Below, piece after piece: positions 1-64,000 of a stretch of DNA of 64,000 nt; the stretch's first letter is position 1, and the number at the start of each line of letters is the position of its first letter. The stretch is from Mobula hypostoma (Eukaryota), in NCBI RefSeq assembly GCF_963921235.1, contig NC_086097.1, positions 116,314,001 to 116,378,000 of the forward strand, written 5' to 3'. The translations under genes were made by a program, and so were the position numbers. The notes beneath the pieces were generated by a model, which was given only the letters and a program-made list of their open reading frames with translations, ran no database searches and was not told the DNA's origin.

Positions 1-172
1 GCTGACAGGAAAGTGACACTAACTCTAATAACAGTGGTGTGCAGAAGAGCATTTCTGAAAGCACAACGTGCTTATCCTTGAAGTAAATGGGCTACAGCAG
101 GAGATGACCACAAACATACATTCAGTGGCCACTTTATTGGGTATACCGAGTGAAGTGACCACTGACTCTATG
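1..172 (+). mobile_element. Tc1/mariner remnant (transposase N-terminal fragment plus TIR-derived palindrome)
   Basis: Degenerate translation ADRK..T...NSGVQKSISEST..LK*MGYSSRR resembles the fish Tc1 HTH region. CAGTGGCCACTTTATT near 123 has an imperfect inverted copy near 153-168. Confidence 0.65.
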
Positions 173-689
173 CATTTCATGGAACTCACCAACTTGCAAA
201 ACAGTCTGCTGTGCTGAACTTACCGAAGTGGATTCAAACACAGTGCCTGGATGTCACTGCAACTAAAATGTCATTGTGGGTTAATTGGTGGCACTCCATC
301 TGCCAAATCAGAAAGTATTTAAACCACTCTCTAGTAGGTACTGCAGGTTAGGCTAATATTCTTAGTCTGACATTGAAGGTGTGCCACTTTGCCACATAGG
401 TAATCCTTCACTTGAAATTGCCCTACAAAACAGCAACAGCTGCACTTCAAAACTAATCCACTGAGTGTTAAGTGGTTTAAAATGTCCCATTCTCATAAGA
501 CTAGAGGGAGCTAATTGGTCCATCAGGTCAATGTCAGCTGTCAGAGCAACCCTTTTATTCGTATTTCCCTAATTTATCTTCTTGTAACCTATTCTCCCTC
601 ACATACCGATCTACCCAAATACAGTAAGGGTGATTTTCCATAACTAATTAACATGCAACCCCCCCCCCCCAAGCGGCATGCCTTTTAAA

Positions 690-1680
690 TTTCAAAGTCA
701 AAGTCAAGTGTATGCACAGCACATGCACACACACGTGCAATAAAAACCTTGCATGCAGCACCACAGGCACAAAGCAGATAAGCAGCATTTACAAGAACAA
801 ACACAAATTAAATTTAAATTATCCACAATTCTTACATGGCAGAACACAAGCTGAACAAAACAAAAACAATGTCCATTTCAGTGCAGTAGTCAAAGTTGTC
901 ATAGTTTTGCTGAACTGGAGCAATTAGGGTTTTGTTGGCTGTTTCATGAACCAGATGATTGAAGTAGCTGTTCTTGAACCTGATGGTGTGGAACGTCAGA
1001 CTTCTGTGCCTTCTGCCTGATGGTAGCAATCAGAAGCTGTCATGGCCTGGTTGGACGTTGCCTTCATGAGACGGGTACTACCAATGGTGGGAGGGGTGTG
1101 CCTGTGATGTATTGGGTAAAGTCTGTTACTCTCTGGAGCTTCTTACATTTCCGCACATTCAAATTGTTGTACCAGGCCATGATGCAATCAGTCAGGATGA
1201 ATTCAACGGTATATCTGTAGAAGTTTTCTGGTGTGTTCGGTGACAAGACAAACCTCTTTAACTTCCTAAGAAGGTAAGGATGCTGGCACATGGTGTTAGC
1301 TGTGTACTGGGCCCAGGATAGGTCATCTGATATGTAAAGACCCAGGAATTTTAAGTTACTAGCTCTCTCCACCTCTGATTGCTACCCCCCACCCAGTGTA
1401 GTCTGGTGCATACTAATCCTCCTGCCCTTCCTGAAGCCGAGAATCAGCTCTTTAGTTTTGCTGGTGTTGAGTGAGAAGATGTTGTTACAGCACCTGTCAA
1501 CCAAGTGACCGATCTCTAATAAGCTGACTCACCACCATCTGTGATTCATCCAACAACGTTACCACCTTCAGTGAATTTGTACATGTCATTGCAACTATGC
1601 TTAGCCACACAGTGATGGAAGACCCAGGTCAAATGGGTGACCTTGGTCCAAGTCTTCTATCAGACACCATGATCAATATC
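690..1680 (-). mobile_element. Rex1/Babar-type LINE, decayed 3' fragment
   Basis: ORFs 1064-1372 (KFLGLYISDDLSW..LRKLKRF..FYRYTVE) and 832-1029 (LPSGRRHRSL). The minus-strand 3' tail is (ACTTTG)n near 690-708. Confidence 0.85.
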
Positions 1681-3601
1681 CCCTCTATTATAACAAAAGC
1701 CTCTGCCCCTCAGGCACTAGAATACATCAACATGCATCTACTACAAATTACAATAAAGGCTGAGTAACCCAAATTTTGATCTTCTGATAATAAAAGGACA
1801 ATGCAGGAAGTTAAAAATCACTGCAGAGCAAACTTTTCCCCTGATACTATCAAATTATGGCAATGGAACAAATATAAATAGGTACTTGATGGTCAACTTG
1901 GATATAGTCAAAAGGGCCATTTCTGTGCTACATGACTATCACTGTAGTCTTTTCTAGACAAAGATACAAGGCAGTAATCTGGTCATGTGAGACGTCAATT
2001 AAGAAGCAAAGTTCTGATGGGACGTTTTGCAAATTTCATATTCCAAAATAATTTTAAAGAGTTGAATGCTTCATCACTGATGCTGGGTCCTCTGCCTTAA
2101 GGTTATTTGCTCCTGACCAAGCATGCTGTTTCCAGGAAATTACTTGGGATAGACAGCCATTTGATTTGGGCTGCTACCTATTCTTCCCCTGGCTAAAAAC
2201 CTCCCATCTCTGCCTGATTCAATGAAGTCTTGTGCTCGTATCATGGTTTATGTTATTGTTAACCTATCAGACAAGCTGTACTGAGCCCAGCACATACAGT
2301 TCTTAGGCACATGTAAAAAGAAATCTGTAAAGCAAATTACTTTCAAAAATAATGAAATGAGAAGATTATAAATATTAAAAAAATAAATGGCAGTAAACAA
2401 TAAAAACAAAATATATCAAATCAGTATTTGATGTGACCACCTTTGGCCTTCAAAACTGCATCAATTCTCTTCGGTACGCTATTGTGTAGTTTTATAAGAA
2501 GAACATTGACTGGTAGGTCATTCCAAGCATCTTGGAGAACATGCCACAGTTCTTCTACAAAATTTGGCTATCTCACTTGCTTCTCTCTCTCCAGGTATCC
2601 CAGACAGCCTCAATAATGTTGAGATCGGGGCTCTGTGGAGGCCATATCATCTGTTGCAGAACTCGTACTTCTTTGCACTGAAGATAGAACTTTATGACCT
2701 TGGCTGAGTGTTTGGGATCATCGTCCTGCTGCAGAATGTAGCTGGGACCTATCAGCTGCCATCCTGATGTATTGCATGATGAATGAAAATCTGTTTGTGC
2801 TTCTCAGCATTAAGGATTCAATTAATTCTGACCAGATGATGCAGCCCCAAACCTGCAGGGAACCTTCACTGTGTTTCATTGTTGACTGAAGACAATCATC
2901 CAGGTAGTGCTCTCCAGCTCTCAGATTGACAAGCTGCCTCCTGTCTGAGTCAAAAGTATTAAATTTTGACTCTTCAGTCTAGAGCACATACTTCCATTTT
3001 TCAGCATCGTAATACTCGTGTTTTTGTGCATAAGTGAGTCTCTTGCTTTGTTTCCACTTCCAAACACTTCAGAGGAATGGATTTTTGCCAGCAGCTCTTC
3101 CATGAAGACCACTTCTGACAAGACTTCTCCAGACTGTAGAGAGGTGCACTTGCATTCCAGTGGTTTCTAGGAGGGAAGAGAAGATGGCGGCGTGACGCAG
3201 CGCATGTGGCCACTCGGAATGATATCGTATTTGTGAAGTAGGATGCCGTGCACAATCCTGATTTGATGGGGACAGCCGTGAGAAGCACAGAGGAATATCT
3301 GGAGAAACTTCTGAAATGCCCGCTTCGCTGCCGCTGCTACTGTGTGATCGAGAATCTCCGGAGGGGAGGACCCGAAATCCTCAGCTTTGCCTATTGCCTG
3401 TTGTCCGGGCCGGGGTTGAAGCACTCGGCAGAGATGGTGCTCGGTGCTCGGTGTCAGAGGGCTGGTCGGAGGCTCAAAGTTTTCGGATGGACTCAAGAGT
3501 CAGCAGTGGTCGAGTGCTTCCAGGGTGCTGCATCGGCAAGTTTGCAGCACTGGAAGCTCATAGCTGGAAGAGAGTTTTTCTTCCTTCTACCATCTGCGTG
3601 A

Positions 3602-6600
3602 TATAACCATATAACCATGTAACAATTGCAGCACGGAAACAGGCCACCTCGGCCCTTCTAGTCCATGCCGAACTCCTACTCTCACCTAGTCCCACCGACC
3701 TGCACTCGGTCCATAACCCTCCATTCCCTTCCTGTCCATATATCTATCCAATTTAACTTCAAACGACAACACCGAACCTGCCCCAACCACTTCTGCAGGA
3801 AGCTTGTTCCACACAGCTACCACTCTCTGAGTAAAGAAGCTCCCCCTTATGTTACCCCTAAACTTTTGCCCTTTAACTCTCAACTCATGTCCTCTTGTTT
3901 GAATCTACCCCACTCTCAATGGAAAAAGCCGATCCACGTCAACTCTATCTATCCCCCTCATAATTTTAAATACCTCTATCGAGTCCCCTCTCAATCTTCT
4001 ACGCTCCAAAGAATAAAGACCTAACTTGTTCAACCTTCCTCTGTAACTTAGGAGATGAAACCCAGGTAGCATCTTAGTAAACCTCCTCTGTACTCTCTCA
4101 ATTTTATTGACTTCTTTCCTATAATTCGGTGACCAGAACAGTACACAATACACCAAATTTGGCCTTACCAATGCCTTATACAATTTCAACATTACATCCC
4201 AATTCCTATACTCAATGCTCAATCCTATATTCCTACTCAATGAAGTAGGTTTTCAAAGCTTGCAGAGAGATTTAGGCCAGTTAGGCTGAAAGATGGCAGA
4301 TGGAATTTAATGCTGATAAATGTGAGGTGCTACATTTTGGTAGGACTAATCAAAATAGGACATACATGGTAAATGGGAGGGCATTGAAGAATGCTGTAGA
4401 ACAGAGGCATCTAGGAATAATGGTGCATAGTTCCCTGAAAGTGGAATCTCATGTGCTTTCTTCACCACCCTATCCACATGAGATTCCACTTTCAGGGAAC
4501 TATGCACCATTATTCCTAGATGCCTCTGTTCTACAGCATTCTTCAATGCCCTCCCATTTACCATGTATGTCCTATTTTGATTAGTCCTACCAAAATGTAG
4601 CACCTCACATTTATCAGCATTAAATTCCATCTGCCATCTTTCAGCCTAACTGGCCTAAATCTCTCTGCAAGCTTTGAAAACCTACTTCATTATCCACAAC
4701 GCCACCTATCTTAGTATCATCTGCATAATTACTAATCCAATTTACCACCCCATCATCAAGATCATTAATATATATGACAAACAGCATTGGACCCAGTACA
4801 GATCCCTGAGGCACACCACTACACACCGTCTTCCAATCTGACACACAGTTATCCACCACTACTCTCTGGCGTCTCCCATCCAGCCACTGCTGAATCCATT
4901 TTACTACTTCAATATTAATACTTAACAATTGAACCTTCCTAACTAACCTTTCGTGTGGAACCTTGTCAAAGGCCTTACTGAAGTCCATATAGACACCATC
5001 CACCGCTTTACCCTCGTCAACTTTCCTAGTGACCTCATCAAAAAATTCAATAAGATTTGTCAAACATGACCTTCCACGCACAAATCTATATTGACTGTTC
5101 CTAATCAGACCCTGTCTATCCGGATAATTATATATATCATCTCTAAGAATACTTTCCATCAATTTACCCACAACTGACATCAAACTCACAGGTTGATAAT
5201 TGCTAGGTTTACTCTTAAAACCCTTTTTAAACAATGGAACCAAATGAGCAATACGCCAATCCTCCGGCACCATCCCCGTTTCTAATGACATTTGAAATAT
5301 TTCTGTCAGAGCCCCTACTACTTCCACACTACCTTCCCTCAAAGTCCTAGGGAATATCTTGTCTGGACCCGGAGACTTATCCACTTTTATATTCCTTGAA
5401 AGCACCAGTGCTTCCTCTTGTTTAATCGTCATACTTTCCATAACTACCCTTCCTATTTCCTTTACCTTACACAATTCAATATCTTTCTCCTTAGTGAATA
5501 CCGAAGAAAAGAAATCGTTCAAAATCTCCCCCATCTCTTTTGGCTCCGCACACAGCCATCTACTCTGATTTTGTAAGGGACCAATTTTATCCCTCACTAT
5601 CCTTTTGCTATTTATATAACTGTGGAAACCCTTTGGATTTATTTTCACCTTACTTGCTAAAGCTGCCTCATATCTTCTTTTAGCTTTTCTAATTTCTTTC
5701 TTAAGATTCATTTAACATTCTTTGTGTTCCTTGAGCACCTCATTAACTCCAAGCTGCCTATATTTATTGTAAATCCCTCTCTTTTTCCGAACCAAGTTTC
5801 CTATATCCCTGAAAACCATGGCTCTCTCAAAATTTTAACCTTTCCTTTCAATCTAACGGGAACATAAAGATCCTGTACCCACAAAATTTCACCTTTAAAT
5901 GACCTTCATTTCTCTATTACATCCTTCCCATAAAACAATTTGTCCCAATCCACTCCTTCTAAATCCTTTCATATCTCCTCAAAGTTAGCCTTTCTCCAAT
6001 CAAAAACCTCAACCCTGGGTCTAGTCCTATCCTTCTCCATAATTATATTGAAACTAATGGTATTGTGATCACTGGACCCGAAGTGCTCCCCAACACATAC
6101 CTCCGTCACCTGCCCTGTCTCATTCCCTAACAGGAGATCCAACACTGCTCCCTTTCTAGTTGGTACCTCTATGTATTGCTGCAAAAAACTATCTTGCACA
6201 CATTTGACAAACTCCAAACCATCCATCCCTTTTACAGAATGGGTTTCCCAGTCTATGTGTGGAAAATTAAAATCTCCCACAATCACAGCCTTGTGCTTAC
6301 AACAAATATCTGCTATCTCCTTACAAATTTGCTCCTCCCGTTCTCAGTCCCCATTAGGTGGTCTATAATACACCCCTATAAGCATCACTACACCTTTCCC
6401 ATTCCTCAATTCCACCCCAATAGCCTCCCTGGACAAGTCCACTAATCTATCCTGCCAGAGGACCACTGCTATATGTTCTCTGACAAGCAATGCAACACAT
6501 CCCCCTCTTGTCCCTCCTATTATATCACACCTGAAGCACCAAAATCCTGGAATATTTAGTTGCAACCACGTTTCATTAATAGCTACAACATCATATTTCC

Positions 6601-7712
6601 AGGTATCAATCCATGCTCTAAGCTCATCCACCTTTCTTACAATGCTCCTAGCATTAAAATAGATGCATTTAAGAAACTTTCCACCTCTTACTCTCTTTTT
6701 ATCCTTAATGGAGCAGACAACTTTGTTATCTTTTTCTTCCTTGTCCCCTACATCTTCGGTCTGAGTGCTCCTGATCTCTGCCCCTGCCTATCCTCACTCA
6801 CACACTGTCTACTAGCTTTCTCTATTTGTGAACTAACCTCCTCTCTCCTAGTCTCTTTAATTTGATTCCCACCCCCCAACCATTCTAGTTTAAAGTCACC
6901 TCAGTAGCCCTCGCAAATCTCCCCGCCAGGATATTGGTCCCCCTAGGATTCACGTATAACCTGTCCTTTTTGTACAGGTCACACCTGCGCCAAAAGAGGT
7001 CCCAATGATCCAAAAACTTGAATCCCTGCCCCCTGCTCCAATCCCTCAGCCACGCATTTATCCTCCACCTCATTGCATTCCTACTCTCACTGTCGCGTGG
7101 CACAGGCAGTAATCCCGAGATTACTAACTTTGCGGTCCTTTTTCTGAACTCCCTTCCTAACTCCCTATATTCTTCTTTCAGGACCTCTCCCCTTTTCCTA
7201 CCTTGTCATTGGTACCTATATCTACTATGACCTCTGGCTCCTCTCCCTCCCACTTCAGGATATCTTGGACGTGATCAGAAATATCCCGGACCCTGGCACC
7301 AGGGAGGCAAACTACCACCCGGGTCTCCGGACTGTATCCACAGAATCATCTAACTGACCCTCTGACTATCAAGTCCCCTATTACTACTGCCCTCCTCTTC
7401 CTTTCCCTACCCTTCTGAGCTACAGGGCTGGACTCTGTGCCGGAGGCACGGCCACTGTCACTTCTCCCAAGTAAGCTGTCCCCCCGCAACAGTACTCAAA
7501 CAGGAGTACCTATTGTCAAGGGGCACAGCCACCGGGGTACTCTCTATTACCTGACTCTTCCCCTTCCCCCTCCTAGCTGTGACCCACTTATCTGCCTCCC
7601 GTGGCCCTGGTATGACCACCTGCCTGTAACTCCTCTCCATCAACTCCTCACTCTCCCTGACCAGACGAAGGTCATCGAGCTGCAGCTCCAGTTCCCTAAT
7701 GCAGTCTCTTAG
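3602..7712 (-). mobile_element. CR1 LINE, 5'-truncated, frameshifted (ORF1 esterase + ORF2 EN/RT)
   Basis: ORF1 coiled coil LRDCIRELELQLDDL and SGNH-esterase-like NAWLRDWSRGQGFKFLDHW..NPRGTNILAGRF. Endonuclease motifs VAINETW, VGDFNFP and GSSDHN. RT motifs YMDFSKAFDKV, GVPQGSVLGP and YADDTK. Tail is (ATGGTTAT)n at 3602-3620. Confidence 0.95.
4239..4691. repeat. Perfect inverted repeat: 217-bp arms (4239-4455 and 4475-4691), 19-nt spacer
   Basis: The arms read as exact reverse complements. ORFs 4300-4584(+) and 4346-4630(-) share identical N- and C-terminal parts. Confidence 0.95.
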
Positions 7713-9510
7713 GATGATGGGACTTTTGAGAGACTTTGAGAATTTTTTTACCGTGCCCATGGTCTGTTCTTCTATCAAATTACGGTATTGCTTTGCACTG
7801 TTGTAACTATATGTTATAATTATGTGGTTTTTGTCAGTTTTTTTAGTCTTGGTTTGTCTTGTGTTTCTGTGATATCATTCTGGAGGAACAAATTGTATCA
7901 TTTCTTAATGCATGTATTACTAAATGACAATAAAAGAGGACTGCATGTCCTCATATTCTAATCTAATCTAATCTATGAATTCAGAGCTGGCTGCAGAGCT
8001 GGACTTCTTCTGATGTAGAAGGGACGCCTTTTGATGTATTTCCCATCTGCTGCACTCAGTTCCATTGCTGACCGCTGCATTTCAGGTCCTCATCCTTGCC
8101 TGTTTCTTTATGCATCTTCAGAAGAGCTTGAACAGCACATTTTGAAAGTCTTGTCAGATGCAAAATTTCTGCTTCAGAGAGACTGATACAGAATGATCAC
8201 CCTGTGCCTTGTTGCTATGCTCATTCTTGCTACTGTGTAAGAACTGATGATTTGAGGGTTAAACTGTTTCATCTGCCACACCCTCAACTTCTAGTTTGGT
8301 TGTACTTTACCCAGTTTGATTACTTTTACACCTATTTCTGTTTCAGTTTATCAGATTAGTTTATTCAACTCATTGTGTCATTGATCATTGGCCACCTGTT
8401 TGTTATCTTTGCTTAATCATGCACTAACTATAAAGTCAGCAGGTTTTATTTGAATATTGGTCTATTACTTAATATGTTCCTTTCTTTAACAAAATACAAA
8501 AATCTCTAACATTTAACTTTTTGGAAAATGAATGTTCGGAAATCTACAGTTTGCCCTTTTCTACTGACACACTAAAGCAGAAGACAAGAAATAAACATCT
8601 AAAACAAAATTTATATGAACAATCAAGGGTGTGAGGACTTTTGCACAGTGCTGTAGTTGCAATCACAAGGGAGGTGTGCTGGAGTCTTTACTTTCTCATA
8701 AGGTTAAGGAGGTTCAGTTTGACCCCAAATGCTAACAAACCTCTACAGATGTACTATTGAATGCATCCTGACTGTTTGCATTATGGTCTAATACAGCAAT
8801 TTGAATGCACAGTAACTAAGAAACTGTAGAGAGTAGTGGACTCAGTCCAATACAATACATCACAGGTACATCCTTCCTACGTGAGGTACTGTCTCAAGAA
8901 GGCACCACTTGTCATCAAGGATGCTGCCCGTGGAAGCCATGTCATCTTCTTGCAGCTATCAGCAGGCAGAAGGTATCGAAGCCTGAATTTCTGCATCACC
9001 AAGGCCAAAACTGGAATAGTAGTCAATGAAAAGACCGAACAAGGTGACCAGAAGGTTTACAGGAATGAAGTAGATCAGTTGGTTGAGGGGTGTTGTAGAA
9101 ACAACTTTGCACTCAGCTTCAGTAAGACCAAAGAACTGATTATGGACTTCAGAAAGTAAAACGAGGGAACACACACCAGTCCTTGTACAGGGATCAGACG
9201 TGGAAAGGGTGAGTGGTTTCAAGTTCCTGAGTGTCAATATCGCTGAAGATTTATCCTAGGCCCAACATATCAATGCAGTACTAAAGACGGTACAACAGTG
9301 ACAATATTTCATTAGGAGTTTGTGGAAGTTTGCAATGTCACCAAAGACACTCACAAATTTCTACAGATATACCATGGAGAGCATTCTAATTGGCTGAATC
9401 ACTGTTCCCTGTTGCGGGTGGGGGGGGTGGGGGTGCACTGCACAGGATCGAAATAAGCTGCAGAGAGTTGTAAAGGTAGTTAATTCCATCACCAGCACTA
9501 GCCTACATGG

Positions 9511-11105
9511 TATAGAAATATAGAAACATAGAAAACCTACTGCACAATACAGGCCTTTCGGCCCATAAAGCTGTGCCAAACATGTCCTTACCTTAGAACT
9601 ACCTAGGCTTACCCATAGCCTTCTATTTTTCTAAGCTCCATGTATCCATCCAGGAGTCTCTTAAAAGACCCTATCGTTTCCGCCTCCACCACTGCTGCCA
9701 GCAACCCATTCCACGCACTCACCACTCTCTGCGTAAAAAACTTACCCCTGACATCTCCTCTGTACCTACCTCCAAGCAACCCTGGGAAAAAGCCTCTGAC
9801 TATCAACAAGATCAATGCCTCTCATTATCTTGTACACTTCTATCAGCTCACCTCTCATTCTCCATCGCTCCAAGGAGAAAAAGCCAAGTTCACTCAGCCT
9901 ATTCTCATAAGGCATGCTCCCCAATCCAGGCAACATCCTTGTAAATCTCCTCTGCACTCTTTCTATGGTTTCCACATCCTTCCTGCAGTGAGGCGACCAG
10001 AATTGAGCACAGTACTCCAAGTGGGGTCTGACCAGGGTCCTACATAGCTGCAACATTACCTTTCGATTCTTAAACTCAGTCCCATGATTGATGAAGACCA
10101 ATGCACTGTTTGCCTTCTTAACCACAGAGTCACCAGCTTTGAGTCCCCTATGGACTCAGACCCCAAGATCCCTCTGATCCTCCACACTGCCAAGAGTCTT
10201 GCCATTAATGCTATATTCTGACATCATATTTGACCTACCAAAATGAGGGTCTCGGCCTGACTGTAACTCAACTGTACCTCTTCCTAGAGATGCTGCCTGG
10301 CCTGCTGCATTCACCAGCAACTTTTATGTGTGTCACCTCACACTTATCTGGGTTGAACTCCATCTGCCAGTTCTCAGAACAGTTTTGCATCCTATCAATG
10401 TCCCGCTGTAATCTCTGACAGCCCTCCACACTATCCACAACACCCCCAACCTTTGTGTTATCAGCAAATTTACTAACCCATCCCTCCACTTCCTCATTCA
10501 GGTCATTTATAAAAATCATAAAGAGTAGGGGTTCTAGAACAGATCCCTGAGGCACACCACTGGTCACCAGCCTCCATGGAGAATATGACGTGTCTACAAC
10601 CACTCTTTGCCTTCTGTGGGTAAGCCAGTTCTGGATCCACAAAGCAATGTCCTCTTGGATCCCATGCCTCCTCAGTTTCTCAAGAAGCCTTGCATGGGGT
10701 ACCTTAACAAATGCCTTGCTAAAATCCATATACACTACATCTATGGCTCTACCTTCATCAATGTGTTTAGTCACATCCTCAAAAATTCAATCAGGCTCGT
10801 AAGGCATGACCTGCCTTTGACAAAGCCATGCTGACTGTTCGTAATCATATTATGCCTCTCCAAATGTTCATAAATCCCGCCTCTCAGGATCTTCTCCATC
10901 AACTTACCAACCACTGAAGTAAGACTCACCGGTCTTTAATTTCCTGGGATATCCCTACCCCTTTTCTTGAATAAGGGAACAACATCTGCAACCCTCCAAT
11001 CCTCCGGAACACCTCCCATCCTCATTGACGATACAAAGACCATCGCCAGAGGCTCAGCAATCTTCTCCCTCGCTTCCCACAGTAGCCTGGCGTACATCCC
11101 GTCAG
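9511..11105 (-). mobile_element. CR1 LINE 3' fragment (RT to tail)
   Basis: ORFs 10268-10774 (YMDFSKAF, GVPQGSVL, FADNTK), 9766-10125 (VRPHLEYCAQFWSP) and 9609-9815. The tail reads TATAGAAATATAGAAACATAGAA on the + strand. Confidence 0.93.
10245..10333 (+). mobile_element. Short Penelope terminal fragment inserted into CR1
   Basis: GGGTCTCGGCCTGA..CTGTACCTCTTCCTAGAGATGCTGCCTGGCCTGCTGCATTCACCAGCAAC matches 30301-30375 and interrupts the CR1 codons CEV/VHFGRS. Confidence 0.8.
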
Positions 11106-12016
11106 GTCCTGGCATCCATCATTAAGGACCCCCATCACCCAGAACATGCCTTCTTCTCATTGCTACCATCAGGAAAGAGGTGCAGGAGCTTGAAGGCACA
11201 CACGCAGTGATTCAGGAATAGCTTCTTCCTCTTTGTCATCAGATTTCTGAATTAAAATTGAACCTATGAATGCTACCACACTACTTTATATTCTGTTTAG
11301 CATCACTTATTTATTTTAACCTTATAAACATACATATGGTATATACTTTTTGCTGTAATTTACTATTTTTATTATTATGTATTGCAATGAACTGCAGCCG
11401 CATATCAATAAAATTCACGACATATGCCCGATTCTGATTCTAACTGATAGATGTGTGATATGTGTCTCCTGTAGGAAGCTGGCTTAATAGCGAAAAGCAC
11501 CTGCTATTGTATAATAAGTGGGTGATATGTTCAATACACTGAATGGAAGGACTCATTTTCCCACTGTTGTTTATGGAGTGGGTATCGCTTTTTGATAGGA
11601 TTAAAGAAAATGTTATAATTTATACCTGAGATCCAACTTGTTTAAAGTCAGTTACAGTTCAAAGCCAAATATCATATGTGTCAAAGTTGAAGAGATAATT
11701 TCTTCGGTTTCCTCAAACAGAAATCTTGATGCACAAACAGAGATTCTGGTTTTCCATCATCACCAATATTATCAGTTAAGGTCTTGGATGGGGACACAGT
11801 GGCCCTGATATGATTTAATGACATCCTCATTTATGTAGAAAAGCTTTAAAAGCTGTTCTGTTATCAAGTCTCTGGTACTTTGTTAGACAGAGAAGGTTTC
11901 TTTCTGATGGTACCAATGTTGCTGCCTCTGCAGCCACAGAATATTCCTTCATCATCAAAATAGAATTGTAAATTCCTGTCTTTACTGCACAAATTTTCAT
12001 CCATTCTTTTTATATA

Positions 12017-12393
12017 CAGTCCTGTGCAAAAACTTTGGGCACTCTAGATTTTTTATCTGGTTTCACATGGTATGGCATCCACAGAGCCCTGATCTCAACA
12101 TCACCGAGGCTGAGTAGATTACCTGGAAAGACAGAAGCAAGTGAGACAGTCGAAGTCTGAAGAAGAATCACCAATCCATTTTCTTATAAAACTGCATGAC
12201 AGTGTAACTAAAAGAATTGATGCAGTTTTAACGGCAAAAGGTGGTCACAGTAAATATTGATTTGATTTTGCTTTTTACTGTTTACTGCTCTTTATAGTAC
12301 ATTTTTTTGATATTTAGCAACATTTCATTATTTTGAAAGCATCTTCACTTTACAGAATTTCTTATACGTGTCTAAGACTTTTGCACAGTTCTG
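12017..12393 (+). mobile_element. Internally deleted Tc1 derivative (MITE-like), same family as 2297-8653
   Basis: TA-CAGTCCTGTGCAAAA ... TTTTGCACAGTTCTG-TA. Retains the transposase end (PQSPDLNITEA ... RIDAVLTAKGGHSKY*). Confidence 0.9.
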
Positions 12394-13136
12394 TATGTAG
12401 GCCCAGACTTTACTGAAGAAATCTGTGATTAACTTACATCAGAGACAGGATGATTACATAAGTTGACATTGTAAAGATAGACAAGGCCGTCATAAACACA
12501 GATTAATATTTAATATTGAAACAGATCAAAGGCCTCATGATAATAAAAGTAAACACAGAAAATAAGAACAAGAGATTAAGTAGGTAAAAATATGCGGAGG
12601 ATAATTAAGTTTTAAGCAAAAAGCAAAAAAAATACAGAAACAATGCAAAACATAGAGAGGATAGTAATGGAAAGATAGCAATCTTCTAAATTTTTTGAGT
12701 ATAGTCCAATTTTACATAATCTACCCTTATAATTTATCTTTTTAAATTTAGTATTATTCAAATAGAACTCTCCTCCAAACAACACTGAAAATACTGGAGA
12801 AAGTAAACAGACCAAGAAGGAGAAGGAAGGAAATGGACAGTCAACATTTTGAGTCATCAGGACTGCAAGGGTCTGATAAGGGGTCTCAACTCAAAACATC
12901 TAACAGAGATCTGCTGATGTTCAAGCCACAGTAGACAATAAACAACATTTCCCTGCCAGATGGTTGCCAGGAAGGTATCTGAACTTGGTCAGTCTTTGAG
13001 TGCTGCATTTTGGAAAAACCTACAGGGGCACCAAATATCCGTGGCTGACTTGACTGTTCCTGTGGGTTAGTGAAAAAATAGGTAAAGCCTGATCTTGTGG
13101 AGTAAAAGATTTCATTGACACCACTCCTCCACTCAC

Positions 13137-13411
13137 CTCCTTTGCCCTCAATGCAGCAGTGAGCAGCAAACTGTGAAATTTGCTTATGTTGTGAAATACG
13201 TAAAGCTCCCAATGCTACCAATGTTGACTTTGACTGTGAGGCCAGTGGGGCAACTTGGCGTTTTCTGAACCATAGATTCTGCAGACGTTGTCCTCTAAGA
13301 TGTGTAGGTAAGTAGAAGCCTGAGTGAGTGGGCTTCCTTGTGAGTGAGTAAGTTGTTAGTGCTGAATCCATAAAACCTCCCATGAAATATCTGTGGTAAT
13401 TGAAAGCCATC
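13137..13411 (-). pseudogene. Candidate pseudo-exon downstream of the TM3-like segment
   Basis: Acceptor TTCTTTTTTCTGAGTAGAACAG and donor GGAG/GTGAGT, followed by a 77-nt intron-like stretch ending TTTTTTCACTAACCCACAG. Non-repeat sequence; no recognisable motif in the translation. Confidence 0.35.
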
Positions 13412-13589
13412 CTGTTCTACTCAGAAAAAAGAATATTAGATGTTGTATGTCAGTTTTGATGTCAAAAAAGTGTTTGGAGGTGTGAGGGTGAGTTGTGTTT
13501 CAGTGTGTAGGGTGGTGAGCAGCAGGTTGGGTATGAGACGCTGGTTAAGTGCTATTAACTCTTTAAATAACATTTTCCACCATCCAGAG

Positions 13590-14271
13590 ACCTGACAATT
13601 CTTCCTCATTAGACAGAAATTCACTCGCATTTCTTCCATTTAGTCACTGTATTTAGTGTTTGTAGCACATGTCCCTTCTACATTGGAGAAACCAAATGAA
13701 GACTAGAGTGATTGCTTTATAGAGCACCTACATATATTCTGTCCACAAGAACAACTCTGAGCTCCCTATTATACGCTACATTAAATTGACAGCCCACCCC
13801 CATTCTGATCTGTCTGTCTATGGCCTCTCACAATGTTAGAAACAGGCCCTATGCAGACTTGAAGATGTGAGCCTCTTTTTTTTTGTCTGGGTATAGGGCC
13901 GCTTTCTGGATTCAATAGATAGTTCTTCAACTTATGTAATTCTTTCTTTGTCTGTATCAGAACTGGCTAATCCTGTCATAAATAATCTATCTGTGATACT
14001 TACTCAGTTTTTGTCTTTTCCATTAGTATCGCCCAAATTGCTCAGTATGTCCCAGAGCCCTGCTGTTAAAAAAAATTACCTTCCAATTGCCCTATTAATC
14101 CATTTGACCTGGTCTCACCTATTCAGAGATATTCCCTTTGTCCTATCCATCCGTCCTCCCAGCTTCTCTACAACTTAAAAGTCCCATTTTTATCTCGCAT
14201 TCTGCTTCCAATAAAGAGCCTCAGACTTCAGAGCTTTGCTTCCATTTCAACGCATGCTACCTAACCTACTG
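13590..14271 (+). mobile_element. Old Penelope-like element (GIY-YIG endonuclease C-terminus and 3' region)
   Basis: TTC TAC ATT GGA GAA ACC AAA TGA AGA CTA = FYIGETK*RL near 13676-13705, then HSDLSVYGL, and a pyrimidine-rich 3' region. Confidence 0.7.
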
Positions 14272-14945
14272 AGTCATGGTCATGGAAAGGTAAAAGCCCT
14301 TCTCCCCATCTAGTCCATGCCAAACCATTTAAAATGCCTACTCCCACCTGAACTGTAACCAAAGCCCTCCATACCCCTACTATCAATGTACCTATCTAAA
14401 CTTCTTTTAAGCATTGAAATCGAGCTCGCATGTACCATTTGCACCGGTAGCTCGATCCACATTCTCATAACCCTCTGATTGAGGAAGTATCCCCTCATGT
14501 TCCCCTCAATCTTTTCACCTTCCACTCTTGTTGGGCCTCTGGTTGAAGTCCCATCCAACTTCAGTGCAAAAAGTCTGCTTGCATTTACCCTACCTCTCCC
14601 CTTCATAATATTGTGTACCTCTATCAAATCACCTCTCAATCTTCCATGTTCCATGGAATAAAGTCCTAATCTATTCAATATTTCCTTATAACTCAGGTAC
14701 TCCAGTCCTGGCATCCTCCTTGTAACTTTTTTCTGTACTCTTTCAACCTTATTAACGTTTGTACATTTTTCCTGACCAAAACTGCACACAATACTCCAAA
14801 TCAGGCCTCACCAATGTCTTACATAACTTCAACATAGCATGCCATTTCTTGCACTCAGTACTTTGATTTATGAAGGCCAATGTGCCAAAAGCTTTCTTTA
14901 TGACCCTATCTACCTGTGATGCCACTTTAAAGGAGCTATGCACCT
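14272..14945 (-). mobile_element. CR1 LINE 3' fragment
   Basis: ORFs 14752-14943 (VRPDLEYCVQFW) and 14310-14789 (LNRLGLYSME..LRGDLIEV). Confidence 0.9.
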
Positions 14946-15429
14946 GTGTTCTCAGAGTTGCAGTAATTTCAGATTCTTTCTTAATACCATCTTTTATTTC
15001 CCTTGTATCTCCGTATCACCATCCATTCCATCATCTAGTCTCACCTGTTTCTCATCCTATCCTTGGCCATCCGATTTATGCTTTTCTACCCATGCCCCAA
15101 TCCTACCAACCATCCACCCCCTGACCTACACAGACACACACTTTTCTTGGCACCTTTCCAGTGCTTTCGTTCTCATATATGCAGATTACAAAAGGGTTAA
15201 AAGACAAACTTCAGAATACATGATTTATTAAAATCTGATTCGTCATGAATTTAGGTCATTAAGTTAATTCAATTTATGTATATCATAATTAAGATGATCT
15301 TAATTAATTAGAATGAAAGGGATAGGTTTAAAGATAAATTCTTCTGAATATCATAAAATTTACATATCCCATATTTAAATAATATAGAGAATGTGGGAAG
15401 TAATGCTAATATATTAATAATTTCTAGTT

Positions 15430-17600
15430 CAGATTCAAAATCAAGTTTATTGTCATTGCAACCGTATACATGTATACCGCCAAACAAAACAGCGTTCTTG
15501 CAGGCCAAGGTGCACAAGACAGTATAAGTAACTCACGCACAACATGTAAAGTAGTATTTCCACAAACAAATTAACAAATAATATGGTGCATTTATGTCAC
15601 AAGTTAAAAAGTAAACAGGATAATGCTACTGGTACTTCATATGTGGTGAGACCTCGGTGGTGGCAGGAAGTTCAGTAGATTCTTGGCGTGAGGGAAGATG
15701 TTGTTTCCTAGCCTAATGTACCTTGCATTCCTTGTCCTAATTCTACTGTACCTCATGCCCGATGGTTTGTGTGTGTGTGGGGGGGGGCGGGGTTGGTCAA
15801 AGAGATTGTTGGACGGATGTGTATGCAAGTCTCCAGGTAAATATCTCAGATGGGTAGAAGGGAGACCCCGATGATCCTCTCAGAAGACCTCACAATCCCT
15901 TGTATGGTCTTGCAGTCAGATACCTTGCAGTTCCTGTACCAGATGGTGATGCAGCTGGCCAGGACACTCTCAACAGTGCTCCTGTAAAAATGAGTTATAC
16001 TGAGTGTTGGGGGTGGTCCTTACTTGCCTCAATTTCCTCAGGAAGTGGAGACACTGCTGTGCTTTCTTGACTAAAGAGGTGGTGTTGAGGGACTAGGTGA
16101 GATTGTCCGTTCTGTGCACTCACAGCAACTGGGTGCTCCTAGCTCTCTCTTCAGATGAGGAATGGTCAACCTGCACTTTCCTGAGGTCTACAATCATCTC
16201 TTTAGTCTTGCCCACATTGAGACTTAAGTTGTTCTGCTCGTAACTAAATCTCAGCAAAAGGCTCCACCTTCTCTCTTCATGCTGTCTCGTCATTTTTATT
16301 GATGAGGCCAACCACTGCTGTGTCATCAGTGAACTTGATGATTCAGTTGGAACGGGATATAGCAGTGCAGTCATGTATCGACAACAGGCTGTGCACGCAG
16401 CCTGGAGAGCCATCAGTACTCAGCATGATGTAGCTAGAGATGTTGCTGCCAACACGGACTGACTGTGGCCTTTCTGACAAGATCCAATTACAGAGGGAAA
16501 TGTTGTGACTCAATGAGGGCAGTTCTCCCCCCAGCTTCTGATGGATGATCATATAAAACACCAAACTGAAGTCAATAAACTGCATCTTGGCAAATGAGGC
16601 ACTCTCCAGGAAGTGGGAAGCGCAGAATCAAATATCGCTGTGATGATTGTACGTTCTAGTACCAATTGTTCGGCGACAATAAAGTATAAAGTATAAAGTA
16701 TTTCCCAGGTGGGTCAGGCTGGAGTGGAGAGCATTGGCTATGGTATCATCAGCGGACCAATTTGAGCAATAAGCAAACTGGAAAAGGTCAAATGCAGCAG
16801 GAAGATGGGAATGATTGTGAGCCATCATAAGGCACTCAAAGCACTCCATTGTTGTCAGAGCTCCTTCCTCCGGATGGCAGTCATTAAGGTAGATTACTCC
16901 AACTCTCTTGGGCACCAGGATGCTGGTGGCTGCCTTGAGGCCTGTGAGGACAGTGGACTGCTCCAGAGAGATATCAAAGATGTCTGTGAGAACCTCTGAT
17001 TACTAGGCTGCACAGCCCCTCAGCACCCAGCAAGGTATGTTATCAGCTTTATGTGGGTTGACCCCAGCTATGGTCCTCCTTACATCAGCTGTGGCCGGAT
17101 AGAGTGCCCGCTCCTCGGGGGAGGGCACCCGTTCTCACTGGCACATCATTCTGTGCCTTAAACCCTGTGCAAAAGGCATTTGACCTATCAAGAAGAGAGG
17201 TGTCACTGTCGTTGATGTGCAGGGTGAAATTTTGTCCCTTATGTTCTGAATGCTCTGCAATATGCGCCTCGTGTCTCTGGTGTCACAGATATGTCTGTAT
17301 ATTCTCAATGAATAATGCCATTTTGCCTTCCTGGTGACGTGGAAAAGCACAGCTCTTGCTGACCTGAAAGTCACCTTAACTCCTGATCTGAAGGCAGCAT
17401 CCCAATCTATCAGAAGTGTCCAGATCTCTGTTGTCAACCATGGTTTCTGATTTGCCCTTGCAGAGATGTGTTTAATAACGATAATATCCTCTATGTACTT
17501 CTCTATGCAGCCAGTCACAGATCCCACATATTTATCAATGTTAATGTGATATTCATAGGGGCACAACCCTGAACATGCTTTCTAAACAGTCCTGCAATGC
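15430..17600 (-). mobile_element. Old Rex1/Babar LINE
   Basis: ANQKPWLT, LNDCHP..CFECL, FQFAY, LCNWIL, NNLSLNVGKTKEMIVD and PSGMRY motifs across frames; tail near 15430. Confidence 0.85.
16602..16700 (+). mobile_element. ~100-bp 3' tip of a young Rex1 family inserted into the older Rex1
   Basis: Matches the 3' end of the element at 58312-58410. Tail is (AAAGTAT)n. It splits the host codons LTHLGN/ASFAKM. Confidence 0.8.
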
Positions 17601-18189
17601 TTAGGTTCCTTCTTCTGGCCAGGGTCTGATCTTCCTTTGAACAGATAAGTTGTCAGAGTATTTGAGGTGAGGGTGAGGAGCTACTTTGTAAGTATATGGA
17701 TGTTGGTATAAACCAGTGGTTCCCGAACTTTCTCTTGGCTTCCAGACCACATCCTCAGTGTCTCCCCCTTTTATTCCAACCATTATGTAAAAACTATAAA
17801 GAATTTTGATTTACGAAGCACAGTGAAAGAAAGTAAGAACTGCAAATTGAAAGCCATACAAATAATTTTGCAAAAAAATTCAAATCTATTTAAAGCAACA
17901 AATAAAATTATTTCTTTATTTAATTACAGTAAAACAATTTTCATCAACAATTTTAAAGTATACATTAGTAGTCCAACTTCATTGCTTTTTCACTTTTCTG
18001 GTTCTACCTGGAAATCTGTTGTTCCTCTGCACCTGGGTTCAATCGTTTGTCAGCTCACACCATGCCACTAGAAGGCCACGACGTAAATGGACCCAGCTTC
18101 AACAGCAGCTTGGACATCAGTTAGCTGGAGGCACGGGTGCCTTCTATTCTCAATGCTTGTCTAGAGGCTATGTTCCAAGTTTCCCGAGG

Positions 18190-18887
18190 CTACCTTCTGA
18201 GTTCCACGTTCTGAGCTTCAAGGTTATCCAGGTTTCCTGGTTCTCCCATAGCCCTCCCGGTTTCTGAGGACTATTCCAGGCTTTCAGGGACTATTCTATG
18301 TTCCCAAGTTTGATTCTATCTTCCTGAGTTTTATTCTACGTTTTTGAGTTATTTGCCATGTTCCTGAGATTACCAGCCCTGTCTCAAGAGCATCATGCTT
18401 GTCTCAAGTTTACCAACCCTGCCCCGAGAGCATCGGATTTGTCTTGAATTTACTAGCCCAGTCTCAAGAGCATCAGATCTGTCTCAAATTTACCAGCCCT
18501 GTCTCAAGTTCCCCAAGCTCCCTGGGCCGTCAGGTTCCAGCCTTAGGGAGGAAGGTACTGTCATGAACCCTACTGCCTGTGCGCCTGCATTTGTTCATTT
18601 TTGTCTCATCTAGAGACTTTAAGCCCTTGTGCTTTCTGTATAATCTTGTCATTTATTTTGACTGGCTCAAGTTGTTTGCATACTGTGATTATCTGAAGTG
18701 GACTCCCAATTAGCGTTTACAGTGCGGTCTTTGTGTTTCTAGTGTGATTCGCCTCACAATGTCGCTCAGTTGATCCATCGATGTTCCTTTGGAATTCTTA
18801 TGAAGAAACTCCTGCTTCTGTCTCTATAAGGGAGTCTGTATTTTCTCTTCCCCTGGGTTCTGTCATTTGTTAGTGAACACTGTGACA
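18190..18887 (+). mobile_element. 3' end of an LTR element: repetitive internal region, polypurine tract, LTR 18559-18887
   Basis: AGGGAGGAAGGTAC directly followed by TGTCA...TGACA (329 bp). Confidence 0.65.
18370..18510 (+). repeat. Minisatellite, ~40-bp unit x ~3.5
   Basis: TTACCAGCCCTGTCTCAAGAGCATCA(N)TGTCTCAA repeated head to tail. Confidence 0.85.
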
Positions 18888-18995
18888 TGTGACTCTGCCT
18901 GAAGAAACACAAAGTGGGACAGTAATATCTTGGTAAGGTTGTGGGCCAAAGAAATGCAGTAAAAACCATTCAAAACAGCAGATTCCAAACGTTAC

Positions 18996-19210
18996 CCCAT
19001 TGAACACCATACCCTAATCCACAGAAAATGGTGTCACCGTGTGATTAGAATAGGGGAATCATACTAGCTAACACTGTACTACAGTAGTGAAAGGGAATGT
19101 TATGAGGGCCAGGCCTGGAAATAATACAATTTCTTCTATCCAGATTTTTCATGATATTCTCGCAAGTGTCACATTGCTTTTCAACAACTGTAACACGTTT
19201 CGAGCAAAGT
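18996..19210 (-). pseudogene. Pseudo-exon, PKD1-like TM3 region
   Basis: Acceptor TTAACCCACCGTTCTCTTAG. One frame reads FARNVLQLLKSNVTLARIS*KIWIEEIVLFPGLALITFPFTTVVQC*LV*FPYSNHTVTP, cf. recalled PKD1 LSVDTVAVGLVSSVVVYPVYLAILFLFRMSRSKV. Confidence 0.5.
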
Positions 19211-19859
19211 CTAAGAGAACGGTGGGTTAACAAGAACTGAGCTGTTTACGTGATCATTGTAATTAGTTATTAGGCACTGAGTATCAAGTACATACAACAT
19301 GCAATCAGTTTCTTAAAGAAAGCCTGTAATCCTTCAGCTGCCCCCTTGCTACTAAATGCCCTCCCCCCACTGCCACTCCATCTCTATCACCATCAAAGTT
19401 TGAAAGCGGAATCCATGGAAGAGTTGTCCTGCCACGTTTCACCTTTAGTCTCGCACGGACACCGGCATGCTTCCCATGTTTCTGTTTCCATGTGCACCGC
19501 TTCTGGTGCCTTCTATCCTGGGTAACTACAGCAGGCGACAGCACAGCACACAACGAACTGACACTACACAGCATCTTGTTGGTGAGGTAGACTTACAGTA
19601 CTTGTGTTCTTAATATCCAGCTGCATCTTGGGTTCATAAGAAAGAATTAAAGGGTGAAGAATTAAACCATTAATTGGAACTTGGGTGGCCACAGCAACTA
19701 GTGGTGCTGCCATCTTGGAGAAAAATAAGGTCAATAAACTACAAATAAGTTAGAATTTAAACTAATTGTGCCAGTTAAATAAAATCCAGATCTTAAGTTT
19801 TTGCTCAAAAACTGAAGCTAGTTAATTAATTGACTAACTAGGTACTAGGGGGTGGGGAA

Positions 19860-20110
19860 GGGCTGCGTGGTAGTGTAGCAGTTTGCGTAACAAGATTACA
19901 GTGACAACGGCACAGGTTCATTTCTGCTGTAGCCTGTGCATTCTCCCTGTGACTGCATGGGTTTCCTTGGTGTGCTCAGATTTCCTCACACATTCCAAAG
20001 ACAAACCAGTTAGTAGGCTAATTGGTCACATGGGCATAATTGGATAGTGTGGGCTCATCGGCCAGCAAGGCCTGTTACAGTGCTGTATCTCCAAACAAAA
20101 ATTAAAAAAA
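19860..20110 (+). mobile_element. tRNA-derived V-SINE/HE1-type SINE (related copies ~26275-26570, 32265-32530, 46280-46545, 47880-48160(-), 49365-49680, 52160-52440)
   Basis: tRNA-like head with GGTTCA B-box, then the core TTCTCCCTGTGACTGCATGGGTTTCC..CACATTCCAAAGAC. Confidence 0.75.
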
Positions 20111-20269
20111 ATATATTTACAAACTAGCCACTATTGTATGTTTTGGAAGTCTGTGGACAAGAGCCTAGTTACACTTTTTGGTAGTTATAGCTTTAATGCA
20201 TCTGAATTTCAGTATGTTTTTCATATACCATTTATAAATTTGTAGAAGACACTACTGTTGTTCTTTAAT

Positions 20270-20960
20270 CTCAGATGACAATGAGGAGACATATAGGGGA
20301 GAGACAGATTGGCTGGTTGAGCAACAACCTCGCACTTAGCATCAGCAAGACCAAGGAATTGATCGCGGACTTCAGGAAGGAGAAGTCGGTAGGACACACA
20401 ACAGTCCTCACTGAGAGGTTGGTGGTGGGGAGGGTGACTAGCTTGAAGTTCTTTGATGCCAATGTCTCAAAGGATCTGTCTTTTGCCCAATATATGCATG
20501 CGATCAAGAAGAAGACACACCAATAGCTGTACTTCACTCAGACATTAAGGTATCTCACAAAAGACTCCTGCAAATTTTCAGAGGTGTAACTACATCTTCA
20601 AGAAGCAGTGCCTCAAGAAGGCGGCATTCATCATTAAGATCCATCACCAACCAGGGTATGCCCTTGTCTCATTATTATTGTCAGGGAGGAGGTCCAGGAG
20701 CCTGAAGACCCACACTCAATGACTCAGAAACATGGCCTGCGTTTATGGGTTCAAGGACCATTCAGAAGTCCGATGACTAAGGAGCTATCAGATTTCTGAA
20801 TGGTCCATGAACTCTCGAACAATACTGTGTTGATGTTTTAATGTACTGTTTATCTATTTTGTAATTTATAGTAACTTTACGCTTCTGCACTGTGCTGCTG
20901 TCACAAAACAACAAATTTCACATCATATAAAACAGTGATAATAAACCTGATTCAGATTTA
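20270..20960 (+). mobile_element. Rex1/Babar 3' fragment
   Basis: NNLALSISKTKELIADFRK; TCAGGGAGGAGG (SGRR); AATAAACCTGATTCAGATT tail. Confidence 0.8.
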
Positions 20961-22339
20961 TGTCAAAATATAAGTTGAATGTATAAATCTTTGAAAATAA
21001 GTGTGGAAGACTGGAGTAACTGAATGATAGATGGTACAGATATTTCAAAAGAAGTCTATTAGATTAATAAGGCTATTCAATGTGAATAAAATACTGAGAT
21101 TCCTCTTGAACTGATAGAATCTGAATAAAACTCTTTGGAACTGCAATTAGATTACACTTGGTGCATTTAAGGTACAAAAGAATTAGCATAATATCAGAAC
21201 TAAAGGATTATACCTACCTGGAAGGATTGAAAAGGGTGAGACCTTATTTCCAGAAAAATTGAAAGATGACATGACAGTGCTCTTTAAGATTATCAGACAG
21301 AGAAGACATTTCCATTGAGAGCAAAAATGTGTCTTGTCAGTTTGATATTCTACAAAGAATTCACGTTACACAGCTTTACCCAGGGAGTAATAATGATTAC
21401 TCACTGGCACAAGAACTAAAGGTTGAGAAAATCGGTATAGATGCATTTTCAGATCATTCAAATGGTTCTATTTTAATATCAGAGAATGTATACAGTATGC
21501 AACCTGAAATTCTTACTCTTCAGAGACATCTATGAAAACAGAGAGAACCCAAAGCAGTGAATGACAGAAAAACATTAGAGTCTCAAAGCCCCCTCTCCCC
21601 CCTCCCACGCACAAGCAGCAGCAAAGCATCAACCTCCCCCGACCCCACACCCATTCAGCAGAAAATGTCAGTGCCCACCACCCACAAAGCAGGCACTAGC
21701 AAAGCCCCCAAAGAGAGACCAAGTTCAGCATTCAACAAAAACTATAATTTAACAAACCGTTTGACACACCACAGGCTCTCTCTCTCTCACTAACAAGGGA
21801 GAGAAACGTATCATGCATTTCACAGCAACAGGGGAGAGTAAGGAACAGTAAGGGAATCACTAACTATCGATGGGGAGGAAGCAATAGAAGAATCCATTAA
21901 TGCGGTCAGATGAAGAAGGATGGGAGTCTGGAATTCTGAAGAAAACCTGGCATGAACTACTGATTTGAAAGGACAGTCACAGTGCTGAAAGTACATGATG
22001 GTGAAACACTGCTTAGTAGAACTTACCATTGACTTCCACACTCGCACACAGAAGTGTGTGAAAAAGAAGCCCAGTATTGAAGCTGAAGTAATACTTTTTA
22101 CATTCTGTTTTTCAACACCATTATGTTGCTCTACTCTAGTAAGTGTACTTATTACTATGTATACTGTTTAGACTGAAAGTTTCATCATGCGAGCTAAGAG
22201 TTTATTTGCACCCTAGTTTAAATGACAATGAACTAACCTGAATCTGAATCTGACTCTAATATTGGTCAGCAGTTTGTGCCCAGTACTTCGGCAGTGCATT
22301 GAATGGGATCATCTAGCCTCAGTAAAATGGCTGAGTAAT

Positions 22340-23400
22340 GTACTATTACAAAAAAACACGACAATGCCTCTATTTTCTTAGAGGTTTATGTAGGTTTGGC
22401 ACATCACCTAAAACTTTGACAAACTTCTGTAGATGCACAGAAGAGATTATCATAACTGGTTGCATCATGGCTTAGCATGGAAACACCAATGGCCAGGAGT
22501 GGAAACGTCTACACGTAATGGTGTATACAGCCCAGACCATCACAGGAAAAACCCTCCTCTGTCATTGAGCACACTTACATGGAGTGCTGCCACAAGAAAG
22601 CAGCATCCATTATCAAACCCCCCCACCATCTACATGATGTTTTCTTCTTGCCACTACACTGGGGAGGAGGTTCCACTTCACCAGCATCAGGAACACTTAT
22701 TATCCTATAACCAAAAGACTCCTGCACAAACGGGAGTAACTTCACTCAACTCAACTCTGAACTGATTCCACAAACTACAGACTAACATTCAAACACTCTC
22801 CAACTCATGTTCTCAGTATTATTTATATTTTATTTGTACTACTTGTTTTCGTTTGCACATTGGTTGCTTGTCAATCTTTGTATTTATCTTTTTCATAAAT
22901 GTTATTCTATTTCTTTATTGTCTTGTAAATACCTGCAAGAAAATGAATCTCAATGAACGATCTAAGATTTGGCCGATTTAAGCGCTGGGCCAGACCGAAA
23001 AGGTCAAGGTTTCGGGGCCAGAAGTGAGGCACAGACCAGTGTTCAGCTCACTGCTCCATTGGGTTTACTCATTTCTGCGCTGAAGCTAGTTGTGCCTTGA
23101 AATTAACTGGCTCCTGGATCGGCTGTGACTGGATTCATGGCTGTGGACTCACTTTTGTGAACTCCAGTTTTTAATATTATTTGTTTACTATTTTTGTTTG
23201 CGTGATTTGCTTTTTTTCTGCACACTGGGTGTTTGACGGTCTTTTATTTTTAAAGTATTCTATTGGGTTTCTTTGTTTCGTGACTGCCTGTAAGAAGAAG
23301 AATCTCACGGTTGTATATAGTGTACATACTTTGATAATAAACGTACTTTGAACTTTATATGGTAACAATATACGTACTTTGATAACAAAATTACTTTGAG
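22340..23400 (+). mobile_element. Rex1-like 3' fragment followed by a non-autonomous element with (ACTTTGA)n-type tail
   Basis: Rex-like LYFLRG..TNFCRC codons at 22365-22440. The 3' end GCCTGTAAGAAGAAGAATCTC..TACTTTGATAATAAACGTACTTTGAA recurs near 31800, 37230, 42260, 42690 and 57510. Confidence 0.65.
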
Positions 23401-23495
23401 TGCAGGGGAGTACCATTTATTTTTCTTTAATTCTTACTTTTACTTCATGTTAATGTTTAAGATTAATTTCGGGTATATAATTTTTTAAAGTTACT

Positions 23496-25171
23496 TTTAT
23501 TCCTTCATTACAAAATGCTATTTGAATTATTTTAAAATGTTTTTGATTAGTAGAGACATTTAACAAAAGCTATTGACAGCAGCAGACTGTCTGAAGACTA
23601 TTACAACAAGGCCTCAAGATTCCCCACCGCAGTCCATTCTGCATTATACATTCAAATCATGTTGGTGCATATTTAACCTGAATCAGGTTAGTGCAAGCAC
23701 TATGATTGTGAGTCAGAGCTAAATCCAGTTCAAAAACTGAACGTTGCCTTGTAATAAATAAATAAAACTGAATGTATTAAAACAGGCAAGCTGGGAGAAA
23801 GATGTTCACATCTCACAAAGGCTTGAATTTACGTAACAAGGAGGGAGAAATGTTTTAATGAAATACAGTGGAGGTGGCTTAATACTCTCCAGTAGGCTAA
23901 TCATGATGCTCATTAACGTCTTTGAGTAACAGCCATCAGGGATAATATGGAATACATGTTTTGTTTTGTTACTAGATTAACACAAAAAAAACTGTATCTT
24001 TGATCCAACCCAATTATACTAACCATTATCTGTCCCTATCCCTCCTGAGTTTCTCCAGCATTTATGTGCTGCTCCAGATTTCCAGCATCTGCAGAATCTC
24101 TTGTGGCTCCTCCAAGGTCAGTTTACCTTTCCTGATATCTGATGCTAAAATTGAATGCCATGATCCAAATACAGTTGAACCAGCTTTACCCCTAAATAAT
24201 CCAAGTTCATGAGGTAAATAATATTCCATCTAAAGTCACAGAGGTGTAGCATAGGGAAACAGAGTAATTAGTTCTAACATACACTGTAATAGATGCCCTG
24301 CATTTAAATAGAAAACCGTCTACGCTTAGGAAAGTTCAATACTCTGTGAAGATTTCTTCACATCCATGTAGGAAATTTCTTGGTGTTATAACATATGCCA
24401 ACAAATATCCCAGACAAATGTAAGGAAGAACTGCTAGCTAATTTGGGCAAAATTATCTGAAATGTAAGATTGTACAAACTGGGAACACTAGAAGAAAATG
24501 ATCCTTTTTTTTTCAATATCAATGTTGTTAATCTTAATCAACATGCCCTATTTCCCCACCCTCTTCAAAGACAGGACCTCAGCCCCCATGAAGGTGCCAC
24601 AGTTCACTACCTCGTTACTGTTGCAGTCATGAAATAGCAGTCCACAATGGCCACTGGAGTGCAGGTATTGTCGTATATGTGTCTCACGCTCCTCTCCGCC
24701 CAACAATACATACCAATCTGCTGTATTTAAAGGAGGCGGCAAAAGACCAGGCATTTATTCCCCTGGAATTGTATCTGAAGGAGTCATGGGTAGGAGAAGG
24801 TTTAACGAGTGAATTGATGTGCCATGGAGTGAGCAGACCCTTTGTAAAGTAGAAATGGGAGAACAAAGGGAATGATTTTGATTTATTCCTTCATTACATA
24901 TTTAATGCAATTTGAATTTTTTTTAAATGTCTTTGATTAATCAAGACATTTTAAAAAAGCTATTGACAGCGGCAAATTGTCTGAAGACTATAACAACAAG
25001 GCCTCAAGATTCACCACCGCAGCCCATTCTGCATTATACATTCAAATCACGTTGGTGCAAATTGTACCTGAATCAGGTTAGTGCAAGCACTATGATTGTG
25101 AGTCAGAGCTGAAACCAGTTCATAAAATGAATGTTGCCTTGTAATAAATAAATAAAACTGGAAGTTTTAAA
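23496..25171 (+). repeat. ~285-bp direct duplication (23496-23781 and 24882-25171)
   Basis: Colinear blocks such as ACAACAAGGCCTCAAGATT and CCTGAATCAGGTTAGTGCAAGCACTATGATTGTGAGTCAGAGCT; roughly 85-90% identical by eye. Confidence 0.9.
24714..24839 (-). pseudogene. Pseudo-exon, PKD1-like pre-TM2/TM2 region
   Basis: Acceptor TTCTCCCATTTCTACTTTACAAAG and donor TTG/GTATGT. Shifting frames give HQFTR*, LLLPMT and GINAWSF, cf. recalled PKD1 SRFTRIQRATCC..LGANAVWY. Confidence 0.5.
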
Positions 25172-25724
25172 TACTTTAAATGGCAACGAAGTACCCTTTG
25201 AATATGAAAGCTGGTAGGATAGGTCAATCTCTGTCTGTTGAAGGGCGAAAGGGTCGAGCAGAATTGTAGCAGTTGTAAAATACGTGGTCACAAGACAAGC
25301 TTTCCTTATTTTTCCCCTAACGATTAAATTATTAGAGTGATAAGTCCACTGAGTACCGGGCTGAGCACTGAGTAGCCCCATCACCCAGGACGTGCCTTCT
25401 TCTCATTGCTACCATCTGGAAGGAGATACAGAAGTCTGAAGGCACACACTTAGTGATTAAGGAACAGCTTCTTCCCCTCTGCCATCAGATTCCGAATGGA
25501 CAATGAACCCATACACACTATCTCAGTATTATTTTTAAAATTTTTGCGCTACTTATTTAATTTAACTCTTTAATATACATATACTGACAGTAATTTCATT
25601 TTTTCTCTATTATTATCTATTGCATTGTACTGCTACTGCAAAGACAAGCTTCATGACATATGCCGGTGATATTAAACCTTATCTGATTCAGATTCTGAGT
25701 CTGACTGCTCTGCCAGCACTCGTC

Positions 25725-27330
25725 GATACCATTAGACAAAGGAGCAGAATTAGGCCATTCGGTCCAATAGTCTAATCTACCATTTGATCAAGTTACTTTC
25801 CTTTACACCCTCATTCTCCTGCCTTTGCCCCATAACATTTGACATCTTTACTAATCAAGAACCTATCAAACTATGCTTTAAATATACCCAATCCCTTGGC
25901 CTCCACAACCATCAGTGCCAATGAAGTCCATAGATTTGCCATCCTATGGTTGAAGGAAATTCTCCTCATCTCTGTTCCAAAGGGACACCCTTTCATTCTA
26001 AGACTGTGCTCTCTGGTCCTAACCTCTTCCATGACTGGAATCATTCTCCCTTTATCCTCACTATCTAGACCATTCAAAATCTAGTAGCTTTCATTTGGTA
26101 TCCCCTTTATTCTTCTAAACTCCAGTGAGTACAGTCCAGAGCCATCAAACTGTCCTCATAGCTTAGTCCTTTAATTCTTGGGATCATCATCATAAACTCC
26201 CTCTGGACCCTTTCCAACGACAGTGCATCCTTTCTTAGGTATGGGGCCTAGAACTGTTCACAATACTCCAAATATACAGACTTTACAGTACCAGTGATCC
26301 GGGTTCAATTCCCACCACTGTCTGTACATTCTCCCCATGACCGCATAGGTCTCCTCAGAGTGTTCCCGTTTTCTCCCACATTCAAAAGATGCACAGTTTA
26401 GGATTAGTAAATTGTGGCTCATCCTATGTTGGCACCAGATGCCTAGTGAGACTTGTGGGTTGTCCCCAGCTCATCCTTGTCTCTGTGTTGGTTGTTGATG
26501 CAAATGAAGCACGTTTTGATGTTTTGATGTGTGTGTGACAAGCAAAACTAATCTTTAATCTTATATTTAAAATGGGTTCTGACCAATACGTTATAACATG
26601 TTAGCATAACAATCTAGCTTTTATACTAACTAGTCCTTTACTACTAACTCAATCTGCAAGTTAACCTTTAGGAAGCCCTGCACTAAGACTCCCAAGACCT
26701 TTTGTCCAATTTCAGAATTTGCTGCCCATTTAGAAATTGGTCTATGTTTTGATTCCTTCTGTCAAAGACCATACACTTCTTTACACTATATTCCATCTCC
26801 CATAATTTTGCCAATTCTCCTAATCTGTCTAAGTATTTCAGAAGGCTCCCTGCTTCCTCAACACTACCAGCCCTTCCATCTATCTTGGTATCATCCACAA
26901 ACTTAGCCACAAAGCCATCAGTTGCATCATCCAGATTATTAACCCAACGTGAATAGTAGTGAACTGAACACTGACCCTTTAGGAACACCACTAGTCACTG
27001 GAAGCCACCAAGAATAGGCCCCCATTATTCCCACACTTGTCTTCTGCTAAATCTCTATCCATGCCAGAATTTTTCCTGTAGTATCATGGACTCTTATCTT
27101 CTTTAACAGCTTCTTGTGTGGCACCTTGATAAAGGCCTTCTGAAAATCCAAGTAAACAGCATCTACTGACTCTTCTTTATCTATCTTACCTGTTACTCCC
27201 TTAAAGAATCCCAACAGTTTCGTCAAGCAAGATTTCCCTTAAGAAAACCTCATCATTAATGGACTTTTACAACTTGCCAATCACTGAATGCAGGCTAACA
27301 TACCGTATAAATTCCCGTCTTTTTTCTCCT
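25725..27330 (-). mobile_element. CR1 LINE fragment with a SINE inserted at ~26275-26570
   Basis: FVAKFVDDTK..WEMEYSVKKC (26683-26991) and RTREHSLRMKG..FNHRMANLW (25871-26077). Confidence 0.85.
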
Positions 27331-28329
27331 TCTGTGATGGTATTGGGTTCAGTCTCCGTGAAGCTCCAAACTCAAAACATTTTAGGCCCCATCTGATATA
27401 GGTATCTATGGGTAGGTTCATGGTAGGGAGGTTATACTATATTCATCTACTCTTCAACAATTAACTTCCCTGTCTAATCTACAAAGGGAAGCTGCCAATA
27501 CCCACTATTTGAGGGGAGGGTCCTCTGTCACTACCAAAGAGGATATGCTTCCAGCAAACAAAGTAGTTTAAACACAATTTATTTTATTTTTAATGATATA
27601 TGCTGAAGTTTAGACAAGTACTGTAGTTCTTAATACATATTTAAAACTCATAGAGAGCTTCTGATTTATAGAAGATTTCCAAATTTCAAAGGATTTATAA
27701 ACTACTACAAGGGATTTTCAAACACTGGTATAGTTCTTGCAAACCAAAAGTACATACTAATGAGTTGCAGACAAACGGGTCATCCATTATAGATACTGAA
27801 GATTAAGAAATAAGTTTGTTTTCTCCTTTCTGTCACCACATCACTGTGTCAATTAAATTGTCATTCCTAACAATCCCCCTCCCCCTCCCCCGCCACACGA
27901 AGTGCAACAAGAACATCAGGTCGCCAAATCCCCTTGCCTTGCACAAAAAACTAACAGAAACCCAAGAACACCAGTCTCCAAATCCCCCTCCCCCCACACA
28001 AAATACCACAAGAACATGGACCCTGCACCAATTATATGTATTACCAAGCACATTCCAAGTGCTTCCATCTCCCTCCTACTGCCTCCCCACTGCATTCTGA
28101 AGTAGCCACTGCTTTCATGGTTTTACAGATCTCTCTTCCAGTTACACTCAGTTTCCACAACACTGTCCCATGCCATTCCAGGTGTAACACCTGCCAGTTT
28201 TATTTTAGACTTGGTTCACACAATACAAAGCTCTAATTGTTTTTTTCATGTAAAACATGATGCACTTGTGTTTTGTTTAATTTTATATACATTTGCTACT
28301 CGTGACTCCTTCTGGCAACTCTTGACTAG

Positions 28330-28720
28330 AAGCAGCACACAAAATGCTAGAGGAACTCAGCAGGTCAGGCAATATCTACAGAAATATATAAATCGCCAAC
28401 ATTTCAGGCCGAGACCATTCTTCAGTACTGAAAAGGAAGTGGGAAGATAGCAGAATAAAAAAGTGGGGGGGGGGGAGGAGAAGGAGGTTAGCTGGAAGAT
28501 GTTAGGTGAAGTCAGGTGGGTGGGAAAGGTCAAGGGCTGAAGAAGGAGGAACCTGATAGTAGAGGAGAAAGGGAAGGAGGAGGGGACCCAGGATAAAGTA
28601 TTGGGCAGGTGAAAGGAGGTAAAAGGTCAGAGTGGGGAATAGAAGAAGTGGGTGGGGGTAAATTTATTTACCAGAAGGGGAAATCAATTTTCATGTCACC
28701 TAGGCGCAATATAAAGTGTC
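28330..28720 (-). mobile_element. Penelope-like 3' fragment
   Basis: Same terminal sequence as 53010-53350, with a degenerate hammerhead CTGAAGA-ATGGTCTCGGCCT-GAAA on the minus strand. Confidence 0.75.
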
Positions 28721-28795
28721 TTGACTAGAAATGGGATTTCACCCTTTTTTGTTGCAGTGGCTCTCAATCAGGAGATGTACTTGGGGAAAACTTAC

Positions 28796-28950
28796 TCTTA
28801 AAAATTCATTTGTGTGTTTTCCCACTTCGATGTTTGAAAACATAACCCTGTGCTTCTGGATGGCTGCATAGATCACAACAACCATGTCCGTGTTGCTAGA
28901 AGTCACAGAACCCAGGTGAACCTGAGTCATTATGAAGCACTATCGTAATC
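28796..28950 (-). pseudogene. Pseudo-exon, PLAT-domain-like
   Basis: Acceptor CTCTGATTTCTGTCAG and donor AGA/GTAAGT. One frame reads ITIVLHNDSGSPGFCDF*QH..DL, cf. recalled PKD1 [25 protein letters not shown]. Confidence 0.45.
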
Positions 28951-29916
28951 CTGACAGAAATCAGAGCAGTGTTCTTTGCAATGAAAAGCCAGTGCTGGGA
29001 CTCAAACAGAGAAATGAACTCCTACATGCAAAGATTAGTGATCTGACAGAAGAAACAAAATGCTAATGGTCTAGTGGAGACTGCATCACTTATAACTTGG
29101 CACAAGCTTATTTTTTACGCTTTGACAGTGAGTGAAAAATGCAGGTCATAGGTTGCACAATTTGCATTGTTCTCACCCATTAACGAAGACTTGAGCGTTA
29201 CCACATTGATGGCATGTTATGTTGTGTGTACAAGTGTCAGCCACCCTGAGGTGAAGAGTGCTCTGAGCTGCCCAATCCAGTTTCTTGATGGAGAGAACAT
29301 CAACCTGACACTAGCAAAATCACATTAATGTATGCGCAAATGACTTTATATGTATTTAAAATATAAAATCGTAATTAATTATTTCAGTTCCAAGGTGGTT
29401 ATATTCATTTTTGAGTGACCACTTTGCAGAAAACATCCACTGAGTCCACGAGTAAAAATATGATCTTCCAGTTGCTAATCATATAACTCTCAGTCCAAAC
29501 TTCTAGCCCACGATCTTCTGGATAGTTTCAATAAGTTCAACATTGGCTAGAGGTAAAGCATACTAATGTGGGTATATTGTAATTATATAGACTTATAATT
29601 TCAGCATTTCAGATATTGATCATCCCTCACACTTCTACTGACCTCCTGATCCATCTTTTGCTTCGTTTCCAGAACCATTATAAACATCTTTTGTATTGAT
29701 ATTGTCCCCCGATCATTTAATACCTTCTTCCCTTCACCCCACTCCCTACTTCTAGTTTAAGATGGCAACTACTTAGCGATGGGAAACAAAACAAAGAAAA
29801 CTATGAAATACTTTACTCAAACAACAGGAATTCTGCAGATGCTGGAAATTCAAGCAACACACATCAAAGTTGCTGGTGAATGCAGCAGGCCAGGCAGCAT
29901 CTCCAGGAAGAGGTAC

Positions 29917-29952
29917 AGTCGACCTTTCAGGCCGAGACCCTTCATCAGGACT
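29917..29952 (-). ncRNA. Minimal type-I hammerhead ribozyme motif (stem III variant)
   Basis: AGUC-CUGAUGA-AGG GUCUCGG CCU-GAAA-GG-UC-GACU. Confidence 0.7.
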
Positions 29953-30289
29953 AACTGAAGAAAGAGTAGTAAGAGATTGAACATCGACTTCTCTAACTTC
30001 CGCTAATGCCCCACCTCCCCCTCGTACCCCATCTGTTATTTATTTTTATACACACATTCTTTCTCTCACTCTCCTTTTTCTTCCTCTGTACCCCTTGCCC
30101 ATCCTCTGGGTTCCCCGTCCACCTTGTCTTTCTTCCCGGACCTCCTGTCCCATGATCCTCTCGTATCCCCTTTGCCAATCACCCGTCCAGCTCTTGGCTC
30201 TATCCCTCCCCCTCCTGTCTTCTCCTATCATTTTGGATCTCCCCCTCCCCCTCCCACTTTCAAATCTCTTAATAAATCTTCCTTCAGTT

Positions 30290-30325
30290 AGTCCTGATGA
30301 ATGGTCTGGGCCTGAAACGTCGACT
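30290..30325 (+). ncRNA. Minimal type-I hammerhead ribozyme motif
   Basis: Stem I AGUC/GACU, core CUGAUGA, stem II AUGGUCUGGGCCU, GAAA, palindromic ACGU stem III, GUC cleavage triplet. Confidence 0.75.
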
Positions 30326-30999
30326 GTACCTCTTCCTAGAGATGCTGCCTGGCCTGCTGCGTTCACCAGCAACTTTGAAATACTTTACTCATAACACTTT
30401 ATTTGTAACGATCACCGCTCACAACAAAGAGGCAGGCAAAGGAGTAGGCTCGAAGCTAGCAGATCTGAGGTAGAGTCAAGGTGGGGTTGAAGCAGAGTTG
30501 AGGCGTCCCTGAGAATGAGGAAAGACCTGATGTTTGATTAATGTATGCGCTGGCCTAAATTGGAAAGGTCAGGGGTGGGCTGAATCATGGTGGTAGGGTC
30601 TAGACCCCAGAGCAGTCCAAGAGCGAGGAGCAACCCAACATTTGGACCATTTAAGCGCTGGGCCAGATTGAAAAGGTCAGGGGTCAGGACTGGAGGTGAG
30701 GGACGGGCCGGTTCTGCCCACTGCTCCATGACATTTACTTGGCTCTGTGCTGAACTGAGGCTGCGACCTTCTCTGGCTGCAGAGGTGCCTGGCTTCGTAT
30801 CTGTGGTCTTGCAATGTTTACTTGGCTCTACGCTGAGCTAAAGCCTGCTCCATCTACAGTGATGCCTGCCTTCATAAAACTTCAGTTCTGCATTCTATTT
30901 TCTTACTTTTATTGTTTGCACCATTTGTTTTTATTCCTCTCAGCACATTAGGTGTTTGACAGCTTCCTTTATTTTAATAGATTCATTTGGGTTTATTAA

Positions 31000-31780
31000 G
31001 ACATCACTAAGAGGAAAAAGCTGATTGTGGACTTCAGGAAGGGTAAGACAAAGGAACACATATCAATCCTCATAGAGAGCTCAGAAGTGGAGACAGTGAG
31101 CAGTTTCAAGTTCCTGAGTGTCAAGATCTCTGAGGACCTAACCTATAAGGAAGGCATGACAGTTCATTGGGAGTTTGAAGAGATTTGGTATGTCAACAAA
31201 TATACTCAAAAACTTCTATAGATGTACTGTGGAGAGCATTCTGATAGGCTGCATCACTGTCTGATATGGGGGGGGGGGCGCGGAGGAGGGTTTACTGCAC
31301 AGAAAGAAGCTGCAGAAGGTTGTAAATCTAGTCAGCTCCACCTTGGACACTAGCCTACAAAGTACCCAGGACATCTTCAGGGAGCAGCATCTCAGAAAGC
31401 CAGCATCTGTTATTAAGGACCTCCAGCACCCAGGGCATGCCCTTTTCTCACAGTTACCATCAGGTAGGAGGTACAGAAGCCTGAAGGCACACACTCAGTG
31501 ATTCAGTAACAGCTTCTTCCTCTCTGCCATCTGATTCCTGAATGGACTTTGAACCCTTGGACACTACCTCACTTCTTTTTTAAAATATACAGTATTTCTG
31601 TTTTTTGCACGTTCTTAATCTATTCAATATATGTATATTGTAATTGATTTACTTATTTATTTATTATTTTTTTTATTTTCTCTCTCCCTGCTAGATTATG
31701 TGTTGCATTGCACTGCTGCTGCTAAGTTAACATATTTCACGTCACATGCCGCTGATAATAAACCTCATTCTGATTCTGGT
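31000..31780 (+). mobile_element. Rex1/Babar 3' fragment
   Basis: DFRKGK..SFKFLSVKISEDL; CCATCAGGTAGGAGGTAC (PSGRRY); tail (ATTCTG)n. Confidence 0.85.
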
Positions 31781-34341
31781 AGTTGTTTTGTGGCTGGTTG
31801 TAAGGAGACAGATCTCAAGATTGTATAATGTATACATACTTTGAAAATAAATGTACTTTGAACTTTAAATAATCCAAAAATGAAATATTGTTGATGTTGA
31901 CAATCTGAAACATAAAAGAATTGCTGGAAATAATGAAGCAGCGTCTGAGTGCAAGGCATAGTTTAAGTTTTAGCTCAATATCCTATAACGAACCTTCAAT
32001 TTTGTTCATTCCTCCTAGCCTAACTTTCTTGCAGTCATATATTTAGCCCTTAACTTTTTCCATTTTGATTGAATTGAATCACTGAAATTCTCTTCACAGA
32101 TGGTACCTGATTTCTGTGTATTTTCAGCTATTTGCTTTCCTAAGTTGTAGTTTACTTTAATGATTCAATGCTCTGCTTTCCATCCTTTCACAGTATTATT
32201 TTTCTGTCTCATATCTTTCTTTGCCAATGGTAATTCCTGGTATTTTCTCCGTTACCTTCTTGAGGGCGGCATGGTAGCATAGTTGTCTACAGTGCCAGCT
32301 GTAAGATTGGTATTTGTTTCCTTTCACTGTCTATAGGGAGTCTGTACATTCTCCCTGAGACTGCACAGGACCCCGGTTTCCCCTCACATTCCAGACGTGC
32401 AGATAAGGTTTACTGTGATGTGGACATGCTATGTTGGCATTGGAAGGGTAACAACACTTGCAATTCCCACTGCTTTGAGTTAATTTGATGCATGTTTCAA
32501 TGTACATGTGACAAATGAAGCTAATCTTTAAAGAACATTTAATCTTTGAACTCAGTCATTCTTCCAACTGTCTGATCTCTCGCCTGGAGAAGCTACATCT
32601 GCCCTTGCAGATAATGACTGCAATTTGTTCACATGTGCTCATCATTTTTTTCTGAATGTGACTTCTTAGAAAATGCTTACATTGCAGTTTTTTAGGTTTA
32701 ATATGTGTGAGTGGGTGATAAATTTATCCACAGTCACTTGTGATAAGTACATATGGGACTATTAGCCACTGTTTGTATTCCAAAGCACATTCGACCAAAG
32801 TCAATGGAAGCAAATGTTGGTTAGCTCCAATAAATAAGCGACTATCCTCTTCAGTGACTAATACTGAGCTGGTCTATAAAATGACCAATTGTTTTCCACT
32901 TAACACATATCTTCATATTTTAAACTTAATCAGCATTGTGCTTGATCTTCATGTGATTGTGAATTAGAAGGTATTCTTTTTTCCCTAACCTGTTCTGCAT
33001 GTATTTGTTTGCAAAGCATAGATTGAGGCTTAATTTGTTTTGAACTAATGCAATTTGAAGATCAAATGGCAGAGGGACATATAGCACCTCGGACAGGAAG
33101 GTTTTTGGCTGTTTCATGACATGATTTATGGCTCTTCTATGATTGAACTGTTTACTTATGATATCACCTCATGTCAATAGGAGTTTGGTGACATCACAGT
33201 CTGGAACGGAGGAGTCATTGCGTAAGATCAGAAAAAGCTCTATCATGGGAACTAGCCTCTTCACCATCGAGGACATTTTCAAAAGATGATGCCTCAAAAA
33301 GGCAGCATCCATCATGCATGATATGCTCTCTTTTTATTACTACCATCAGTGAGAAGGTACAGGAGCCTGGAGATACACGCTAAACACTTTAGGAGCAGTT
33401 TCTTCCCCTCCACCATCAGATTTCAAAACAGATAATGAACCCCTGCTTGAAAACTACCTTATTATTTTTTCCTATCTTTTTGCACTACTTATTTATTGTT
33501 ATATGCATATTTCTTATTATAATTTATAGTTTTAACATAATGCTGCTGAAAAACAACACATTTCAGAACTTTATTTATTTAGAGATATATTGGGATTGAG
33601 TTTTATTTGAGCCAATAAAGACGTATAAGCAGAGTGGCCATTTTTGGAGTGGGGCTGTGTTAGATTGGTCCGGCTTTGGCTCAGGAGGCTTAGGCAAGAA
33701 CAGGTTTAAGCAAGCATAAATGCAGACTCTAAGTAAGTTTCCAGTAAGTGTTTTTTCTCTCTGTTAGTACAGAGCTGGTGTGCTAAGGATGGGTCTGGAG
33801 TTAATGGTATGTTCCTTGTGTAAGATACAGGAACTTTAGGAGACCTGCAGTCTCCGTGATAACTACGACTGCGTGCTCCTTAGAAATTGTGTTAAGGAAC
33901 TGGAGCTGCAGCTCAATGACCTTCAGCTCATATGGAAGAAGGAGGAAGTGATAGATAGAGTCTACAGTCACCACTAAACTGCAGGAGACTGGTACCTGTG
34001 TGACTGTCAGGATAGGGAAAGGGAATAGCCCGCCAGAGCAGAGTACCCCTGTGGCTGTTCCAATCAATAATAAGTATACTGCTGGTGGCAACAACGGTTT
34101 AACATGTGGCTAAGGGGTTGTTGCAGGAGCGAGGGCTTCAGACTTTTGGATCATTGGGCTCTTTTCCAGGGAAAGTAAGAACTGTACAGAAGGGATGATT
34201 TGCATCTGAACTGGAGGGGGACTAATAACCTAGTGGAAAGGTTTGGTAGTGCTGCATGGGCCGTTAGGGAACCAGAGCACCAGCACAAATAATGGCGTAT
34301 GGTGCAGAAACGTAAGAGGATTCTCATTCTGAAATGTCTAA

Positions 34342-35034
34342 AGATTAGATTAGATTAGATTATGAGGACACGCAGTCCTCTTTTATTGTCATTTAGTAAT
34401 GCATGCATTAAGAAATAATACAATGTTCCTCCAGAAAGATATCACAGAAACGCACGACAAACCAAGACTAAAAAAACTGACAAAAAACACATTATTAAAA
34501 GATATAGTTACAACAGTGCAAAGCAATACTGCAATTTGATAAGAACAGACCACGGGCACAGTAAAAAAAAGTCTCAAAGTCTCTCGAAAGTCCCATCATC
34601 TCACACAGACGGTAGAAGGAAGAGAAACTCTCTTCCTGCCATGAGCTTCCAGCGCCGCAAACTTGCTGATGCAGCACCCTGGAAACACCCGACCACAGCT
34701 GACTCTTGAGTCCGTCCAGAAACTTTGAACCTCCGACCAGCCGTCCGACACTGTGCACCAAGCACCATCTCTGCCGAGTGCTTCAACCCCGGCCCCGGCA
34801 ACAGGCAATAGGCAAAGCCGAGGATTTGGGGCCTTCCCCTCCGGAGATTCTCGATCGCACAGTAGCAGCGGCAGCAAAGCAGGCATTTCAGAAGTTTCTC
34901 CAGATATTCCTCTGTGCTTTTCATGTCCGTCTCCATCAAATCAGGATTGTGCACGCTACCTATTTAACAAATACAATATCATTTCGGAGTGGCTGCCCAG
35001 GCTGCATCGTGCCGCCATCTTCTCCTCCCCTCCC
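34342..35034 (-). mobile_element. ~695-bp non-autonomous retroposon, copy 2 (uninterrupted)
   Basis: AAGATGGCGGC at 35021-35011, 3' hairpin GAGGAC-TGCGT-GTCCTC and (TCTAA)n tail. Colinear with 3170-3601 + 7713-7975. Confidence 0.85.
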
Positions 35035-35455
35035 AACATAATGTTCTGAGCTGCATATATTTTAATGCAAGGAGTATTCTAGGAAAGGTGGATGCGTTCA
35101 GGGCATGGAGCAGCACGTGGAAATATGACATTGTAGCCATTATGATTTAGTTGCAGGAGGGGCAGGACTGGCAGCACAATGTTCCAGGGTTCCACACATG
35201 ATCAAGCAAGAGGGATTAAAAGGGGAGGGATGACGACTAGTTAGGAAAAATGTCATGGCCGTGCTCAGTCAGGATGGACTGGAGAGCTTGTCTAGTGAAG
35301 CTTTATGGGTATAAATGAAGAATAAAAAAGGTACGATCATGTTAATAGAGTTATATTATAGATCACCCAACAGGCTGGGGAAGTTAGAGGAGCAAATTTG
35401 CAGAGAGATCACAGAGTGTTGAGGTAGTGGTGATTTTAACTTTCCGCATATTGAC

Positions 35456-36707
35456 AAAAATTCTATTTAGAATCATCATGCTTAGAATAAGAAAAAAAAT
35501 TAAACCAGAGATCAGTGAAGAACAGTGCGGCTTTGTCGAAGGCAAGAAAACATCAGACGCCATTAATATTCTCAGGAATATTATCGAAAGGTCAATAGAT
35601 GTAGAACAAGACGCATACTTCTGTTTCATTGACTACACAAAAGCCTTTGCCACAGTGAAACACCAAGTCATCATGAAAATGCTTAAAGATTTTAATATCG
35701 ACGGAAAAGATCTAAGAATAATCAGGAATCTCTACTGGCAAAAAAGTGCAGCCATACAGATAGACAACAAGATTGGGTGAATATCGGTCAATAAAGTGAG
35801 GAGTCAGACAGGATTGTGTTCTATCACCAGACCTGTTCTCCCTGTACAGTGAAAACATTATGAGAACCATACAAGACCTACCTGGAATAAGTATAGGAGG
35901 ATACAATATCAACAACCTCCGCTATGCAGATGATACAGTACTGATAGCAAACAGTGAAGTAAATTTACAGAAACTAGTATCTACCATCAACACAGAGAGC
36001 AAAAGACTTAGCTTAACCTAAAATAAAAAGAAAACTGAAGTAATGGTAATATCAATGAAACCCGATATCCCAAACTATAGGATCGTATTGGGAAATGAAA
36101 TCCTGAAACAAGTTCACATCTTCAAGTACCTTGGATCATGGGTAACATCTAATGGCAAATACAAACAGACATAAAAGCAAAAATAGCAATGGCAAGAACA
36201 GCATTTGCAGAAATAAGAAACATCCTAACTGAACAAGAAAATAGCAATTGACATCCGCCTTAGAATTCTCAGCTGCTACATTCTTCCTATATTGATGTAT
36301 GGCTGCAAGTCATGGACCATCACAAATGCAATGGAAAAGAGAATCAATGCAGCAGAGGTGTGGTTCCTCAGAAGAATGCTATGCATACCGTATACAGACA
36401 GGATAACCATCGAAGAAGTTCTACAGAGGATGAAAACAAAACGTACATTACTTTAAAAAATCAGAAAACAGCAATCAAATTCTTTGGGCACATCATGTGA
36501 AGAGAGACATTAGAAGATTTAGTTACAACTGGAAAGCTGGAAGGAAAAAGAAGCAGAGGCAGACAGAGAATGAAAATGACAGATGGAATAACATCATGGT
36601 TAGAAACAGGGGAGGCAACAACTACAATTCGAAGGGTCAGGGACTGTGATAGATGGAGAGACATGATTGCCCACGCCGAACAGCAAGGCACCTGAATGAA
36701 TGAATGA
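35456..36707 (+). mobile_element. RTE-clade LINE, 5'-truncated, with 9-bp TSD
   Basis: EEQCGFVEGK, FIDYTKAF, GVRQDCVLSPDLFSLY, NNLRYADD, FFGHIM and GKRSRGRQR motifs. (TGAA)n tail. CATATTGAC at 35447-35455 and 36708-36716. Confidence 0.92.
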
Positions 36708-37528
36708 CATATTGACTGGGACTCAATACTGTAAAAGGGCTGGATGGGAGAGTTTGCCAAACGTGTTCAGGGAAGTTCCCTTACTCAGTACGTTGAAATC
36801 CCAGTGAGAGAGAATGCAATACTAGATCTCCAATTTGCAAATGAAACAAGACAGGTGACAGAAGTTTGTGTAGAGGAACACTTTATATCCACTGATCACA
36901 ATACCATTAGTTTCAATGTAATTATGGAAAAGGGACAGGTCTGGCTCATGGGGTGAGATTCTAAATTGGAGAAAGGTCAACTTTGATGGTATTAGAAAAG
37001 TTCTGGCAGGTGTGAAATTTTGAGAGTACATAGTTTGTATGTTCCTGTCAACATAAAAGGCAAGAAAAACATATTTATAGAACTTTCTTATTTTTTGTGT
37101 GCTAGAAGAGGCGATGTGGGGGTCGATGTGCCTGTTCTGTGTTCATTCATTTTTTTGTGCAGAGCGAAGGGATTGGAGGTTGATGATCGTGCTGCCGTTC
37201 TTTTCTTTCTTGGTTCTATGGCCATCTGGAGAAGAAGAATTTTGAGTTGTATACTTTGATAATAAATGAACCTTTGAACACTTGATACATCAATGATATT
37301 AAACCTGATTCTGACTTGGAGAGAAATTAAAATAATTAAACATCTTAAGTGAAAGTTAGCCGGGGATTGAAGCAAGATCTCAGACCAATTTCTATAAAAG
37401 AAAGCAAAGAATAATTTAAAATACAAATAACTAAAAACACCATACAATACTAGAACATCAGTAACCTGCGGGGCCAGATTTATAGGAGATGAATTTGCAG
37501 TGTGATTGCTTGATTTCTTTTCCTGTAC

Positions 37529-37691
37529 CTTTCAGCTGAAAGCTAATCTGCTCAATTTCTTGCTTGGAGTGTAAACTAATCATGATAAAGTGAGAGCTAC
37601 CCAGCATCGGGGACATTGGTGAATGATGGGTCCAATATTGCATCTGCTTAACCTCAAAGACTGAAGGGCTGACAAATAAACTCTGCCACGG
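37529..37691 (-). pseudogene. Pseudo-exon, PKD1-like post-GPS stalk and TM1 region
   Basis: Acceptor TTTACCTTTTTCTCAG and donor AAAG/GTACAG. 163 nt open: PWQSLFVSPSVF...HFIMISLHSKQEIEQIS, cf. recalled PKD1 GASLFVPPSHVRF...YMVMAAILHKLDQLDAS. Confidence 0.55.
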
Positions 37692-37974
37692 CTGAGAAAA
37701 AGGTAAACCAGGGAGTAAATTCAATATCAGGTGAAACACAACGATAATGATTAGATTAAGATGCCAAAAAATGTAACAATTAAATGCAAACAAAAGCAGA
37801 GTTTGACATTTTTTTAAATCCCCAATACCAGTTTTCCTAACGGATGGGCCTCCACTTTCTACTACTCTCCAGGGAGAGGAACTGATTAATGGTTATTGAT
37901 AATTTGCATAACAGTAGAATTTTTCATATTTGAACTGTTATAAGTTCCTTTCCATGCTGTAATGGGGATATAAA

Positions 37975-39810
37975 TAGGGTAGATGAAAGTGTGTCTGAGG
38001 AGATGGAACAGAAGGGAGAGATCTGATTTCCTGGACTATTGGGAACTCTTCTGGGGCAAAGGGGACCTGGACATGAAGGACAAGTTGCATCTCATTTGGA
38101 GGGAGACCAATACAGGTTTAGGGAAAAGGCGGGGGGGTGGTTAAACTAGTCAAGGGGGTTTAAACTAGTGTGGCAAGGGGCGAGGCCCAAAGTAAGCACG
38201 TGGCACATGAGAAAGTTAAAGCAAATCTAAAACCAAAAGGCACAGCCTCAGAATCGAAGGAATATCTCATTAGAACAGACGTTCCCAACCTGCAATCCAC
38301 AGACCTCTTGGTTAATGGTCAGGGTCCATGGCATAAAAAAAAGGTTGGGAACCCCTACTTTAGAAAGAGATGAGGAGGAACTTCTTTAGTAAGAGGTTGT
38401 AAACCTGAGGAGTTCATTGCCAGACGGCTATGGCGGCAAGTTATTGGGTATACTTAAAGCAGAAGTTGATAGCTTATGAAAAGTTACAGGAAGAAGGCTG
38501 AAGTACGAGGTTGAGAGAGATCATTAATCAGCCATGATGGAAAGGAGGAGTAGACTAAATGGGCTGAATGGACAAATTCTGCTCCTATGTCTTAATGCTT
38601 TAGGGTTAAATAGAGAAATTGAAGTGAGCAAGTTCAGTAGTCAGGACCAGGCAGGGTCAGGACAGGGAGCAAGGAAGGGTTGATAGGCTAACCTGCATTT
38701 ACTTTAAAGTAAGAAGTCTAACAGGTGAGGCAGGTGAGGGTAGGGCACAGCGATGCATGTGATTTTGATATCATAACTATTATGGAAACATGTGGAAGGA
38801 TGAGTAAGACGGGCAGCTCAGGTTTCTGGAGTACATTTTGATTAGGGAGAACAGCACAGTAGTAGTCAGAGAAAATATTCCTGGGAGAAATGGCTGGTGA
38901 GGTCATACAAGTTGTGTTGTGACTGTGATCTAAGTCACCAGAGGGATATGAACCTGGTGATATTGAAGTCTAATTCATCATGACAACCAATGTTCTTCTG
39001 GAGACATTCTCTGTAGAGTCTATAAAGTCTCTCAAACACAAATTGTATCACATTTTTATACCCTTAAGATCAAAGGTAACAGTAGGTGAAACAATACACT
39101 TTCGATAGTTACAATGATGCAGGGGAAATGGCTGAAGTAACTGTAGAGAAACGCCTTGGGACATAAACTCCATTATTTTTAGAATAGTTACAGAAAAATA
39201 AGGACAAGTCGACAAGCTGGAGTCCTAACTTGAGGCAAAGATAATTTTGATGGTGATAGGAATATGCAAAGGTTAATTGGAGGAATCTATTAGCAGTTAA
39301 AGGGATGCCTGATGAGTGGGAGATAGGGGAAGTTTGGTGCTAACATGTTCCTATTACAGTGAAGGGGAAGACTTCCAGGATGAGAGAACCCTTGGCTAAC
39401 AAAGGATTTTGAGGCTCTTGTCAAGAAAAAGAAACAGGCATATGTAAGGACAGCTGGGAACTAGCAAAAGGGCAACTGGAGAGAGAATAGGACCTCTTTA
39501 AGAATCAGAGTGGATATTTATGTGTTGAGCAAAAGGAAGTGGTTTTGAATGAGTATGTCTCAACTGTATTTACTGTGGAGAATGTCAAGCAAGGTAGAGA
39601 AGAGAAAAATAAAGCCCTGAAACATACAGTATCAATATTATAACAGAAGAGGTGCTGGCACTGTTGAGGCACTTAAAGGTGGACAAATCCTAGACAGGTT
39701 CATAGGTAGCAAGGATTCAGAGGGGTATGGGCCCAGTGCAGTCAAATGGGATTAGCTCGGGATGGGATTATCCTGGGTGGCATAGATTAGTTAGCTGATG
39801 AGTCTGTTCC
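37975..39810 (+). mobile_element. Cluster of degenerate CR1 fragments
   Basis: Esterase remnant near 38030-38110; CR1 3' end 38360-38600; EPWLTK..IGPL..VFTVE..LKVDKS near 39380-39690. Confidence 0.7.
38276..38357. mobile_element. 82-bp hAT-type MITE
   Basis: TIRs CAGACGTTCCCAACCT / AGGTTGGGAACCCCTA. The 8-bp flanks CATTAGAA and CTTTAGAA match at 7 of 8. Confidence 0.75.
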
Positions 39811-40649
39811 GTGCATAAAAGTATAATCACTGATCCATTACTTTTTTTCACAGCAAATACATTTTAATCCTCTCGAATTGTAGAGAATATCATGGTAATA
39901 TCCAACATATTGCCAGAACATCAACTCGAGCTCAAATTGTCACTTCGTATACTTCTTGACTACTTTGAAAAGGACAAAAATAATGCACTTGACATAATCA
40001 CACATGAAACATCTACAAGGCCTATTGTGCTTCATTGATTCAGAGACACTAAACTGATTGCCCAAGTGGGTTCACAAAGAGGTTTGACAATGCTTTCAAA
40101 TGGTTGGTATTATACAGCATGTTCGTACATTGTAGGCAGACTGACATACTTATCTGATGTTCTGATAAAGGTGACATCATTACAGATGCAAGTAAATAGG
40201 TAAAAGTATTTCCTGAAAAATTGCTACATTAAATAAAGATGATTCCAAGCATCTTTTTTACATTTAAGGCCAACTTAATTTATAAGCATTCAACTTTCAC
40301 CACTAGAGTACTCAATTATGCTCTGAGTTAGAAATATTAGGTATGTAGAGATTTTACATCGGACATTAAACATCAGGAGTTTCCAGATTTAGTTTACATA
40401 TTTATGATTAAATTGCATCTTTGTTTTATTCTATTGTGCATAATATATTTCAATTAAATATTGCATAGTGATTTAAATAATCATATTTTGCATTTCCAGT
40501 AGACAACAGAAATGTTAATCAAATGCAACATTAATTAAGTTATTTCAGTCTAAATATTAATGCAGTTACGGGGAAAAAGGAAAATATGTTTTATTTATTT
40601 TGCCTCTTCAAGTTATGATTATAGGGCTGAGTATTCCTTTGAACTGCTG

Positions 40650-40920
40650 TCATTTTCAATTTCCAGAGACAAAGGTGAGGAACTAGGAAATTAAGTCTAA
40701 GTGGTGGGATGGGCTGTTTATAATGTAATCCAATCTGAAAAAGTGTCCATTACTGTTCTGCTCTCTGATGTAGCCACTTAGAATTAATATGTGCCTTAAA
40801 TTCATCCTTCTAGAGGTGATTGTTGGATGGATAGATCTGATCACCTGTTTCTCCTCAAAATGTCTTGTGTCATGAGGCAATGACAGTGAAGTGACAAGGC
40901 AGTGAAGGCATTGTAGAATA
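40650..40920 (-). pseudogene. Pseudo-exon, PKD1-like GAIN subdomain B
   Basis: ORF 40683-40925: LVTSLSL..RHFEEKQVIRSIHP..EQNSNGHFFRLDYII, cf. recalled PKD1 KVASMAF..ERLASERAITVKVP..SSNPAAGLHLQLNYTL. The 5' edge abuts a SINE. Confidence 0.5.
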
Positions 40921-43616
40921 TTCAAGATTCAAATTTACTTATCACTTGTGCATTGAAACATACTGTGAGATGCACTAATGCCCAACATACCTGAGGGTAT
41001 TCTGGGGGCAGACCATAAGTGCCATTACACATTCCTGCACCAACATAGCGTGCCCACAATGCTCGGCAAATTCATTTCTCTGAAGAGAAGACAAATGCCT
41101 TCATTAATCAGTTTTAATACTAGTGGGGGTATTCGGCAAAACAGCATAGAATACAACAAAACAGAACACAACAAGCAACAAAATAACAACAGCAAAACAA
41201 GCCTAGTTCCTCCCACACACCCATCCATGCACGTGCTGTTACACAGTTCTTCATCTCCAGGGTACACCATCTTTGATCTCCAGCCTCCAGTGGATTCAAA
41301 CTCAGACTCACAGACATTGGCCTTCAACATGAATTCAGACTCAGACTCACAGACTTTGGACTTCGGCTTTCCAAAAGACTTCACAGATTTGCAGATTACG
41401 GGCTCTGGTTAATGTACTTTTGATTGACCCTCGGGCCTCAATCCTTGGCATCAATATACACCTTGTTTTCTGCATCAAAGAACTAATTGTTAATGTGTGC
41501 CTTAAATCCAATAAAATATTTCACCTGGCATCAAAACAGATTGATGAAGGCATTTGTCTTCTTGACAGTGAAATGCATTTCTCAGTGGGAACTTTCACTT
41601 CCTGATTTATATAAAAGACAGGAGAAAAAAGAGTGTAATAAGTCAGTAACAATAAGTAAAACAAACATGCTTCTAAGATTTCAATGCTCACTCCATGGCA
41701 TTTATAAAAAATTAGGGCTTTACCATAAAGTAATGAATTACAAAACCATAATATAAAAATTATTGTACACTTGAGTTTGGTGCTGCCTAACAGCCTCTTG
41801 CTTGCTGCTGGTTGAGGAAGATATCTGTGTGTGACAATCTCTCTCTCCATCTCTCTCCCTGCTCTCAAAGGATGGTTCCAGCATTTGAATGGTCCCTCTC
41901 TCTCCTAATGCTGAAGTTCTGGGTCTGCTGTTTGCGGGTTGGACTCTGTGGGAGAGGTTCTGGGTCTGCGGTTTGTGGGTTGGACTCTGTAGTTCCCACT
42001 ATGTTTTCTGGTAACTCCTTTTTTTTGTTGCTATTTTGGGGGATTTTGAATCGGGGCGGCCTACAGATAATGAACATTGAGCTGAACTCAATATGCCAGG
42101 ACACTTTGTATTTAATGTTTTACGTTCTGTATTTTTCACTCGTTTCTCTTTTGTTGTCACTTGCACAATTTGTTTTTTTTTCCATGTGGCAGGGGGTTGA
42201 TGTTTTACTTTGACTGAGGCTGTGCACGTGGTGTTTCTTTGCTTCCTGGCTGTCTGTGAAGAAGACAAATCTCAGGGAAGTATGCTACACACACACCTCG
42301 GTAATAAATTTACTTTGAATCTAGAATCTTTTCTCTGTGTTTAATGATTAGGTACCCACTTTAACGAGGTAACCATTGGGATAAGAATTGTTTTGCCCAA
42401 GGCTCTGTTTCCTCCCGTATTCCAAAGACACATGGGTTAGGGTTAGTGAATAGTGTGCTTGCTATAATGGCACCGGAAGCATGGCTCATATCTACGTTAG
42501 ACTGAGGCTGTGACCTACAGCTGGTGGACTTCTGGATCAGCTGCAGTGATGTCTGGCTTTGAACTTCAACTCTGAATGCTGTTTGCTTGCTTTTAGTATT
42601 TGCATGACTTGTTCTTTTCTCTGGGTGTTTTGACATTCTTCTTTTGTTTTGAACGGGCTTCCTTGGGATTTCTTTGTTTCGTACCTGCCTGTAAGGAGAC
42701 AAGTCCCAAGGCCGTATAAAGTATACATACTTTGATAGTAAATATATTTTAAACTTTGAACACTTGCCCAACACAATCTTTGCTGATTTGCTTTGACACA
42801 AGATGATAAATTTCACTGTATGTTTTGATGTATATGTGACAAATAAAGTTAATTCCTTTTATCTTTAAAATCCAGTCACTAAATACATTTAGCTGCTCTG
42901 CTTGTATTTCCAGGCATGTACAGTGATGTTAATCTGCACATGTTACATTAATGTAATTTATAACTTCTTAAAGGTTCTGATACAAGTTGTATTGATACTA
43001 AGTACCAGACCACTTCTTATCTGGAGAGTCAAATCCAGACCTGCACAAGTTCAATGGCTAATGTCAAATGGGCTACTGGCATGGACTTTCTCTGCAGCTG
43101 AGTTGATCTTCAAGATTTATTCACATCCAGCGAACAGTGAAATGGCTCGGGTGCACTGCAATAGATAACAGGGGGATGAGCATGTTGGAGATCTCCTCAG
43201 AGTTGGTACAGAGCTGGAAAATCCCAAGCAACACACACAAAACACTGGAGGAACTCAGCATCTAAGAAAAAGAATGAACAGTCAACATTTCAAGCTGAGG
43301 CCATTTTTATTCTGGCATCTTCCCCCTTCCTTCTCAGTCCTGAAGTGTCTGGACCAAAATATTGATTGTTTACTTTTTTCCATAGGTGCTGTCTGACCTG
43401 CAGAGTTCCCCTAGCATTTTGCAGGTACTGCTTTATAGTAAATACATATCTGTTTACCAGCCCAAGGCAATCCCATAAACTCCAGGTGGAAGCTTGCCAT
43501 TGTACATTTAAGATCAAGAAAGAACTGCTCACAGCTCACGTAAGCACATGAGGTGTGGAAGTAAGACAGTTCATGTGGCACATAGATGCTGAAGCTTGAG
43601 CCTGCAAAGGGCTCAC

Positions 43617-44464
43617 CTCACTCTACGTACACACTGCATGCAGGGTAGACTGCGTGGGATGTTGAGGAGGAGTGAATAAGAAATAGTATAAAAATAAAGG
43701 ATATTTGGATCTGGGAGCATTCATTCCAGTCTGATTGACCCCCCTCTTGACGTCAGCTTGTAATAAAGAGAATACTTCCTCTGAGTGTAAACCCTGGACT
43801 CTTTCCATCAACAAATGTGTTCAACTTTCACCCACAGTATTAGTAAAAACAGATAACCATGCGTTCTCCGAGGATTTAATTAGCAAAGTCTTTTGTTCTG
43901 AGGTACAAGGAAATTAAATTGCTAATGCTTCAGTATTCACATTCACCAACCGCACATCCCCCCATGTATTCAAAAGGTCACTGAAACATCAGATGAGTCT
44001 CCCAGTTCATAGCTTTTCGATGAAGCCTACCAGCCCCAACAAAGAGGAGGTTGGAAAGATATTGTACAAGAATAGACTGCCCAGGGAGTGACAACCCTCA
44101 CTCAATGGACCAAAGTTAAACAAGATGCTGCAAATATCTGCAAGAAAGTATATGGTGACATATAATAAATTTAATATTTGATAATCAACTTACTTTCATT
44201 TTAAACTTGCATGTCCTCACGAGATAAGTTTGAACTCCATGCTCATTTCAGATCTGTTGAGTGTAGATCCCAACAGGAAATGCTTTTCCTTGAGTATTTT
44301 GGTGAGATGCTATTCCTCAGTACAGAGAGATGTACAGTTGAAGTAATTCTATTTGCTAATTGGGATCAGAATTACAGTATTTCACATGCCAGTGCAGTTT
44401 GATGTGTGATCTGGGCTTTCGTACACAGCTTACTACAGCTCTCTGTTGGGAAGTTTCTTGCAGC
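43617..44464 (-). pseudogene. Two phase-compatible pseudo-exons (44464-44194 and 43897-43617), GAIN region
   Basis: Donor GAAA/GTAAGT joined to acceptor TTTCCTTGTACCTCAG gives QV*NE-KQKTLLIKS, cf. recalled PKD1 RVLNE-EPLTLAGE. Later SKYPLF resembles SNPFPF. Confidence 0.45.
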
Positions 44465-44589
44465 CTGTGTTGATATTGGCTCAAAAAGCTCTCCTCTTTA
44501 AAATCTCCATCCCCTCTAAGATCTTCACACTGAGGCAATCCCAGTTAACAGTTAAGAAGCCGAAATCCCCTCCTACTCAATCCCATTGT

Positions 44590-45040
44590 TCTCACTGCTT
44601 TCTGTGTTCTGTCCATGCCCTAGTATGGTTTGGAGTTCTGGTGCATGACAGACGGCAACCTTGCCAAGCTATTGTCATTTCACAGCACTAGCCTCCAGAA
44701 GATCCTCTGTATTTCTGGGCAAGAAAGATCTCTAACCAGACCCTACTCCTTCAATGTGATCAAGAGGACATGGCCACAATCTTCTTGAGGAAGTGCTGGA
44801 GATGGATTGGGCACGTGATGAGAAGACAGGGCAATTCCATCATCAAGAGTGCATTTCATTGGACCCCTGAAGGTGGAAAAATTGTGCAAGTCCAATGACA
44901 AATTGGGGCCGTACTGCAGAGGCAGAAACAAAGATCCTGAACCAAACGTGGGACACAGTAGAGAAGTTGGCCAAGGACAGAGAGAAATGGAGGACTTTCA
45001 CTGCTACCCTAAATGTCAGAGGTGTAACAGGTTGTAAGTA
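44590..45040 (+). mobile_element. Second RTE-type LINE 3' fragment (related tail inverted at ~45165-45245)
   Basis: WRWIGHVMRRQGNSIIKSAFHWTPEG; tail GTAAGTAAG. Confidence 0.75.
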
Positions 45041-47089
45041 AGTTTCTGTGAATTGCCTCCTAGTCCATTCTTCTATCTCCCAGTAAAAGTTTGGAGCTTT
45101 ATAGTGTACTCCAGGAATGTGATCATCCTCCTCTTGTGCTCCTAAACTCACTCATATATCCTCGTTTGACTTACCACTTACTTATTTACAGCCCCTTTCT
45201 CCACTGGCATTTAGAGCAGCGCTGAAGGTCCTCCATCTCTGATTGTCCATGCAGTCACACACAGATACAGAAGGTTACTTCATTGCTGGTTCCAAATCGA
45301 TTTATTTTTGACCAGTCAGGGTTGTCAGCTGAACCTCCGAACCTAGAGGACCAGTAGACGACTCTTAGTCTAGCCTCTACCCTTTGACCTGTTAGGCATG
45401 GGTGACCCTACCAAGAGCTAAAGCACAGGGTTCTGACTCCAGCCAGCATAGCTCTCTGGGTCTTTTCACCCAATGACCAGTAATTTCATGTCCTTTTGAG
45501 TAAATGTAAGCCAACATTCCCTCCCACTATTAGTGTTCATCTCCACCATGACACCTATAATCTGTGTATGGACTGCCTGAAGCTAATTCACAACAGGCTT
45601 CACTGTAGTGTTGCTCTCCTTAATCAATTTTGCAAAGTCACCTCCTCTTTTGTTTCTCCTATCTGCCTCCAACACACCATACCTGAAGATTCGAAGTCCT
45701 TTCCCTCTTTCCACCAAGTTTCCATAATAACAATAAAATACTCCAGTTTGATAATCAACTCTATCAGTTCATCTTTATTACCAGTAAAGCTTCTCGTATT
45801 AAAATAAATGTCATTTACCCTGTGTTTTCCCATGAGTTTTTAAGCCCTGTGTGTGCACTGTTCCTATCTAACTTAGTCTTCCTTCTGAGTTTGACTACAT
45901 TGTCCCCCTCCACCACCAAGCCCACACATCAACTTCATGACTATTCTGTGTCCCATTCCAATGGCAAATTAGTTCAAATCCCATCCAACAGCATAAGCAA
46001 ACTTTCCTGTAAGAATGCAGTGTTTCTACACAAAACGTCAACCATTCCTTTCTCCACCACAAACACTGCTTGACCCATTGATTTCGCCCAGCAGATTGTT
46101 GCTCCCAGCTTTAGCATCTGCAGCTTCTCACATCTCCCTGCAAGGATGATGAATCAGTTATGATTTAAGTACAATCTATCCAGTTCATGTAGTTTCCAGA
46201 TTCTACAGAAATCATGGCAGTGATCTAGAAATATAAAGACCTGCCTCCTGCTCCAACACTTTAGCCACAGATTTTGACAGAGTTGTGTAATGGTAAGGTA
46301 ACACCATAACAGTGCTAAATGTAAGGTCAAGGTTCAATTCCCACTAATGCCTGTTCGGAGCGTGTATGTTCTCCCTGTGACTGCATTGGTTTCCTCCAGA
46401 TGATCCAGTCTCCTCCCACATTTAAAGACTTGTGTTTAGGTTTAGTAAGTTATTGGTGCTGGAAATGTGGCACCACTTGCTGGATTCCCAGCACAATGAT
46501 GCATTTCATTGTATGTTTTGATGTGCATGTGACAAATAAAGGTATTTTTTATTTATATTTATACATTTATTTTACCTACCCTTCAATTCCCATATTTATT
46601 AGCATGCAGCACCAGAAGTAATTCAGGGTTTATAACAAATGAGGTAATTTTCTTTTTATTTATATTGTAATGTGATTCACAGCCTCTGACAGTTAATCCT
46701 CTCCTGTAGAATGTCTTTCAATAGTTCTGTGCATTATTTGACCCCAGCATGAGGAAGGGAACATCTATGGCTGCAGAGATAGCTGCCTATTACCTTCACT
46801 ATTGTCTGTTAACTAAGATTCCCTCACCTCAATTCTCCACCCCCAGCACCCCCTGACTTTCAATCTCGCTATCCGTACAGTTCAGCCACCCAGCATGCAG
46901 TGATCTCTGCTCAAGATCTAAAACAGGCTAAATTGGAAGCAGCTTCTGTAGATGTTGTCACCTCAACCATAAAAACGTGTCTCAGAATCTCTGTATGTTG
47001 CAAGAGGTACAAACCAGAAATGAACTCCTCTCCCGTTTTTTTTCCCATTTAAAAAGCAATAAGGTGCCTAGATTAATGCTTTAAGGCTC

Positions 47090-47625
47090 CAACACAATAT
47101 GGCTGATGTTAACTTGTATCATCAATGAGTAGTGTAATCACATAAGAGAATCCATAGAATGCAACTTATGTTCCGCCACAAAGACACAAACTTACAATTA
47201 AACTGTACAAAATACTGGTCAGGCCATGCACAGAGCATGCACCAGATTCCAGTCAACGTTCTTTAAGCAGGGTGTGAATGACTTGGTGAGGGTGACATGG
47301 AGAAGATATTTCCTGTATGGAGGAGTCTCAGACCGAAGGATTCAGCCTCAGATTACAAGGAGGCACCATTAGAACCAGAGATGAGATGGAATTTCATTAG
47401 CCAGTGGGTGGTGTATCTGTGGAGTTCATGCTGACTTGCCCAAGTATTTGGGTAAATCTAAAGCAGAGGCTAATAGGTTCTTAATTAGTAATAGTATCAA
47501 AGTTTGTGGGGAGAAGGCAGGAGATTAGGGTTAAGAGGGATAATAAACAAGCCATGATGGAATGGCAGAGCAGACTCGATGTGTTGAATGGGATAACTCG
47601 GTTCTTATGTTCATGGTCTTATGGT
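47090..47625 (+). mobile_element. Degenerate CR1 3' fragment
   Basis: LYKILVRP, then a typical CR1 3' end (TCAGCCTCAG..GAGATGAG..AGCCATGATGGAATGGCAGAGCAGACTCGAT). Confidence 0.7.
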
Positions 47626-48611
47626 GCAGAAAAATCTCACAAAACTCTCCCTAAAACTCACTCCTCCGACACCTAAGGATGGTCTTGATGACAACTCCAA
47701 CAATTCAATCTGCCCGTCTCAGACCCACAATTGGAAAGTATCTACCTAGAAGAGTTAAAAATGATTTCCAAAGCGCCAATAAGTGTTTGCCATATTTTCA
47801 CAGCAGCAGATATTGCCTGATTGCAGTCAAGAAGCAAGGTAATTAACTAACATGTTAAAAGATTGATAGGATTAAGGATTAGATTTATCTGTCACATATA
47901 CATTGAAACATACAGTGAAATGGATCATTTGTGCCAATGACGAACAAACACAGTCCAAGGATTGTACTGGGGTTGTCCACTAGTGTCACCATAGTTCTGG
48001 CACCAATATAGCATGCCCAGAACTCAATACCCCTACCATATAAAACCCACATGGTCACATGGAGAATGTACAAACTCCTTACAGACAGTGGCGGGATTTG
48101 AATGCCAATCGGTGATTGCCAACACTGTGAAGCATTGTGCTAACTGCAGCGCTACCATGCTTCCCGAAAAAAAAACATGCCCCCTGCCTGGGAACAGGCA
48201 TGGACCAATAATCTGAGTGTTTTCCTGTTGTGTGCACAAAGCTACCTGTTTTCCGGAAGTCACAAAACATGGCAATGAAGAGGAGGTGGTTGCTGCCAGG
48301 AGGTTTTTTCAAACATTGTTGATAATTTACCTCTTCTCAATCTGGCATACTTCTATTCCCCAGCCCTCCCAAAAGATATCTTCTCCCTAGTGTTATCAGT
48401 CCTGCCTGTCTTGTTCATTGGCATCCTGTCATCTCCAACCGTGGGTCCTCTCCAATTTCCTAATTGCTAGGAATTGCCCTAAAAGTTCCAGATTGCAGTC
48501 ATCTGCTACGCCGCCCACAATCAGTTTGCTCATTTGGCAGTGTGCTGGCTTAGAAACAGAGCTAAATGAGATTATCATATCAGATAGTCAAATTCAAACG
48601 TGTTGACTTAC

Positions 48612-48794
48612 TTAGCTGTAAAAAGAACACTTCAGCTGTCTCAGTCATCTTCACAGACATCATTTCATGGCTCATTATTGGCATTCGGATTCAGGAGGAA
48701 ATAATGCTTTTCATGCCAGTCATACTAAATACACTTAATATTAGCATGTTGCTGCATCACTTGTTCCAGATTGGTCAAACGTGTTGAAGTCTTC
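48612..48794 (-). pseudogene. Pseudo-exon, GAIN subdomain A-like
   Basis: AG/GTAAGT bounded. KTSTRLTNLEQVMQQHANIKCI*, cf. recalled PKD1 LRVHTVDDIQQIAAALAQCM. Confidence 0.4.
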
Positions 48795-48929
48795 CTGTTT
48801 GCTTTATTGCAGGAAGTGCAGAGATCTTGGCTTCAGTAATGGCCAAAGGCCAGGTTCCAGAGCACTACAGTGTGGCCAATGTCAGAATCAGGTTTGTTTT
48901 TACTGGAACGTGATGTACCATTGTTTAAA

Positions 48930-50720
48930 AAAAATAGTAGCAAATAAAAGCCAGGAAACTACAATCCTGTGAGTCTGACATCAGTTTTGGGCGAATTGCT
49001 GCAGTGGATACCGAGGGATAGGATCTACCAGCATTCGGAAAGACAGGATCTGATTTGGGACAGTCAGATTGGCTTTGTACATGCGAAGCTGTGTCTGACC
49101 ATTTCCTTGGAGCTCCATGATGACATAACTATGAGGGTAGGTGAGGATAGGGCAGTGGATGCTGTCTGTTTGGAGTTTAGCAAGGCTTTTTATAAGATCC
49201 CCTATGGCAGGCTAGGATTGAATAGGATCCAGGGGAAATGGCAGAACGGATTCATAATTGACTCAGGTGTAGGTGATAGTTGATAGTTCTTTCTCAGACA
49301 GGAGGACTGTCTGATGGGGTGTTATTGGGATTGGTGCTGGCACCTACTCTTTAAAAGAAAACGGAGCAACATGCTAGTGTAGTGGTTAGCACAATGCTTT
49401 ACAGCAGCAGGTTCGATTCCCACTGCCGTCTGCAAGGAGTTTGTACATTCTCTCTGTGACCAGGTGGACTTCCTCCAGGTGCTCCCTTTACTTCCCTCTT
49501 TCCAAACACATATGCTTCGGGTTACATTTATTGAGTTGTGGGTACGCTACCTTGCTGCCAGAACAGTGGCAACACTTAAAGGCTGCTCAGCATAAACCTC
49601 ACTGATTTGATTTGATGCAAAAACGATGCATTTCACTGTATGTTTTGATGTACTTGTGACAAATAAAGCTAATCTTTATCTACCTTTATCTTTTCCCATT
49701 TATATAAACAATTTGATTGCGAATGTGCAAGGCATGATTAATATGCTTATGGATGATACTAAAATAGGCAGTGCTGTACATAGTGTAGAAGGCTGTAAAA
49801 TTGTGATTAGCTAGGCATATGGGCTGAGGATTGTTGGATGGCTTTCAATTCTGATAACACTAAAGTATTACACTTTGTGAGATCTGTTATAGCACAAATA
49901 TCATTAAACTAAAAATAGTGCAGAAAAAGTTTATTAGGATGTTTACCTTCTGGTAAAAATGTTTTCCCGTTCTCTCCCCCTTTCTTCTATTCCCACTCTC
50001 AACAGCCTATCACATCCCTCTGAGTCCCCTCTTTTCCTTTCTCCTATGGTCCACTCTCCTTTCCTAGCAGATCCTTCCTCTCCACCCACCCGGCTTCACC
50101 TATCACTTTTTAGCTATTCTTCTTCCCCTACCCCCACCTTTTTAATCTGGCAGCTTCCCGTTTCCTTTCCAGTCCTGAAGAAGGGTCTTGGCCCAAAACA
50201 TCAACTGTTCATTCATTTCCACGGACGGTACCTAACCTGCTGAGTTCCTCCAGCATTTTATAGGTGTTGCTTTGGATTTCCAGCATCTGCAGACGTCCTT
50301 GAGTTCATTATTAGGTTGTTGCCTGGACTTGGGGGCTTGTGTTACAAGGAGAGGCTGAGCAAACTGGTACTTCATTCTTTGGAACGTACGGGTATTGAGG
50401 GAGATGACTTGATTGAGATATACAAGACCTTGAACAGCACTTTCAGAGTGAGCATAGATTTAGTTTTTTTTAACCTGGGTGGGGGGTATAAACAAGAGGA
50501 CTGTGGTTTAAGGTCATAGGCAAGAGGTTTAAAAGGGACAATCATGGGCAGCTACTTCATGGAAATCATAGTCCAAATTTGGAACAAGCTATCAGAGATA
50601 ATGGTTGGGGTGGGCACTTAAGCAACATTTGAACACTGTCATGAAAAGTACAAGATGTTCAGAGAGCTATATTTCAAAAATTGAATAATGGGACTTGCTC
50701 ATTAGGCTATTAAGGTATAT
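48930..50720 (+). mobile_element. Old CR1 RT fragment interrupted by a SINE (~49365-49680) and a Penelope 3' fragment (~49955-50305)
   Basis: SLTSVLGELL..EFSKAFYKIP, LMDDTKIG and LPGLGGLCYKERL. The PLE carries the degenerate hammerhead CAGTC-CTGAAGA-AGGGTCTTGGCCC-AAAA. Confidence 0.8.
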
Positions 50721-51020
50721 TCCAGAGATATGCAATCTCGCAAGTATTAATTTCAATAGCAACCAGTCTTCAGATCTGAATACAGATTATAGTTTCAATT
50801 TAAGATGCAGCTCAGTAAAATGGTCTTCCTGAAGCTGCATTTTAGAGTAAATTGCAGACCAGGAAACACCCAATTGACCTGAGATGTCTGCATATGCATG
50901 AATGCAATCAACACCCTATTGACCTAAGATGTCTGCATACGACTCAGAGACAACAGTAATTAACATTCATTTGAGGTGTATTGGTGGGAAGACTGAAGTA
51001 TTTGAAAAATTACATGCAAA

Positions 51021-51280
51021 TGGCGTGTGCCCAAGTGCTAAGGTGTTCGTCTAATGATTTGAAGGTTGCCAGTTCGAGCCTTGGCTGAGTGGTTAAATGA
51101 GCACACATTGCTCTGCGACGACACTGGTGCCAAGCTGTATGGGTCCTAATGCCCTTCCCTTGGACAACATCGGTGGGGAGGGGAGACTGCTAGTCTTCCA
51201 TACAACCTTGTCCAGACCTGCGCCCTGGAAACCTTCCAAGGCGCAAATCCATGGTCTCACAAGACTAACGGATGCCTATA
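51021..51280 (+). mobile_element. tRNA-derived SINE of a second family
   Basis: A-box-like TGCCCAAGTGC and B-box AGTTCGAGCC; the body is unrelated to the V-SINE core. Confidence 0.6.
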
Positions 51281-51810
51281 TACATGCTCAAAAGGAGCAT
51301 AGTGAAGCGTTGTAACTATTGAACTTGTCCTGTTACCTTTGTTCTATAAACACACAAAAATGTGCTCTAATTTTGGGTCGGGGAGCCTCTCTCTCTCTCT
51401 TGCTCTCTCTCACTCACTTTCTCACTCCCTTGAGTGATTCCAGAGGCTGCCAGCTTGTGGGTATCCTGACTAAGGACTTTTCTATCTTCCAGCTGCATCT
51501 CTCCTGTGCCTTCATTCACAGTTACAACATGTACAAGCTGGACCAAAGGGCCTCTTTCCACGTCGTATGGTTCTATGACTGGAAGATTTCCACAATGGGT
51601 CAGTTAAGTTAAATACAATAGGGTGAATTTAAGTCAACTGAATTATTCTGACTAAAGGTATGCTGAATGACAAATTCTGCACAATTTATGACAAATGATA
51701 CATTCAGTATCATGCACAATATTAATCAGTCTGTGAGAATATGATAAGCATACTGAAGAACTAATAGTGGAGAGTAGCAGAGCCCTGTCATATCTCAGGA
51801 AATTAATTAC

Positions 51811-52086
51811 TGTCCATGGCTTGTCACACTTTCCAGGTAGGTAACAACAAAACTAAGTCAGCTGATTGCATCCAATCTGGAGGTCTCTTTAGTGGCTCAA
51901 ATTGCTCTGCCAATGGGTGTGAAGGTGTAAAATTGACTATGACAATCAATTTCCTAACTATCAGGTTATTTCAGCCACCTGGTTATTTTGCTGGCATTCA
52001 TTGGTGTACCAAGCCTATTTGTATTCAGCAATTGACTGATGTACTGTTCAACAATTCTGACAGATTCATCCTTTTTAGGAGGAATT
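51811..52086 (-). pseudogene. Pseudo-exon, end of REJ-like region
   Basis: Acceptor CTCTCTACTCAGTTGTCTCTCAG. TPMNASKITRWLK*...LSFVVTYLE, cf. recalled PKD1 PEPNGSATGLTVWLH...SLALVTVLNE. Four stops in frame. Confidence 0.45.
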
Positions 52087-52444
52087 CTGAGAGACAACTG
52101 AGTAGAGAGTAGAAGTTATACTTTTTGTTGCTCCTATTGGTTTCTCTAGACAGAAGTGTAGCAGTAGGTGCAATACAATTACAGCTCAGGGCATTGGAGC
52201 TCAGTGTTCAATCCCAGCATCCTCTGTAAGAAGTCTCTGTACGCTCTCTTTGTGAAGTGTGTTGCTTTTTTCTGGGTTCTCAAGTTTTCTCCCACAGTCC
52301 AAAGGACTGCATAGGTTAATTGGTCAACGTAAATTGTCCCATGATTAGGTTGGGTTAAATTGAGGTTGCTGGGGGTTGCTGGGTGACGCGGCTCAAACAA
52401 CAGGAAGAACATATTCCACGTTTGTATATCTAAATAATGTAAAT

Positions 52445-52934
52445 TGTCAGGTCGCTGGATCAGGGATCCAATCGCACACCCAGTACTGTGCACACAGTGA
52501 TATTAATAGAGTAACAAATTCCGAGGTGCAAACAAAGCCGGCGTCAAAGTTCAGGCAGAGATCAAAACATCCAGAGAAATTCAAAAACCAGAATTGGGAA
52601 TCAGGCAGAGTCAATATTCAGATAGATAGAGTACAGATACAAATGTTGGAAAGGCTCAGGAAAATTCACTGGCACAACCTGGCAATAAACAGGTGAAAAC
52701 ACAGGACTGAAATACACTGAGCAATAAACAGAGAGGCAGATGATAAGTGGAGCACAATGAGATGCAGATGGCAGCAATACAGGTAATAATGAGAAGCAGA
52801 TGAGAGACGGAGTACTTTTACAGAGGCTGGAGTAGGGCAGGAGTGAGGACAGGAGCACATAGCAATACAAAACCACTGACTCACAGCTAGAGGGAAACAC
52901 ATGAAAAGACAGAGTTCAATTGGGAGTACTGACA
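52445..52934 (-). mobile_element. Solo LTR (490 bp)
   Basis: TGTCAG...CTGACA termini, with GTAAAT on both sides (52439-52444 and 52935-52940). Strand is tentative. Confidence 0.8.
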
Positions 52935-53009
52935 GTAAATAAATAAAGCAAGGAAAACTATCTTTCCTCAGATGTCAATATCAATTGAAAATTCATTGGA
53001 AGACACAGA

Positions 53010-53580
53010 CCAGAGCAACACACACAAAATGCTGGAAGAACTCAGCAGGTCAGGCAGCATCTATGGAAATAAGTAAACAGTCAATGTTTCAGGCACAGAC
53101 CATTCTTCAGGACTGAAATAGAAGGTGGAAGACACTGGAATAAAAAGGTGGGGTAGGGGAAGGATGCTAGCTAGAAAGTGACAGGTGAAGCCAAATGGGT
53201 GGGAAGGTGAAGGGCTGGAGAAGAAGGAATCTGATAGGGGAGGAGAGTGGACCATAGGAGAAAGGGAAGGAGATGGGGATGCAGAGAAGTTTTAGGCAGG
53301 AGAGAAGAGGTAAAAGGCCAGAGTGGGGAAAGAGAGGGGAGATGGAGTGGGGGAGATTTTTTTTTAAACCAAAGGAGAAATTTATATTCATGCCATCAAG
53401 TTGGAGGCTACTCCGACAGAATACAAGATTTGGCTCCTCCACCCTGAGCGTGGCCTCATCTTGGCAAAAGAAGAGGCCATGGACCAACATGTCGGAATGG
53501 GAATGGGAATGAGTATGGGAATTAAAATGTTTGGGCACCGGGAAGTTCAGCTTTAGGCAGATGGAGCACAGCTGCTTCAC
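53010..53580 (-). mobile_element. Penelope-like element: GIY-YIG C-terminus, 3' region and hammerhead
   Basis: ORF 53167-53580 FPVPKHFNSH..SDMLVHGL..EATLRVEE..LVFC..LQLDGMNINFS. Minus strand CAGTC-CTGAAGA-ATGGTCTGTGCCT-GAAA-CA-TT-GACTG. Confidence 0.88.
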
Positions 53581-54480
53581 TTGGTCACTTTACCTTCACA
53601 GATACCCGTGGCAACGACTTCTACAGATTCACAACCCTCTGATTAAAGAAATTCTTTCTCATCTCTGTTCTAAAGGATTGTCCTTCTATTCTGAAGCTGC
53701 ACCCTCACATTGATGACATGGTGAGATGGTGGGAGGCCATTTCTAGTGGCTGGAGAGGCTGCAAATAGGGGTATAATCCCAGAATAAGGCCAAGCACATT
53801 TCCAACTACGATGGAACGTTTATTTATTCCGAGGGTTCTGATATCCCTGAATTAAAATTATAATTGCTCAGACTGGAAAAGAGGAAAGGATCAAGTTTAT
53901 TCAGCATGTACAGTACAATTATATATGTATTGTTCAGTTACTGTGGTGTGTTAGATTAATAAGCAACGAGAAACATTAACATTCAACACTATATCAAATA
54001 AAGTATCATAAAAAAATAAAGTTATACATACAAATATGGAATAAAATGTACGTATATACACAAATACCACCATGTACTTTCAAGGTAAACAGCATTATAA
54101 AAAGTAGTTTGAAGTATTTACAGGACAGTGCAGTGACTGAGGCAATAGATAGAGAGGAGAAGGGAGATAACTAGAATAGTTAATCTGATTGATTGCATGG
54201 TGGAAGAAACTTTTAAGATGGTGTGAAGTTTTTTTTGTCTGAATAGTCCTCTACTGCTTTCCAGGAAGGAGCTTTTGGGAAAGGCAGTATGCTGGGCGGG
54301 TAGTGTCAGCTATAATTTTATCTGCCTACTTCTTTGTTCTGAACTCAAAGTGAAGGGTGAATAAAATAGCGTGTTAAAAAAAGAGCAGCTGGCACAAATT
54401 AGTAGGCCTGAACATTGGTTCATTTACCACTCTTGGGCTTCAATGCTTTAAACCAGCCTGAAGTCTGCCCCAGTGCTTAC

Positions 54481-54642
54481 TCTTCACTAAACCATCATTA
54501 GTAGTATCAGTAACTAGAAACTGAAACTTGTAGACATTAACATTTTAAGTGGAATTTACCAGAAAAATCACAAAGAAAGAATTCACTTTTTATTCACTTC
54601 ATTGAGAATTTCATAAGCAAAGCTGTTGGCTTAGGTGTCACC
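54481..54642 (-). pseudogene. Pseudo-exon, REJ-domain-like
   Basis: AAAG/ and /GTAAGC borders. VTPKPTALLMKFSMK*, then (shifted) NVYKFQFLV, cf. recalled PKD1 LFPLGAVHALTTKVHFEC..PLVYALLL. Confidence 0.45.
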
Positions 54643-55740
54643 CTTTATAAATCAACTGATTTACTAAACTGCGAATGTCGTGATGCTTTGTTCCAAAATC
54701 TATTCTCAATTGAAAAAAAATCAAAGAATAACAACAGACTCAGGAAATCTGCAATTAAAAAAAAACGGAATGTTCTGGAAAAACTATCAAACAGCATCAG
54801 AAAGAGAAGCAGATTCAATGTTTCAGATTTCAGACCCTTCATCAGAAGTGGAAGAAGGGAAGACAAAAGTTAACTTTCAGTAGCAAAGCAAGCGGAGTAG
54901 GGACAAGGAAATAAATCATTTCCCTAATAGGGTGAGACCAAATGTACTATTGTGGCAGGTAGAATCAGATTTTGCTGCTTTGTCTGTGTGGTCTGTTGCT
55001 GACAACAAGCCTGTGGGGCATAACCAGCAGGCCAGACAATACTAATAGAAAGAGAAAATAAAAAGAGCAAAAACCACACATGGATGATTGGCAGAAATGG
55101 CTGGTTTTGATATAAGCAGAACAAAAGAAAGACTGAGTCTGGTATGCTGCAATGTGCCAAGATGGAAGATGAATTGCTCTTCCTCAGACTTCCTTTGAAT
55201 TTCACTCAAAGCTCACAGAAAGATGGATCAGAATGGGAGGGGAATGGGAAAATAAAATGATAGGCAATCAGAAGCACAAGGTCACTTCTGAACAGAGTTG
55301 CTTTTCCAAGTCTTCACCAAAATGTTTGCTTCCTTCGCAGCACAGGCCATATTGTGAAACGTAAAGAGTACAGTGGGCTGAAAGAAGTGCAACTGAATTG
55401 TGGCCTCACCTAGAAGAACTGTTTGAATTCTAGAAAGGGAGGAGGTACAAGGAAAGGTGCTGAGTCTCTTACATCTTCTCTCCATTTGTGACATTAGGCC
55501 ACATCTGTTTGACCCGTTATAGGAAGGATGTACGAGAAAACAAGGCAGACTACTCATACTGATACTGATCCTGGCTCCAGTGAAAACACAAAATCATTGA
55601 AATATTTGGAACAGGAATGTTATTCATGCCCAGGATGGCTGTATGCTGTTTAATAGAGCAGAGACAGAATAAGACAGCTGCTCAAAGTTCCATCTCCCTA
55701 AGGTGCTATTAAGTCACCATGCAAGATGTTGCTCTATCTG

Positions 55741-56690
55741 TGTCAGGAAATGTAGAGGAAGCTTGAATTGAAAGTATAGCTGAGGAAATGAATTAGCAGT
55801 AAATGATATTTTACTAATAAACTGCAAAATAATGCTACAAGGACCCACCAAACAGAAGGGAACAGACAATTAAAGGACAAGGCAACAAGGTAAATGAAGG
55901 CTGGATGCAACTGCTTGAGGCCAGCTGGTTCAATGAATGAATGAAGAACATTGGACAAAGTTTAAAAAGGCTGCAAGTGATGAGTTAGAAAATGAGCAGC
56001 AGGTGACTCCTGTTTGCTGGGTGGAGACTGGGAGGTGACTGTCTTTGCAGGCCTAACAGGACCCCTCATCCAGCAGCCAGCAGAACGAGCTGGATAGGTC
56101 CGATGGAACTCCTTGATATGCGTTGAATCCAAGCTGAAATAGGATGGCACCCGAGACCTCACGCCCAGGCCGTGACCTTCCCAGTCATCCAGGTACTGCA
56201 CACCCCATCCACAATGATGTATCCATCAACTGGCGGACCATGTACACTGGACCATCTTCCACCAACATTGGTTCTGAAAGATGCAAGCTTAGGTAGGTTG
56301 ACAGGTCCATGGACAATGGGCTTGATGCAGGACATGTAGGTGTGATCCTGAGAGATGGTCGCAGCTGGAGATGCTAGGTAACAAGGTTGATGCAATGGGT
56401 AGTTTTAAAGGGACCAAAGAACTGAGGCAAGAGCTTGTGGGTGTCAATGCGATGGGACAGATCTCAGGTGAACAGCCAGATGAGTACCCAGGAAGGAGTA
56501 TTCTGCCAAAGTGGCAATGGCAGTAGGCCTAGCAGCAGTAGGCATGACTGGTAGCTATGATGGCTCTCCATCGTCAAGACTGGCGTTGGCAATGTCGGAA
56601 CCCAGGTGGAGAAGAAAGACAGACTCCGATGTAGAGATACCAACCAGAGTTTATCCAACAGAACATAGGAGGCTCAGCTGAACGGCACAG
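55741..56690 (-). mobile_element. Chromovirus Gypsy 3' end: integrase GPF/Y region, chromodomain, PPT and LTR (56058-55741)
   Basis: IWLFT*DL..KLLPQFFGPFK..INLVT*HLQL and QYLDDWEGHG..RSRVP..LDSTHIKEFH. GGATGAGGGGTCC is followed by TGTTAGG...CCTGACA. Confidence 0.85.
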
Positions 56691-57619
56691 TGAGGCTTAT
56701 CATTCTCAAATCTAGGATCCCATGACTAGCACCAATTGGGTGTCTGCTTAAATAACACAACTAACAAGGAATCCTCAAGGAACTCCAAATGCTTCCAGTT
56801 TAAGATTACACTGGTTATGCCCAGCAACTACTTATTGGCAGCAAAAAAAAATAAAGCAAAGAAAGCTACTGAATACCTTATTAATAACACTTTATTAATA
56901 ATGATCATTGTTAACAACAGAGAGGAGAGCGGTGGCAGTTGTGGGGGTGCAGGGAAGGCCTGGTCACGGTAAGTGAAGGTGGAGACAGGATTGAAGCAGA
57001 GTTAAGGCAGAGTTGTGGCATCCCCAAGAGTGAGGTAAGTCCTAACATCGATTTAAGTGCAAGTCCGAAGTGGAAAGTTCAGGTATGAGGAACAGAGGTC
57101 CAAGAGACAAGAACAATCTGATTTTGGGATGATTTAAGCAGATTGAAAAGGTCAGGGTGTTGGGATGGGTGGTGAGGCGAGGACTGGTTCTGCCCAGTTC
57201 TGTTCGCTGCTCCACAATGTTTTTCTCAACTCCGTGCTGAACTGAGGCTGTGTCCCACTACAACTGCAGTGATGCTTGGCATTGCATTTGTGGTCTCACA
57301 ACGTTCATTTGGCTCTATGATGAACTGAGGCTGTGCCCACTACAACTGCAGTGATGCCTGGCTTTGTGTCTTTCTAAACTTCAGTTCTGAAGCTGTTTGC
57401 TTATTTTTTTGTTTACATGATTTGTTATTTCTCTCTCTCTCTCTGTGCATATTTGGGTGTTTGGCAGTCTTTTCTAATGGGTTTGTTTGAGGATTCTTTG
57501 TTCTGTGGCTGCCTGTAAGGAGACAAATCTCAAGGTTGTATACTGTATACGTACTTTTAACTTTGAATTTTGAACTTTGAAATGATTAATGGCTCTCATT
57601 AAACAACAATTAACCAATT

Positions 57620-58130
57620 AATGTGCTCTGAAAACCTTGGAGCCCAATGCTCTTTCACTTCCAAACAACCCCAAAGAGGTCATTACACTAACTCCTCCCC
57701 ATGGTTGGCATCTGATGGCCAGGGAGACCAGAAAACTCAAGAGAAACATGGGAGCTTGAGAAAGAATGGGGAACTTGAGAGAGAATGGGGAACTCGGAGA
57801 CACCTGGGAATTCAAGAGAGAACAGGGAACTCAGCGAGACTTGGAAATCCGAGAAAGAACGGGGAACTGTAGAAAGACCTGGAAATCTTGAGAGGTACTT
57901 GGAAAACCTCAAGAAGGATTTGGGAACCTCAAGAAAGACTTGATAACCTCAAGACAGGGAGAACATAACAAAAACCTTGAAAAATTTGAAGAAGCCTTGG
58001 AAACACTGAATAAACATCAGAAGCATTGAAAAACCTCAGAAACTTTGAATAGTCCTCAGAAACCTAGAAGGCCATGGAAAAACCTAGAGAACCTAATTGA
58101 CCTTGAAAACCCTGGTGAACTTGGAGGACA
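57620..58130 (-). repeat. Degenerate purine-rich short tandem region, probably internal to an LTR element (continues ~59600-59800)
   Basis: Recurrent GAGAAAGAATGGGGAACTT / GACTTGGAAA units; the opposite-strand texture resembles 18190-18370. Confidence 0.45.
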
Positions 58131-58311
58131 AACAAGAGAAAATCTGCAGATGCAGGAAATCAAAGCAACATACACAAAGTGTAGTCCTGCCAAAGAGTCT
58201 TGTCCTGAAATGTCAACTGTACTCTTTTCCATCAATGTTGCCTGGCCTGCTGTGTTCCTCCAGCATGTTATGTGTGTTGCTTGAACTTTGAGTACCTTGA
58301 GAACTGGGGAT

Positions 58312-59600
58312 GTCTAGACCTTATACTTTATTGTCGCCAAACAATTGATACTAGAGCGTACAATCATCACGGTGATATTTGGTTCTGCGCTTCGCACTCC
58401 CTGGAGTACAAGTCAATAATAAAAATTTAAATTATAAACCATAAATAGAAAATAGAAAAGGGAAAGTAAGGTAGTGCAAAAAGAAGAGAGGCAGGTCCAG
58501 ATATTTGGAGGGTATGGCCCTGATCCAGGTCAGGATCCGTTCAGCAGTCTTAGCACAAATGGAAAGAAGCTGTTCCCAAATCTGGCCGTATGAGTCTTCA
58601 AGCTCCTGAGCCTTCTCCCAGAGGGAAGAGGGACAATAAGTGTGTTGGCTGGGTGGGTCGTGTCCTTGATTATCCTGGCAGCACCACTCCGATAGCGTGC
58701 GGTGTAAAGTGAGTCCAAGGATGGAAGATTGGTTTGTGTGATATGCTGGGCTGTGTTCACAATCTTCTGCAGCTTCTTCCGGTCTTGGACAGGACAACTT
58801 CCATACCAGGTTGTGATGCACCCTAGAAGAATGCTTTCTATGGTGCATCTATAAAAATTAGTGAGGGTTTTAGGGGTCAGGCCATATTTCTTTAGCTTTC
58901 TCAGGAAGTAAAGGTGCTGGTGGGCCTTCTTGGCAGTGGACTCTGCTTGGTTGGACGAAGTCAAGTCATTTGTGATATTGACCCCAAGGAACTTAAAGCT
59001 TTTGACCTGTTCCACTTGCACACCACCGATATAAGTGGGATCATGTGGTCCACTACTGTTTCTGAAGTCAACAACCAATTCCTTCGTCTTGCTGACGTTG
59101 AGGGATAGGTTATTGTCTTCGCACCATGCCATCAGGTTCTTAATTTCCTCTCTGTACTCAAACTCATCATTACCCAACATATGGCCTACAATTGTTGTGT
59201 CATCAGCAAACTTATATATTGAGTTTGATAGGAACTTGGCTACACAATCATAGGTGTACAGTGAGTACAACAGAGGGCTGAGTACACAGCCTTGTGGGGC
59301 ACCGGTGCTCAGAGTGATTGTAGAGGAGAGCTTGTCCCCTATTTTTACAGCCTGGGTCCTGTCTGTGAGGAAGTTGAAGATCCAGCTGCAGACCTGAGTG
59401 CTAACGCTTAGGTTCTGGAGCTTAGGAATCAGTTTATTTGGAATGATGGTATTAAAGGCAGAACTGTAGACAGTGAAAAGGAGCCTTACATATGCGTATT
59501 TATTCTCCAGCTGTTCTAAGGAGGAATGTAGGGCCAGAGAGATGGCATCCACCGTTGACCTGTTGCTCTGGTAGGCAAATTGCCGTGTCGAGGTTGACCT
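58312..59600 (-). mobile_element. Young Rex1/Babar LINE, 5'-truncated, with an open 340-aa RT C-terminal frame
   Basis: ORF 58530-59552: [62 protein letters not shown] tail. Confidence 0.95.
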
Positions 59601-59999
59601 TGAAATATCCTTAAAAATAGGCTAGAGAACATTGGAATCTGGACTTGAGAAACTCTGAACGTTGTCAAGAAAATTTCAGAAAGTGGACTTGGAAGGTGGA
59701 CTTGAGAAATGTGGAACATATACTAGAACCATGCAGAATGTAGACTACAGACATTATGAATGTAAACTTGTGAATCTCGGAATGTGGACTTGAGAATCAA
59801 TGGCATTCTCACCTATAGATGACTGATGTCAAATCACCACTGTTCAACCTCTGCTGGATACATGTCTTGGTGGAATCACTCTGTCATGGTGCGTGCTGGC
59901 AAATGTCAGAACCCAAGTGCAGAGGAAAGACAGGCTCCAAAGTAGAAACAGCAGCCAGAGTTTATATAGTCAACGTCGAACAGAATTCCAACAGGTGGC

Positions 60000-61610
60000 T
60001 CAGCCAAGCAACACTGTGAGACGTAATAGTGGGGACAGGGATGGGCGAATGAAGCCTTGTTGTAGTACTTTGACAATATCGTCACTCATGGCTTGGGGCT
60101 CAGGAGAGGAGAGGGAGAACAAAGGACCTTAGGAGCAGTGGTACCCAGGAGGACGTGGATTACGCAGTTGTGTGGTCTGTCAGGCGGCAGGGCACTGGCT
60201 TTCTTTTTACTGAAGGCAATGGCTAAGTCGTGGTATTCTTGTGGGAGTTTGGTGAGGTCGAGAGTTCCTCTGTCTCCATGGATTAATGAGGTGATGACAG
60301 ATGAGGTTGTAGGCAGGTGGACCAGCAGGAGGGTCCCCAGCTCAGCAATGAAGCAGATAAACAGGCAAAGTGATGGCTGACAGTGATGATCCAGGGGCAA
60401 CCCAAAATGAGAAGAGTGTTGGGTGAGTCGTTAAGGGGGATTTAGATGGGTTCGCCATTCTCTGCAATGCTCTGTGCATAGGCCTTGTGCGTGCTCTAAC
60501 CAAGCCAGACCCCAAGGGATGCCTGTCGATGGCCGTGGTGTGGAAAGGGTGAGAGATAGACTCAGAAGGGAATCCAGGCTGCACATACAGATTCCGGGCC
60601 AGGAAGTTGCCTGCTGCGCTGCAAACCACCAGAGCTTCCTGTACACGCAGGACAGGGAGAGTGAGCTGGGCTATGGTGCTGGCATGAGAGGCTGTGGGTA
60701 GCTTACCAGATAGAAGGCCCCTCGCCTCTACCTAGAGGTGCCATTTTCCCGGATGCAGTGGGCATTTGATGCGTGGGTGCATCAGCGGCTCTGCAGTAAG
60801 CACACAAGTTCTTCCTCAAACAAAACTCACACTCTTGGGGAGTGAAGGGAGTTCTCCATAATGGCATGGGTTCTGGAGTGTTGATAATGAGGGTCCTACA
60901 GCCTGAAATAGTTCTGTGAATGAACCTGGGGTTCTGGATGATGACCGGGAGTGTTGTTGCATATCAATTCAGAAGGCCAGAGAGATGAGGTTTTCAAGTC
61001 CAGTGGGCATCTCAAAAGTTGACGGCTCACCTTTCAAGTGTTCCAGGAGTCTGTGACGATAATGGGCCAGCAAGACCTCCACATTCCAGCCATAGTCCAC
61101 TGCGAGGGTCCTGAATCCACAGAGAAATCCAGCTCCGAGTGTGAGCCCTAATGCAGGCCAAGTATCTGTTCCACTGCCTCCCTTCCTCTTCCCAACACAC
61201 CTCAGCAAAGAATTCTTCATATTTACTGCAAATGATAGTTTTGTTATCCCATTTAGCGGCAGACCAGGTCAGAGCTCGCTCAGTCAGGAGAGAGATGACA
61301 AAAGCAATTCTGACAGAGTCCGTAACATACAGAGATGGCTGGAGACTCGGAGTGTGAGACGCACTGGGAGAGGGAGTTGTAACATCAGGTTGGGAATCCA
61401 TTGAAGCTTTCAGGCACTGAAATCTAGAGCTCTGAAGAAGGAGGTTGACTGGTGTGACGTTGCGATACTGAGACAAAAAGTTGGTGGACAGAGATGAGCA
61501 GATGGTCAATGGTTTCCTGTTGCTTTGGGATTGTGTGCTCCTGTGGATGGACAACTTCCTTCAGGCAAGCATACTCTGCTGGGTCAATCACTGGTTTTCT
61601 CATCCTGTCA
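60000..61610 (-). mobile_element. Sushi-type Ty3/Gypsy remnant: gag, zinc knuckle, protease, start of RT
   Basis: QPSLYVTDSVRIAFVISLLTERALTW, FRTLAVDYGWN, LCAYC (~60790-60810), (D)SAAGNF-like and LPQEYHDLAIAFSKKKASALPP. LTR-end-like TGACA at 61610-61606. Confidence 0.88.
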
Positions 61611-61909
61611 GAAAATGTAGAGGAGCTTTGAACCAAAAGCAGAGCAGTGGAGTCCATAAGACCATAAGATATAGGGGCAGAATTAGGCCATTTGGCTCAC
61701 TGCATCTCCTCTGCAGATGATTGAGCAGTCAACAATAACTTTAATAATAGACTGCAAAATGACAGGCCATGAGGGGTGACAAAACAAGAGAGAACAGGTA
61801 GTTAAAAGGCAATAAGGTAACTGAAGGCTACAAGAAGCTCGCTGAGGTTGGCCGTTTTGATGGTGGACAACGGATTGTGGATGAGAGCTGGGTTCAAGGT
61901 TCAAGAGGA

Positions 61910-62636
61910 TTTGATGAATACACTACGGTTGTTACAGACTTCATAAAAACATTTGCAAATGAGTGTGTCTGCAGAAAATCATTTAGACTCTTCACCAACC
62001 AGAAGCATTCAGGTCTGGCAACCAAGTGAAATGCAAGAGATCTAGGTATGAACACCAGAAAGCCATTTCATGTGCAAAGTGGCAATTCCAGACCACACAT
62101 GAATCACTCAAGGATGGCTGCCCGCTGTGAGAGGGCGAGAATGTTATCACCTCCCACAAAGTGAAACCAAGCAACACAGATAACAACAAGGCTTTCGCAC
62201 CCGGATGAGCTCAATTCATTTTATGCTCACTTTGGCCATCAAAAGTCGGAGGCACCTTCACAAACTCCCACAGCCCCCAATAATCCTGTAATTTCAGTCT
62301 CTGAGACTGACGTGGGAGCATCCCACAGTGGGGAGAACCCATGGAAAGCATCCAATCCAGACAGGGCACTTGTCCGGGTATTAAAGACCTGTGCTGATCA
62401 ATTAGCTGGAGTGTTCACCGATATTTTTAACCTCCCGCTTCAGCAGTTTGAGGTACCCACCTGCTTCAAGCAGACTTCAATTATGCCAGTACCTAAGAAG
62501 AACGTGGTAATCTGCCTCAATGACGATCATCCAACCGCTCTGCGATGAAGTGATTTTTCAGCCTAGTGATGAAACATATGAACTCCTCCCTGAGAAGCGA
62601 CTTGAATCCGCTGCAATTTGCCTACCATCACAACAG
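61910..62636 (+). mobile_element. Rex1/Babar middle fragment
   Basis: NQKH.., LKTCADQLAGVFTDIFNL..PTCFKQTSIMPVPKK..LNPLQFAYH. Confidence 0.85.
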
Positions 62637-64000
62637 GTCAAGTTCAAGTTCAAAGTTAATTGTCTTCCAACCATACATGAATACCCATGAATACAGCCAA
62701 ACGAAACAGCGTTAATCTGGGGCAAAGGTGCAAAAACACAGTACCAATAGTCATGCACAGCAGAAAGCATATATAGCACATATAAATGTAGCCAGGTGAC
62801 TGTTGAATATTATTTATTGTTAAAAATTCACTTATATATTCACCCTGGTAATGCTAAAATAGCTGCCTGTACCTTTAAGAGGAAACAGTGAGGTCATTAT
62901 GCATGTGTAGAGTAGAAAATAAGAGAGACAATGTTCTAGAAAGCATATGGAGTGCTGAGAGCTGCTTTTCCCAGGTGTGCTGATTGTATGGTCAGTAAAG
63001 GTGAATAATATTCAATAATATTCATGTAGATTCGATTATACTTGCATGTAAACCAAGAATATTGATAATTTGACATGTGGATGATCTAGGTTTTCACGAG
63101 CAAGGTGTTGGCGTTGGATAGCGTGGTTGTGCGCGTTCCTAATCAGCCTAGTTGGTTAGTCTTTCTAGTAATTTGACTACAAGGCAATATATTGTAAAAG
63201 TTTTATGAAGGTTTATTTTTGTCTTACTTTATTGTTTCATGACTGAATGTGAGTGTAACGGAGTAATGTGAATGTGTTAATCTCTGTTCACATAATGTGA
63301 GCGAGGAATACTCATCTCAGGGTCTAGTCTATACGAGTTTGGAAGTTAAGCACGTGTGTGCCGACATGAGTATATCTCTTAGTAAAGATGAGATGTTTTT
63401 ATTCATATTTGGGATGTTGTGTACAAGGTACAGGTTTGGGGGATTCTAATGTTGTTTGTATTGTTCTATTTGGAATTGTCACTACTGTATTGGTTTAGTA
63501 TATTTTGCTTTATTTATTTTCATACTGCATATGTAACTAGTTGATACACAAGTGCGTGGGCCAAATTTAAGCTGAGATTGTAACAGCAGGAACTGCTTTT
63601 GTTTAACTCATTTTGTTGTTTTTATTTTGATGCCCTCTTTCTGCATTAAAACATCTAAAAACAGATAAAGGAATTAAAGACCCAAAAAAGCATTTGTTGC
63701 CCTGAGTGTTTTTTTTTTCCCCCGGGCTACAAAGTGAGACATCAAGCACATATAAAACAGGACTAAAATACAGTCACACAAAAAATAGTCCAATTACAAG
63801 TCCATGAATGTTGCAGCAGTCTGCAGTTGAACACAATACAGCTTGTCTTCTGCCAAGCGACCACTGGGGGCAGCAATGACTCCAGTATGGACGCCATAAT
63901 ACACCGCATCCAGCACTCCAGTGGAGCACCTAACTTCAAAGTCTCCTCCGGGTGGCTGCAAACAGGCGCCACCATGGCTTGACGCCTAGTTCTCGAGACA

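What the first reader, a model, noticed from the sequence alone, without database searches (positions are those of the whole stretch)
11626..55740. Hidden fossil of a polycystin-1 (PKD1-like) gene threaded through the repeats on the minus strand
Seen: after mentally masking repeats, the leftover islands mostly have polypyrimidine-AG and GT(A/G)AG-type borders on the minus strand. Reading downstream they give: 54.6k TALLMKF/VYKF (REJ); 52.0k NASKITRWL..LSFVVTYLE; 48.7k LTNLEQVMQ; 44.2k/43.9k QV*NE-KQKTLL; 40.8k LVTSLSL..HFFRLDYI (GAIN); 37.6k SLFVSPS..IMISLH (post-GPS, TM1); 28.9k LHNDSGSPG..F*QH (PLAT); 24.8k QFTR..GINAW (TM2); 19.1k EEIV..ALITFP (TM3). Weaker candidates lie at ~55560-55740, ~39860-39962 and ~33000-33180. 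Knowledge: this is the domain order of the polycystin-1 family. Inference: each match is weak alone, but the order and common strand are persuasive. The many stops and frameshifts imply an old unitary pseudogene, possibly a PKD1 paralogue lost in this lineage, which standard gene finders would miss. The comparator sequence was recalled from memory.
Basis: partly seen in the sequence, partly recalled or inferred. Interest (0 to 1): 0.8.

Follow-up and report, generated by a model that had tools for sequence, protein, structure and literature searches.

The report
Unproven dead polycystin gene in ray
Short scraps of freely mutating, single-copy DNA between transposon debris in what is likely a ray genome are possibly the wreck of pkd1b, a sister of the kidney-disease gene PKD1, but no search told the resemblance apart from chance.

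Summary
The quoted peptide strings all exist on the minus strand in the stated order, in low-copy DNA that changes as fast as its flanks in related species, so no working gene lies here. The polycystin reading is unproven. Pfam, PDB (holds human PKD1), a 1.8-billion-protein search and frameshift-aware chain tests with four real family proteins found no clear signal. Order is weak evidence: chains of about 20 similarly weak hits occur on any strand. Splice signals show no strand bias. These tests lose power beyond about 20% decay, and no shark or chimaera PKD1/pkd1b protein was obtainable. In favour: three islands fit human PKD1 exon lengths (195/196, 178/171, 100/101 nt), and the 24.8k island carries two TM2 motifs plus a donor at the expected spacing (post hoc). 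Odds: about 45% PKD1-type relic, 40% chance, 13% other dead gene. The scan made similar unconfirmed polycystin-relic claims at two other places in this genome and once in another.

The parts
55560..55740 (-).
   Evidence: no polycystin family hit
54481..54748 (-). Island B: AG...GTAAG-bounded 268 nt holding TALLMKF and VYKF in different frames; REJ reading rests on recall
51831..51998 (-). Island C: NASKITRWL...LSFVVTYLE in one frame with stops; REJ/GAIN reading rests on recall
48752..48778 (-). Island D: LTNLEQVMQ; GTAAG donor 159 nt downstream
43880..44209 (-). Island E: QV*NE before a GTAAG donor (44193) and an acceptor at 43897 before QKTLL
40686..40928 (-). Island F: 81 stop-free codons with LVTSLSL...HFFRLDYI; no database relative found
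   Evidence: no indel against organism B
39860..39962 (-). Island G, weak GPS-like candidate; 4 substitutions in about 100 nt against organism B
37466..37691 (-). Island H: SLFVSPS; alternative exon 37660-37466 (195 nt; human PKD1 exon 26 is 196 nt) with C..C.V and a closing G before GT
   Evidence: PDB searches negative; about 7% divergence in relatives
32990..33167 (-). Island I: 178 nt AG...GT (human exon 27 is 171 nt); candidate first PLAT exon, by eye only
28796..28950 (-). Island J: LHNDSGSPG..F*QH before a GTAAG donor; 126 nt from the inner acceptor (human exon 28 is 144 nt)
24714..24839 (-). Island K: FTR, then G.NA 52 nt on (human 54), then a GTATGT donor 100 nt after the F (human 101, boundary recalled); best single piece of support
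   Evidence: PDB negative; identical in run X1
19065..19210 (-). Island L: EEIV..ALITFP, TM3-like by eye; 146 nt does not fit the human exon (127 nt, partly recalled)
13137..13294 (-).
   Evidence: searches negative; 6-8% divergence in organism D
11626..11852 (-). Island N: LLKLFY after an AG and RKPKKL, faintly like the exon after TM5
   Evidence: PDB negative

Best explanation
These islands are single-copy DNA that changes as fast as its flanks in related species, and they are possibly the remains of a long-dead PKD1-type polycystin gene, most likely pkd1b. How it would have come about (inferred): an intron-rich gene on the minus strand lost function long before the sampled species split, its introns filled with LINE, Tc1 and SINE copies, and its exons decayed by a quarter or more of their bases. 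It makes no product; nothing here works like a polycystin today. Shown: the strings, their order, the lack of constraint, the breaks being real DNA. Not shown: homology to PKD1, and which paralogue.
For: Strings and order are real. Against human PKD1 as printed (read by eye): SLFV.PS 6 of 7 at 37.68k; FTR and G.NA at 24.8k; RKR.LP.W at 13.27k and RK.K.L at 11.72k continue the order downstream. The latter motifs are in PKD1 and not in the PKD1L2-type comparators P0002-P0005. Lengths fit human exons for 3 of 9 islands measured: H 195/196, I 178/171, K 100/101 (boundaries c.9201, 9397, 9568/9, 9712, 10050; c.9923 recalled). The K pattern (FTR + G.NA + donor) occurs once on minus, never on plus, and in 0 of 150 block shuffles (defined after seeing it). 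Minus ranked first of 14 sequences in 2 of 8 masked chain settings and led at 2 of 4 join costs unmasked. pkd1b exists in elephant shark and gar and was lost in medaka and mammals (PMC5318412); a catshark survey names pkd1, pkd1L1, pkdrej, pkd1L2, pkd1L4.1/2 but not pkd1b (PMC11979771 main text).
Against: No REJ, GPS, PLAT or channel hit in 29 + 5 minus-strand island frames. No PKD1 hit in PDB for 6 of 6 island queries. 0 hits at E<=0.001 among 1.84 billion proteins for one frame holding F and H. tblastn with 4 family proteins: best E 0.64, none at a claimed place. GPS-TM3 chain score on minus 112 against a null of 110+-12; minus was lowest of four with the only vertebrate comparator; the best codon-model hit lies on the plus strand. 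Chance gives 192-262 hits of 6-of-8 with a frameshift and chains of 18-23 on every strand and control; at that rate about two such hits are expected in the M/N region. Hand scores of the best motifs (BLOSUM62 recalled): 28, 18, 17, below the chance best of about 46. No strand bias of splice signals.
Confidence: 0.45

Rival explanations
1. Ordinary old intergenic DNA between transposon copies; the motifs are chance look-alikes picked in order from a long remembered protein.
Against: The blind tests cannot see a relic at 30% decay; the joint pattern at K and the length fits at H and I are not easily dismissed, though post hoc.
Confidence: 0.4
2. A dead multi-exon gene, but another polycystin (PKD1L1, L2, L3, L4) or an unrelated gene.
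For: Several islands have exon-like borders; the TM3-like string has I.FP as in fish PKD1L2 P0004; SPG at 28.9k recalls PKD1L1 (recalled).
Against: Fish PKD1L2 scores lowest on the minus strand; a PKD1L2-type relic decayed 20% or less would have been seen.
Confidence: 0.13
3. An intact gene whose stops are assembly errors.
For: None found.
Against: Run X1 contigs match islands K, M, N with 0 differences (may be the assembly's own source); independent species show 0 gaps over H (organisms C, G) and over F and G (organism B), and 4-8% divergence in islands like that of flanks.
Confidence: 0.02

Closest known systems
pkd1b of elephant shark, gar and teleosts (PMC5318412)
   Same: Expected order REJ, PLAT, membrane part; intron-rich gene of tens of kb (52.6 kb in elephant shark); lost more than once.
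   Different: No pkd1b sequence could be fetched, so homology is untested; here no open frame, no constraint, no PKD repeats or channel domain seen.
Human polycystin-1 (PKD1; PDB 6A70 chain B)
   Same: Short motifs from after the GPS site to after TM5 in the same order, by eye; three exon lengths fit.
   Different: phmmer finds none of 6 island queries; several islands are the wrong length; two strings cross human intron positions.
PKD1L2/REJ-type proteins P0002-P0005, P0011 (coral, cusk-eel, amphioxus)
   Same: Same family architecture used as yardstick.
   Different: No match above background.
Unitary pseudogenes (e.g. GULO, UOX; recalled)
   Same: Intron-bearing single-copy remnant evolving without constraint.
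   Different: Those are tied to their parent by significant alignment and synteny; both are missing here.

Membership tests
Polycystin-1 family | REJ domain (PF02010) | tested here: inconclusive
   No hit; no signal with coral REJ proteins; low power on short broken pieces.
Polycystin-1 family | GAIN/GPS motif (PF01825) | tested here: inconclusive
   No hit at F, G, H; no C.C.HL motif next to SLFVSPS.
Polycystin-1 family | PLAT domain after TM1 (PF01477) | tested here: inconclusive
   No hit at I or J; coral profile 0.5 bits at J; hhalign 0.6%.
Polycystin-1 family | 11-TM body with polycystin channel domain (PF08016/PF20519) | tested here: inconclusive
   TM2-TM5 only by eye; no channel-domain match on either strand; it could lie beyond the window's left end.
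PKD1/pkd1b subfamily | Intron positions shared with PKD1 | tested here: inconclusive
   3 of 9 island lengths fit; pkd1b's own intron map was not available.
PKD1/pkd1b subfamily | PKD (Ig-like) repeats upstream of REJ | not tested
   DNA beyond 56 kb is mostly LINE and LTR debris; not scanned for PF00801.
pkd1b orthologue | Synteny and tree placement | not testable with these tools
Unitary pseudogene | Real disablements and no purifying selection | tested here: met
   islands 4-8% divergent, flanks 3-12%; no frame-changing gaps over H, F, G in the contigs listed.
Unitary pseudogene | Significant homology to a parent gene, no working copy elsewhere | not testable with these tools

The most novel reading that the evidence does not exclude
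This is the fossil of pkd1b, killed in the stem of sharks and rays or of rays and still faintly readable after hundreds of millions of years, one of several polycystin-1-like genes that rays have let decay; rays would then be natural knockouts for this spinal-cord-expressed polycystin.
Probability: 0.3. Interest if true: 0.5.

Novelty: new member of a known kind. Interest (0 to 1): 0.22.

Why it matters
If confirmed it would add an independent loss of pkd1b to those known in medaka and the mammal line (PMC5318412) and date it from the decay, and it would show that very old gene ruins stay legible in slowly evolving cartilaginous-fish genomes. I found no paper on pkd1b loss in sharks or rays (searches). 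As it stands it is an unverified candidate for an ordinary kind of object, and a warning that ordered weak motif matches arise by chance.

Tried and rejected
No RNA holder was listed for 36.7-41 kb; the possibly-RNA runs X21 and X9 gave no long piece or splice joint on any island between 11.4 and 29.2 kb; this says nothing about expression. Word-index search with island F: 22 candidates, none scored, and only proteins up to 2000 aa were searched. Attempts to reach vertebrate PKD1/pkd1b: a PLAT pattern gave 3 coral-like metagenome loci, 4 bacterial PLAT loci and nothing in viral contigs; long-protein search gave 1 candidate, none scored; the last search gave 4 PKD1L2/REJ-type proteins. ESM Atlas: no usable hit for H or the 176-codon frame. 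Codon-level decay model: its reversed and shuffled controls score above both real strands, so only minus versus plus is usable, and that gap is small. An LSRTG string at 13.42k was set aside as chance. The catshark supplement, which holds the Pkd1 trees, could not be read and may show whether sharks keep pkd1b; the zebrafish paper's supplement, in the parts read, gave no usable sequences. No look-alike window in other genomes.

Full report
Setting. The window is about 41% GC and mostly transposon debris: RT and endonuclease frames of LINEs and a Tc1 transposase, with 17 kb matching itself. The repeat types and earlier scan notes point to a ray (inferred; the notes are unchecked).

Observation. 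Every quoted string is there, on the minus strand, in the stated order.

No working gene. Contigs of five related organisms cover the islands. Divergence in islands (H 27/393, 47/617, 25/357; F 30/666; J 17/326; M 56/689 and 35/556) is like that of flanks (50/1279, 34/522, 47/500, 33/414, 29/463) (only the listed pieces could be counted, the tables were cut). Organisms C and G show 0 gaps over H, organism B 0 gaps over 39060-41100, and run X1 is identical over K, M and N. The breaks are real DNA and the islands are unconstrained.

Blind homology tests. Pfam found no polycystin domain in 34 minus-strand island frames and nothing above cut-off in 36 plus-strand frames. PDB, which holds human PKD1 from the GPS site on, gave no polycystin hit for 6 of 6 island queries. 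phmmer over 1.84 billion proteins with one read-through frame holding F and H gave 0 hits. I obtained real family proteins by way of three coral-like loci: two coral REJ proteins, a fish PKD1L2 and an amphioxus protein. tblastn gave best E 0.64. Frameshift-aware chain scores were alike on minus, plus and reversed DNA (644, 626, 608, 562 at join cost 25). On 14.9 kb of hand-picked low-copy islands minus ranked first of 14 sequences in 2 of 8 settings and last of four with the fish protein in both settings. A codon-level model put its best hit on the plus strand.

Power. Real coral exons planted in window DNA and scored with the fish protein gave chains of 445, 286, 172, 124 and 119 at 0, 10, 20, 30 and 40% decay (6 replicates each), against a null of 110+-12 (12 shuffles); the real minus strand gave 112. 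So a young relic is excluded, an old one or one far from these comparators is not.

The order argument. In 34 kb of non-self-repeat DNA a family protein finds 192-262 matches of 6 in 8 residues with one frameshift, in colinear chains of 18-23, on all four strands and controls; 6-of-7 ungapped matches chain up to 4 deep. Nine weak ordered matches are therefore unremarkable. Hand scores of the best strings against the human chain printed are 28, 18 and 17 (matrix values recalled), under the chance best of about 46.

Intron positions. Human PKD1 has boundaries at c.9201, 9397, 9568/9569, 9712 and 10050 (passages of PMC7224062, PMC5770025, PMC3206831); c.9923 and the later ones are recalled. A different parse fits better: H 195 nt (exon 26, 196), I 178 nt (exon 27, 171), and at K the distance from FTR to a GTATGT donor is 100 nt (101), with G.NA at 52 nt (54). 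That joint K pattern occurs once on minus, never on plus and in 0 of 150 shuffles, but I defined it after seeing it. J, L, M, N and B do not fit. Two further islands downstream (13.27k, 11.72k) carry strings like PKD1 TM4 and the next exon; by the rate about two such hits are expected there by chance.

Literature. PMC5318412 (passages; supplement searched and part 2 of 2 read): pkd1b is present in elephant shark and gar, absent in medaka, mouse and human, truncated in stickleback, and expressed in zebrafish spinal cord. PMC11979771 (passages; supplement unreadable) lists catshark Pkd1-like genes without pkd1b. PMC12344233 (passages) says nothing on this gene in rays. Searches found no report of pkd1b loss in sharks or rays.

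Verdict. Dead, neutral DNA is shown. Its origin from a PKD1-type gene, best guess pkd1b, is about as likely as chance pattern matching (0.45 against 0.40). I do not file it as a family member. One alignment with chimaera or gar pkd1b would decide it.

Noticed in passing
window 12886-13416 (-): A 176-codon stop-free frame in single-copy DNA with an acceptor at its start and a strong GTGAG donor at 13136; no Pfam or Atlas relative, 6-8% divergence with gaps in organism D.
   Followed up: partly
window 23496-23781 and 24882-25171: Two 290-nt direct copies, 89% alike, of a LINE-like end; the second abuts island K and may have cut off its 5' part.
   Followed up: partly
window 3173-3604, 7713-7974, 34342-35029: Young Tc1/mariner-type copies (88-92% alike; transposase HTH hit).
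   Followed up: no
window 58530-59621 (-) and 4641-5711 (-): LINE reverse-transcriptase frames of 363 and 356 codons without stops.
   Followed up: no
window 60000-61600 (-): LTR-retrotransposon-like gag/pol debris (weak DUF4939 hit), left as is.
   Followed up: no
L001-L003: Coral-like PKD1L2/REJ genes in a metagenome; L003 encodes PLAT to TM6 in one 481-codon frame and matches human PKD1 at E 5e-46.
   Followed up: partly
L004-L007: Small stand-alone PLAT-domain proteins in actinobacteria and a Longimicrobiales MAG that share the WHDN.G..P.W motif of polycystin PLAT domains.
   Followed up: no
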